Shown in pieces: positions 1 to 64,000 of a DNA stretch of 64,000 nucleotides. The stretch spans positions 186,001-250,000 of the forward strand of contig RSEE01000053.1 of the NCBI GenBank assembly GCA_003971905.1. The letters run 5' to 3'. The notes under the pieces are model-generated. The model ran no database searches, was not told where the DNA came from, and saw only the letters and a program-made list of their open reading frames with translations. Each line of letters starts with the position of its first letter. Position 1 is the first letter of the stretch. Source of the stretch: Moniliella sp. 'wahieum'. Its lineage: Eukaryota. A program made the position numbers and the translations under genes.

Positions 1-10
1 AATTGGCACT

Positions 11-108
11 CGGCCTAACCGGCCTAACCGGCCTAACCAGTAACCTAGTAACCCGGCCGAACACGGCCTAACATGGAACAGGGCCTAAGGTTTAACAGGG
101 CTTAACAC
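11..108. repeat. Degenerate tandem repeat (GGCCTAACC)x3 with decaying copies; equals palindrome CCGGCC + TAA
   Basis: cggccTAAccggccTAAccggccTAAccagTAAcctagTAA read directly at 11-50, with more GGCCTAA-like copies to ~108. Confidence 0.8.
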
Positions 109-1794
109 GTGAAGCATCGTGCGTATCACCCGTCAGATATCAGATGATCGATGAGGGCGCTGCGGCGCTCAGGCGCGCTGAGGCTCAGCCCTGGGCTGAG
201 CGCCCTGAGCCTCAGGTTCTCTGGTTGAACCGCTCAGACGTACCCAGGCGCTCAGGCTCAGGTCTTAGCCTCCACGTGGAATATGCATACGGGCCTCTAC
301 GTTGACTAACATCGTTATGTTGCGTCAGTAGGGTTGTGTTGTCGGGTAATTGATTTAGTCGCTTAAATATTCAACGCTAAGTTCCAAGTCACTAGTCACT
401 GTAATTAGCCACTAGTACTGTGTGGCAGTGGAAGGCGAGCAAGGCAGGGGAAAAGATGGTGTGGATGCGATCAGGAGGAAGGCAGCCCGGAGGCCCAACA
501 GGAAGGGGCGGAACGGAGGCGAAAGGCGAAAGGGCCGCTCGCACATGGAGCTAACAATAGTCACTAGTAGTCACTCTCGTCCACACGTTTCAAACATTCA
601 CACAATCCCCATCCTGCTCCGTGAGGCTGGCATCGATCGCGTCCCCGGATCATCGATCATCGACCATCGACCATCCGCCTCACATCATCACACGACCCTA
701 GCCAACCCTCGGACATGCACCATGCACCATGCATCATGCATCATGCATCATGCGTGGTCTGTGGCCTGCCGCATGAGTGATGTGGCTGGTGACTAGGGAC
801 TAGGGACTAGTGACTTCATCTGCATCATGCACATCATGCATCCGATACCATCCAGCACGTGTCGCCGGTCACACATCATCTGTGGGCTCTACACTTGGGT
901 GCTAACATCGTCGGCGGCGGAGCAATGACGGGCAGCAGGCCGCTGGCTACCAGCTCCAAACAGCTGGAGCTGGAGCTGAAGCTAGCTCAGTACTGAGACT
1001 CAGTTGAGTGTGCTCAGCCGCTGACGCTGGAAACTAGCTTGAATTGCGGCAACGCTGAGCGTCAGTGGAACGTTGAACCTGAATGTGCAAGCGAAAAAGC
1101 TTCAGCGCAAAAGCCCAGATGTCTTCGAAGCCTGAACAAGCGCAAGCCTCCCCGATCATCTCGATCTCCCGGCTTTAGATCTTCAGAGCTTCATCCTTCA
1201 AGCTTCAAGCTTCGAACATCAAGCTTCGAGCTCCAATTCGCAACCTGGGCGGCCGCGCCACAGTCCTAGTCAATCCCAACGCCGCCCGATCCTTGCCCAG
1301 CCAGGCTTCACTTCAAGCCGGCTCTCCATCTCTTGTCGACTTTCACGTTCATTTTCGTCTCACGACGCCATCCCCTGCCTTACTCCCATCTTCCATCTTC
1401 TCCAGGCACCCTCTTGCCATCCAGTGTGTCCGTTAACAGCCTGGCGCATTGAGCGAGTCCCCGGTTGCGTACAGTTCTGGCTTCCAACCCTTCTACTCCC
1501 CAAGCGCCCTGATCGTCATCAGGCTTCCAGTTCCAAACGCCATTGACCAACACTTGCTCTGCAAGCCCAACTCGAACCCCCGCATCGCCCCAGCTTCTGG
1601 TGGAGGCAGTTCCTGTTCGCATTGCGTTCAGAGTCCCTAGCACACTGCACACTCGGCTCGCTGCGCTTCCGCTGCTGCTGGCGATCGGTCTGTTAGTAAT
1701 CACTCAGTTCCGGGTTCCACCCTCATCCTGCATTCCTAACCATTCTCTCGTTTGCAACCGCAGGCCATGCATCCACTGAGTGGTACTCCGGACG

Positions 1795-3868
1795 ATGTTC
1801 AGGCCAGCAGTGCACCTGACCCGCCCCCACACACTGGTCCTGCCTCGGCAACCAACCCACCAAACCCCCACCCCGGATAGCCCCACCTTCGCTTCTGGCC
1901 CCTCGCCTCTCGAGGCTGTCGCTTCACCCCAGCCTCATCCACCTGAAGAGGAATCTCCTTCCGACCCTCCAGCCCGACGGCGCGGGGGTAAGGCCGCTTC
2001 GACATCGTCACGTCAAGGAAGAGGACAAGGCGTAGCTAGAGCGTGCTCGAATTGCAAGCGCAGCCATTTGGCCTGCGATTTAACCGTACGTTTTATTCTC
2101 CTCGCCCCAAGGCAATCGGAACTGACAGGAAGCACAGCGTCCGTGCAGACGATGTGTTATGCTCGACAAGGCTGATACATGCGTGGACGTACAACACAAA
2201 AAACGGGGCGCCCCCAAAGCAAGTATACCCTGACGAGTGCTATGATGGATCCCCCCACACACCTTGCTACTGAAAGTCGCCCCGCTGGCTTCTCCTGCTG
2301 CTCCCGATGGAGTTGCAAGTGGGAGTCGTAGCATCAGCGGCCCTGGCGGTGGAGGTGAGACCGGGAGCAGGGCAGGGAGCATCTTCTCGCCAACAACTTC
2401 TACAAGACTCCCTTATACCGCGTCTATTGACGCTCCCCAGCCGCCTCCAGGGCCTCAGCCATTGGCCCCACTGCCTGAATCACATTCAGTGCCACTCGTT
2501 CCGATTCAAACGCCGACTCCGACTCGGCCCCAGCAACCTGATACATCGCCCTATGACCGCCCACACTTCCCCAGCATGCCCGAAACCCAGATGCATCGTC
2601 CAGGTTCCTCGCTTGCTGAGCAGGGCTATTCGCCCGTGCACGACAGTCAATCGCGCCGCTTCCTCGCTCACCGTCCTTCGGACCCGACGTTGAATCGGTC
2701 CACAGCCTTTTCAGGCTTGGGCCCAAGCCGCCGCTCTTGGGCAAGAGGCTCTCCTGCCCCGTATCCACAGGCGATGGTAGGCTCCGACCCGCCCCCCCTC
2801 CGTTCTTTGCCCCCCCTTCCGGTGGGCGTTCTCTTGTCCCGCTGGATCATCTTGTAGCCGGGAGGAAACGCAGTGTGCCTGATCATTGGCATGGTGAACC
2901 TCGCGTCCCCCCACCTCCCCCTCTCCAACGACCACGATTCCGTTCCGACCACTCTCCTCCACCCTTGCGATCTCGGATTGAGACAGGTCCGTACTCAGGG
3001 CCACTGCAGCCGTTTGAATGGCCACCGCTCTCCCAAAGTGGGATCGCCGGACCGAGAGGGCCGGGCGGAGACCGTCGCTCAGATCGAGATGGAGCGAGTT
3101 CCCCGCTCCAGGAACTCCCCACCCCTCCGGCTGGACCGACATCAACTTATCCTCCGTTTTCTGGTTCCTCGCATTTGCTTGCTTCCCGACCGCTTGGCCC
3201 GCTCGACCGGGCCCCAGCACGGTGTTCCAGGCTCAGCTCAACGCGGCAGGACATTGGCCAGTCCTGTGGCATTAGCGCAGGGGGGTGAAGACCGATATGG
3301 GTACCAGCCCGCTCCATCCCATCCTGTGTCGTCACTGCCAGCCGGAGACCGTCTCACGCATTCTCTCCGTCGCTCTTCCTCCCCATCGGACCGGTCCAGC
3401 TGGCCCTCCTCCACGGAGTGTCAATTGGTTTGTACAATGGAGTATGAATTGATCCGCGTATCACCAGAGGCGTCGGAGCTGCTTGGGTTGGCTGAACCTG
3501 AGCTTGTCCAACGTACCCTCTTGGATCTGATCCACCCAGAAGATCAGGGCCGCTTTCAGAAAATCTGCACCAATGTATCGCAGGGAAGCGGTGGGGAAAC
3601 CATTTTTTCATCCCGGTTCTCCATTCGTCAAGTCCGCGCCGCCTTTGACGCTCCCTTATTCCACCTCGCCGCACCAGCCGTTGGTACCCGGGTCGGCTCG
3701 GGTCAACTGCGCATTAACCTACAACAACTCGGGCGTGGTTCGGGGCCTCAGGAAGAACTGGTGGTGCAAATCTACCTCGGCCGCTTCTTTGGCTTGTCCC
3801 TGGCCCACCCGCCCTCCTTCTCAAAAGCATGTCTCGTAGCTACCTTGGCCCGTTGTGTTCCCGCCTAA
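1795..3868 (+). CDS. Zn(II)2Cys6 transcription factor with C-terminal PAS domain (Ert1/Rds2/AcuK-like architecture)
   Basis: VARACSNCKRSHLACDLT joined across intron 2086-2137 (GTACGT..CTGAC..CAG) to RPCRRCVMLDKADTCVDVQHKKRG gives the six-Cys motif. PAS-like segment LIRVSPEASELLG...LLDLIHPEDQ lies in ORF 2873-3868. Several frameshifts; start approximate. Confidence 0.85.
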
Positions 3869-6800
3869 TCTTCCTCCCTTCTTCCTCTTCCTCCACACGC
3901 ACACTCCTTACCGGTTAAAGAGACCTACCTTCCTACTGTTCCTCTGCCCTACTGTTGCCCGACTGCCTCACCCCCCTTTCCTCACGTCAACGTATCCCTC
4001 CTCACCTAGGGCACCATCAGTCTTAGCTTACACAACAACGTGCGGTCCGCTTGACTGCTTTTGTTCACGTTGTGCACTCGCTCTCCCGCAAATTCTAATT
4101 GTCGGTCTGGCCGATTTGCAATTGTAATCAAAATGGCTGTCGAGCCGAAGGCGCGAAGGAGAAACTCCCGAGTACACAGGTGGACGAAGAAGTCTGCGGT
4201 TTCCGGTTTCCGGTTTCCGGTTACCCCGGTTACGATCATCACTTATCGGCAGTTAGCACTTGCAACTACTAAGAGTCTCAAAGTGGCTCTGCTGCCGGTG
4301 TAACCTAAAGGCCCATTCCGGGCTCCCCCGGAGCTTCTGCGTTTCTGCTACCTGGAATAGGTCCTCGCGTTGCTTCTACGACTGTGTAGCCAGCGCGCGG
4401 CGCCGCCATTCTGAATCTCGTATCACTTAAAGTGCTACATGTTAGGATTTACGCATCGCGCGCGACCGCCGAAATAGGGGGTGGGGGCGTCAGGGGCAAA
4501 CTGGTTGGTCAGCCGAGATGGGCCACACAGGGGAGAGAGCCTGGCAGATTATGCCGGGAAGCCTTTTGTTGTAAAATCAACAAAGGGTGTGCAACCGCGG
4601 CAGCCATTGAGGCGTTGACGGTAAAACGTACTGAACCTTGAGAGGCATCGAATATTGAGGGTAAAACGGAGAATGGAGAACGTAGAACATAGAACGTAGA
4701 ACGTTGAGATCGTTGAGACGTTGAGGCTTGATGTCACCGGTCTCGGTCACGCCGGCCCCGTGGGCTTTGGCATGTTGTGGTCTGAGATCAGACGAAAGGG
4801 GGCAGCGAGGGGGGCTGATGTCGACCAAGCCTGTTGTGCACCGCCTTTCATCCCTATGCTGACATGTTTCTCCGCTGGCGCGCCATCCCGGTTTTCCTAA
4901 CCCCGAAGGGCACCGTAGAGTCCATTCCCTTCCGTCCCTCCTCCGCACGTCGGGGTGCATCCTCGGCCTTCTTGGGCTCAGGACCACACAAGACGCTTGG
5001 GGTCCCTCCAGGGGCTCCACTAGTAGTAAGAAATGCCACGCCTGGGCTGAGCGCTGAGCGCCGAGCGCCGACGAACCCTGCACTCAGCCTCGGAGGCCGA
5101 GCGCTGAGCGCTGCTACGAATACTAAATGATGGGCTCGCTCTGTCTGCATGTTTCGGACTTTTTGCGTCCCCCACATGCTTCACGGGTCTCGACAAGACC
5201 CAACCCGGTTGCAATGCAGAACTGTGTTTTTTTTTCGAGGGACTCGCTCGATCGCTTGCTACGGCCGCTGAGGCCGCTGAGGGCGTGCGTATTACTAGCA
5301 TCATCACTCCTGACCTCAGGCTGAGGCCTCATCGACCTCATCGCCAATTCCACTCCACTTGGTGGACTTCAAAAAAGGCGTACCTCCGTATTTCGCGATT
5401 CAGACATGCCGGGAACGATGAGTGGCGACGGAACTTTTTGTGGGGCCCCTCCTTGTCGCCTTCCTTCGCCTCGGAGACGAAGTTGTCAATGGTTATATAT
5501 GGTGTCATGCATCATGTCACATGTCACTGGCGAAGAAGGACCAACGAGCCCTGACATTGATACGCACTTCATTTACCTACCAGCCCGAGTCGCCCACAGC
5601 CAATAAGAACAGACTCAAGTGATGTGATGAGCAGATGCCAAGAACTTGTGCCCAACAGTGTGTAGACACAGAACCATATGCTTTGGCCGGAAGTTTGACG
5701 CAGGGAGAAGACAAAAGGTCGAACAAGTCCTGTCACAGAACTCAACTCTACTAATGTAAGATCACCGCGGGATCCATATACAGAGAAAACTGAAAGCTGT
5801 GAGAGAGGTCGACGGAAATGGATGCCTGGACGCAAGGATTCGGAAAGACCCAACGGTGTTCGCTGAAGCAGGTCGATGGGACTGCTGTGGTGAACTAGGG
5901 AGTAACGCGGGTGTTGCCTGGTGTCTAGTCAAGCATGGATTCGCTAGATGTTGTGTTGCAAAATGACCCATTAGAGGGGAAAGAATATAAACAAAGGCTA
6001 TACAGACAGGACTTTAAGGAATCAACATACAACGTAGAAAGAGGAAGGCATAAAGGTGAATGGCTCTCCAAGGGAAACCGATCAAGTAGGGAAAGGTTCC
6101 CACGCTCAATTCATCAAAGAGATGCCAGGACACGCCTTGTGAAGGGAAGCGGGATGTAAGGGGCCTTCGTAAAGTTGATCCAATCTAAGGCCCGAAGATC
6201 CTTTTTCTCCAATCCTAACAGAGCTCGCTCCCAAAAAACCTATTCACGATCATCATGGAGCGGCGGTCCTACCATGTCCAGCGGCCAAAGCATCAGTCAT
6301 CTCGACCCTACTACATGTATCCTTTTTGATGACCAAGATTCTCGCTCCTTGCTTCTTTATATATTTTCGCTTTCTTCTCCACGTTTCTTCCCCATTGGGG
6401 ACGAAGGGCAGCTGTTCTCCGTTTGTTTTCTCGTTGCCGTCCGGAAACGGTCTCCCGAAGAAAGTGGTGCTTGTTCTCTATAGTCCCTTGTCTTTCCCCG
6501 TCGTCATTATACTGTCACATGATGCGTTGTTTCCCGTTTTTTAGTCCGTGCCCGTGTGCAATAGATCTCATGTGGGCTTGCCCCCGCGATCCATTGAGGC
6601 CTCCACCTCCTTTGTCAATCCATAAACAGTTGAGGTAACTCTCCGTATGATAGTTGCCTCCTCTGCTCTACGCCTCTTCATACTCCATAGGTAATTATCC
6701 CCAGCAGCCCCAGCTTCAATATCAGCTAAACGAGATGTGTAACGTTTCGTTTACGAAGAGGTTGTGGATCTCATCCGATGTTTGGTCTCCGTCTGTGCCC

Positions 6801-9147
6801 CCAAAAAAATCAGGAATATAAAAGCAAATAATGGCGTAACCAGCAGGTCGGGATCGTCTGGCTCTCGGTTGCCATTGCTTTCCAACCACATGTAGAACGA
6901 TAAAGGATAAGAATGAGCGTGTGCTGCATACATACTAGGAGCGATACGCCCTCTCCGAAATGCGGCTCTTCAGCAAGTTCTTTCTCCTTCCAGTATTCAT
7001 ACAGCTTCTTGAACCGTCTTACTCGTGTTAGCATAATGCCCCCTTAGTGTCGTTATGGAGGCAAAAGAGGAAAGAACAGGTCCCGAGTGCCTCCCTAGTA
7101 CTTGCCGCTCTTCAATCCGTCGCCAGTTCCATAACCCAATACAGTTGCCCTTCAACTCCACCGTTCCACATCAACAGGCATGGGCGTCCCTTCATATATT
7201 AGTACACATCACCTTTCCTGAACGCAATCTTGGTCTGTTCCTTCGACCACCCAAAAGAGTAAATGCCTGAAAGTGTGGTCCACCACCGTCCCTGTCCACA
7301 TCAAAAACGCTCTTGGTGTCATAAAATCCATCATATGAAGGCCGTCTTGTATGAGAAGAAAAACGGTTGGTCAAGGTTGATGGCATAATATAGATGGAGG
7401 TTAAACAGTCTGTATTATATCACGATTCACTTCGGCGACCCGGCACTCCTCCCGCTGTTGTAGACAGAGTAGATATAGTATACTTAACCACCACGGAAAA
7501 AGGAAGGAAGTTTCAAGGCGACCACCATCACCTACTCTTCCGTAAAAGCGGAGACAACAGACCTCTCGCCCTCTGGGGAGAGAGGGCATGAAGGTACGGC
7601 GATGATCCAAAGTCGCGCAAGGGGGGGGTCGCGCACATTTCTCTCCACGCGCGAAGTAGTATTGATTCTAGCCAGTAACTTCTGAGAGCGACAATCTCTG
7701 TGGACGGGACTGAGACCTCCCTTTTTGTACCAAAGCAAGCGCCCAGCGCAGTCACAGCGAGTTTGCCTCGAGTCCACATCTCTCCACTGGGAAACCATAT
7801 GATATAATCATACCATACAAGATGAAGAAATGTGTTGCACTGGCCGTCCACTGGGGGAACCACAGTTGCGAGGACGGCGTTGGCGAGGACATGAGTTAAA
7901 CATCCCCATCAATTGAACGATGGCACGCTCAAACACCCACACAACCCATTATGTTTTAGCAAAATGTATAAACAACGTATACGAAGAGGCGTTTTCCTTG
8001 TTGATGAGCTGAGAGCTGAGCAGTATATGATCGGGTCATTGTCGGGTGTACGCATTGACTTAGAGGTGATACTCTCACGGCGACAAGCGGGTCCATACAC
8101 AATAGTGTAAGGGCCACGGCGGTCGGAAGAGACATGCCATTAAAAGCATTCATCCAATCGGCCTGATGCACTATAGTCCAGCATGAACATCCACAGTGTA
8201 TAATGAAGTAATAGTCGTGTATTCACCGGTCCTGCTGTTGGGTTAGGATGTATGTTTGAGTACCAGGCTATATGCTTGCTATGGAGACTATAATGGATGA
8301 TCACGATGGACTCGGCACTGAGCGTTCTTGATTGCCAAGAGTTGTCGCTCCACAAACCTATCCCTAATTAATACTCTAAAGTTCGGGCCGTTTCCTTGCC
8401 TCATCTCTCTTCCCCGCTACCCGTTTCGGCCCCATAGAGCCAGTAATCAAGGAGAAAATCAAAGTGGATTAAGAGCCCACCAATAAGCCTTCGGGTGAAC
8501 CCGGTGAATGAGCACAGTTGCGTTCACAAGCTGATCATGATCATGAAGCTCAACGCTCAACGCAAGGTCCAACAATCCATGGCATCAGTAGACATTAGGG
8601 ATGAGACGGGCCGTTCGATCTTCGATCTTTCGATCTTTCGATCTGTCGACAGACATATGAGATTGACGATGGGAAAAGGGCGGGCGGGCGGGCAAGCACG
8701 AATCCAATGTATAGAATGGGACGAACAAAGAACAGGACAGGCAAGAAAAAAAAAAGTTGTTGAGGTACGGGAAAAGAAATAAAAGGACTCGTATTATGCA
8801 TCCGGACAAACACATGCATCCATATTGACACAGACACATAGGTCCCGAGGGGAAAGAGGAAAGGAAAGGAGGAAGAAAGTTGAGAAGAAAGGAAGAAAGG
8901 AGAGGAAAGGAGAAGAATGGAAGCCAATGGCAGATCGGCTGGGAGCCTGGGAAAGCAGCATAGGATACAAAAAGGGAGGCCTCAGGAGGGGCCAAATGAG
9001 AGTGTAGGTAGTAGGGAACGAGCGTGAGATCGGATAGGCGTCAAGAAAGGGAAAGGCAAGGGAAGAGGGGAACAGGAAAGAAGGAAAAACGAGAACAGGA
9101 AAGGTTTGGTAAGGACCAAAAGGAGAAATGAAAGGTAGCATGTCACA

Positions 9148-12100
9148 TTACTGGCTTGGGCTTAGCGTCCACATTTCTCTCCGCCCGTGTACAGCTTTGA
9201 GAGCGGCATGCGAGCCACGCTCATGGAGGAACTTGATGCGCACTTGTGTTCCTGCAGGCGCAACCTCTGCCTCCTCTGGCTGCGAGGCAATGGGACAGAC
9301 TTCGACACGGAGTTTGACTGCCTTCTTAGCGCTTGTCGCTGTCCCACGCAAAAAGGCGGATCCAGGTATGGAGGAACGAGGGGCAGGGATGTCCACCATG
9401 CTCACCGAAGCGACTTGTGGTAACAAGGTCAAGAGTGTCTGCCGCGTCTGCGTGACGCCAGCCGAGGAGTAGAGGGTGTACGAAGAAGGCTTTCGGTTGA
9501 AAATACTGCCAAACCACGAAGCCTGCCGAGGACTCTGAAGTGCCCCAAGTGGCTCGTTGCCTGTAGAGAAGAGGGCTCGTCCTTGTGCCCCGAGAGCGAA
9601 GGGGAAACCCGGACTGCGCTGCTGGAGGCGTGTCAAGCTCGGCTTTTTCTTCGGATGGGATGTCGCACCACCAACCGAGCTCAGTGTGGGCGTAGCATCT
9701 GCACCTGCCCGCGCTGATGCTGCGACGGGAGGAGAAGAGTGCGAACCGGCAGCAGAAGTAGGACGGAAGTAGGTCTGCGATAGAGGACGAGAATCGGTGC
9801 CAGACGGATGAGGGTCCAGGCCCAACGCATTGGTCAGAGCTGCCATGCCAGTCGCCCGACCAAGAGAGCCACCAGGGAAAGGATTGGGTCGAAGGCGGAA
9901 GCTGCGTCCCAGACTCGTTCCCACCTGAGCCACTCCTCGATAAATGATTCGGGTCAATAGATGTGGCCCCTACAGTGGGACTTCCAAACCCATTCGACGT
10001 TCGAGTAAGCCGACGGGACGAAATACGAGAGCTATTGGCCTGTACTGGAGGCAAAGCGGACGTGACGCTTGGAGGGGTGCGGCTCGCCTTTGGTCCTAGT
10101 GATAGATCCGGAAGGGAGCTTTTAGCGCCCACGTGGGGTTCAGCCGAGTGAGCTGTAGCCCCGCATTCTTGCCGAGGGAAGTGAAGGCAAGACCGAAGTC
10201 CCCTTCTGTAGTAGGGTTGAACGTCAGAGGAGGCAAGGCTGTCAGACCCGGCGAGATGGGTGTGTATGGGCTATTAGTAGCACTCTTGTTGGTGCTCGGA
10301 GCCGTTGTCGTACCTGAAGTGGTTTGAAGCGGTTGACAAAGCCGTCGAACCGCTTGACAGCCGGCTCGGTTCTCGGCCGGCGCCCCCACTTCTCCTTCCA
10401 TCCGTTGCCGGGTTAGATTGGCCTGGCAGACCCAAACCCAAAACCGACCCAGGGCCCATGAGAAGGCAGGCGCTGGGGAAGGACCGGTAATGGTAGATCG
10501 TGCGCTGACAACACCGATGTACGGCCACCGAAAAGGTAGGAACCCGTCTCGCCCGGCACATCGGTCAGATCGGGCTCTCCTTCGTCCTCGTCGGCGTCTT
10601 GGAACCGATCGCTACGGGGGGTAGTGCCCCCGAAGGGCCACGACTTGTGGCACTGCTGGTAGATCCCCGACGACTCGAGCCGCTCAAAAGTGCCATCCCA
10701 TATGCTGGACTGGGCGGAACAGAAAGCGTCGCCCGCGGGTGAGGGTGCACTAACCGGCTTGACTTCATGCGTCCACGTTGATGGTAGCGGTGCTGGGCTG
10801 AGAGCAGGGGAAACTGGCACTGAAGCTGATTGAGCGGGTACTCCCTGGCCAGGTGTAGGCGTCGACGCTGCACTGGGCCGACGCACCCGATTGCGCTTGG
10901 TCAATCTTGGCTTGAAGGCGGTTGCTACGCTCAGAGTTGCCTCCTTCAGCACGGAGGATGGCAAGCTCGGCAGCAACTTCGTGGAAGAAGCGTTGGACTG
11001 CCGCATCATCCCCTACATGCGGGACGGCCGGGAGGGATGCACAGCATCCGTGTGAGCTGCATCAGCGGGGGTAGCACCACGTAGAAGGATTTGCGTGGTA
11101 GGGATCGGGCAGAGGAAGAGTCGATCGATAGGCGACGAGCGCTGGATGGCCTTTCACTGGGCCGGAGGAGGGGCAGGGGAGGAGATGCATAAGCAGTGGC
11201 GGGAGCAGAGAAGTGTATACGCCTAGCCCAGGGCTTGGTTGGTGGTAGGTACATAGCGTTGTGCTTCAATCGCTGCTGCTGCTGACGGAGCAACAGGGGG
11301 GCAGATGACAGGGATGGACGCCCATGCCCATTTCGCATAGTGTACGCATGTAGTGAAGCCAGTGCTTCCGCAGCCACACCCGCAGCTTGGGGGAGTGACA
11401 CCATTGGGGTGAACCGGAAGTCCTTTGGCCACCAATTTGGGGACTGGTAGCCTGGGACAAGGGTGCCAGTGCGGATGGTGCCTGTTCGAAGTGGCATACA
11501 GCTCTGGCGGAGGCACGGCCGGCTCGAATTGGGTGACGAAGTCGCTGTCGACGTGTGATGAGAGGCTGTGGAGTGAGGAAGCACGGACATGGGTGTGAGA
11601 GCCCTGCAATGCCGACGAGTCGGTAGAGGATGAATGCTCAACAGGGGGCGCCCAGACGAACCGTTGGACGAAGTAGTGGCCAAGTCCCCATCCTCTCCTC
11701 TTCCTCCTCTTCCTCCTCGCAGCAGCTGGTTTTTCAGCAGCAGACGGTAGAATCGTTTCGGCCAAGTATCAGCTGGCGAGCATAGTTCTGCCTGCAGCTT
11801 TTCCTTGCTGTAACCTTGGAAAAGAAAGGTAAGACCACGGAAGATGTCGTCTTCCTCCCAGAGTAGGGAAGCTCGATGGGACCAGTATCCGTCACTACCG
11901 GAACTGGGTTGGTCGATGACAAGCGACAAAGTCGGTGAACCAAGGATGGTGGAAGAATCTCTGCCATGGTATAGCGCTTCCGCGGGTCGACGATCAGCAT
12001 GCGACGGATCAGGTCCTTGGCCGCTCGTCGCGCAAATGACGTGGCATCTCGAAGCGACCATCTTTGACCTTTTGCAGAAGGGTGCTCATATTGGGGTCAT

Positions 12101-13330
12101 CAAACTGCAAACGGCCACAAAGAAGGCAAAGAGGATGATCCGCATGACCAGATGTCGGCGCTGTACCCACGTACGACTTTTCCGCTAACGATCTCAGGAG
12201 AAGCATAATGCGGACTACGCATGACGTATCCAACATACGACCCGAGTGTTGGAGTGCTGCCATGCCAAAAATCAGCGATCTTGACTTGGCGCTTGTCCTT
12301 GACAAAAGGAGATTTCGGGTTTGAGGTCACGGTGACAGATGTTGAAGGAGGACAGTGGTCCACACCAAACATGATTTGCCGGAAGTAGTCGCGGGCCGTG
12401 TTAACCTCAAGGCGACCACAGGCGACCAGGTGATCGAACAACTCGCCGCCCTCGACATATTCCATGATGAGATAAGAACCTTCTTGGTCTCATACACATC
12501 AATCAGGGAAAGTAAGTTGTCGTGCTTGATCAGTTCATCACAATGATTCACGCTCAATGCCCACTTCCATCTTGTGAAGACGCTTCTGGACCTCGGGTCC
12601 CGTGCCACTGGCGGCCAGCTTGGACTCAAGCTGGTAGCGGGGATGATCTTGACGGCAGCCTTGACCCCCGTTTTCACATGATGGGCGAGACGGACTCGAC
12701 CTGAGATACAGTTAGCACACGCATTCATATGACCGTCACTGCCAGAGGGGGAGAGTCAGACACACCAGAGGCACCAGTGCCAATCAGGGCGCCGATCTGC
12801 CAAGGACCAATCATGGCAGGATCGTTGAATTCGCGTTTTTTTCTCTTTCAAGACGGGTGGTGGGACGAGGGCGTTCCGCACGGCAGAAGAGGAATGCTGG
12901 TCGAGGTGAGGAGCGGGTGTGGGGGCTGAGGCGCGGTCGCGGCGGATGTGCGAATGCGGCCAGTGGGTGCAGCAGCCGTGCTGGGAGGGGGCGGGGGGCG
13001 GCGACTGGCCTGGACTTGGCCGGAGGCTGGGGGGCAGCTGCATAGGGCATGGGCTTGGCAGGGGCAGGGCAGAGGAGGAGGACGAAGATGCATGTGTGGG
13101 TTTAGCGGGAGGGGGGGCCAACAGGGGGCGGTTTGCGGGTCAAGCTTGGCGGCGGCCCAGGCCTCCGAGAAGAGAGGCTCGACGGGAGGTGGAGGGGAGG
13201 AGGCGGAGGAGGCGGAAGCAGGGGCGGTGACGGGGGCGGGGGCAGATGCCAGGACAGGCGCGGGGGCAAAGGAGGCGGCATGAGCGGGCGAAGGAGCGCG
13301 GCGGGCCGACTGAAGCTGGGCAAACGCCAT
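9148..13330 (-). CDS. Ser/Thr protein kinase, Nim1/Gin4/Hsl1 (CAMKL) family, with KA1-like C-terminus
   Basis: IGPWQIGALIGTGASG|RVRLAHHVKTGVKAAVKII (intron 12701-12765), MEYVEGGELFD, KIADF, SPHYASPEIVSG, FDDPNMSTLLQKVKDGRFEMP, and a C-terminal KKAVKLRVEV...HERGSHAALK segment. Many frameshifts; start approximate. Confidence 0.85.
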
Positions 13331-14989
13331 GGTGCGCAGGCTGTGCGAGGCGGCTGTGCGAGGGGCGAAGGCGGAGGGCGGTAGGAAACGGGAAGCGTAC
13401 GGGGGGGCGGGGGTGGTGGGTGGCAGCCGACGGGGTCAGGAAGGGCTGCGGGCAAGGCAGGTGGGGCGGTCGGGGGGGGGGGAGGGGTGCTTCGGCTGCC
13501 GCGTCTGGCGTCTGGCTCGGGTCTGCGCACAATTGGCGCTGTGCTCGATCTGCTGTGCCCCAGGTTCGCTCGGCCGGGCAGGATGCAGGAGCAAACCAAC
13601 ACGGCTGGCTGGCTGGCTGGCTGCCGCATGCCATCCAATTACCACTCACCCTCTGCTGCCGCGCCAGCCTCGCTTGCTGCTGCGCTGTGGACACCAACAC
13701 ACGCCCGCCCCGCACAGCGGCAGTCACCTGCCCACCGGTTACCGGTCATCGATCAACGCTGAGGCACAGCGCTCCGCGCCGGTCCGGTCCCTAGTCACTA
13801 GTCACTAGTCAGCAGCCCACACCGGTCGCCGCGTCACCACCCCGGCCATCGACATCAAATATCAAGCATCGATCATCGATCATGCATCATGCCTCTGCTC
13901 CAAACCAGCACAGCACCCGTGCTCAGTGCCAGCGCTCCAGCTGGGGCACGGCGTGAGCCTGTGAGAGCTTGCGGTGCGTTCTGAGACGCCGCTGCCCACC
14001 AACACCTGGGCCAACGCGCCAACGCCCAAGCACGCACCATGTGCATGCGATCGGTTGGACCACCCGCTCGCATGGCGCCTGTATGCGCTGCTCCCCCCAT
14101 TCCAGTCACAGCTGTGCCTGCGCTGCCCCCCACCGCTGCCCAAATGCGAATTCGGGTGTCGAACTTTGCTCACATGCACAGCGCTCAGCCGGGGCGCCTG
14201 AGCGCACATGCCGCCACAGCCCCACAAGGCACAACCCCCTACTGCCTGCCGCTACTGGCGCGGACGAAAGGTGTTGAGATCCGTGGCTGTTCGCCGCCGC
14301 GCCAGCTCCGCATCACGTGCCGCCCCCTGGCAGCTGCCCCAGCCGGGCACGTGGCCGATGTGAGGAGACCCGGCGCAGCCACTTGCCTAGTGTGTGTGGT
14401 GTGTTGCTCTTCCTCCCCCGATCTCCGTCCAAGCCCCGCTGAGCACCAGTGCTGAGCCAGAGCGCTTGCAGCGCTACAGCGCCTGCGCCGCAGGCCTCCG
14501 GCTCATAACTCGTACTCGGCGCATCTGCCTAAGCCTCACATGTCACAGCCCTCAGGGCCGCAGGCCGCAATGCACCACCACACAGTTCCCAGTTGAACAC
14601 AGACTCCACCATCCCACCTCTTCCACAGCCTCCACCGCCGCCACCACCCGCACGCCACCACCCACCCTGGAAGCAGGAACACACCACGCAAAACCCACCT
14701 TTCCCGTCTCTGGCCTCCACCACACCAGCCCCACCCGAACCACCCCATTCTGCGTGTGTTTCAATTTCAAGTTAGACGTGTCTATGAGACAGGTACAGTG
14801 CCCATGCAACACGTGTCACACTTCACGCATGTGTATGATGCATGGTGCGGCGTATGGAGCACGCATGATACCATGCATCTGGCGACCTTTTCAGAGAGCT
14901 ATGCAGGTATATGCGTTACTTTTGCCTCCACACACCCGTGCACGGGGCACTCTTCGGCTCGCTCCAGCCGCCTGAGCCTGACACGTGTC

Positions 14990-15335
14990 CAGCTTCAAGC
15001 TTCACGAGCTTCCAGCTTGCTCTGCTCAAAGCGTTTGGACAACTCAGATCTCAACGTTCTCAACAGATATCAGGATCTCAGATGCATTGAGCGAGTTGAG
15101 AGCGTTGAACGTATGTTAAACGTTGAACGTTGAACGTTGAACGATGTGAAGAAACGTATTCAACACGTATACTCAAACGACTCGACACTCAACCACTCAG
15201 TATGAGTACAGTGGCTCGTGTGTCCGTTCCTTCAATCCCTCTTCAGGCCTCAGGCCTTCAAGCTACTCACTAGTCACTAGTCACCAGTCACTAGTCACTA
15301 GTCAGTAGTCACTAGTCAGTAGCTTCAATAGTCAC
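14990..15335. repeat. Dense cluster of period-7 TNA+palindrome arrays (AGCT, GATC, ACGT, GGCC, CTAG patches)
   Basis: (TCActag)-type x8 at 15267-15322, (acgtTGA)x3 at 15120-15140, TCAgatcTCA at 15044-15053. Confidence 0.9.
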
Positions 15336-15631
15336 TACAGGCCTAGGAGTTCCGTTGCTTTTTCGCTTCCGTTTTCCTTTTGTTCCGCAACCTCCACAGC
15401 CTGATGGCGGCTGTGTGGCTGCTTATTGATGTTCCACTATAGGCGTTGTTGGTTGGCTTTTAGACCACCACCACCACCACCACCACCAGTGCGATTGCAT
15501 CACCCTCAAGGATCAGGTGTGTCATCAGGACACCAAATCTCATCAAACGTTCAACACACTCACGCAACCACTCAAACGGTTCACGTTCAAGCTTCATGCT
15601 TCAAGCTTCACGCTTTTTCAAGCGAGCACCA

Positions 15632-16594
15632 CTTTGAATTCATCACTGACAAAGCTTAAGGCTTGGGACAGGGAAACACTACGCCTATAAACCGACCATT
15701 CATCTTGCGTGTGTTACTTGGTAGCGCCACCACGCTAGGGGGAACCACGGGATCGCCAAGATATCAGGACCCTTGGTGCTCGCCATCGATCCCGTATCCG
15801 AGGTAGCGCGTGTGACACGGATGAACGTTGAACGTATAGTAGACTAGAGGACCACCGGGCCTACGACCCGGTATGCGTACTCCTCGTGTTTTCCGTGCGT
15901 CTGTACTGAAGGGCTGGGGCTTCGCCCCAGCCTTCTCCGTGTTGGTTGCGAACACCCCACGGCCATCTTTCCCCCCTGGTCCAACCGTTCCATAGGCCCC
16001 TTTCCCCACTCCCCGCGTCTACCGGTCCATCGTCAACAGAGACTCCAGCACGCGACAGGGAACCGTCCCAAAGCAGGGGGATGTAGGGTTAGGTGGATTT
16101 ATACCCAATGTGTGGTGCTGAGGCGAGTGGCTGAGCTACACGTGCTATTAGGTCAGAACTTGGCATCGAGCTCTCTGTTTTATTATGAATTCAAAAGGGG
16201 GATATCAGTGTAATAACTTTTTTATAAGTCAGGGTTGGGTCTTTGCAATGTGTGACATGTATGTGACGACATGTGGTTTGCCAAGGGGTTGAAAGCACCC
16301 CCCCCCCCCGATGCGTTGGCACCGACAGTCCCTCTATATTCCTGCTCTCTCACCGTCCCACAGCTCCGAACCTCTGCTGAAAGTGTGAACTCTCTGAGAC
16401 CTCACAGATCTCACCTCTCATTTCTCTCTCTCAGCTTTTGCTTCACTAATAACTCACTGCTCCAGTCAGTAAAAGTCACGAATAGTACAGTCTAGTTCCT
16501 GTACATCGACCAGCAGAAAGGGGAAATAAGAATAACGCTGCATTTTATGTACCCCTGTCCCAGCCTTAAGCTCTGTCAATGATATGGATGCAGA
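15632..16594. mobile_element. Candidate non-autonomous DNA transposon/MITE bounded by ~30-40 bp imperfect inverted repeats
   Basis: Left TCACTGACAAAGCTTAAGGCTTGGGACAGGG (15643-15673) versus right CCCTGTCCCAGCCTTAAGCTCTGTCAATGA (16553-16582). No internal coding potential and no clear target-site duplication. Confidence 0.45.
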
Positions 16595-18218
16595 AGGGAG
16601 AGGGGTCTTTGCGTCCAGCGCGATCTATGCTATCCCATCGCTGCTCTTGAACGATTAATCATCGATCATCGAAGACTACCCTCAAGTGGCGTGTGGTCTG
16701 TGCGGCCACACCCTAACAACGCTGCGTATAACGCGCAAGCTTGAAGAGCTTGAGGCGGTTTAGGTACACAGAGATTGACGTTTTGATAGTTGAGTCTCAA
16801 CGTTGAGATGCGTTTTACACGTTTTGAAGTTGGGGTTCAAAGTTCAACGTTCAACGTTCAGCGCGCTCAGCTGAGCAGCCTGAGCGCTTAACGTTAGTTG
16901 TGTGTTGATCACGTTGATCCACAATCTCTTATTGCTTTGTAGGAGGCCCCTTTGTTGCTTTTTCAGGAGTGTGAGACTGACTGTGACTACAGACTCGGGC
17001 CTGTTAGGACTATTGGGGCTCGGATCAGAGCTTGGAGTTTGGGGCCTCTCTTTTCGTGACTCGTTTGCGGCAAAAGCTTCGGATCTTCCGAAGGTGCCGT
17101 GTGGCCAAAAATACCTTCTCACCCCAAGAACTCTTCGCTCTGGATATGGCGGGGCATAACGCATAACCGGTAACCGGTAATCAGTAAGTGGTAACCGATA
17201 TAACCGGCGTGATCGGGTTCAACCTTGAAGCTTGAATTTAAGTCCGACCATAGGCCACCATCACACCAATAATTCCAGTCTACTCCCCGGTTTGTGACTC
17301 AAGCTCGCTCGCCCAAAACGCGTGGAACGACGATGTGAAGATGTCGACATTATAATGTCCTCTCTGCCGCAAAAACGCCATCGACAAGTGGCATAAGCCA
17401 GCCACATGGATGCATCCGCCTCCCACAGTTTCCTGTTGCCATCCGCCTGGGAGCTTCATAGGTTAGTTCAGTTCATCATCGTTCAGGCAATGATAGATGC
17501 ACAGAGGTTGTGATTAGGTTAATTTTGTAGGCGATGTTCTCCTTCCTGGATGATGGTGGGCTTCTTCCTTTCCTGCATGGCGAATATAAGGGGGCGATGG
17601 GGGTGACCCGTAGCCATCACACAGCATATGTCGGCATCCATCCCACAGGCCGTCACGAGACTCGAAGACACCTGAGAATATAGCAAAAGGAATGACAGTG
17701 GATTGTACATCACACGTTCATTACAGACAGGGTCCTCAGTCCTTGTAGTATACCCCCCTGCTCCTCTTGCACCATCAGTACTACTCAGTGAGTCCGCAGC
17801 CTTTTTCCAACTCTGCTGTTTGCACCACTAATCGTCCCGTTGCAGCCAGTTGTGAAGGCGCGTTACGATGGCAGACACAACATGCGTCTTGACGGATGCG
17901 AACAGGGAGGCACTAATAAGTATTTCTCATGGGAAAAGCAGACAAAAGCCAGGGGTACAAAATGGTCATGCAGGGGAGCAGATTCGAGGAGCCAAAGGGT
18001 TTAGAAGGACTTCATTTGCCAATCACATGCGGGAGCAGATTTTGGATTAATGTGGGTAAAAATACAGGCAAAGCGTCAAGGTGGTGGGAGATCGTCAAGA
18101 GCGTCAAGAGGAGCAAGGCATGAAGAACAGAGGTGCAACCGACATTGTGCTAGACTGGGAAGGAAACGCGACGAGAAACAAAGGAGAACGACGGATAGGG
18201 AAAAAAGGGTTGGTTCGT

Positions 18219-20554
18219 TTACCACGGCAGATCGGCCGGGAAGAATATGGCAAGGATCAAGCTCGCAACGCCTAAGGCGCAGGCCACAGTCAGTAGCGCT
18301 TGTCCAGCCCAGCAAGTCTGACCTCGTCCGGGCCAGGCAACAAAAGAGACCAAAAGCAGGCCCGGAAGGGCCGTCAGGGCTCCCACGAGCGATGCAAGGA
18401 ACCGTACTTCCTGTGCACAACAGGCGCCGCCAGTGGTGCTCACACCTAACGCCAAAAAGCGGATCAAATTCTTGCACGCCTTGGTCCAAGGATCAAACTT
18501 GCCGCTTCGTCCTGGCAGCCAACGTTGCTCGGTCCAATGGATCGCGCGGCCCAAATGAGTGGGCGATTGGAATACAAGCGCGCCCGCAGCAATCGCTTTG
18601 AAAATCAATCCCAGTTGGGGAGGGAGCAAGTCCAGGGCCGATGGAGCGAGGGGATAGGCAGAAATGTCATGATAGCGCGACGCCCAAGTCCGCCAAGGGG
18701 GCGATGACAACACGAGCAGTGCGCTCAGACCAAGTAGAGGGGGAAGAAGCGCCCGTGTAGCGTGGGCCGGATAAACCATCCGTGTCACTAGATCCGGGAC
18801 AGGCGCGAGATGGCACAGAGCAAGGCATGTGATAGGAATGAGCGAAACAGGGGGGAGCAAGGTAACACCTTGAGGTTGGAGAAGGTGTAATGCAAATAAG
18901 GTCCCGAGCAGGACCACCGCCAGACCCATCTCGGCCAAAACGCCAATTAACTTCACCCACTTTCGATGGCGAGACAGGACGGAGGGGAGTAATCCGACAC
19001 CGCAGAGTACCACGTACACCCACGATGGTGGAGGGAAGGTGAAGAGACGGGTGACGGTGTGTGGTGGCGGATGAGGGGCTTGAGTAGCCACGGTAATCTC
19101 GGGTGAGGAAGAATACCCGCCGCGCTCTTGTGGATCCATGACAAGGTTGACCAAGTCGGAAACATAGGCAGCAGCCAGAGCGAGATTAATGGCTGCCATG
19201 CCCAAGGACCCCAAAACGCCCAATACACCATTCAGCGTATGAGAAGGGTTAGGGGTAAGACGAGCGTGGGCAAGAACATACGTTGCCAGAAGGGCGACCA
19301 ATGCGGCTGCTAAGATGACATAGGACATGCCCATCGCCCCCGCGCCCGGACTCAGGAGCAAAAGGGGGATGGGAGTGAGAAAGTATCGTGTGTAGAGTAG
19401 ACATGTCCTGGCCGTCGATCGCAAACGCACGGGTCGGACAGGACGCGAGGGACGATAGTCGAGGAAAGTGTAGCTCCTGTTACCGACGGAGTCGGGGAGT
19501 AACAAGGGCGTATGTTCCCCCTCGGCCCAACTGGACCGAATTCGATCATAGGCCCACGATGCCGAGTCAAGGTAACGCTCTACTACCGATAGCGGCCTGC
19601 TAACAGCAGAGGCCGCAACCAAATTCGACAGCGATTCAGACCTAGAGTTGAGGTCCGAGCCTGTCCAGGACCGATGCGGGCTCTGATGAGTAGAGTGGTA
19701 CGGACTGGCATGAGAGAGAGGAAAAAGTGCACTCCGATTGTCTGACTCGTCTTCTTCCCATTCGTCTTCGGAGTCCATCCATTCCCGCGACTCATCGGGG
19801 ACGAGGAGATATGCTGTGGTGGTAGCTTGTGGGACCAGAAGTGGTGAGGAAGTCACGGGAGCCAGACGGGAGAGCGAAGGCTGACGTGACATGGATCGGG
19901 CACGCGAGACGGACCGAGACGCAGCCCTCACCCGCGACAAGGAGCGTGTAGTAGATGGCGACCAAGCGGGAGGCGCGGGCGATGCGGACGGAGTGCGTTC
20001 ATAGAGGGAAGTTGCCCGTGATTCGGGGGGTGCGAAGTGCCCATACACGCAGAGGAAATCGATGAACGTGGGTAGTGTGGCCAGTTGAATTGGGTTTGGG
20101 GACTGCATCAAAGTAGAAGGACGCACAGCTAGAAAAGCGCGACGCAAAGCTCCAGGTGACCGGCCCAGGGCAGAACCAGTCAGTAGAAAGGCCCGTTTGG
20201 GCTCAACCAAAAGCGGAGGGCACGAGCTGCACGGGCTCTTCCACGGCCCCTGTCCGGGTCGAGGTGGACAGGATGCTGAGAAATTGCGACGCCAGCGAGG
20301 GAGTAAGATCTCTGGTGACGGTGGGCTCGTTTGCTGGCAGGCACACCTCGATCGTGGACCCAGCGATAAATGGGGCTAAGGATGAAGGAAGCTGGGGACG
20401 TGTGGGGGAGATATACTGGCGAGGGTTCGGGTTCGGGCTCAAGCTGAGGCTCAGGCGCAGAGGAGGGCCAATTGAGATGGCGGCGCACAATGACAGCCTT
20501 GGCCTGGTCCGTAATGGGCAGGAGAGACCAATCAAGGGCGCCCTCGTCGTCCAT
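18219..20554 (-). CDS. Vacuolar amino-acid transporter, Avt3/Avt4-like (AAAP/Aa_trans family), divergent
   Basis: FIDFLCVYGHFA motif typical of Avt3/4 N-termini, an acidic patch then EHTPLLL (dileucine-type signal), many hydrophobic helices and a terminal FLASLVGAL motif. The start MDDEGALDW is in another frame (frameshift). Confidence 0.7.
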
Positions 20555-21430
20555 GGTGGTGGAAGGAGTGGTGGCGGCGGGGTGGCGGCGATGGCGGCGA
20601 CGAGGAAAGGACAAGCACGCGGTACTTAAAAGTGCCGTCACATGCCGCATGCCAGTGCCAGGGCCCCTGCGCTGCAGCGCTGGGCCCAAAAAACTTTTCT
20701 CCATTCCATTCCGCCTGCACAGGCCTGCACCCGATCACCGATCAGCAGCCTCCCATCCCATGCGCTGGTCCTCGACGTCATCCCACTGCCCAGTCCAACT
20801 GCCCAGCCCCCCAAGGCAGGGTGGGGGAGGGGCGGCACCTCGTCACCACCACCATGCGTTGCGCGTCCATCCGGCCACATTCAACATCACCGGCCATACG
20901 TGACACGCGCCCCATCTTGTCACGCCAATCCCTGCCTTCAGTTCGACAAGATGGTCTAGGCAGCGTGTGCGCCCTCAACGTTCTCAACGTTCTCAGCACG
21001 CAGGCTGCAGGGCCAACAGCAGAGGGAGAAGGGCGAGGCATATATTCCCCGACGGTTAGGCCAACATGGAGCCAGTTAAGAAAGCGAACAGCCGACGGGC
21101 ACCCGGTCGGCCTAATCCGGCCTAACTTCGTCTCACGCGCCACCCATGGCTGGCTGAGGCAGTGCACGTGACTGCGAAAGTCAAACGTTCAACGTTCAAC
21201 AAGCTCCAAACACCCAGCCCGGAGGCGTGAGGTGGCCAGGGCCGGTGACCACGTGCACTTGAAGTGCGGGCAAGTGCATGCCCCCCGCCGCGGCATACGC
21301 TGGCCGATCACCACAACAGCCCCCACCACCCTCCCTCCACCTCCGCGCGCGCGCCGACACCCGGCAAACCCACCGGGACGGCTGCACACACGTGGCCCCC
21401 TCGCGCCCCCCCCCCACTGCCTTCCACTAC

Positions 21431-22671
21431 ATGTCCATGCCCTCCGCCCAAGCCCAAGCCTCATCGGTCGCACCAGCCATCGCCAGCGATGGCCAGCTCC
21501 GCGCCCGCGCCCCTGCACCTTCTGACCCTGCCCCCCCCCGGTTGAGGACGAGCATTCCCACCCTACAGACAGCCATGGCCATTTTCACCCCACCACCACC
21601 ACCACCACCACCAGGCGCAGAAGAAGGTGCACTGCTGCTGGGGGCATTGCAGGGCAAAGGTGACGCTGGCAGCCGCATCGCCTTGGTGGCCGTGATTACC
21701 AATGTGGTGCTAGCTGTGACCAAGGCGCTGGCCGGAACGTGGTTGCACAGCAGTGCGCTGATTGCAGATGCGGCTCACAGTGCCAGCGACACAGTGGCAG
21801 ACCTAGTTGCCTTGGTGTGTTGGCAAGCTGCCCAGGCGCCAGCCAACGATCGATGGCCACGCGGTCGAGGCCGGATCGAACCTTTTGGGGGCGTCCTCAT
21901 TGCTACTGTTCTAGCGGGTGCTGCTGGGATTGGATCCCATGCCGCCGGTCGTTTGCTGCCTTACCTCCCCCTTTGGCTCGCTCCCCTTGTCCGTCCCCTG
22001 ATTCAACTTTTGTCCCTTGGTCACGCACATCACCATGAACACGACGAGGAAGAACCCACCGATCCCTTGGCAATTCTCTTTGTACTTCTCGGCCTTGCCA
22101 CCAAAGAGTACCTCTACCGAGCTACAATGGCCGTGGCTAAGCGGGAAAACTCGAGTGTCCTGACCGCCAGCGCATTGCACCACCGCTCCGACAGCTTGGC
22201 CGAGGCTTTGGTTCTCGCGGCCCTCGTAGGGTCTTGGCTCGGCATCCCCGCTATTGACCCAATTGGAGGCGTGGCGGTAGCATGTGCGATTGGCTCCCAG
22301 GGCCTTGCCCTCATCGGTCCCGCTCTGGGACAGATTCTCGATCGGGTGTGCCTGCAACAGAGCGCGTCGCACTGGTTGAAACAATGAACAAGGCACTCCC
22401 CTTGGCCGTCCAGCAAGTGCCGCTGCTATTGGCCAATGGCACAAAGGCTGAGGTGGCCTACCGCGATTTGGCTGCAGTGCAAGGCAACTCAGGCATCTCA
22501 GCTTCTTTTGCTTTGGTACTTCCCCCCCAGACGAGCGTTGTCTGTGCTGCGGAGCTCGAGGCTGCACTCCGACGCCAGTTGAAGGCAGATATGCCCACAT
22601 TGGGACACATTAACGTTTCCTTTGTTCCTGCTTCAAATGTGTCACCATCACCATCATCCATTGGCTCTTGA
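21431..22671 (+). CDS. Cation diffusion facilitator (CDF) metal transporter, Mmt1/Mmt2-like
   Basis: SALIADAAHSASD, HAHHHEHD loop, LTASALHHRSDS, IDPIGG. The C-terminal domain continues in ORF 22282-22671 after a frameshift. Start uncertain (21278/21431/21575). Confidence 0.85.
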
Positions 22672-24185
22672 CCTTGCCAGACCACCCCTTGCCCCTCTCC
22701 CCTCCTGCATGCATCCTTTCTTCGTGAATGTGGGCGCGCCTCCCCTTGCCTCTCCACCTGCACATGTACCGCATTGATATAAGGGTAGTCTTGTCGCCAA
22801 GTCGTGCGCCCGATTGCGTTTGCGATCTAAGATCTAACGCCACTTCAGTGTTGGTATTAGAAGGCTAGAATGTATATATGGCAGCCGTAAGCTTTACAAT
22901 GAATGCGCCACTAGAGAAGCACACGCATCGTCGTTGAAGCTTGAAGCTTGAAGTATGACAATCTCCGTTATAGCAGCAAGAGTGTATGTATATAGTACAA
23001 CAACTTAAACGAAATCGGGGGGTTGTATATAGCGAGCGACACAAGAGCAGGCAGTGGTGCACGCCGTCTGTGCGAAAGCACACACCACGATCAACGGCAA
23101 CACAGTCTCAAAAGGGCTCGATATCTGAATACGGAATGTATGGGATCAATCGATCGATAACCTTTTTTTTCAACCGAGTGGCTCATGTCCAGTCTCTTGG
23201 CGTGGCTTCTCGAGGCTCGATGACTAGTTTTTGTCTCTAGATTCGTGACGGGGAGATTGTTTGGACGTTAGGTGTAACGGGGATAGTATCAATAATATCA
23301 GTACCGTGTATGGCGTAGGCGGAGAATCTATGTAAATGTATTAGCTGAGAGGAGTGTGGAGAATTATATAGTTCCCTATTATACTGACCACGACATCTGC
23401 TCTGTTATTGATTGGCAGTAGGTGTGCGACTGCGCCCTGTTTTGCGCTCCTGCATGTTGGTCACTTCCCTTGTTCCTGGGTCTTACCTCCACAACCGGCA
23501 CCGCTTTCGCATTCGATCCTGCTCGCTCGTCGCTCACCGGGCTCACCATCAACAGCCTCTTACCGATGAAACTGTTCGCTCACCGCAGCCACGCTCACCT
23601 AGTACTGTCTTCTGATCAACGCGATCAGCCTGATCGCTCAGACTGATACCCGAGGCTTGGGTATCATATATCAGGGTTAGCTCAGCGCTACTCAGCCCCC
23701 TAGATCGTTCAGTCAAGCGGGGGCATCCTGTGGGGAATCTGTTGCGCCCAGTTGTGGCGCGCACACTTGGTTTATACTGATTAATGATCGCGTATTGATT
23801 AAAGAGATGAGACGATGAGATCAAACAATATCTGGATGAGATCAACGACACCAAAGCATCATCGATGGGATATAATATGATCGGTGAGTATCATGTACAC
23901 TAGCTTTGAAACAGGCTCCTGAAGGCGTCCTGGATCGATCATGCTATCAGACCATCAATTCCCAGCCTTCTCTGAGGCTTGCGTGGCGTTGATGGGGATC
24001 TTCACTCGCCAACTCCAATCCCCCTGGATTCCCCTGGGCGCAGGGGCATCGGCAAAGTTCAGGACAGGGGAGTTGGAGCATAGCCCATGATGTGCTTATT
24101 CACCTCCTTTTATTGCGCACCGTTCTTCCTTGGCACCCAACTACCACCTTTCTCTCATTGCTGTCCCTTCCACGCACTACCCGTC

Positions 24186-26002
24186 ATGGCCGACGTCGTT
24201 GCAACCAACACATCCACTCACCCCATGGATCAGCTGCTGCTCCAAGACGCGGTCAATGGAACCAAAGGCACCTTGGCAACCGCCCCCCTTCATGTTGCCA
24301 ACAAAAATCGCGACGGAGGGCGACGGCTTGAGACCCAGGCCGCCCTTTTGGCCTCGATCGGAGGGGTAACTATCAAGGGGAAATCCGAAGACGAAAACTC
24401 CCTGGGGTTCAATGTGGCGACGTTGCAAGGAAAACCATTTATCAACGTCCGTCCACCATTCAAGTTCGATGCCATGCCCGGACGAGGGTGCCGACGCCTC
24501 ATGGCGATGTTTTTGTCCATATTTACAAGAACAATCATGATGCCAAAGAGCATCTAGCACTGGTTGTGGACCCATCGCAAACGTTCGCTGCGGATGCAAC
24601 GGATGTGCCCCAAACCGCATCGGGAACAGTTCACCCCAGCCAACTCCGTAGCCGCACCCTCGACGAGGTGTGGTCGGCAGATGAAACGGCATATGACCGA
24701 ATTGTGCGGGGTGCATACGTTGGGCGTCTGGGGCCCGACTTTCAGCAAGCGAGCCCCGTGCCTCAATCGCATGGGGTGAAGGGTAAGGCAGAAGTGGATG
24801 AGGCGGCGCCCTTGGTACGGATCCATTCGGAATGCTACACCGGTGAGACGATTGGTTCCCAACGGTGCGACTGCGGGGAGCAACTGGATGAAGCCATCCG
24901 TCTGATTGGCCGGACCGGGAAGGACTATCGCGACGGTCAAGCTCGTGGAGTAGTGGTTTACCTGCGCCAAGAGGGGCGTGGTATTGGGCTGTTGGACAAG
25001 ATCATGGCCTACAATCTCCAAGACATGGGACCGACACGGTCGCTGCCAACGTTCTGCTCGGTCACTTGCCTGATGCACGGCAGTACGACATTGCCTCGGC
25101 TATCCTGGGCGACTTGGGAGTAGAGCGGTGCCGGCTCTTGACCAACAATCCGGACAAAGTCCAGGCGCTCGATCAAGTGGGGGTGCAAGTTGAAGAGCGT
25201 GTCCCTATGGTACCTCGCGTGTGGCGTCGCCGCACTCACCGAAAGCATGCACACCGTCATACCGCACATTATAGCCACCGACGATCGTTTCCTCTAGGAC
25301 TCGTCGTTTCTCCGTCTTTCGTCGTATCCGATACGTCAGAGGCCGATGTCACTAGTACGCCCTTGGACGGGAAAGCGTGATGGCCGGCAAGTGTCTCGAA
25401 TATCCCTTTTCCCCTCGCCGTCATACGAGTTGCCCGTTGCAATGGGAGACGGCGAATACGAGGACGAGGAGAAGTGTGGAGTGACGGAAGCGAGGACAGC
25501 TACGTTGAATATGCTCTCCGTCGCAGCGGGCTCACCATGAGGGGAGGCAGTGTCACCCAAGGTCCCGAGCTTGAAAAGTATCTCCGCACAAGGTGGAGCG
25601 AATGGGGCACCTGCTTAGCCTCCCCCCCGTGGCCAACAGTACCACATCCAAGCCTCCTGGAGGGCATGCCGGGAGGTCTCGCGCAACCAACGTGAAAAGT
25701 TCTCGAGAGAGTAAACCGGCTCACTCCAAGTGTCTCGCAATGCTGAAGTTGAAGAGCTTTTGAACCAAGCTGCGCAAGTAGCGTCGCTTCTTCCCGGCTC
25801 CCCCTTGGACGCCAAGGATCTGGATGATCAGATCAAAGCCGTGCGCCAAGCGACCGGATCCTCCTCCCTCGAAGAGAAAGTGGCCCACTTGGTTGACTGG
25901 GCTTCGCAGGGCCTGTCCGTGAGCCGTGATCCTTCACCGGGCTTGACGTTTGCTTTAGCTCAAGTGACAGTAAAGGGTACACGACTCTTGCGGTTGCTTT
26001 GA
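24186..26002 (+). CDS. RIB1: GTP cyclohydrolase II
   Basis: [52 protein letters not shown]. Frameshifted; 3' end approximate. Confidence 0.93.
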
Positions 26003-26473
26003 AGTGGTATTATAACTTCACATGTCCCAAATGCACTTGTTCTTTTCTCTGGCACCTAAGTTCTCGAATGGGGTCCACGCATCCATTTTTGATCAGACGG
26101 CTTTTCGCAGCCACGCCATCGCCGCTTTTTCCTGCTCAGTATCCCTTCTTTACCTCCGCCAAAACGAACCAATATCAAACGACTTCTCCCGCTCACTTAG
26201 TACTCAGTTACTGACTATAAAAACGATCACAGAAACTAATAGACATTGGCTTGAAAAAATAATGGGGAAGACGGCGCGCGACGAAGCCTAGAACGATGAA
26301 GAGATGTAGCGCACAAAATGAATGTTGACGTAGGTTACCGGTCACTGTGGGAACAAAGAGGAAGGCAAGCAAGACAGGAAAGGCATAGGACACCCACCCC
26401 GACATCAGGCCAGGATGGGGAAAGTAAGTCTCAACAAAAGGAAAGAACAAAGACTTGGACTAGACTGCGGGGT

Positions 26474-28133
26474 TCAGAAACCATTGTTGACCACAATCTG
26501 CGGTCCAGACATAGGAACCACAGACTCGGCCGCGTTGCCGTCCAAGAGATGATTTAGGCTGTTAGAAACTCCACTCTCCTGAGATGGGCCACAAAGGCCC
26601 AACCCACCCACATCCAGATCGACATCACCGGCATCACGCTGATCAAGATGCGTCTCCCCATTCGACGAGGGCAGCGGGGAAATGAAGGTGCACGGTGTGA
26701 GAGGCCCTTCGTCGTCTTCATCAGCACTGACCGCCGACATCGACCGTGGTGTGAGCCACAAACTTGGGGTGGGCGACATCGCCTCTCCCCCAAACCAGGA
26801 AGGGCGATGGCATCACCGTGAGGCGGTGTAGAGACGGGCAGCGGTAGCAAGGCACCGGTCCTCCTAGGGGAAGGAGTAAGGAGCATCTGGCTAGTAGAGC
26901 GTGGGCGTTGGAAGGCGCCCCGAACGACGGCGTAGGCTTGTGAATGCTTACGATAGAGGATACCCGATAGACTATCCTTAGCGAGGTGATGGTAAAGTAA
27001 AGTAGCGGCCTCTGCCGCCTCGGCGTCGAGCACATGCGTGGCGTGTAACACCGTCGCCGATAGAGGTTCAGACGAAGAGTGAATGAGTTGAGCAAGCCAA
27101 AGACTGGCCCGCGCTACTGAACTGGGAGGAAATGGGACAAGGTCACGGTGGTACAGGCTCAACTCCATGAGCAATCTTGCCACGGCGGCCACATCCGTTT
27201 TGGACGACGCATGTGGCAAATTGCGGCCAAGGTAGTGCGCAACCAGGTCTCATGCGACGGAGTTCCACAAGAGTAATTGAGGGTTGATAAGATGTGGGAT
27301 TCCATCTGGTGGAAGGATGACTCGTCCAGCGAGTTACAGCACATGGTGACCAGCTCACTCGCAGAGGGTACCGTGTCTTTGGCGTCCTCGTACTTGGATG
27401 CAATCCACATAGCGGCAGCGCCCGCAAGCTGATAGTGTTTCTTGAGCACCACCCTCCTACTCAGGTATCGATCCAAAAGACCCATGCTGACAAACAGCGT
27501 TTCTGGCTTAAAGTCAAATGAGGCGTGCATCTCGATGAGAAAGTCGACCAAGAAGGGCCTCATCGCCCATGTCACTTCGGGCTGAGAATCCATCATGGAC
27601 AAATGGGGTTTGTTCTTTTGCTGTGTGCCAAAGTCATTAGTACATACGGGTCCCATCCCGGCAGAAATAAACTTACTTCGAGGCGGGCCATGTGGGCCAC
27701 GATTTTCTGCATACTCATCATCAAAAATGTCGTTCAGGGAAGAAGAGGAGCGTTCAATCTGTTCTCGCCTTGTCAACGGGGGAGATGAAGGTAAAGGGGA
27801 AGAAAGTGAGGTCGTACCGGCAAGCACAGCAGGCTCGGACGAGTCAAATTTTGCACAAGAAATGGAAGTGGCCTCCAGGGCCTGAGGCAAGGGAACACAG
27901 TCTTGAGTAAATCGGGGCGCAAGAGAACAGGAAGTAGGATGAGCGTTGTGGGATGAACCAGAGTTATTGCGACGCATAGCAACAGCCGTGGCCGTGCTCG
28001 TGGAGCCAGAGAGGAGGGAATGGCGCTTAGCCTTAGCCATCAGGCTGCCGCGGCGGGCCGAGTGAGTGGCACTTGACACTGTTTGAGCACTGTGGCTGCG
28101 GGAAAGATGAGTATCGTGGGTGACAGCAATCAT
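26474..28133 (-). CDS. Cyclin, G1/S type (Cln1/Puc1-like)
   Basis: Cyclin box QPEVTWAMRPFLVDFLIEMH...ETLFVSMGLLDRYLS...YQLAGAAAMWIASKYED, followed by a PEST-like C-terminal tail. Frameshifted. Confidence 0.88.
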
Positions 28134-28834
28134 GCTGGCGTGCTGGCAAGAGGAAAGACAGAGATGCTGCGGCGGCGACAGGGGCGAGGGTTTTCAACGG
28201 GTGGGCAAAGGGCAAAGGGCAGCACGCAGTACTGCTTCTGGTGGGATGATGATGGGCGCAGAGGGGGGCAAAAGAATGTGTCGCAGCGGGGGGGCGAGGT
28301 GGTGGCGGGGGGGAGGGCGGAAGGGGCAGAGAGAGACGGAGGAGGGATGGAAGAGAGACGAGGGAGGGAGGTGGTGAGGGAAGCAGAGGAGGCGAGGGCG
28401 GAGGGAGAGGGGGGCGGAAGACGGTGGGGGGGTGGTGTGTGTCGCTGTGTTTTGTACAATGGGGCTGTGGGCGGCAGGCGAAGGCACGCTGCGGTGGAGC
28501 CCAATCGGGTGTGGGACGTCGATTGTGCTGTGCGCTCCACCACGTATCGAATTGCTCGCCCAGGCCATCGGTGATTTGACTAGTGAAGCGAAGCTTGACC
28601 CGGACTAGCTGGAGACAAGAGCAGACCAGACTAGTCTGATCCAGTGCCTATGCCAGTGTCACACATCAGACGTCACGCGTTGCAGCAGACGCAAGCGCGG
28701 AGGCAGTGTGCTGCATCCTCCAATAAGCGCTAAGCGCTAAACCTAAAATACGCTGTTCAGAGGATGTCCCGATCCCGCGCAGCTTGGCGATTGCCATATT
28801 CGCAGGAACATCGAGGCCGGAATGGCCTCCATCG

Positions 28835-28914
28835 ATCCATCCATCCATCCATCCATCCATCCATCCATCCATCCATCCATCCATCCATCCATCCATCCAT
28901 CCATCCATCCATCC
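28835..28914. repeat. (ATCC)20 microsatellite
   Basis: Perfect 80 bp tetranucleotide run. Confidence 0.98.
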
Positions 28915-30217
28915 GGCACAAACCCGTCTGTCAGGCAAACACATCTGCGATCCTCTCTGCGCGTGGCCAACTCCTACCGATGTCCGTCAAAAAGACAACT
29001 CAACGCGCTTTTTCCGATGCCTCGCGCGAGCCTCTGAGGCCCGGAGCTGTCGCAGGCTGACGCCTTCCACAGCCCTCTGTGCACGAAACCATCTCAAAAA
29101 TGCAGTCTCCTTTATTCAGATCAAAAGCTTAGCTTCAAGTACGACTAGGCCTAAAGCTTTAGTACCTTGGGTACTACTGAGAATTGAGTAATTGAGTAAA
29201 ACGAAGTTTTGTTTGGGGGGTTGTGACGTGGGGCGTGTGACGCGTGACGCGCGTGATGTGCATACCTGCACCGCAGTCTGCACTTTGTTTTGTGCGAGAC
29301 AAGATATGGGGGCTGGCGCATTAGGAGAGTCTTGCACTGTGCACAATGAGATGAATTGATCGATCTCAGATCTCATGAATTGCACATGATGCACATGTAT
29401 CGAGTATCATCAATCAGCGCCGAGACTCCGTCAACTCCCCCACTCGCCAACTCTCCAACTCTCCTCCTACCCGGGCAAAGGCAAGCCGGGACAAGCCCCG
29501 GCGCCCCCTCCGGGCCTCCGTTGAGTACGTTTTTGAACGTTGACCGCGCTGAACGACCCATATATCCAGCACCGCCGTCTTGCCAATAAGCAATGTGAAG
29601 GACACTGGACAGGCGCCCAGGATAAGCTCATGTCCCCCGAAGTCGTGATTGCCTACATGCCAGTACCATAATGCCCAACGGGGGTATACGTATCAGTAAC
29701 TAGTAACTAGTAACTGTTGGTAACCACAACATGTAACCAGTAAACTCCCGTTACCGTTTCCTGAGGCCTGAGGCCTCTCAGCGTGGAGTCCTGTGGGGCC
29801 TATAGTAATAGGGCCTGAGTGAGGGGTGGATCGGAGGGCGCTATTGCTGGCAGAGAGGATCGAGCAGCGCCACTTGCTGGATGCCACCCCATCTGAGAGG
29901 ATCTGTCCCCTTTTTGAGTTCTGAAGGGTCTGAGGCGCGGCCTGTGATGGATGTGAAGCTTCTGAAGCTTCAGGCTGAGGCGCGCATCCATCTGATATGT
30001 GAACGCCAGGCTGAGTCGCTGAGAGGCGTCGAGGGCGGCGAGAAGTCCAGAGGTCCTGTGGCAGAGACCTCTCGTGTGGGCAGGATGTGGGTCACTCGTC
30101 TCACACATTACAGGAACGGGGGCACAGCCTAGTACGGCACTGTGTTACAGCCTGAGGCCCCTGAGGCCTGACATATGATACGGCACACTGGACCGACGCG
30201 TACCAAACTCCCTCATT

Positions 30218-30247
30218 CATGTGACATGTGACATGTGACATGTGACA
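30218..30247. repeat. (CATGTGA)4 period-7 array
   Basis: catgTGAcatgTGAcatgTGAcatgTGAca read directly. Confidence 0.95.
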
Positions 30248-32468
30248 ATTTGATATGCTGTGTGGGGCGCGCGGCTCGGATATGCCTGTGTTTTCTCTTC
30301 TCTCGACCCCTCTTACACTCGCTCTGTTTTGCCTCAAGATCCTCGCTCAGGTCAATTATACACCTGGATTCAGTAACACAGAACTCAGGCACTCACAGTA
30401 CTGAGACTCAGTAGTCATCACTTGCTAAATAATATAGGCAGTACTCTTCTCTCGCCATGCTGAACCTGTGTACAAGACGGCTCGATTGAATGAAAAAGCA
30501 AGAGGGCGTACGATGAAGCTTGAAGGACAAGACTACTGCGTAGTGCGCACAACGTAATGGCTCTGTAATAGGAGCCTCGAACGCAATTGCTTATTGCACG
30601 CGGTTCGAAGCCAGATAAAAAGGGCTGGTGTTTTTCACAGCAATGGCATTATTGCTGGCTGTTTTGTTTCTGCCGTATCGCGCTTTCGGTGTAGGTCGCC
30701 GGGAATGGAGTCGGCTTGTTGGAACGGGTAGGAATATTAGCTCACAATCATGTTTTCCGGCCCTATATACCTTCGACACGCAATACCATGCTTAGAGACC
30801 CACATGTATATATGTGTAACACATCGAACCTGTAACAGGTAACACCACCCCAAGTGGAACGGTGAGTCCAGCCTGTCAGCCCGTCCACAACTCTTTTGAT
30901 TGGTACCATTATGCTTAAGCTCCTCGTCAAAAACATCAATATTCCACTTCCACGGTCGCGCATACTGCCCACGTCGCCCGGCCGGACACACTTGAACGCA
31001 TTATCCGTCGGACTCGCCCGACACGAACAAGATTGCGGAGCGCAGTACCAACACAGCATTTCACTTGCGCACTCCGTGCCACCAGTTATTGTGAACAATA
31101 CCCCATTCTCTTTTTGATATGGTATATCACGTGTAACCATCAAGAAGGTCATTTGCGGGTAAAAAAATAATGTTAGAGAGGAAGAGTTGGAAGTTGTTGA
31201 CGATGATGATATGTATACGAAGACATGGCATCACTGACGGTTGGTTTGCGCGATACACACGGGGTATAATTGGTTGATTCGGCTGGGAACAACCGTGGCG
31301 GAAAGGAAGACAAACAGAGATTGCCATGTGGCCACAGAAGAAGACAATCTTATTTTCCCAGATCAGGGGGGCGATGGTCCAAGCCACCTCTCGTGTATGA
31401 CTTCTGCACCACGGGAAAGAGCATGAAATGCACTGAATCTGCCACAGAGTGTTATGCTTCTACTAATGGACACAAACATGATGGGGCAAAGTATAATGGG
31501 GGGGCCAGAAGGATATACTCCCTCTCTGTCGTCACAGAAGGCCATCAGACAACTTTCGATTGGGTTAAGGCCGCATTACTTTTCATGATCCCCACGTCTC
31601 CAAACGTGCAGTGAGTTCACGGAGTTTCTGATTTGGAACGGGCCTTGAAGCTTAATGCTTGGTGCTTGAAGCTTGAAGCTTGATGGGCGAGGCGTAAGCC
31701 ACATGTTTTGTTCACCTTTTTGAGTGGCACAGTATGCAATCACAAAATGGCATATAGATACTCAGCCTCTACCGTTTTGTCGGCCAAGGTTAGTGGACCG
31801 ACACCATAATGATCGCCTCATTTCTTACAGTTGACGGACCTTTGCTGGAACGGGTCAAGTGAGAAAAGGAATACTCCTCGGCTGGCTCCTTCGGGGGAAT
31901 ACGGATTGGCGAGAGATGAGAGGAATGCGGAGTACAACACGCGGCAGCGACCGTGACTTCTGACATCTGATGTCGCACCAAGTGTTGAACTTACACTTTT
32001 CCCTCGGTCTCTGCTTCTCCAGTCGACAGATACGTAGCCTAAGAAGTGATCAGAGTGAAAAAATGGGGGTCGGGCCACCGCGCCCATTCTCTACGGTCCA
32101 TCACAGCTTATAAGCATTGCGCCGCGGCTCTCTCTTCGGCGCCCCAGCAGCTGCATCAACATTCCTCTCGCAGGAATTAGGGCCGTGTGTGCACCATGAA
32201 AGAGGACAGCATACCGTTATCCTCTTTGCCAGAATGGGCCTTGTCGCCCAGCTGTCACGATGGATCAGACAGGGCTGATCTTGTGACTGGAAGAGACGCT
32301 CCGTCAGGCTGCGGCGTAACCTTTGATGTTCAAACTGCTTGAGGACGGGTTGGGTCGGAGGTCCGCTTGGACGGTTCCGGAAAGTTAAAGAGCGCCGCGT
32401 CGGGGTCTACGCGCCGAGGTAGCGAAGGGGGAAAAATATGACGGAGACTTCGTTTCCACAAAGTTCTG

Positions 32469-32611
32469 CTTTGCATCCGTACCATTGACAGAGCTTAAGA
32501 CTGGGACAGGGAGAACGCTACGTCTAAACCGAACCGTTCATCTTGCGGGGGTTGCATGAAAGCGCCACCAAGGTCAAGGAACCAGGGGGATCGCCAGGAT
32601 ATCAGGACCCT
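32469..32611 (+). repeat. Dispersed repeat, copy of 15632-15773
   Basis: Shared collinear blocks with 15643-15773: GCTTAAG..TGGGACAGGG, TTCATCTTGCG, AGCGCCACCA, GATCGCCA.GATATCAGGACCCT. Confidence 0.85.
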
Positions 32612-33160
32612 CCGGTTAACCAGCTTGGGCTTGAATTCGACTTCATGGATTTGATGAATGGAACGATATCGTTGATTCTCACCTGCCTTACATCCGGAGG
32701 GAGCCACCCTACCAATAAACAGTTTCTCCCTCTGACGGATTGGCGTCCTGTCGAAGGCGTTTTGAATTAGAGGCCGATGAAATTGAGCAATACCATGCCC
32801 CACCTACCGCCCAAGGTCCAATGGCCCTCTTTCAGAAGTACGTGAGGCCAACTGGACGATGGCGTCTGCCGATACTTGGGTCTACATGGTCACTTACGAA
32901 TCTCAAGGCAAGCTGAAAGAGTAGGCCAGCATGGCAGCAAATGATTATCTAGATACGACGGAACGCATGAAACGAAAAGAAAGTCTGGTAGCCGAGTAGC
33001 TCGCAAGCCGGCGGTGGCAAGCTCTGGAAACGAGGGAATTGGCAGCCAATCCGGTCGCGAAAGCTCATGGATGCGCTCGAGGGCGATGGCTTGGTTCTCG
33101 ACACGGTGGACGACAGGAAAACGCAAATAGGGTACATCGGCCCCAACACCAAGACAAGGT

Positions 33161-34472
33161 TCAGCTCATCTCGGGAGATTCGGCGGAAGGCTCTGCGGCG
33201 GCAAGTTGACGGTTGATTGGGGCCAGCTCGTCATCGCGCCATAATTGAAGTTCCGGGTAGGCGCGCTTGACGTTGTACTCGGCGCCCATGGCCATGAGAC
33301 AAATGAAAGGATTGGTGACCAGTGCCAGGATGCCGCATAGGTGCACTTGATGGCGGGACCTACCCAGGTGTGAGCCATTTGGTGACCAGTCCAGATCGGG
33401 GCGACAATACAGAGGGAAATGCCCCAGAATGGGGCCCAGACCACCAACGCCGAAATTCCAAGGCCCTGAACGATGGTCCAGAGGAAACGCTGGAAACGCT
33501 GGTTGAAGCTGATGGAGGGGGCAAGAATGTCGTTGCGCTCCGTGCCGCAAAAGATAAAGCGGATGAACCAAAGGCAAAATGCCTTGAATTTGCCTGTCTC
33601 GGCTGTGACGAGCGGGCCCATGGGAAGGGACTGCCCGGCGGCACCTGTGAGGGCAGACGGGTGCCGAGGAACTTGGTGCCTTGGGGATTCGGAGTGGAAG
33701 GGAGGTGCAAGAGATAGGGCCAGGGCCGGCTAAGAGGTGCCACCACACCCTTGTATAAGTCGCGATGCACCATGGTGGACGTGATGACATATGTGACAGT
33801 GCCCTGGATGAGGATGGTGACGGCCATGTCACCAGCAATGGTATTGTCGTTGAGCTTCCACATGGTGATGTTGTTGTCCTGGTTCTTGCGGTACATGGCA
33901 CAGGCAATGCCAAAGTTGGCCCCAGCCGAGATGAAGACAGCGCCAATGATATGGAAGATGAGCAGGTACCAGCCTTGGCGGGTGTGCAGGCTCAGCGGCC
34001 CAGGGATGCGCCACATCTGCCACCACGAAGGCTTGACTGGGTCAATGCAGCCACTATCAGGCAAGGGCGCGCCAAAGGCCAGTTTTTTGCCCGCTAGCCC
34101 AAACTCTTCCGGCCGCTTGTGCACACCCGGCGAGGAGCGCCATCGGCAAAGACAGGTTGTTGGGGCTGCTGCTTCTCCACGTCGGACGTGGCAGCATCGA
34201 AGGGGTGGACGAGAGGGGCGCTGAGGGTGTGTGTTGGCGTCGGCATCCGGAGGAACAGAGTAAGGCTGGGGTGGCTTGCCGGAGACGCTGCTGCCGCGCG
34301 GCATCTGAAAGGTTTGTTTAGGGGAGGCGGCATCAACGAGAGTGGCGCCGCCCTCGGAGGCACGGGGCGGGCCCACGGGGGGTGGGGTGAGGGCGCGCGA
34401 GGAGGCGTCGGCAAAGACGTCGTTGGCGGACGAGGAGCGGGACGCGGCAGGTGGACTGTCGGGCGCCGTCAT
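33161..34472 (-). CDS. Fungal multi-pass membrane protein of unknown function
   Basis: Long ORF with coding-like codon usage and hydrophobic segments (FHIIGAVFISAGANFGIACAMY, GDMAVTILIQGTVTYVIT). Continues through frameshifts to ILALVTNPFICLMAMGAE. Confidence 0.7.
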
Positions 34473-35457
34473 GGTGGGGGAAGGCGAAGGAGATGGTGGG
34501 GGCAGGGAGGGGGGGGTGTGGTGTGGCATTGGGCGAAGTGGATGCCACACGAAAGCCAGGGCTCAGCTTGGGCGCAGCGACCAGACTGGCGCGCTGCGCG
34601 CTGGCGCGCAAAAAAAACGAGGGATCTACGGGAGAGATCAACAATGCTCGGCCAGAGCGGTGAGCCTGCGTGGGCATTCGTTTGTCTTCATTCAGCGCGC
34701 ATTCAGTGCTCAGCGCCTGAATGCTAAGGCTGAGCTCAGCCAGAGCGCCTGCGCTGCTGAGCCCGCGCGTCTGACGCGGGCCTGTTGGCCTGTGGCTGCT
34801 GTCTGGTGCTGTCTGGTGCTGTCTGGTGCTGGTAATTCCCAATTACTGGTGTCGTTCCGCTGTTCTGTTTTACGCGCTGCGCGCTACGGGCCATTTCGGA
34901 TGCGTTCTGCCTTGGGCATTCTCATGTTGCTATTGCAAATTGAAATGTAAAAGCACTCGTGGTCACATCACGTGTCACACACCAACTACCACTAGCACAT
35001 GCCCTCAGCGGCAGGCTCATGCATCGCGTCACCGGCACCATCCAACTCAACGTCCAACAAACGTCATCCGCCTCAGGCCGCCACCCCAGTCCCTCGGGCC
35101 TCAGGCCGGTCAGGCGTAGTCGCTGGCCATCCAGCAGTCGTCGAACACCGCCCGGACAGGCCCACCTAGCTGCTCCGCCTGCCGCTTTGGTATCCTGACC
35201 TACCCAATCCCATCAGCCACTGCTCAGCGCGGAACTAGCCCCCTCGACTTTGTTGGCGGGGAACACTACATCAAGCTTCAACAGGTATAGCGTCTGGAAA
35301 AAAATATACATCGAGCCTGGCCCGTCCAGAGCCAGGAGAGGAACATGGGGGGGTCAACGTTCAACGTGACCGACGTGATCAACAAATACACCAAGCGCAC
35401 CGACAGTTCGGCCGCAGCAGCCATTGGGAAGCAACATGCCCAAGAGAACCAGCGGGG

Positions 35458-38400
35458 CTACGCATAACTCTCCAGGTTGAGTGTCAAGGTCGCGGACGAG
35501 TTGACTGCCTGATCGCGATAGATGCCCACAAGCGCTTGCGAGCGTTCATACAACGATGCCTTGAGCGAGATGACGATGAACTGGAACGCATCATTCGCGT
35601 GCTGCCGAATGTAATCGCTGACCTTGGCTACGTTTTGCGAATCCAGCGCGGCATCCACCTCGTCCAATACAAAGAACGGCGCTGGCTGGTAGGAGTGGAT
35701 GGCAAACAAGAGGGCCAACGCGGCCATCGTTTTCTCCCCGCCACTGAGTTGGTCCATGTCACGGAAACGCTTCATGGGCGGCATGGCGTGGTACTTGATC
35801 CCGCTCAGGTACGGTTCTTCTGTATCTTCCAACGAGAGGTAGGCAATGCCACCCATGGGAGCCGCGCGGCCTTTGGTGAGCTCCTTGTAGATCGGATCGA
35901 TGCGCTCAGAGATGTGGCGGTAGGCCCGATTAAACAGTTCACACCGCCGCCGCTTGATCCGCGCAAACTCGTCCCTGGCCTTCTTGGCTTCACGGCGGGA
36001 GCGCTCAAACTCTTGCTCGGTCTGAGCCAACTTAGTCTCCGTATCTCCCAGACGCTCATTGGCCTTCATGTTGGGCACCATACGATCAATCTCCGAGTTT
36101 GCCTCCTCAATTCGCTCGGAAAACGTCTGCTCCATCTGCTCCGAGCCATCCCGCTTTTCTTCGTCGGTCAAGTCGTCATACTCGACCGAATCCCGTAGTC
36201 GCGAATGTGAATAGGCTTGGTCGAGTCTTGGTCCAAGTCCATCGCCTCTTCTTCGTCCGCGGCATTCATCAGCGGCACACTGGCCAAGTCGCCCCGGCTC
36301 AAGGGCAAGTCCACCACTTCCAATCGGCAGCGGCGGTAGACATCAAGACGGTCCGAACCCAGACGTGCGATGGTGTCGTTACACGTGGCGATTTGCCGAT
36401 GGGCGCTGTCGAGCGCGCGGATGGCCTGGGAAGCACTCCGCTTGGCCACAGACAAGGCTTGCTTGGCCTCGTCATGTTCCGCCTGGAGCTGCATGAGACG
36501 GTTTGAGGCAACCTGGCTCTGTCGCTGCAGTTCCTCCACCTCGGACAGTGTTGCGTCCCGCTGCGCCTCGGCAGCTTCCATCTTGCTCCGTTCCTTCTCG
36601 ATCGACCGTGCCAACGTCTGCAACCGTTCCTCTACGCCAGCCACCGTCTGCAGCTCAAAGTTGAGCTGGTGAGTGATACGCTTGACGTGCGTTTCAGATT
36701 GGAGCCGGGCAGCAGCTTGGGCTTCGAGCAGACGGACTTGTCGTTCCTCATAGGCACGGATGTGGGGAACCCCAATCCGCTCGCAAAAGTCACCAAACAC
36801 GTCATCCTCCGCAGCGGCAATCGCGGCCCGTAAACCACTCGTCCGGGCCTCCTCGGCAGCTACGGCGGCTTTTGCCTCCTCAAGTTGAGGCGTAACCTGC
36901 TCCAGCTGGGCTTCGGCCACAGATTCCTCCTCGGCCAGGTCAGCCAATTTGCTCTCCAACGCACGCACCTCGTCCCGCACCCCGGCAATTTCAGCTTCAA
37001 TCGTTCCAATTTGCCCAGTGATGCTGCTGTCGTCGCCCAGGGCAACTTTTCGCTTTTGCAGTCCTTGAGCTCAGCATGCGCCGTGTCCTTTTGCCGCTGC
37101 AGTCCCATCAGTTCCTTTTCATCCCACCGCCGGGTTGGTGCCTGGTGGTCTTGTCCACCGGTATAAGACCACTTTTGTGAATGATGGTGCCCTCGAGGGT
37201 GACCGCCTTGCCCTCTTGACGGTGCTCGTATGCGACCTTGCGCGCAATGGACATGTTATCACATACGAGCGCATTCCCGCATGCGTGCTGGACTGCACGC
37301 AGAACAGCAGGGGGGAAACGCATCACGTCGATGGCCAAGCGGGCACCTTTGACCAAGCTGCGGAGACGATCGTTGATGGGTTTTACTTGGATGGTGTCAA
37401 GGGGGATGAAAGTAGCTTGACCGACGCGCTGGTTGCGCATGTACTCAATGCAGTCGATCGCTGTTTTCTCATGGTCGACCACGATCGCGTCCGCGTTTCG
37501 TCCCAGGACGGTTGAGATGGCTGTGCCATATTTTGCTTGCGTCGGTTCACACAGGTCAATGATGCGCCCCCGGACGCCGGGAAGAGACGTGTGAGAGTCG
37601 AGATGGTCTCTCGCATTCGTACCGCGCGATCCGACTCGCGCTGGTCCCGCTGAGCTTGAAGAAGACGGTTAGCGTCTCTTGGAGGGATTGCTGCAACACC
37701 CGTTCCCTTGACCGAATCTCCTCCCGCGCTGTGCGGAGCTGCTCCGCCTCAGCCCGCGTGCGGGCCAGCTCAGAATCTAACTGGGAGAGACGCACTTCGG
37801 CATCCGACCGAAGGGGGCGAAGACGATCTTGTTCCTCTTGCAGGCGCTCCCGCTGGCTGGACAGCACTGCAGCCTTGTCTTCCAAGCTTCGGATCGCTTC
37901 TGTCGCGGCGCGCAGCGAGCGCTCCATTGTGGCAAACTGTTGCCGTTCGGGAAGGGCGCGGCCTTCGGCAATGGCCTTGAGCTCAAGATATCGGCATGGT
38001 CTTGCTCATTGAGTGCCAGACCGGCAGCTTCGGCAGCCGCCTGACGACGCGCCTCTGCAGCTGCAGCTGCAGCCTGAGCCGTCACACGATCAGCTTGTAG
38101 TTTGGCGACCTTATCCTTGTGTTTGGCCAAATCAGCTTCAACGCGCTCGCGACGTGAGCGGAATTCGCAATAGCGCGTCGCGAATAGTCAATGCGTGTCT
38201 CGGCAGCTTCCAATCGAGGCTGTGCCTCGCTCAACTCAGCCTGGGTTCGCTTGATTTCGGTTTCTTGAGCCAGAATGTCGCGCTGCACACGTCCCGGCAG
38301 TACGGGCGGCCATGACGCTCTGTTCTTCGTCTCCAGCTCGGTCTTGCAGTTCGGCAAGCTGGGCGCTCAGGTTTTCGATCGTCTCGGTTTGGCGGGTCAC

Positions 38401-39204
38401 GTCCTGGTCGATGTGAAAGAGTTTCCAGAGCAGGTGTTGACGAACGAGGTCGTCTTTGGCATCGAGAAGCGCTTCGTATCGTTCGGCTTCGCTCTTCTGC
38501 TCGCGGAACTGCTTGATCTCAGAGTTGATGCCCCGACGCTTGTTGAAGGCAAACGTGGAGTTCTCGTGGCCTTATCCATGGCGACCTTGGCTTGCTCATA
38601 CTCGTCGCGGAGATCGAGGGATCCACTGATCTGATCTACCAACTTGCTCAGATCCTTGGCGCTTTGGGAGGCAACTGCCTCCACGTCGCCTTGGAACACG
38701 AGAAAGTTCTTTGCCTTGACAAGATGTTGAACTGCATCAGCTTGGCATTGTACTGCGCGTAGGAAGTGACGCGGCCATTCAGGCGGTACTCGCTGCCGCC
38801 TGTGAGGTAAATGCTAAGACATCAAAGGTGGGTCAATGACCAGAGGGACAGAGCAAGGAGAGAAACTCACGTGCGCATGAACTCGTGCTCTGCGCCGCGG
38901 CCATCGCGATAAATGGCCTTGACCGAGGGCGCTGGCCTGAACCCTGGCCGCGCGGAGCGGTGGCCTGCTCGTCGTCGGAGGCATCGTCGTCCTCGTCGCG
39001 GCGACCGCGGTAGATGAGATCGCGGAGCTGGCTGGAGCGCAGCTGCTGGCTCTTGACACCGAGGACGAAGGAGATGGCGTCCATGAGATTGGACTTGCCG
39101 CTGCCATTGGGGCCAATGACACAGCTGAAGGAGTAGAAGGGCCCGATGATCTGCTTGCCGCGGTAGCTTTTGAAGTTCTCCGTCTCGAGACGGACGAGAG
39201 GCAT
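35458..39204 (-). CDS. SMC1: Cohesin subunit Smc1
   Basis: [16 protein letters not shown]...[19 protein letters not shown] (Walker A), hinge [50 protein letters not shown]. Intron 38814-38870; frameshifted. Confidence 0.97.
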
Positions 39205-39908
39205 GGCGGGCGGTGCTCAGTGTGCGGCGTGGGTGGTGGCGGTGCGGGTGGTGGTGCGGGTGCTGTGCTGGTGCGGGTGCGGATTGGAGGGCGCGGCAGG
39301 CACGGTGGATGGTGCGGGCGAAGGAAAGCGTCAGACGCGGTCTGGGTGGGTTGGGCGCGTGCGGAGAGGCAGACGCGTTGCAACACTGCGCCTGGCCGCT
39401 GAGCCGAGCGGCGCTGGATGCGTCTGCTGCGCGCGTGCTAGGGTTGTGCCAGGCGCCTGCGCGCGCTGGAGTGGCGCAGGGCGGATGCCAGTGAAATTGA
39501 CGGGGGAGGATTAAATATTACTATTAATCACCGGTGGCGCATGACAGGATGCATGACGCGTGACGCCACAAGCACCTGGCCGTGAAATGTTGCAGCGGTG
39601 GATCGTCGGGTGTCGGGGCTGCCAGGGCGCGGCGCATGGCCAGCGGCCAGCAGTCACAGCAGCCGCCTGTCCCACACGTGGCGCCGCAGGCGCCAACGCA
39701 TGACACTAGCAGAGCGACGATCAGCAGCACCTAACCCTCCGCTGGGCCTCGCTAGCTGCTGGTTGCCAGTGACTAGTGACGTGTGTCGAGCCTCTGCTGC
39801 CCATCGCCTCCGCCCACCCGCCCACCCGCCCCCCTCCTGCCCGCTCCGCTCCACGCGCCGCCTTCCGCGGCGCATCCACTCGCCCCCAGCACGGGCTCTC
39901 TGCTCCCC

Positions 39909-42900
39909 ATGGGCGCTTCTTCCGCCTCCGCCCCCGCCTCCGCCCCCGCCAGCCTCACCCCCGGCCATCCCCAGTCCCAGCCGCCGCCCTCGCCTTCTCG
40001 CCCTCCTTCCCGCCTCGCCCGCCAGCCTTCCGCCCGATCTGTCCGCTCCGCCCGCTCCGCAATCAGCGTCGGCACCACCGCCGCCCGGGGCGAAGGCAGG
40101 ACTTGGTCCCCCTGGGCTTCCTTGTCCGCCACTCCCTCCTCGCCCCGCCCTCCTACGTTGTCTCGTCCCAGGCCACCCGCGTGGCCTCGCGCGCCGCCGG
40201 GCGCCGCATCAGCCTCACACCCGCAGCTCTCGACGACCTCAATGCCGTGCTGGACGAGGCGGTCCTGCGCATCGTACTCGGCGCCCGCAGTCTTAGCCAC
40301 GAACGCATCCGCACCAATGGTGTTGTTCCCCTGCTGCGCCACCCTCCTGCCGAGGCGGATCAGATGGACATCGGCCAAGGCCACCTTTTCCCGCGAGCTG
40401 TTGACGATGCTGAGATGGCGCTCAAGACACATGAGGCTCAACTCCCTCGCTCTACACGTGGATTTGCGCCGCTCGGCCTCGCTGCTGCCAGCCGCTGGGA
40501 TGGGGGGGAAACGTTCCCTGTTGCTGGCTCCTATGCTGCTGTACGTTTGCGCCTGACGATGCCCCTCTCCTCGCTTGCCTTTCTGACATGTTGTTCTTGT
40601 CTGCTTATTTTCCCCAGTTGCGGCAACAGGCATGGTACTATTGCCCCTTGGCTCGACCCCACAAAGGCCACAAAAAGAGTCCCTCCGATCCGCCTCCTCC
40701 TCCCCGGGACACGCGCATCCCTGTCTTTCCCGTGTCCTCCGCAGCAGCATCCACCCCACCCCTCTCTTCCACATTAGCTTCCGCCCATGCCTCAGCTGCG
40801 CAGGCCCCTCCATATCAGGGCGGGAACAGACGGCTTTTGTACACCTCACCCCTCAGGCCAGCGTTTTTGTCGGAGCCATCTTAGGCAGGAATGGGCCAAG
40901 CAATGGTTGCTGCGGTGGGCGAATGCGTATCTGAGCGTACCGTGATGCGGTCCGACTTGGATATTATCTCGTCCGGAACAGGATCTGGGTCGGACTCGGA
41001 CTCGATCCAATCCATTGACCTAGGCTTGCGTCGGAGCACGCGGGGCCAGCCGACCTTGCTACTGCCCTGTCTATCCTGTCCTCCTCCACCAGCCCGTTTT
41101 TCTGGCCTTGATACGGCACGCAAGATTATGGGCTTGGAACCCCTTTTGCTCGACGGACACACCTCTTCACGCACTTCTTCGGCTCAGGTTCGCCCCGTCA
41201 AAGATTCACTGGATATGGCTCCCTCGTCTCCCAGCATATACTCTACCACGTCCGGATACCCTTCCACTGGATTGGTAAGACCCGACTCGGCCATGTCCCG
41301 TGCCGTTTCCCTCAACTCAACCTTGGACGACAGGGAGCTCGCCATCCCTCTGGTTGACAATGACCCCGAGTCCATCGCGCCTTCGCACTCGCCCGCGCCG
41401 CCATCCAGTTTTGTCTTCCCCCCTCCGCCACGGGGGCTCGTCGAAGAGCCTCCAGTTCGACACTGGACTCTGACGCGACAAGTCGAGTTGCCGGATTTTG
41501 CTAGCAAACTTTTGGGCCTGCGCCCCCTCGCGCAGATCCAGCGCCGACTCAACCGACTCGGTTTCCATCTTTCGCCACATTGGCGCACTGCGATCTACCT
41601 CGGCCCTCTCCAACCGACCCGACGCACCCATAGCCCAGTCGCCTGCCCCCCGCCCCACAGTGGCCGAACCCGCTCGGCCAGCTCTGCAAGTATCACGCTG
41701 CGCACTCACTCGAGAGAGTCGACGCGAGACTGGACTGAGCCGGGGTCCGAATTGGAGGGCGCCGCATTTGATGCCCTCCTTGCCACTCCGACGGTGCATG
41801 TGAGCTTAACCCCTGCCTCGCTCGGGCGCGCCTGGGCCGCTGGGATCTTCCCCCTCTGCCTCGAGGCTTCCTCTCTTCAATCAGGGAGCTCGGCGAGCAC
41901 CGTGCGTGCCCGTTCCCACGCACCACCACCAAGCTCCTACTCATTTCGCTCAGGGGAGGAGTCTCCTGTGCCTCCCAGACGGAGTGTACGCAATTTAGAC
42001 TTGACTGGTGCCCGTGGTGGGCGTTCAGACGGACTCCTGACTCCGGCTACAGCTGCATTTTCCTCCAGTCCGGGGAGTGACTCTTCTTTCAAGTTTACCG
42101 GGGTGGCGGGATTGGAGATCCAGTCACCTTTGCCCCCTGCTCTACCTCCCTCACAGCCCCGCTCCGGGGGCAAGCCTGGACCCGAACCAGGTAGGCGTTG
42201 CCCTGTCGCCCCCCGACGCCCCCCACGCCCGCACCAGAGTCTGCCTCCGCTACCGACTCAAACGAGGCATCTCCAACCGAGGCCCAAGCTTTGGCTGATG
42301 CAACCAAACAGAAGTTTGACTCCTTGCGGAGGGGGAAGTTTCTACCAAAGCCCCTTTGGCCGGTCCCGATCCTGCTGTCGTCCCAAGCTTTCCCCTACTC
42401 TCGCCGACGTCCGTCCTTACGGGAGGCCCGACGACAACAACCAACCCAACAGATGCCCCTTCCAAGGTTGTTCCATGGGGGTACCGGGGCCAACATGTCC
42501 GCAACCGCCAGCGCCGCTACTCGCTAGATGACGCCTCGGCCGGAGGTTGCCTCGCACCGTCCCTTGGGCTTGGGTGCGCAAAAGTTTCCACCAGTGTCTC
42601 ATCCCGGGATTAATGGTCGGGCCAGTTCAGACAGCATCAACGCAACGTCACACCTGTCTCGTCGCCTGCTACTACCAGTGCCGTTCCGCCTGATCCGCCC
42701 CGAAGCGACGAGGCCAAGGATGAGACTTCGTTGGAGCGGCCCATATCCTCGGCTGATCGGCGTAGGCCACCTTCGTCTGCATCGGGAATGCGGGGACTGC
42801 GATCCTCCCCTTCATCCCAAGCACTGGTTCAGATGCAATTGCAGCATACACTTACGGCTTTGGAGGAGATCTCGGCTTTACTCGCATCACCAGATACGGA

Positions 42901-44276
42901 TGCTCGTCAAGTGGTTGAGGACAAGATTGGCGTGATTCGACGCGAACTCCGGTCTTTGCCAAGCAACCCTCCTGCCACCGTACTTCCCTCATCCATTCCG
43001 TCCCAGTCTGCATCGGCTTCGACGGACAAGGTGCCCGGCCTGAGTGGGGGCCAGCTCCGGCGGCTGCCTCACACCTTCGACCAACAGTTCCACCCCACGG
43101 CGTGGGCCACAGAGTAGCGGTCACCGTGCCAGTATCGCTTCGGGCCCATTCGTTCTGCCTCCCCCTCACCGATGGCGACTGGACAGCAGCAGGGGAACAA
43201 CCATCGAGCTAGCATCACATCAGGTATCGTTCGCTCTGCCTCTCCCTCGCCGGGTACGACTGGAGGTACATCAGTTGGTGGAACTGGTTCTCATTTGCCT
43301 GGTTCCCTGGGCGCGGCCTTGATACCTACAGCGCCAGTGGCCGAAGGGACTCTTCACACGCTTCCAAACCGTCGATGACCTCCCCCTCAACACGGCTCGA
43401 CGGACAAAGGAGCGGGGGGTCGATGTCCCCCACCAGTGGTGCAGGCCCCACCCGCTTCACGGGGCCTCCGACCCTAAGCCCGATACCTACTCTTCTCCCG
43501 ATCCAAAGCGCATGAGCTGTCACCCATGTCCAACGCACCACCTTCTTCGACGCCAGCTTCCATTTTACTGAATTCGCCTGAGCGGCAGGGGACTCGCCCC
43601 TTATGCTCGCAGGCGCAACCAACCGGTTGTCTGTTTGGTCTTCCACCAGTGGCTCGGGGCGTACCTCGCCCTCCCTCTCCTCCCTTGTTGGTGACCCGGA
43701 TGGGGCTGCTCAAGTTCCTTCCGCCGGTATCGGCAAGCGGGTTCAATGTGGTCCGGTTCCTCAAGCGGCACTCAAAGCGCAGATTGAGCGGGACGGGCGG
43801 TACAGAACCGTGTGTTGGCCAGTCTGTTTGGGTCGACACACTCCTTCGCAAACGACGGGATCGACGGGATCGACTGGATCCTCGGTCCCAAGTTTCCCCT
43901 CTGTCTCCCGAGTACGACGGCAGGCACCAACGCCCGCTCTCGCCTCAGTACCATCTCGGCCCACTCGGTCCCCGTCACGCGGAGCAAGACCAACATCTCA
44001 CCCCCTCCGGTGGTCCCAGTCTCGACTCGACCACGTTCCAAAACGGGGAGCGAGGCGACGGAGGCGCATGCTGTCGGCGCTGGAATAAGTGGAGGAGGGG
44101 GTAAGATCCCTTCCCACCTCGGGTCCCATCCCCCCTGCACCATTCCCATTCATCTTCTCCCACCAAGGCACGAACCTCGCCCACGGTATTTGAACGGGCG
44201 GCGCGTGCGTTTGGGCCGGCCAAGCGCTGATGCTCCCGACCCAGCGCAGGTTGTCATCCTCTCATCCCCTCGTTAG
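39909..44276 (+). CDS. Large hypothetical protein with a helical (possibly histone-fold-like) N-terminal domain and a long Ser/Pro-rich tail
   Basis: Helical segment ISLTPAALDDLNAVLDEAVLRIVLGARSL...AVDDAEMALK, intron 40541-40617 (GTACGT..CTGAC..CAG), and chained overlapping ORFs to ~44276. 3' end uncertain. Confidence 0.55.
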
Positions 44277-45146
44277 GCACTGCCCTCCTCCCCCCTCTTT
44301 TGTCTATCTTATATCCCCCTCCACCCCATCTCGTCTCATCCACTTTGCGTTGTCTGCTTGGATGCCCGTTGATATGGCTCGCACGCCTCCTCCCTCACGC
44401 CCGTTCTCATTGGTCTTTTCTCTACGACCTGATAGCCGCCTACCTAACTGCCTTGTCTCTCTTTTCTTCTTTCGCCTTCTAGTATACCCCTTTTGCTGCA
44501 CCCATTCTCCCTCTCCCCCCCCCTCCCCTCCCTCCCTCTTTCTTGCAGGTAGAGCAAGCTTGAACGCGCTTCTAAAAGGGATTGCCGTCCTTGGCTTGTA
44601 ATTTCCCGTTGCCCTCGCAATGATTTTTGCTTGCTCTGTTCCGTTGGGGTCGCCAGTGGGACTAATGCGCCCCTTGAGAGATGGCGAGTAACTAGCCTAG
44701 TAGCAGCAACCCACAAGACACTGCTGCCTTTTGAGAAACTTGTAGATTCCCAGGGTATACAGCCCTTAAGAAAACCAAACAGGGGATGGATTCCTTCGTG
44801 CATACGGTGCACCCCCGACCGTTTTACAATCCTCTGCCGTGGGCCGGCCCCACCTTCGGAGGGGCCGGTCCGCATCGCCCCGGCCACTACCACTACCAAC
44901 GAGAATCCACCCGTACCAACCACAAACCATACACCTCGGCTACGAACAACAACCACGCCAAGCAATGCGGCCCGAAGCGCAAGAAATGGCATAGATTGGG
45001 GGGATGGTGTCGCCCCACCATTTTAATTGGGTCCCGCTTCGTTTGGACGCTTCACGCCAACCACTCCCTCTGCCGTCATGGGACACGTGGCGTCGGGGCC
45101 AAACAAGAGAGTCGAGGCACCGTTCCCTACTCGGACTCGAGCCCAT

Positions 45147-45676
45147 TTACTTGAGCGGATGAAGCGGCCCGCCTGGGCGCCCAGACCGGGACGGCCGTGG
45201 GCCGAGGGGAGGTAGGTCATAGCAAACTCGCCGAGGTAGTGCGCCACCATCTCGGGCTTGATCTCCACCGTGGCAAACACCTTGCCGTGTAGATGCCAAT
45301 CACCGAGCCAATCATCTCGGGCACAACAATCATGTTCCGCAGGTGGGTCTTGACGAGCGCGGGCTTCTCGTTGGGCGGAGCCTCCTGCTTGGCCTTGCGC
45401 AGCTTCTTGATCAGGCCCATAGGCTTGCGCTTGAGACCGCGCTGGAAGCGACGGCGAGCACGGCGTGGACAATGCCCATAAACTCCTCGTTGCTCAGGTC
45501 GAGCAGCTTGGAGAGCTCAATGCCACGGTAGTAGGACTTCTTGAACGTCCGGCGCGCCTTGAGGGCGGCCGCCTCAGCAGCATCGTACGAGTCCCTGCCG
45601 TAACGGTCAGCATGCGCCCAGGAAGGGGAACAGCGGGAGAGAACCCAGCATAAGCACCGGGCTGCACCACTTACAT
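45147..45676 (-). CDS. RPS15: 40S ribosomal protein S15 (uS19)
   Basis: [75 protein letters not shown]. Intron 45595-45674; three single-base homopolymer losses. Confidence 0.97.
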
Positions 45677-46238
45677 GTTGAGCTGGTTTGGTGGGCTGGG
45701 GACTCCGATGGGGCGCAGGCAACGAAGCAGCTTCGGGGGCTTCAGTGCTCAGCGGTAGGGTTACACAGACTGCGGCGAATATTGAATCAATCAGGCACAG
45801 AGGCACTGTGTCTCTACAGCGCCCTGCCCAAAAAAAGGCCAGCGCAACAAGAGCAGGGTTAGCCTTTACCCCACATGCAGCTTGCAGCCCGGCGCCCAAG
45901 TGCCAGTTATTCCACAGCTTGCTGCAGCGCATCAATCAACGCAGCAACGGGCACGGCGGGGCTTCTTCATGGCCCCACCCACTCGCGATCTGTTGACTGC
46001 TAGCGCTAATATCATGGCTACGAATACCTGCATCGGATGAAGCGCAAAGAGAGAAGCCTATTCTTTTCGGATAACGGCATCACGGGCAGTAGGAACGAAT
46101 ACGAGCGGGGGGAACGACCGGCGAGGTCATGTGCTGTGCGTGCGTCTCACCCCAAGGACGAGGCACGGTCAAGTGCGAAGATCCGACGTCAAGACAGCAC
46201 ACAGCACACGAAGGGGTGGGGTTGCACTCAACGCCAAA

Positions 46239-49200
46239 TCAGAACATGCCGCCGTACATGCCTGTGGCCTGCATGGGCATGCCCGTCGGCTGTGGCCCAA
46301 ACCCAGTGGGAGAGCAGGTGATCATACGAGGGCCCATGGCGCCCGGACCAAGGATGGGGGTGTTGTCCTCCTCTTCCTCCTTCTGAACCGTCTTGGTCTG
46401 CAGATCGGCCAACTGCTTGGCCAAATCCTTCAGCGCCGCATTGCGCGTCGCCGTCTGCTGGATCATGTAGGGCTGGACAAAGTCCGACGGGATTCCCTTG
46501 CGCCACGCAGCTCTTGAACGTAGTCTTCCTCCAGCAGCCACTCGCACGCGTAGAGCATGGCCGCGGTCGCTTCCCAGTTGCCAAGGGAGACAATGTACTC
46601 GAACAGCGACTTGGCCACCTTGACAGTGTTGGACTCGCTCGCCGTGGCAATCGCATCCTTCAGCAGACGGTCCCGCTGGGACAGGGCAATCGATTCGTCC
46701 CACAGCTTGAGGCGGTTGTACAGGTAGACTGCAATCCGGCGGAACTCGAGCAACTCGGATCCTTCAAGCCGGCGGGCGAGTTCCAACATGCAAACGATTC
46801 AACAGTGCCCAGCAAGGAACGAAGCTGCGCATGGTCTTCCTCTTCGATCAGCAAGTCGAACACGGCCTCATTCACCTCGGGAATGTCAAGCTTGAGCCCC
46901 GACAGAAGGAAGCCAGAGGCCAGAGGGAACTGGTCCGCCTTTGAGCATGCGCACCACACGTCCATGGTCCAAACGCTTGGTTGCGCCAAGCGCGACAAGA
47001 AGGTCGTTAAGGCGCAGAGGGTGCTGATGAATGTAGAAGTTGATGGACGGTAGTAAGATCTCGACGTTGGAGACGCGCGTGATCAGGTCCTTGAACCCAT
47101 CGTGGGTCAGGTCCTCCCACACCACCACCCGATCCATCGCCATCATTGCAGCCTCATCGTTCTCCGAGTCCTTGGTCAAGCAGAAGGCCGCCTCAGGGTA
47201 AAGCGCGTACTGCTCGCACATCCGCGCCACAGGAGGAAGGTTGATCCTGGACCAGTGAAGCTTGAGGTGCTCCATCAGCTTAGCGGGCTGGTACTTGGCC
47301 AGGCTCTGAGCGCATAGAGTGAAGAGGGCCTTGCTGGCGCTCTCCAGACCAAGCCCAGCCTGCAGCAGGTCCAACAGCTCGTCAAACAGTCCCAGGCGCT
47401 CGTACGCCCGGGTCAGGGCACCCAGCTCCTCCGCATGGCCTACCACAGCCAACCGGCAATCTGGGCCAACTTGTACTCGCCCTTCTTGAGACAGGCTGCG
47501 TGAACCTGCTTCCACACGGCCGTGTTTCCAGCCTTACGAGCCGCCTCGACCGCCCCCTGGTAGTCACCGAGGAAGACGAGGGTAGTGGCCAGACGGGCAT
47601 AGTTGGACACGCTGGTGAACAGCATCTTGGCCGCCTCGTAAAGCTCGTCGTTGAAGCACTTCTCTCCCACAGCAAGAAGGTCCGCCACATTGGTCATGCT
47701 CAGGAATTCTTCCATGTCCGAAGACGGTGCGCCTTGGCCAAACAGTAGGCGTACTCCGTGTCGATGAGCGGCTCGCGAGCCTTTTTGCGCGCCATCTGCA
47801 GGAAGCGAATCAACTCTTCCTCCCGTCCCGCACGCTCAGCGATCTCGATCACCTCACTAAAGTTGGATGGATCCTCGGCACGGATGTACGAGTCAATCGC
47901 ATCCTTAACCCGCAGGCCGTCGAGCTGAGCCTTGGCCAGGCGAGACCAAAGCTCAGGCTGGTCCAGCTTGTTGGCAAAGAGAGCCGCACGGTCGATGGAT
48001 ACAATGTGCTCGACCAATACGTTCATCGCGTCCAGCGGGCGTTCGGCCTTTTGATAGATCTTAAGCGCTTCTTCGTACAGCCCATTGTCGATCGTAATCT
48101 TGGCAATCTCATCCTCATCGTACCCCTGCAGCCGCTCGATCAGGCTCATGACCTTACCCTTGTCCGTCCGCACCGCCGTCAGGAGGAGAAGGTTCTGTAA
48201 CGAACGGTTGTCGCTGAACGCCGAGGGCTCGAGAATGATTTTCTCCAGCAGCTCAATCAACTCGTGGGGCAAGTCGGCCGCCATGAACGCCTTGACCGTC
48301 ACCGACACGTCCTCCGGATTGGTCGACTCAGGCACGGCAGTCGCTACGACCTGGTCGATCAATTGACGGCGGTGCACATTCTCCGACGACAGCACCTGGT
48401 CCCAGAGCGCCAAGTCACGGCGGAGGACGAGGTAGCGGGCTTGATGCTTGAACATACCGTTCTCATTCGTGACGCGAATCAGATCCTCATCACAGAAGCC
48501 CTTCGCATAAGCAATGTAGGCCAAGTACGGGTCACGCTTCTCAGAGTAGGCACCAATGGACTTGGGGTCGTAGAGGGTGTTTCCTTGAGGAATTGCTCCG
48601 GGTTGTTGTTCGTGTCAATGTAAATCTTTGCCAGCGCATTGTACAGGGCTTGGTCCGTCTCCCCTGCAGCCACACGGCTTTCGATCCAAGGCAGGATGAG
48701 CTTGAGCCGGTTACGCTTCTCCACCTCAGCGACCAAGTCCTCGATCGAGAAGTGACCAGTGACGGAGGCGAGCAAGTTTTTGATCACGCCCTCGTCACAG
48801 TCCACATCCAAGAGGGCGCCAATGACTTCGGGCGTACGCTCCGAGTTGACGCGCTGCACGTACGTCTCGATAAATTGAGGCATCATTTTCTGGTACAAAT
48901 AGAGCACCAAATCATGAACAAAGTTGAACCGGTCGCACACGATAATGAGCGGCAGCTGGTCTTGCAGCTTGGCCTCCTTGAGGAAGTTCTTGACCTTCTC
49001 GGGGTTGTAGTAGTTGGACTCGCGCGCGATGCGCTCCACCTCACGGATTTGACCAGTGCGGGTGGCGGCCTGGATGTACTTGAAGTGCACCTCAGAGTCC
49101 GTCGACAGGTTCACCACGGAGCCAAGGTAGTAGTACCTTCAAAGCTCTTGAAGCTCTCAAACATCTCGATGAGCTTAACTGGGCCCAAGAGGTCCGAGTA

Positions 49201-51307
49201 CTTGGTCGCAATTTGCACCACCACCGCTAGGTTCTGGCGAATGTTGACCTTAAGCATCTCCTTCATGCACTCGAAGCTCTGTTCGACGGTGAGTCGGCCA
49301 AAGTACTCGACGAGCCACTCCGTGTTGATCTGAGACGTGTGCACCACGACCGCTTGATATCACGAATGTCATCGTAGTGTTCAAGTGCGCGTTGGAGCAA
49401 CCCCGCCTTCTCCGCCAGGTTGGCAATGCGAGGACGGTCGTAGTGGTGAACATGTTGTTGCCCAAGATAGCGTCGGCAACCTGAGGGGCATTGACGAGGT
49501 TCATCTCGAGGAGACGCGTCTGCAAGTGGCCTTGCTCAGGCTTGTTGTCCTTGAGAGCATCGAGAAGGAATGAGGTAGCCTGTTGGATCATGTTTTGGCT
49601 CATAAAGATGTCCGTAACCCGTTCCACATCGACCAAAGGACCCGACTCATCCTGCACGAGCGTCGAGGCGAATTCGGCACTTCTCGGGGTCGCGACGGAC
49701 AATGTGCTGGAGAAGGGTGGCATAGTCGGGGGTGTAGCCCACTTGCGGGCGTAAAGGAATCTTGTCCACCTGCCCAGCTCAGCCATGGAGGCGACAACTT
49801 ATTCGGCACACATGGCCGGAGGTAGATGCTGAGCGCCAGGCTCATATCGGTAAGACGGACAATGTCACCCAGTTCCTCGGAGCACTCAATCTTTTCCTCC
49901 TTGAGCCATTTTCGAGCAGGTGTTTGCGGCCTTGCTGCAGCACCGGGCGGGCAAGCTCGAGCGATTCGTACTTGTTGAGGCTGCCGCGCTCGAGAAGGAT
50001 GCCAAAGTACTGCAGAATGGGGCTAAGATACCCTGCGCCGGGACTTGCTTGAACTTTTCAATCGTCCGGGTGTGCGGAGAATGCCGCGAGGACTGTTGGC
50101 CGCAGTTTTGGCAGCCTCCCAAACTGGCCAGAAGCGAACAAGTTGTTGAACTGCTGCACATAGAGGTCATCCGCACCAGGCAAGTTGCCTCGCGAGGCCA
50201 ACTTGAATGCGAGTTGAGTGTTGTTGAGCGTGTTAAGTGTGTACGGCACCAACGTGTTTTCGTCAGCGGCCACGGAAAGGACCTGACCTTTGCGGTTGAT
50301 GGCAATGATACCACTCATCGACTCGTATGGGGCCGAGGTGAAAACCGTCTCGCCCGAGATACGGTTCATGTAGATGCACGTGCCCGACTCGAGGTCGTAG
50401 AGATGCACAAATCCGTACTTGGTGATGAGATAGATGATCCCAAACCGTTTGCTGATTTGCATCGCTACGGGGAAGTCATTGGCCGCTTCAGGGGGGAAGA
50501 AAACGTCGACAGCCTTCTTAGCGAACGCAGGCTGACCTTGCTGGTGGTCAACCTCGACAATGTGCAAGCGGGCACCCGTAGCAGTGCGGACCGAGAAGGT
50601 GAAGAGTTTGTAAGGGTGGGAGCGTCATCCGTCTTGAGCTCGGCAAATGCAGCTGCGTGGCCCTCGATGGGCTGAGACACGTTGAGGCGCTTGTTGTAGA
50701 GCTGGATGTTGCCCTTGATCTTGAAACCGCCAGGGGCGGTGTTGCCAGGATACCAACCAGGACCATCCATTCGGAATCCGGAGTGGTGCGATAGTTGATG
50801 ATCTGGGAGCCGACGAGGGAGGCATGGCGGTCAAAGACCTTGGTCGGGTCACCCTCTACATCCATAGGCCAATGGTACACAGCGTGGGCGGTGACGAGGC
50901 CAAGTGTCGACTCGTTGATCCAGGTCCAGTAGACCACGTCCTCATTCATCACGTGGCTCTTGACCTTGGTCTTGGCTTCGATGCTGAAGATCTGGAGCTG
51001 GCGGCCGCCTTGAGAGCAAGGATGCGCTGGGTAGGGTGCATGATCGCCGAGTCGGCCGTGATGGGTCGGCGGAGGCTACGGAGAAGAAGCGGGGGACAAG
51101 GTCAGCGTGCTGCGCACAAACAAGGCGAGAGCGATACCCACACATTGGACACGTCGTTGAGGTCGACAATGATGACCGAGCCATCCTCGCGAACGCAGAC
51201 GAAGTTCTCCGACTCGAGGGTGACCGACGCAAAGGAGATGGCAGCGGAGCGACGCCCAGGCTGGTGAGCTGGACGTGCTCGGAGAAGACGATGGGCTTGT
51301 CGGCCAT
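46239..51307 (-). CDS. CHC1: Clathrin heavy chain
   Basis: [70 protein letters not shown]. Intron 51076-51141; frameshifted. Confidence 0.98.
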
Positions 51308-51714
51308 GGCGGGCGCCGTGGCAGACAGACGGGGCGGAGGGCGGAGGGAGGGGGGCGGCGGCGCCGGGGGGGTGGGGGTGGAGGGGGAAGAAGCGGGGTG
51401 GGGCGGCCGCGTAGCCGTGGCGGCAGCTGCGCACCCGCACCCGCCCGCAGGCGCCGCGCATCACACACTGGCCCTCTGCCGCCCGCGCTCCAGCCATGCT
51501 CCACGTAGAGGGTGCCCCCCCTGGCCCATTCCGCCGCGCACGGCGGAACCCGGCAGTACGTCAGCAGGCGCTGAAAGTTGAACGTCTGTGTTTAGGGCGC
51601 ACTGGCCCCCACATCCACAAGCTACTCCTGTTCACCCCCCCCCTCCTCCCTCGGGACGATGCATTGCAGAAGAGATACAGACTCAACATCCATCCACCCC
51701 CTACCCATCCCTCC

Positions 51715-53468
51715 TCAGGCCGCCGCGTCCACCCCCATGCCTCGCAGCAGCCGATCCCACTGCTCGACCGAGTCCGAGTAGAGCTGCACTCGGCTCTGCG
51801 CCAGCTGGCCCAGCACGCTCCGCAGCTCCTCCTGCTTGCCATACTCAAACAACACCGCCTCCCCCAGCACCTGCTGCGAGAAGCTCTGCAGCACCTCGTG
51901 GCTGTTGGCGGCCGCCTCCTGCAGCTCTGCGATCCGACCATCGAGCGCTGCTCCCGCATCCGCTCCACCCGCGTCCGTTCCTCATCCATCCCACGCAACG
52001 CATCCATCTGGTCCCGCAGGTAGCCTGTAATCCCAGCACCGCGCACGCCTCCATGGCCTTTTCCTTTCCCGCGGCTGGACGCGAGAGATGCGAGCCGATC
52101 GCGCTCCGTCGCGACCGAGGAGAGGTAATCCGTCAGTTCTTCAAACTCCACCTGCTTGCCTTCCCGCACGCGGAGAAGGTGCTTGTACGCATGCGCATAC
52201 GCCTGCAGTGCTTGCGCCGCCACCAAGGTATGCTCGCTGGCCCGCACGGCCTCGAGCCTCTCAAGACGGCCAAATTCGTCCAGCGAGCTGGCAAACCGAT
52301 GCAGCATACGCGTCATTCCCGTCTCCAGCTCAGCCAGGACGTCGAAAGAGCCCGACAACTCGTCATAGTGCTTGGACAAATCTGATTGCATACGACTGTT
52401 AGTCCATGCTGCTCAAACGAAACCGCGCCATACGCACCTGCTGCTCGGCCACGACTCCTGACCAAGGTGCGCTCCATCGCACCCACCCCCCTCAAACCGG
52501 TCGAGATCAGAACAGAGGGCTAAAAAGCGCTCATCCGGCTTCTTCACCTTGGTAAACGCATTCACAATGGCGTCGGACCAATTGTCAAGCAAGCCCGGTG
52601 CCTTGTTGGCATCACCTGTTGATGATAGATTGGTAGCGTGTTGAGAAGCAGATAAGTGGGCGTGCATGTCGACCGACTGGAACAAACAGGCACAGTCAGT
52701 TCTCCGCCTCCCGCCTAATCAGATGAAGCATCCCTTACCCATTCCGTTGACTCGAGAAACGAACGGAGGATGGGAGTACGCATCAGGACAGGGTGGCGAC
52801 AGACGCGCTGGAGGAAGATTTGAAGATCTTGGGTGCGGCGCTCGATAAATTCAGAGCTAAAGCGGTCGCCTGTGACGTATTCGAGGCGGTGCTTGTCCGG
52901 AAGTGGAGGGATCAGACAGGCGGGGAAATCACGATGTAAGGCATCGTGCAAAAACGCGAAGTCGCGGTACCTCCTCCTTGTCGTGATCCGCGTCTGATCA
53001 AAATGGGCCAGATTCGTCTCGGCACGAATGCCGTAAGACACGAAAGCGTCTTTGCTCTGAGTTCCCTCTGTCGTGCCCCCCCGGCTGCGGCAGCAGTCGC
53101 AGGCACGTCATTCAAGACTGACGATGAGGAGGCAGCTACAGTAGGGACAGATATGCCAAGCTTGCGTGGATCGTAGACTTGGACCATCAAGTAGCCCTGC
53201 CACGTGGGGGGCTCAATATGTTCAGCGGCCAACATTGCTCGACCGGCCCCAGGAGGCGTGGCGTAAGAGCCTGGCAAGCCATTCGCACCCTCGCCCACCA
53301 TAGCAGCAGTGATCATCTCGGGGACGGACAAGAGTGTACTGGAAACGTCGCTGGATGGGCCGGCGGGGTCGGATAAGGGGCGTCGTCGGCGGACACCCTC
53401 GAGGTGGCGGGTTGATCCTGGTCGTCGTCCCATCGGATGGACATGAATGGCTCGTCGGGCTCGGCCAT
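51715..53468 (-). CDS. SNX4: Sorting nexin 4 / Atg24 (PX-BAR)
   Basis: PX motif RRRYRDFAFLH..LHRDFPACLIPPLPDKHRLEYVTGDRFSSEFIERR and BAR segment NAFTKVKKPDERF...KQVEFEELTDYL. Introns 52677-52738 and ~52382-52437. Confidence 0.93.
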
Positions 53469-56288
53469 GAAGGGCAAAGGAGTAGCAGCGGGGTCGATTG
53501 TGGCGGCTGATGTAGATGCCCAGCTGGGGATGGGGATGTTTGGTGGGGAGTAGGTGCGGAGTGTGGAGCTGCGGCTGTGACGGCGTCACCCACTGGTACC
53601 CTGGCTGAGCAAGCTCACCGCACGGGCCAAGCGCTGAGCAAGTGTCCTCGGTTGACGATGATTGCCTGGTGGGCGGCAGTGCGCCAAACCGTAGCCCAAC
53701 TGCCTGCTGACGTCAGTGCCCGCGTCCGTGCGGCCCGTCTAACCCTACTGCTTCCCAACCCCTGTGCAACCCTACTACACATCTTGGGTCACCGGTCACC
53801 GGTCAGCCTGTCAGCCGGTCAGGTGACCTTGGCGGTCAGGGCACTAGCCACTAGTCACCATGACCGGTGACCCCGGTGGGCTCCCTTTGGTGGGACAAAG
53901 TTTGAAGTTGCACGTTTACGTCACGTGGACGATGCCCCTGATATCCTGATCCTGCGTCGCGTGAATCGTGACGGGAAACAGAAATAACTCGCACTGCTGG
54001 TACGGCAACGCCACTGCCGGCCACTGCCCGCTCGGTTAAAATGTCTCGCGTCGCGAAATTCCAAGATTCACAGCCAAGAGACAAGGCCTGGCAAAAGTGC
54101 GTACGTAGCCCCCATCGCCCATCGGACTACTGAGTCTTACAGGGCCTCAGGCCTCAGGGCCTCTCTCTGTACTGGGTACCTCAGTACCTGTGTGGCAGAT
54201 GGCCAGGGTTTCCCAATGCGGGGAACCATGGCGGGGCCCTGTGGTGGAGCAGAGTGGGGCTGTCCCGCCTGTCCCTTGTACCATGCGCGAACTGCCGGAG
54301 CGTCTAAGATCTGAACCCTGGCCGCACCCGGCCACACCCATCGTCATTGCGCCGCCTTTCCTTACTTACATCTCTGCAGGACCGGAGTATCTGGATATAG
54401 CCTGTTTGTACAGCCTTTTGTATAAGCCACAGCCACTCCCAGCGCTGCACCATCTACGCCCCAGCGCTGTCAAGCATAGCACATGACATGTGCATGTCAA
54501 GCTGTCAAGCTTCAAGCTTCAAGCTTCAAGCAGTACATGTCATGCATCACGGGCAAACGACAACAGCCGCATTATGTGCTTGCAGCATTTGGTGTTTAAC
54601 GTTTGACGTTTAGCTACGTTTACCCATCAGGTACACGCATACCATGCGGTTGCTACTTTGCTCCACGGCCAGATCCACCGGCGACGAGAAGCCATGTCTC
54701 TGCGACTGGTAACAGGTGGAACGCGTAACGCGTAAGGCCGCGCGGTACTCGGTAACCGATAACCCGAAGTACGCAGCGCTGTGCGCAGATGATCGATGAT
54801 CGATGATCCATGATAGATGACATGGCGATGCAACGCGTGTAGCCAGAGAGAGGGCTGCCCTGGGCTAGGCTGGCCTGCTCCAGTTTTGGTATATCCGACT
54901 GAAAGGTCGTCTGTGAAGCCCTCGGCGATACATCCTTCCACGGTCTCCGCGGACTTGTGAGAAGAGTGCTGGTGGCCAACAGCAGGTGGAGCTAGCGTGG
55001 GAGAAGCGGCTCTGTCAGGCTCTGTCCCATACACAGGCTAGCCAACGATCAGACACTTGATCACTGGCAACAGCAATTCGGTGGAGTAACGCGCGACGGT
55101 CCCTGGGCCTGTCGGTATAACCCAGTCGTGCACCATGTGTGCAACCGGATGCCAGGAACTAACTAGTCAAGACCTACCATCAAAAAGATGCATGATGCCA
55201 TGATGTGGGAATCCGTGATCTAAAACGGAGGTGTTCGTAAAAGTGATGCCGATGTAAGGAATGAACAATGCATGTGGGTGGTTCTACGATGAACTAATCG
55301 ATGCCCATCGATGCACGATGCACGATGCACGATGCAAGATGATCGATCGGTGATCGATGAGGAACCACCGGCCACCGGCCACCCGACTCGATCACACATT
55401 TTTCACTCGCTGTCGCATGTCGCGATCCTTCTAGGTAATCGATAATCCGGCTATCTGTGCTGCTATTCCTTTCCTAACCATCTCTCCCTCCTGTAGCTGG
55501 ACGAAACTGTCCCGGGTACCACCAGACCGACTGGCTGCTTGAGTACCTGGTTCTCCTGGTCTTGGCCAGCTTCGCCGGCTTCGCCAGCCTGTTGCAGTAG
55601 CTCGTCCTTCGTCACGCGTCACGCGTCCCGCGACTGGGCATTTGCAATCGTTGTAGTCACTGAATGGAGCCTGGCGGGGCAAGCGGAGGCGATGCGGGAG
55701 CGCGGTGACGGGGACGCGTGAGGGGCGATGCGGTGATCCTGAGGCCTGACCGCTGATTGATGATCCAAGGCGGCCCGGTGGGATTCTGAGATCTGAGACC
55801 CTGAGAGCGGGCGGGGCGGAAGAGGGTGCGGCATGTTGCAGTCGGTGCTGCGGGCGGTGCCAGTGCCGCACTGCGGAGGCGGATGGGGGACGCATGGATG
55901 GATTGGCGCTGGGCGGTGGGCACACGTGTTGCACGTACGTGGAACGCTGGATCAAAGTTCAAATTATCAAAGCGGGTGGTGCACGGGACGCATGGGAAGG
56001 TGTGCATGTGCCGCAGCGGGATGCATCCAGCCAGGGCAGGCAAGGCAGGCCGGTGCCCAGCCAACGCGGTGTGGCGGCAGGCACAGTGCCAGCATGCTTG
56101 GCAAGGACGCTGAGGCTGTCCTGGGGCCTGCGTGGGGGCCTGTGGGGGCTGCCACCGCTTGTCACATGGTGTCACGTGCCATGCTCCCCCTGGCCGAAAC
56201 AGAAGGGGGTCGGTCAGCGGTCAGCGCCCAGTCAGGCTCAGCGCGCAGACTCAGTGCTCGGCTGCGCAGCCAGAGACCTGCAAAGAGA

Positions 56289-56357
56289 TGCATGCAGGGA
56301 GGTGCATGCAGGGAGGTGCATGCAGGGAGGTGCATGCAGGGAGGTGCATGCAGGGAG
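56289..56357. repeat. 14-bp minisatellite (TGCATGCAGGGAGG), ~5 copies
   Basis: Read directly; each unit contains the 8-bp palindrome TGCATGCA. Confidence 0.95.
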
Positions 56358-56715
56358 AGCCCGCCAGCTGAGCGCTGAGGCTCAGCGCTGGCGTGGACTG
56401 GCCCAGCGCCTGAGATCAGAGTACGTGGTGTCGAACGCTTAACGTTCAGCCAGCGCTGAGCATCAGCCGCCAGGCCCAATAGGGCCAATAGGGCGCCACC
56501 CGCGTCGTGTGCTCACACATGCGAACACCTCGCCCAGCGGCAGTCTCGCCCTGCTTACGCTCGTGAGGCTTGCCTAGCACCCTGGTCCTCCCTCGCCCGC
56601 CTTTTCTCTCCCAGGTGCGCCCGCCTCGCCCATCCTCGCCCTCCCGCCATCCTCCCACAGCCAGCCTCTCCATTGCACACTCCCCCCGCCACCCCCCCCC
56701 CTCCCTCCCACCACC

Positions 56716-57721
56716 ATGCCCGAGAAGAGCACCATGGACAAGCTGACGGCCAAGCTGCCCATCCACAAGAGCAGCGTCATCCATGGCCTCAAGCATCCCG
56801 ACGACCTCTTCTCCCCTATCTGGGACTTTGCTTACGACGGCGCCATCACCGAGTGGAGCACCACCCCCAACCCCTTTCGCTGCCGCATGCGCAAGAACGA
56901 GACCGGCGACCGCGCCGCGTTCGAGGTTCGTCTCCCCCTCCCCCCCCCCCGCTCCCCCCTCTGGCGTGTCCCCTGATTCGTCTTTTCTCGTCTGCTCTGG
57001 TAGGTGGATTTGCGCCCCGAAAAGGCCGACCTGATTTCGGATCGGCTTCACATTTTCATCTGCCCCCAACACATTGACACCCGCACCGGCATCCCCTCCG
57101 AGGGCTTTAGCCTCGACACGCACTACAATTACCGCAAACACGAGTTGCTCGAGGGGGTGCTGGTGCCGGTGGTGGTGGATCTGTTTGGGGAGGAGGGCTC
57201 GCACTTGGAGTGCACCTCGGTCATGGTGAGCGTCACCATGCCTCGGGTCGATGGGCTGTACGACGTGGACATGGCGCGGTTCATGTGGTACTTTGGTCGT
57301 GCGGCGGTCGCCGGCCCGCGTCCGGCTCACATGCCGCTTTATCTGCAGCACCAGATGCAGGACGAGCGGAGTCATCAGGTCCGCGGTCGGACCCGCCCGC
57401 CAGACTATGCTTCCTCCCCCGGTTCGCGCCGGGAAGTGAGCAAGGATCGGGGCTCGAGTCGGTCGTCGAGCCTGGGCAAAAAAGTGCTCAAAGTGACCAA
57501 AAAGGTCTTTTCCTCCCCGCCGCCGCGCGGGCGTGCCGGTCTCCTACGCCCCAGAACCCTACGTCGAAGCCGAACCCTTCACGTACGACGTGACCTATCC
57601 CACCCACTACTTGCTCGATCGCGCCCCCTCGTCCGATTCGTATGCTTCGCCGGAATCCTACGCCCCGACGCGGGCGGATACCAAGGCGAGTGCGATCACC
57701 GAACAAGCTGGGCTTGAGTAG
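56716..57721 (+). CDS. Hypothetical protein
   Basis: CACCATG start, coding-like codon bias, and intron 56926-57003 (GTTCGT..CTGAT..TAG) joining ...AAFE to VDLRPEKAD... A C-terminal frameshift makes the end uncertain (57717/57721). Confidence 0.7.
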
Positions 57722-58141
57722 CTGGAGATGGCGAGCGTAGCTGAGCGCCCCAAAAGCTGCCGTTTCGCTTTCCTTTGCCTTATTTGTTTCCTTCCCCCCC
57801 CCCCCCCCTCCTCCTCCACCCCCCCCGCCGCCTCCTTTGGACCTTCACTTTTTTCCCCTCGTTCAACCCCCCGTTTCCTCACCTGCTGCTTTGTCTGTTC
57901 CTTTGCTCTCGTCCAATCCCACGACCACGAAACGAGATTCACGCATCTGCCTGCATCTAACCTGGCGCTTCAAACTAGTACATTGAGCCACAATGACGAG
58001 GTCCAGGGTTGGTGAAACCACCAGGGGCTTCGAAAGGACCCGATGCAACCCAAATAGACAAGGCCTGGACCCAGAGAAGGAAAATGAACCTGCAACCGAA
58101 TCAAGACAAAAACACGAGCCAGGGCAGGAAAGGGACAGTAA

Positions 58142-61100
58142 CTAATAAACGGCAAAGAAAGAGCGATGACAGATGACAGATGACTGATGATCCATGATGG
58201 TAAAAGAGGGAAGAAGGAGGCCCGTTACGGTGATGGGGGCGGTGTGCGAAGGAGACTGATACGGGTCATAGTACCTGCCGGCCGAGTGGTATTCTTCCCT
58301 TGGCTGTTCCTCAGGCAGACGTGCTGGCTCGGTCTCTTCGGCAGGATCCACGGGCGCCAAGAGCGGGGTGCTAACCGCCTGGATTGAACGCGTTGGGTAC
58401 AGTGTGGGTGGGGTGTAGGAAGGCGCGGGACTCATTCCTCGGGACAAGACCAGGTCCATCTGGGACGAAGAGCCATAGCCCTTGTCCCATTCGTAGGGTG
58501 GTTTGGAGAGAGAGTCGGCGGTCGGATGGCTCGGTACGGTCCCGGTCCCCTGGGGATCCAGGTTCGAGGCAAGCAACAGGTTGTCCTTAGAATCACTCCG
58601 CCGCATTTCCTCGCCCGCGTAGACATCTCCCATTTCGTACTCTTCTCCAGGCGCCTCGGACATCGAACCGTGGTACCCATTGTACTGTGGTGGATACCCT
58701 GATCGTGATAGCCCATGCCCAAGGCGAAGGACCCGGAGCTTGCCTTTTGCCTCTGGCCCCCGGCGCCAAGGACGAGGAGATGGTGGTGGCAGACAAGACC
58801 GATCTGGTGTCGTCATCGGTGCGAGGATCGTACTCGAGCTGGTCCTCTTGCACAAAGGCAATCTTGAGGCCACCCTCGATGGCAGCCGTCTCGACTTGGC
58901 GACCATCAACAACAGCCTGTTTGGCCTCGTCGATGCGACCGTGGTATACTTCTGGCAACAATGCATGGCTCCAGGCATGCACCATGGGGGTCCACAGTTT
59001 TTGCGTTAGGAAAGGATGGCCAAACCGGCGCTCCAGACGATGATGCTTTTGGTCGCCGTGATGAAGCCGAATCTGGGTCGCCTCCTCTGCCGAAGGAATG
59101 TACCACTCGAATTTTTGCTCAAAGGCACGGCGCAGGTACACCTTGAACACAACCACGAACCCAATGGGAGGAAGACAGGCAACCGCCCGGTACCCCGTAC
59201 TGGGATCTTCGAGCAGAACCGAGAGGATCAGAATGGCCTGCATAAAAAGTACGTTGACCAAGAACCGATTCGAGGCCGACTGCCACAACTTGCCGCCCGT
59301 CTCATGCTTGGTTTGGTTGACATACATGAGCTGGTACTTGTTTGCAATGCTGTATGCCCAAAACACGATCGCTCCCAGTAAAGCGATCAGCGGGAAAGAG
59401 GGGCATAGACCATCACGACAGCGCCCACAAACAGGAGGTTGGCGTAGTAGGTGCTGTATTCAAAATACGGTGGCTCAGTGAGTTCACGAACGTCACGGGG
59501 CGTCTTGCTAACCAGACCTTTCAGCAACCAAACATAAAGCAGCTTGATCGCTTGGGCGAGGTCGAGAAAAACAACATCACTTTCAACGGCATCCAAGTGA
59601 GCCAATAGTTGCCCAGTAGAAAGTACTGTTGTTTGATGTTTTGTGGCAGCTGCGGCAGCTGGATCCGGTCGAGTAGCTTGGTACCTTTGACCTTGCGTGC
59701 CGACACGCCCACAATGATGAGCAAGTTGATGAACACACCAATCATCAGGGTAAAGATGAGAAGCTGAGAGATAACTAGGTAGCCGTAATACTGCCCCAGG
59801 ATCACCCGATCGGTGGTGACCTTGGATGTGATACCACGGTACTTGGCCAAGCGTCGCATGAAGATGGGCAACAGCCAACTTGCTACTGCCGAATGAGAGG
59901 GGGAAGAATACCAGCAACGGCAGCAAAGGAGAGTTTGTGGAGTGACGCCACTCGTAAAGCCACTTGAGAAGAGGATGGTGCATCTGGACTGTCGATTCCT
60001 GGGAGCCCCCGGCGCTTTCAGTCCAGCTGACACCACTCGTGGCAAACAGACTCATGTTGGTAATCAAGTTGACACCAGTCAGCGGGACCGCATTGATAAA
60101 TAGAAGGACAATGAGCAAAATGAAGCCCATCACGCTCGACCGAAAGCGCTGCCAGGAACTCAAGGTCAAGTTGCGCCAAATGATCGCACTAGGAGGCGGA
60201 GCAAGTTGAATCTTGAGTCCTCTCGGACGCCTACGGCGCAGGCTGCGAGCAGCGGCGTGAGCATAGTGTACGCCGCCCATACTGGCAAAGCCGTAGCTGA
60301 CGGGGCGCTTTTCGGCCATGCGCAACCGTTCCTCCTCAATTGACGCCTCGACTTTTTCAATCTCGTCGGAGAAGTGGTCGATGGCATCAACCTTGCGACC
60401 ACCGAGGCCGAGGAAGTCGCCGAGACGAGTAGTGGGGCGATGTGAGCGTACGCTTGTGGGGTATTGATGTACCAGACCAGAGCGCGCTCCAGCTTGCGCA
60501 CCAAGTTTTTGTGGCGATCAATTAGGTCCGGTAACAGGCCCATGTCGCGCCCAATGGTGACTTCGGTGGTGGGATAAGGCATTTTGAGTTGCTGCAGCAC
60601 GTCCGAAAGGGCTTGGTCCGAGCGCAACGAAGGGGCAACGTGAGTGATTAGCAAGGTGCGTGCGTAGAATGCATTTTGGTATTCAGGCGAGCGGAACCAG
60701 TCCCACCGCATGCGCAACATCTGGCGCCAGTTGAGCCAGAGGAATCCCAGGGCGACCAGGGTGGCAAAATAACTCATCGCCACATGAGCCCACAGGTAGC
60801 CGCCGTGCACATTGCGCATGGTGATCATGACGAGCGGAGCATTATCCGTATCGGTTTCCCAGCTCGAGTCGCGGTCGCGAATGTTGGCAGTGACGTCGAT
60901 GGGGATCAAGACGATGCAGAAGACGATGCTAATAATGGTGACGGTCCACCTCATCATGCGAGTAAAGCGCAAGTACGCCACTGCATCCAGGCCAACAATG
61001 GGCAGTAGGTCCCGCTCCTTCATTCGCCACAAGGGAGCGATCCAAGCAAAGGGGTTGCGACCCATGGCGGGGCAGGCAGCGCGGTCGTCGGAGTACTTGA

Positions 61101-61401
61101 GCTTGGGCTCATATACAATGCGGTTTGTGGGGCGCATGACCTGGAAGAGGATGAGCATGCCTGCCGCAGCGGCGGCATAGGCGGCCACGGCAAAAGCGAC
61201 CTGGGCGCCCGTGATGGCCGATTGGGAGTTCTGGGGGGAAGGAGCGAGGGATGTCAGGACGACGGCAACCACAGGGACACAGGACAGAACAGACGGCAGG
61301 TTGCATACCAGGGCACAGAGGATGAGTGCGGCAGAGGCCGGGATGCCCGAGGGCAACGGCTGGTTGGTCTGGCATTGCAAGGGCGCATCGGCCGTGGCCA
61401 T
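58142..61401 (-). CDS. OSCA/CSC1/TMEM63 (Rsn1/Phm7-like) calcium-permeable channel
   Basis: VYEPKLKY, GLDAVAYLRF, LAPPPSAIIWRNL, PPYFEYSTYY, KYQLMYV...ETGGKLW. Probable in-frame intron 61231-61308. 3' end approximate. Confidence 0.92.
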
Positions 61402-61809
61402 CGTCGGAGGCTGAGCGCTGCCGTGGGAAAGGGTTAGCTGGGGGGACGCGCTAAGCTGACGGTGAGGTGGTGGTGGTGGTGCGGACGAGGGGGCGGGCGG
61501 CGAGGGGAGGAGGGGGGGAGGAGCGGCTGCTCGGTGGTGGGCATCGAGGCGGCGGGAGGGCATGGGGCGGCACGGGTGGGGCAGCGTTGGCTGGCGTCGG
61601 TGCATGCGGCCGCGCCCCAGAGCGTGTCTGGGCCTCGCAGTTTTTCTCCAGCGCACTCCCCCGTATTCGCCACACTGCCCTCCTGCCTCCGCTGGCCCGG
61701 CGGCCATATCCAAGCACACCCCCGTTTCCAGTTGGCCCGCCAGAACCACCCACCCCACGTGGAACTCCGGCGTCCGGCCGCGGTTTGAAATGGTAAGCTG
61801 CCTCTCAGA

Positions 61810-62640
61810 TCAGCGCCTGCATCGCCCCACAGCAACAAACTCCCTCGCCTTGTCCCGCGCCAGCCCCACGCTCCGGCCTCCATCCCCATCCAACCCCTCG
61901 CGCCTGCACACCCCACGTCCAGCCCATCCCCCTCGGCGCAGCCCGGTCACCAAGCCAGCCTCAAAATCTTCCTGCCACTTGGACCGCTGCGTTGCGAGTG
62001 CTGACCCCCACAGGTACGTTTCGTTGGACGGATGCGCGAGAAGACGCATATTGGGTACTGTTACTGCCAGATACATGTGCACCACCGCCATGTACAGCAC
62101 TGCCCACCCATCCCACCCAACCCAGCCGGCACAGTACAGCACAGCACAGTACAGCACAGAACGACGTCAGCACAAGCACAACACGGCCAGCGAGGATGAT
62201 CCTGGCGGAAGGAAGGCATGCGCCGAGACTGCCTTCGTCAAAGTACATGGCCAACTCTGACCAACGATGGATCTTGGCCACCAGGGCGAGGATACCAATG
62301 CCAGTCACGCCATGGAACAGGGCCTGTGCCGACTTGGGCCCTTGGTGGATGGACAGGTAGAACGCTTGAGCAGCACTCACCTTGTCCTCGGAAATTTGGC
62401 CGCCGTAGAGCAGCGGAAAGTCGTAGATGGAGGCAATGAAGAGCAAATCTGGTTGCAGGCCATGGCAAAAAGAACAGAAGGGTCAGCTCGCCTGGGCACA
62501 CGCAGGTGCACCAAAGGATCTATATGGACACGTGGGGCGATGAAAGTCGAATTCAAAAAGATAGGCATACCATAGAGGAAAGCGACTGCCGAAGAAGACG
62601 AAAGCAGCGCCGAAGCCGATGCTTGGCAGAAGAGCGAGCT
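61810..62640 (-). CDS. SHR3: ER membrane chaperone for amino-acid permeases (Shr3 family)
   Basis: IGFGAAFVFF.., LFIASIYDFPLLY, ALFHGVTGIGILALVAKIHRWSELAMYFDEGSL|VLYMAVV. At least two introns; both ends uncertain. Confidence 0.75.
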
Positions 62641-62984
62641 GGTGGGTGGTGGCTAGGAGGCTACTGAAGCAGCTTGAAGGAGAGAGGCAGGCCGTACGCC
62701 AAGCTGGGCGCCACACTTGATCAGGGCTAGCGCGCTGCTTTTCACGTATATTGGGCGTGTGTGCGGCACGGGAGCCACGGACGGGCCCACAGCGGAACTG
62801 AGGTGGACGCGCCGGCCTGGCTGGAAGCGATGAACCAGTTCAATAGGCATCACGTGATGCGTGGCAGCAGAGCCGCCCAGGACCCGAGCCAGTCGGCGGG
62901 CGGAAATGGGAGGCACGCCAAATTCCTAGGTTGCGCACCGCCTGCACGTCGGTTGAGGCCAAGGTGACCACCACCCAATCCATC

Positions 62985-64000
62985 ATGGCAGGGCATGGAT
63001 GGAGCGCATCCGGCGCCTTGCCCGAACGACCGCATATGGATGCTTTCGGTACGCCACCCTCCCATCCCCTTTGTGTTCTCTCTCCTCGGCTGACCATGTA
63101 CCTCGCCTTCTTCCCTCCCAGACCCCATGGATGAGGATATACAGTACACGTACAGCGCCCAGACCGCCACCCGCGCCGCTCAGGCCGAAAAAGAGGCGCT
63201 GCGGTCGCTCGCCATCAAGAAACTCGCCCGCAACCTCGCGGTTCCGACCAACGACCGCGTGGTACGTCAACGCCTACGAGAGCACCATCAGCCAATGACT
63301 TTTGGCGAACGCGAACCCGACCGCCGCGAGCGTCTGCGTGCTTACTTGGCAGAGAAGGAGATGCGCTCTCGTGAGGCCAGGGCGGCCGCCGGGGAGACGG
63401 TGGATTTTAATGCTCCAATGGAGGGAGGGAACGGGTCAGATGTGGACCACATGTCGGACGACGAGGACCAAGAGGAGGAATTTTATACCGAGCCGGCCGA
63501 TATGGAAGCTGTCCTTGCCGCCCGGAAACGGACTGCAATCTTCTCTCTTCAGCGGGCACGCAGACGGGTGGAGAGGGAGCGGAAACTGGCCAAGTTGCGG
63601 CTGCAAGACATTGCTCTCAAACGGCGCGATACGTTTGCAGCGCTAGAGCCGAGTCATCTGTCCCTATTGGGTAGCCAGCTGGGCGATGACCGCGCGGTTA
63701 GTATGGCCCGCTTCAGTCCCGACGGCCAACATTTGCTGACCACCTCCTGGAGTGGCGGGGTTAAACTGTGGGATGTGCCCCGAATGAGTCCTGCGCCCTT
63801 TCCTGCCCGCCCGCAAGGTGGGACAGGAGTGTACCGTGGCCACTCGAACCGTGTATCGGGTGCAGCTTGGCACCCGGGTGCAACTCGCTGGCTGCCACGC
63901 ACCGCAGCCAACATTGCGACTGGTTGTGCCGATGGATCGGTAGGCTTGTGGTCTCTCGAGTCGCCGGCACCACTAGGGCGTATGATGGGCCACCAGGGGC
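62985..64000 (+). CDS. PRP4: U4/U6 snRNP protein Prp4 (PRP4 motif + WD40), truncated at window end
   Basis: LAVPTNDRVVRQRLREHHQPMT.FGEREPDRRERLR, then SQLGDDRAVSMARFSPDG..LLTTSWSGGVKLW. Intron 63049-63121. Confidence 0.92.

Follow-up and report, generated by a model that had tools for sequence, protein, structure and literature searches.

Standard microsatellite surveys consider units of up to 6 nt and require more copies than the arrays described here contain; such arrays would usually be missed. The analysis covered one 64-kb window, the whole stretch of DNA examined, on contig RSEE01000053.1 of Moniliella sp. 'wahieum', a relative of the smut fungi. The array unit was T-N-A followed by a 4-bp palindrome or, equivalently, a 6-bp palindrome A-xyy'x'-T with one spacer base. 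Like ordinary microsatellites, the arrays were head-to-tail and non-coding, with degenerate flanking copies, local clusters and higher-order units. Unlike them, they were set by a rule of symmetry, not by sequence or composition, and were confined to T-N-A centres at period 7, apart from a period-9 sibling.

The canonical excision footprint of Tc1/mariner transposons is TA-CAG/CTG-TA. When a target duplication is joined by a few nucleotides of the element end, the result is a short, interrupted palindrome whose middle base is ambiguous, and the analogy with Sleeping Beauty drawn in the original prediction rests on this likeness. However, the Moniliella period was 7 rather than 5, the cores were of 11-12 kinds, N was copied and not re-drawn, and the window yielded no matching element. 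A passage in PMC4561436 describes the remnants of mariner-type excision as a small duplication plus end sequence and PIF/Harbinger excision as generally precise, and one in PMC4423477 gives a 3-bp TAA/TTA target as the Harbinger hallmark.

The arrays also resembled transposase targets at which a dimeric enzyme acts on a site two-fold symmetric about T-N-A. The target of Tn10 is GCTNAGC, PIF has an extended palindromic target, and the IS5 group makes TNA duplications. GCTNAGC was itself among the Moniliella 7-mers, in the exact arrays TGA.GCGC x2.3 (5046..5061) and TGA.GCGC x2.1 (5099..5113). However, these enzymes have statistical base preferences at fixed positions of the flanks, whereas the Moniliella flanks were sequence-free and perfectly complementary to each other, and the window showed neither such an element nor a transposase.

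Hairpins that form in slipped intermediates are the accepted route to instability of hairpin-prone, self-complementary repeats such as CTG/CAG tracts and AT-rich palindromic minisatellites. Either strand of the Moniliella arrays is likewise able to self-pair, but predicted stability neither singled out T-N-A nor tracked length. In yeast, trapped topoisomerase II produces de novo 2-4-bp duplications. There, a symmetric staggered break, fill-in and rejoining give a fixed-length tandem duplication at dyad sites, and A^NNNN^T has the geometry of a 4-bp stagger; however, that mechanism would add 4 bp and not the 7 of the Moniliella arrays, and the likeness is one of geometry. No account of such arrays was found in the literature searched, nor were the Ustilago heptamer repeats mentioned in the original prediction.

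Symmetry of the period-7 arrays

Period 7 dominated the exact tandem runs in the window (n=52, compared with 17 at period 6 and 10 at period 8) and made up 49 of the 150 Tandem Repeats Finder rows listed (157 in total). Symmetry was counted in primitive exact period-7 arrays of at least 14 nt (n=65). Reverse-complement symmetry was observed in 38 of them, compared with 10.6% of random units. All but one of the symmetric arrays (37/38, or 37/65 of all period-7 arrays) consisted of TNA plus a 4-bp palindrome, a rule satisfied by 2.2% of random period-7 units. No excess of symmetric arrays was seen at period 4 (27/255), 5 (15/85), 6 (2/46) or 8 (0/7), and the rule symmetry was absent at other periods from 4 to 12, a small period-9 sibling class excepted. 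Behaviour typical of any-motif microsatellites, depending on composition and chance seeds, was rejected since 37/65 arrays fitted the 2.2% rule and other periods were at chance. When the fully symmetric arrays were sorted by centre, 37 had T-N-A, one had C-N-G, and none had A-N-T or G-N-C. Both flank pairs were complementary in 37 of the 43 arrays containing T-N-A; the remaining centres were at chance level.

The TNA-pal4-TNA word occurred 96 times, compared with 7.25 +/- 3.0 in 100 dinucleotide shuffles. When 500-bp blocks were shuffled, only 0.05 TNA + palindrome arrays (maximum 1) were obtained against 37 observed, and 2.4 +/- 1.6 same-N words against 79. Lag-7 pairs of identical TNA words were found 151 times versus 37 +/- 6. 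Isolated 7-bp T-N-A palindromes were in excess (174 versus 134 +/- 11), and counts of odd palindromes with arms of 5-6 nt were above every one of 40 dinucleotide shuffles; palindromes outside arrays showed no general enrichment. The arrays are thus confirmed as genuine and far above chance expectation, and confinement of the rule to period 7 and the T-N-A centre is supported.

All 15 coordinate examples in the original prediction were read and proved correct, and the palindromic-core words and period 7 that it had singled out were enriched over shuffled controls. Its view that differing units share one geometry, produced neither by a single satellite nor by unconstrained slippage, agreed with the period-7 and T-N-A specificity. 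The claim that all 12 G/C-containing tetramers occur needed qualification, as 11 of the 12 built arrays of at least 14 nt and GTAC was present only as two single words. AT-only cores, which the original prediction had not noticed, did exist as single words (TATA n=2, ATAT n=1, TTAA n=1); none built an array of at least 14 nt, where they filled 0 of 49 positions versus 21 of 268 singles. Because only about 3.8 were expected, their absence from arrays is weak evidence.

Growth, decay and location of the arrays

The catalogue contained 37 exact period-7 arrays and 6 period-9 siblings, with the strand given as "." throughout. The exact arrays were short head-to-tail direct repeats of 2.0-4.3 copies (n=37), and degenerate arrays extended to 10.4 copies among the Tandem Repeats Finder rows listed. 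TCA.TCGA x2.3 (648..663) ran on to 675 as a CCA.TCGA variant, and TCA.TGCA x3.7 (728..753) had a CCA.TGCA variant ahead of it, from 714. A degenerate array at 1181-1236 (7.9 copies, 71% matches) had TCA.AGCT x2.6 (1196..1213) as its core, and another at 31644-31683 (5.7 copies) included TGA.AGCT x2.9 (31664..31683). The degenerate array at 15263-15337 (10.4 copies, 82% matches) included TCA.CTAG x2.6 (15267..15284) and TCA.CTAG x2.7 (15286..15304), and also contained the 14-bp higher-order repeat (TCACTAG TCAGTAG) x2 at 15288-15322. TCA.TCGA x2.4 (13867..13883) was abutted by TCA.TGCA x2.0 (13879..13892). An imperfect palindrome of 50 bp (16846-16895) had TCA.ACGT x2.7 (16842..16860) as its left arm.

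Further exact tracts were TCA.CTAG x2.0 (387..400), TCA.CATG x2.1 (5513..5527), TCA.CTAG x3.0 (13791..13811), TCA.AGCT x2.0 (14991..15004), TGA.ACGT x2.0 (15822..15835), TCA.TCGA x2.1 (16658..16672), TGA.AGCT x2.9 (22934..22953), TCA.GATC x2.0 (29362..29375), TAA.CTAG x3.0 (29695..29715), TCA.ACGT x2.0 (35354..35367), TGA.TCGA x3.0 (54788..54808) and TGA.GATC x2.0 (55785..55798). The period-9 siblings were TAA.CCGG.CC x3.1 (11..38), TCA.TGCA.CA x2 (823..840), TGA.GGCC.GC x2.2 (5263..5282), TCA.ACGT.TC x2.4 (20974..20995), TGA.GGCC.CC x2 (30151..30168) and TGA.AGCT.TC x2 (29954..29971), the last being the sole reverse-complement-symmetric array of that period.

The same 6-bp palindrome was found again within 80 nt for 33 of 104 tracts (about 4% by chance), 13 clusters held at least two tracts sharing one core, and 29 decayed neighbour units were one mismatch off a palindrome. 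In the 96 TNA-pal4-TNA words, N of the neighbouring TNAs was the same in 79, complementary in 6 and otherwise different in 11, which argues against fold-back and against independent footprints; C or G occupied N in 69 of the 79 same-N words. Minimal tracts of 10-13 nt were TNA-bounded in 26 cases and palindrome-bounded in 3 by hand count, compared with about 18 and 8 in a hand calculation for even phase. That the shortest tracts ended in TNA and not in the palindrome argues against a 4-bp target duplication. Joints between the blocks TNA, xy and y'x' were the starting points of 26/37 tracts (expected 3/7, p = 7e-4) and the end points of 25/37 (expected 3/7, p = 2e-3); two-copy arrays had at least three different starting phases. 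Symmetric exact arrays were no longer than non-symmetric period-7 arrays, indicating that the excess lies in births, not in growth.

None of the 37 arrays overlapped Pfam-supported ORFs, which covered 28.2% of the window, introns and intergenic DNA being pooled; with such ORFs as a proxy for exons, this fits the earlier claim that exons contain essentially no arrays. The arrays occupied gene-flanking DNA on 5' as well as 3' sides. TCA.ACGT x2.4 (21184..21200), for example, was flanked by two divergently oriented ORFs, and TAA.GATC x2.0 (22824..22837) lay downstream of a cation-efflux gene. A neutral, non-coding location was read from the 0/37 overlap, and a 7-bp step would shift the frame in genes.

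Two-copy units were predicted to fold with the palindrome as stem and TNA as loop. Among the G/C-containing cores, the predicted dG of the six listed lay between -0.7 and -4.0 kcal/mol and the mean over all 12 was -2.22 kcal/mol; AT-only cores gave about 0. T-N-A had no advantage over A-N-T in predicted energy and folded less well than C-N-G and G-N-C, showing that hairpin stability alone fails to explain the main rule. The longest exact arrays had A/T-containing cores, with TGA.CATG x4.3 (30218..30247) the longest of all, followed by TCA.AGCT x3.9 (54505..54531) and, after TCA.TGCA x3.7, TGA.ACGT x3.6 (15119..15143). All-G/C cores had 2.1-2.7 copies, the opposite of stability-driven growth; besides the two TGA.GCGC arrays, these were TCA.GGCC x2.1 (15243..15257), TAA.CCGG x2.4 (17164..17180), TAA.GCGC x2.4 (28724..28740), TGA.CGCG x2.1 (29237..29251), TGA.GGCC x2.4 (29760..29776), TCA.CCGG x2.7 (53787..53805), TCA.GGCC x2.3 (54143..54158), TAA.CGCG x2.3 (54720..54735) and TCA.CGCG x2.6 (55610..55627). 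With no advantage for T-N-A and the all-G/C arrays shortest, the idea that abundance and length follow hairpin stability was rejected.

Origin of the arrays

We tentatively favour the reading that the arrays are neutral, lineage-specific, self-complementary heptanucleotide microsatellites, and neither a selected code nor the footprint of one element. They would be born and grow by local tandem duplication of 7 bp, and sometimes 14 bp, during replication or repair, and would decay afterwards by point mutation. Direct duplication is suggested because neighbouring TNAs share N in 79/96 words, and a microsatellite-like life cycle because of the degenerate arrays, local recurrence, clusters, decayed neighbours and 14-bp repeat. 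Perfect self-complementarity may come from a strand pairing with itself in an intermediate, predicted as a 4-bp stem that two adjacent palindromes form around a 3-nt TNA loop; complementary flanks in 37/43 T-N-A arrays and the predicted stem-loop point to such pairing. A pure hairpin effect should reach beyond period 7, and periods 4, 5, 6 and 8 were unenriched. The exclusive use of T-N-A may reflect an additional step that is sequence-specific and two-fold symmetric, for example nicking or cleavage by a putative dimeric activity centred on T-N-A, as suggested by T-N-A being the only centre and by tract ends at block joints. No nuclease or transposase family was found among the ORFs scanned in the window.

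Scars of a cut-and-paste element or nuclease targeting T-N-A are an unlikely source. A 3-bp TNA duplication would be left with 4 nt between its copies, the palindrome being formed by 2 nt from each inverted element end; each event would add 7 bp, and slippage would add units. This model is a re-phased form of the first hypothesis of the original prediction. The arithmetic (3 + 4 = 7), the TNA-bounded minimal tracts (26 versus 3), the retention of N in the duplicated TNA (79/96) and tract ends at the block joints all fit such scars, as do the 3-bp Harbinger target in the passage of PMC4423477 and the duplication-plus-end remnants of mariner-type excision in that of PMC4561436. However, eleven palindromes occurred at broadly similar array frequencies, so that the model would call for roughly a dozen families of elements that differ in their terminal dinucleotides. 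Two-copy arrays began in at least three phases, N was mostly C or G and not the A/T of Harbinger, and precise excision is described as usual for PIF/Harbinger in the PMC4561436 passage. Of the 225 ORFs in the window with at least 110 aa, 215 were scanned; neither these nor a separately scanned set of 11 ORFs contained a transposase domain. The only TIR element found in the window, 942 bp at 15642-16583 with TCA...TGA tips, had no 3- or 4-bp duplication. A PIF/Harbinger TAA/TTA duplication would fit the T-N-A form but was rejected, with N being C or G in 69/79 same-N words.

It is quite improbable that the arrays are a selected cis-element, either bound by a protein reading T-N-A at 7-bp spacing or hairpin/cruciform DNA, or acting as a three-frame stop device. 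The strict T-N-A rule is what a sequence-reading protein would impose, arrays flank genes on both sides, and single 7-bp T-N-A palindromes are in excess; however, with eleven cores interchangeable and N free to vary, a protein would find little to read, and the 29 one-mismatch neighbours indicate free decay. As a stop device, the arrays would offer TGA/TAA in all frames, since 7 is not divisible by 3, and no symmetric triplet class other than T-N-A includes stop codons. However, the stops lie on one strand only, no consistent orientation to flanking ORFs was seen when the lists were compared by eye, and random intergenic DNA already contains stop codons.

The first hypothesis as originally worded, in which a palindromic 4-bp target at A^NNNN^T is duplicated and an element with TCA...TGA ends leaves a 3-nt T(C/G)A footprint, is very unlikely. 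The sum of 4 + 3 is also 7, a symmetric 4-bp stagger suits a palindromic target, overhang mismatch would yield the C/G mixture at N, and the TIR element has the expected tips. However, its primary product, pal4-TNA-pal4, was the rarest minimal form (3 versus 26), the independent N that it predicts was contradicted by 79 words with an identical N in the neighbouring TNA, as opposed to 6 with its complement, and the TIR element lacked a 4-bp duplication; we also know of no reason why every G/C-containing palindrome should act as a target. The second hypothesis, in which hairpin-primed (fold-back) synthesis is iterated about two centres of symmetry spaced by 3.5 nt, fared no better and is scarcely probable. 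Each unit has two dyad centres, longer palindromes of such units exist (e.g., 16846-16895, with a perfect 12-bp centre), and the odd palindromes with 5-6 nt arms exceeded all 40 shuffles; however, copying over the tetramer centre would complement N and give TCA/TGA alternation, seen in just 6/96 words, and palindromes were not generally enriched beyond arrays. An assembly or sequencing artefact is hardly credible, as no supporting evidence was found, the arrays have many sequences within otherwise ordinary unique DNA, decay through point substitutions and avoid ORFs, and we know of no artefact that writes T-N-A + palindrome units.

It is possible, though doubtful, that the arrays are the genome-wide mark of a putative endogenous activity of two-fold symmetry that has T-N-A as its recognition site and adds self-complementary units of 7 bp to non-coding DNA. 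If so, this smut-related fungus would harbour a mutational process, or a class of mobile-element scar, that is new and legible straight from the sequence.

Period-7 arrays and the T-N-A rule

The predicted array units consisted of T-N-A plus a 4-bp palindrome (the core, xyy'x'), and exact period-7 runs of at least 14 nt were counted as arrays. The example arrays of the original prediction were all found at their expected positions. Exact tandem runs numbered 52 at period 7, compared with 17 at period 6 and 10 at period 8, and Tandem Repeats Finder assigned period 7 to 49 of the 150 rows listed. Among the 65 primitive exact period-7 arrays (14 nt or longer), 38 had units that were reverse-complement symmetric, the middle base aside (random units, 10.6%); 37 of these 38 were T-N-A plus a 4-bp palindrome. 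The enrichment held against dinucleotide shuffles (n = 100), with 96 TNA-palindrome-TNA words observed and 7.25 ± 3.0 in shuffled sequence. When local composition was preserved by shuffling in 500-bp blocks, the 37 arrays compared with 0.05, and same-N words, in which the two TNAs share their middle base, numbered 79 versus 2.4 ± 1.6. The period was likewise confirmed by autocorrelation: same-word TNA pairs peaked at lag 7 (151 versus 37 ± 6), with secondary peaks of 73 at lag 14 and 79 at lag 21. A palindrome lay between 79 of the 151 lag-7 pairs, while palindromes made up 6.0% of all tetramers. A masked autocorrelation was set aside as too aggressive, since masking tracts (stretches of units of at least 10 nt) took out 10,969 nt.

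Period-7 arrays were then classed by the symmetric pair about the middle base of the 7-mer and by the number of complementary flank pairs (0, 1 or 2). The T-N-A centre gave 1, 5 and 37 arrays, respectively, compared with 10, 2 and 0 for A-N-T, 22, 9 and 1 for C-N-G, and 24, 11 and 0 for G-N-C. The counts for the last three centres look like chance; those for T-N-A do not. No excess of self-complementary units was observed at period 4 (27/255), 5 (15/85), 6 (2/46) or 8 (0/7). The only two period-6 perfect-palindrome arrays, a number at chance level, were (TGATCA) x2.5 at 8532-8546 and (CTGCAG) x3.2 at 38055-38073, the latter inside the SMC gene region. A sibling class appeared at period 9, where 6 of 14 exact arrays had TNA, a palindrome and 2 nt as their unit (random units, 2.7%). 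The heptamer itself is equivalent to one spacer base joined to a 6-bp palindrome, A-xyy'x'-T. N was C or G in 69 of the 79 same-N words. The original prediction listed all 12 G/C-containing cores; 11 of them made arrays of at least 14 nt, and GTAC was present as two single words only.

Three further candidate features were not retained. The absence of AT-only cores from the arrays was dropped as strong evidence, with just ~3.8 expected. Mixed-core chains (9 versus an estimated ~0.45) seemed about 20-fold enriched over shuffles at first look, but a different palindrome followed TNA-palindrome-TNA in 16 of 134 cases versus a 6% background, about 2-fold, and the mixed-core grammar was dropped as a main argument. 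A runs test, calculated by hand from the sequence of C/T and G/A arrays along the window, gave no significant sign of a strand or orientation rule (16 runs versus ~19 expected).

Genomic setting of the arrays

The 64-kb window had a G+C content of 57.7% and carried ordinary eukaryotic genes, encoding a PAS protein, a kinase with a fungal KA1 domain, a cation-efflux transporter, GTP cyclohydrolase II, a cyclin, an SMC protein, ribosomal protein S19, clathrin heavy chain, a PX protein, an RSN1/PHM7 channel, SHR3 and PRP4. Among named organisms, the RSN1-type protein had its best relatives in Tilletiaria anomala (54% identity) and Violaceomyces palustris (50%), followed by Sympodiomycopsis, Ceraceosorus and Tilletia; closer records reached 64-76% identity, and such records reached 64-82% for window proteins overall. 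No protein identical to any window ORF was among the protein-collection matches listed. The nearest protein relatives therefore place the host in the Ustilaginomycotina (the smut subphylum), not in Ustilago itself, and the best named ones are, judged from protein sequence, Exobasidiomycetes-type smut relatives.

In line with the predicted rarity of arrays in exons, none of the 37 overlapped Pfam-supported ORFs (28.2% of the window; P ~5e-6), a coding proxy that pools introns and UTRs with intergenic DNA. This proxy replaced a codon-usage exon classifier, which performed poorly (GC3 0.62, patchy calls). Only 4 of 104 tracts of at least 10 nt overlapped these ORFs, all of them 10-11 nt long. Any 7-bp repeat is expected outside coding sequence because a one-unit change shifts the reading frame. 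Arrays gathered in about ten gene-flanking stretches, including 0.4-1.2, 5.0-5.5, 13.7-17.2, 21.2, 22.8-23.0, 28.7-31.7, 35.3 and 53.8-55.8 kb, and none occurred in the gene-dense 39.8-53.7 kb. The window's longest simple repeat, (TCCA) x21.8 at 28828-28914, shares an intergenic region with several heptamer arrays. C-rich or G-rich low-complexity tracts at 57794-57835, 56682-56959, 51332-51387 and 39807-40060, including one ~33-nt run of mostly C, gave rise to long inverted repeats that are spurious. Positions 1-260 held dense TAAC and GGCCTAA words at mixed periods (8, 9, 10 and 17), together with CTCAG/CTGAG words.

No general palindrome excess was observed in the window beyond the contribution of the arrays. 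Single 7-bp T-N-A-centred palindromes were modestly enriched outside tracts (174 versus 134 ± 11), and those with the other three centres were slightly depleted; GCTNAGC was the commonest T-N-A single, with 47 occurrences. For 33 of 104 tracts, the same 6-bp palindrome recurred within 80 nt outside the tract (~4% by chance), and 13 clusters had several tracts of one core. Of the 37 arrays, 26 started at offset 0, 2 or 4 (expected 3/7; p = 7e-4) and 25 ended at block joints (expected 3/7; p = 2e-3). Array ends therefore lie at the joints of [TNA][xy][y'x'] and seldom within a block.

Larger palindromes were also present. A 50-bp imperfect palindrome at 16846-16895 (80% complementary) had TCA units in its left arm, TGA/TTA units in its right arm and a perfect 12-bp palindrome, GCTCAGCTGAGC, at its centre; similar palindromes lay at ~985-996 (12 bp) and 56371-56389 (19 bp). 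At 56285-56357, a 14-bp repeat, GAGGTGCATGCAGG, was present in 5.2 copies at 98% identity with an 8-bp palindrome, TGCATGCA, in each unit; its period is 2 x 7, yet the unit breaks the T-N-A rule.

Models for the origin of the arrays

The pattern is real, sharp and beyond what known repeat biology explains. No description of this repeat class was found in the full-text literature searched, which covered few subscription journals and no supplements; the matched passages of PMC3152781 were not relevant. Our preferred reading, held tentatively and with rather more doubt than confidence, is that the arrays are neutral, lineage-specific, self-complementary heptanucleotide microsatellites: strand self-pairing would filter which units are born, a putative T-N-A-specific symmetric step would filter births as well, and growth and decay after birth would be ordinary. 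The arrays are direct repeats with a microsatellite-like later life, showing point decay (29 neighbour units were one mismatch away from a palindrome), degenerate arrays reaching 10.4 copies and sometimes a two-unit duplication step (e.g., 15288-15322). Ordinary slippage leaves unexplained which units exist. The free-sequence flanks are perfectly complementary and so do not derive from protein base preferences, pointing instead to one half having paired with, or been copied from, the other.

With DNA folding parameters, two copies were predicted to form a 4-bp stem from neighbouring palindromes with TNA as the loop. Predicted dG ranged from -0.7 to -4.0 kcal/mol among six of the 12 G/C-containing cores, averaged -2.22 across all 12 and was close to 0 when the core was AT-only. 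However, the predicted stability of T-N-A was not above that of A-N-T and was below those of C-N-G and G-N-C, the shortest arrays were those with all-G/C cores, and other periods were flat, showing that hairpin structure fails on the main rule. Exclusive T-N-A use therefore suggests a step that is both sequence-specific and two-fold symmetric. T-N-A always holds a flexible pyrimidine-purine step, and the targets of Tn10 and IS5-type transposases are also centred on it.

Every specific model conflicts with at least one observation. A re-phased footprint agrees with the phases, with the retention of N and with the block joints; here the duplicated target would be the 3-bp TNA, and each inverted end of the element would contribute 2 of the 4 nt that separate the copies. 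The TAA/TTA target of Harbinger elements (PMC4423477) is centred on T-N-A. However, about a dozen element families, each with its own tips, would have to be assumed, the middle base is C/G in most words and not A/T, no transposase was found in the window ORFs scanned, and Harbinger-type elements generally excise precisely (PMC4561436). Fill-in after a symmetric break with a 7-bp stagger would account for the period, the T-N-A centre and the retention of N, but it leaves the perfect flank symmetry unexplained and predicts one phase, when at least three starting phases occur among two-copy arrays. Iterated fold-back synthesis, the second hypothesis of the original prediction, predicts TCA/TGA alternation, which was seen in only 6 of 96 words. 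A selected chromatin or regulatory code, its third hypothesis, would be a less likely reading than the neutral one on the evidence of a single window.

The first hypothesis of the original prediction was of excision footprints, each a duplicated 4-bp target plus 3 nt left by the element ends. Palindrome-TNA-palindrome would then be the primary product, but tracts of 10-13 nt were palindrome-bounded in 3 cases and TNA-bounded in 26. The middle base would be drawn anew at each event, but of 96 words, 79 had identical neighbouring Ns, 6 had complementary ones and 11 differed in some other way. The element search proposed in the original prediction turned up, within the window, one 942-bp inverted-repeat element with TCA...TGA tips (15642-16583), which had no 3- or 4-bp flanking duplication. 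It is non-coding, with inverted ends of ~34 nt, ATCA[C/T]TGACA[A/G]AGCTTAAGGC...GGGACAGGG, and no clear target duplication (2-bp AT under one boundary choice). A second, truncated copy was present at 32486-32620 (77% identical over 79 nt). The element is probably a non-autonomous DNA transposon with CACTG-type tips. Duplication of 5 bp plus 2 palindromic nucleotides, which fits the 12-nt tracts (9/10 in two mirror phases), was rejected: it requires an asymmetric target, and the mirror product was not seen.

Implications for repeat birth

To our knowledge, standard repeat surveys go no further than 6-nt units, so similar classes may be overlooked in other genomes. The arrays could serve as dense markers changing in 7-bp steps. 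Birth is the least understood step in the microsatellite life cycle, and the rule, if genome-wide, would give a direct handle on the birth of short repeats. It would also be a clean, sequence-readable mark of one particular event of DNA breakage or replication, much as duplication signatures are used to trace topoisomerase or transposase activity, and a large part of the intergenic DNA of this lineage would have been made by one local process.
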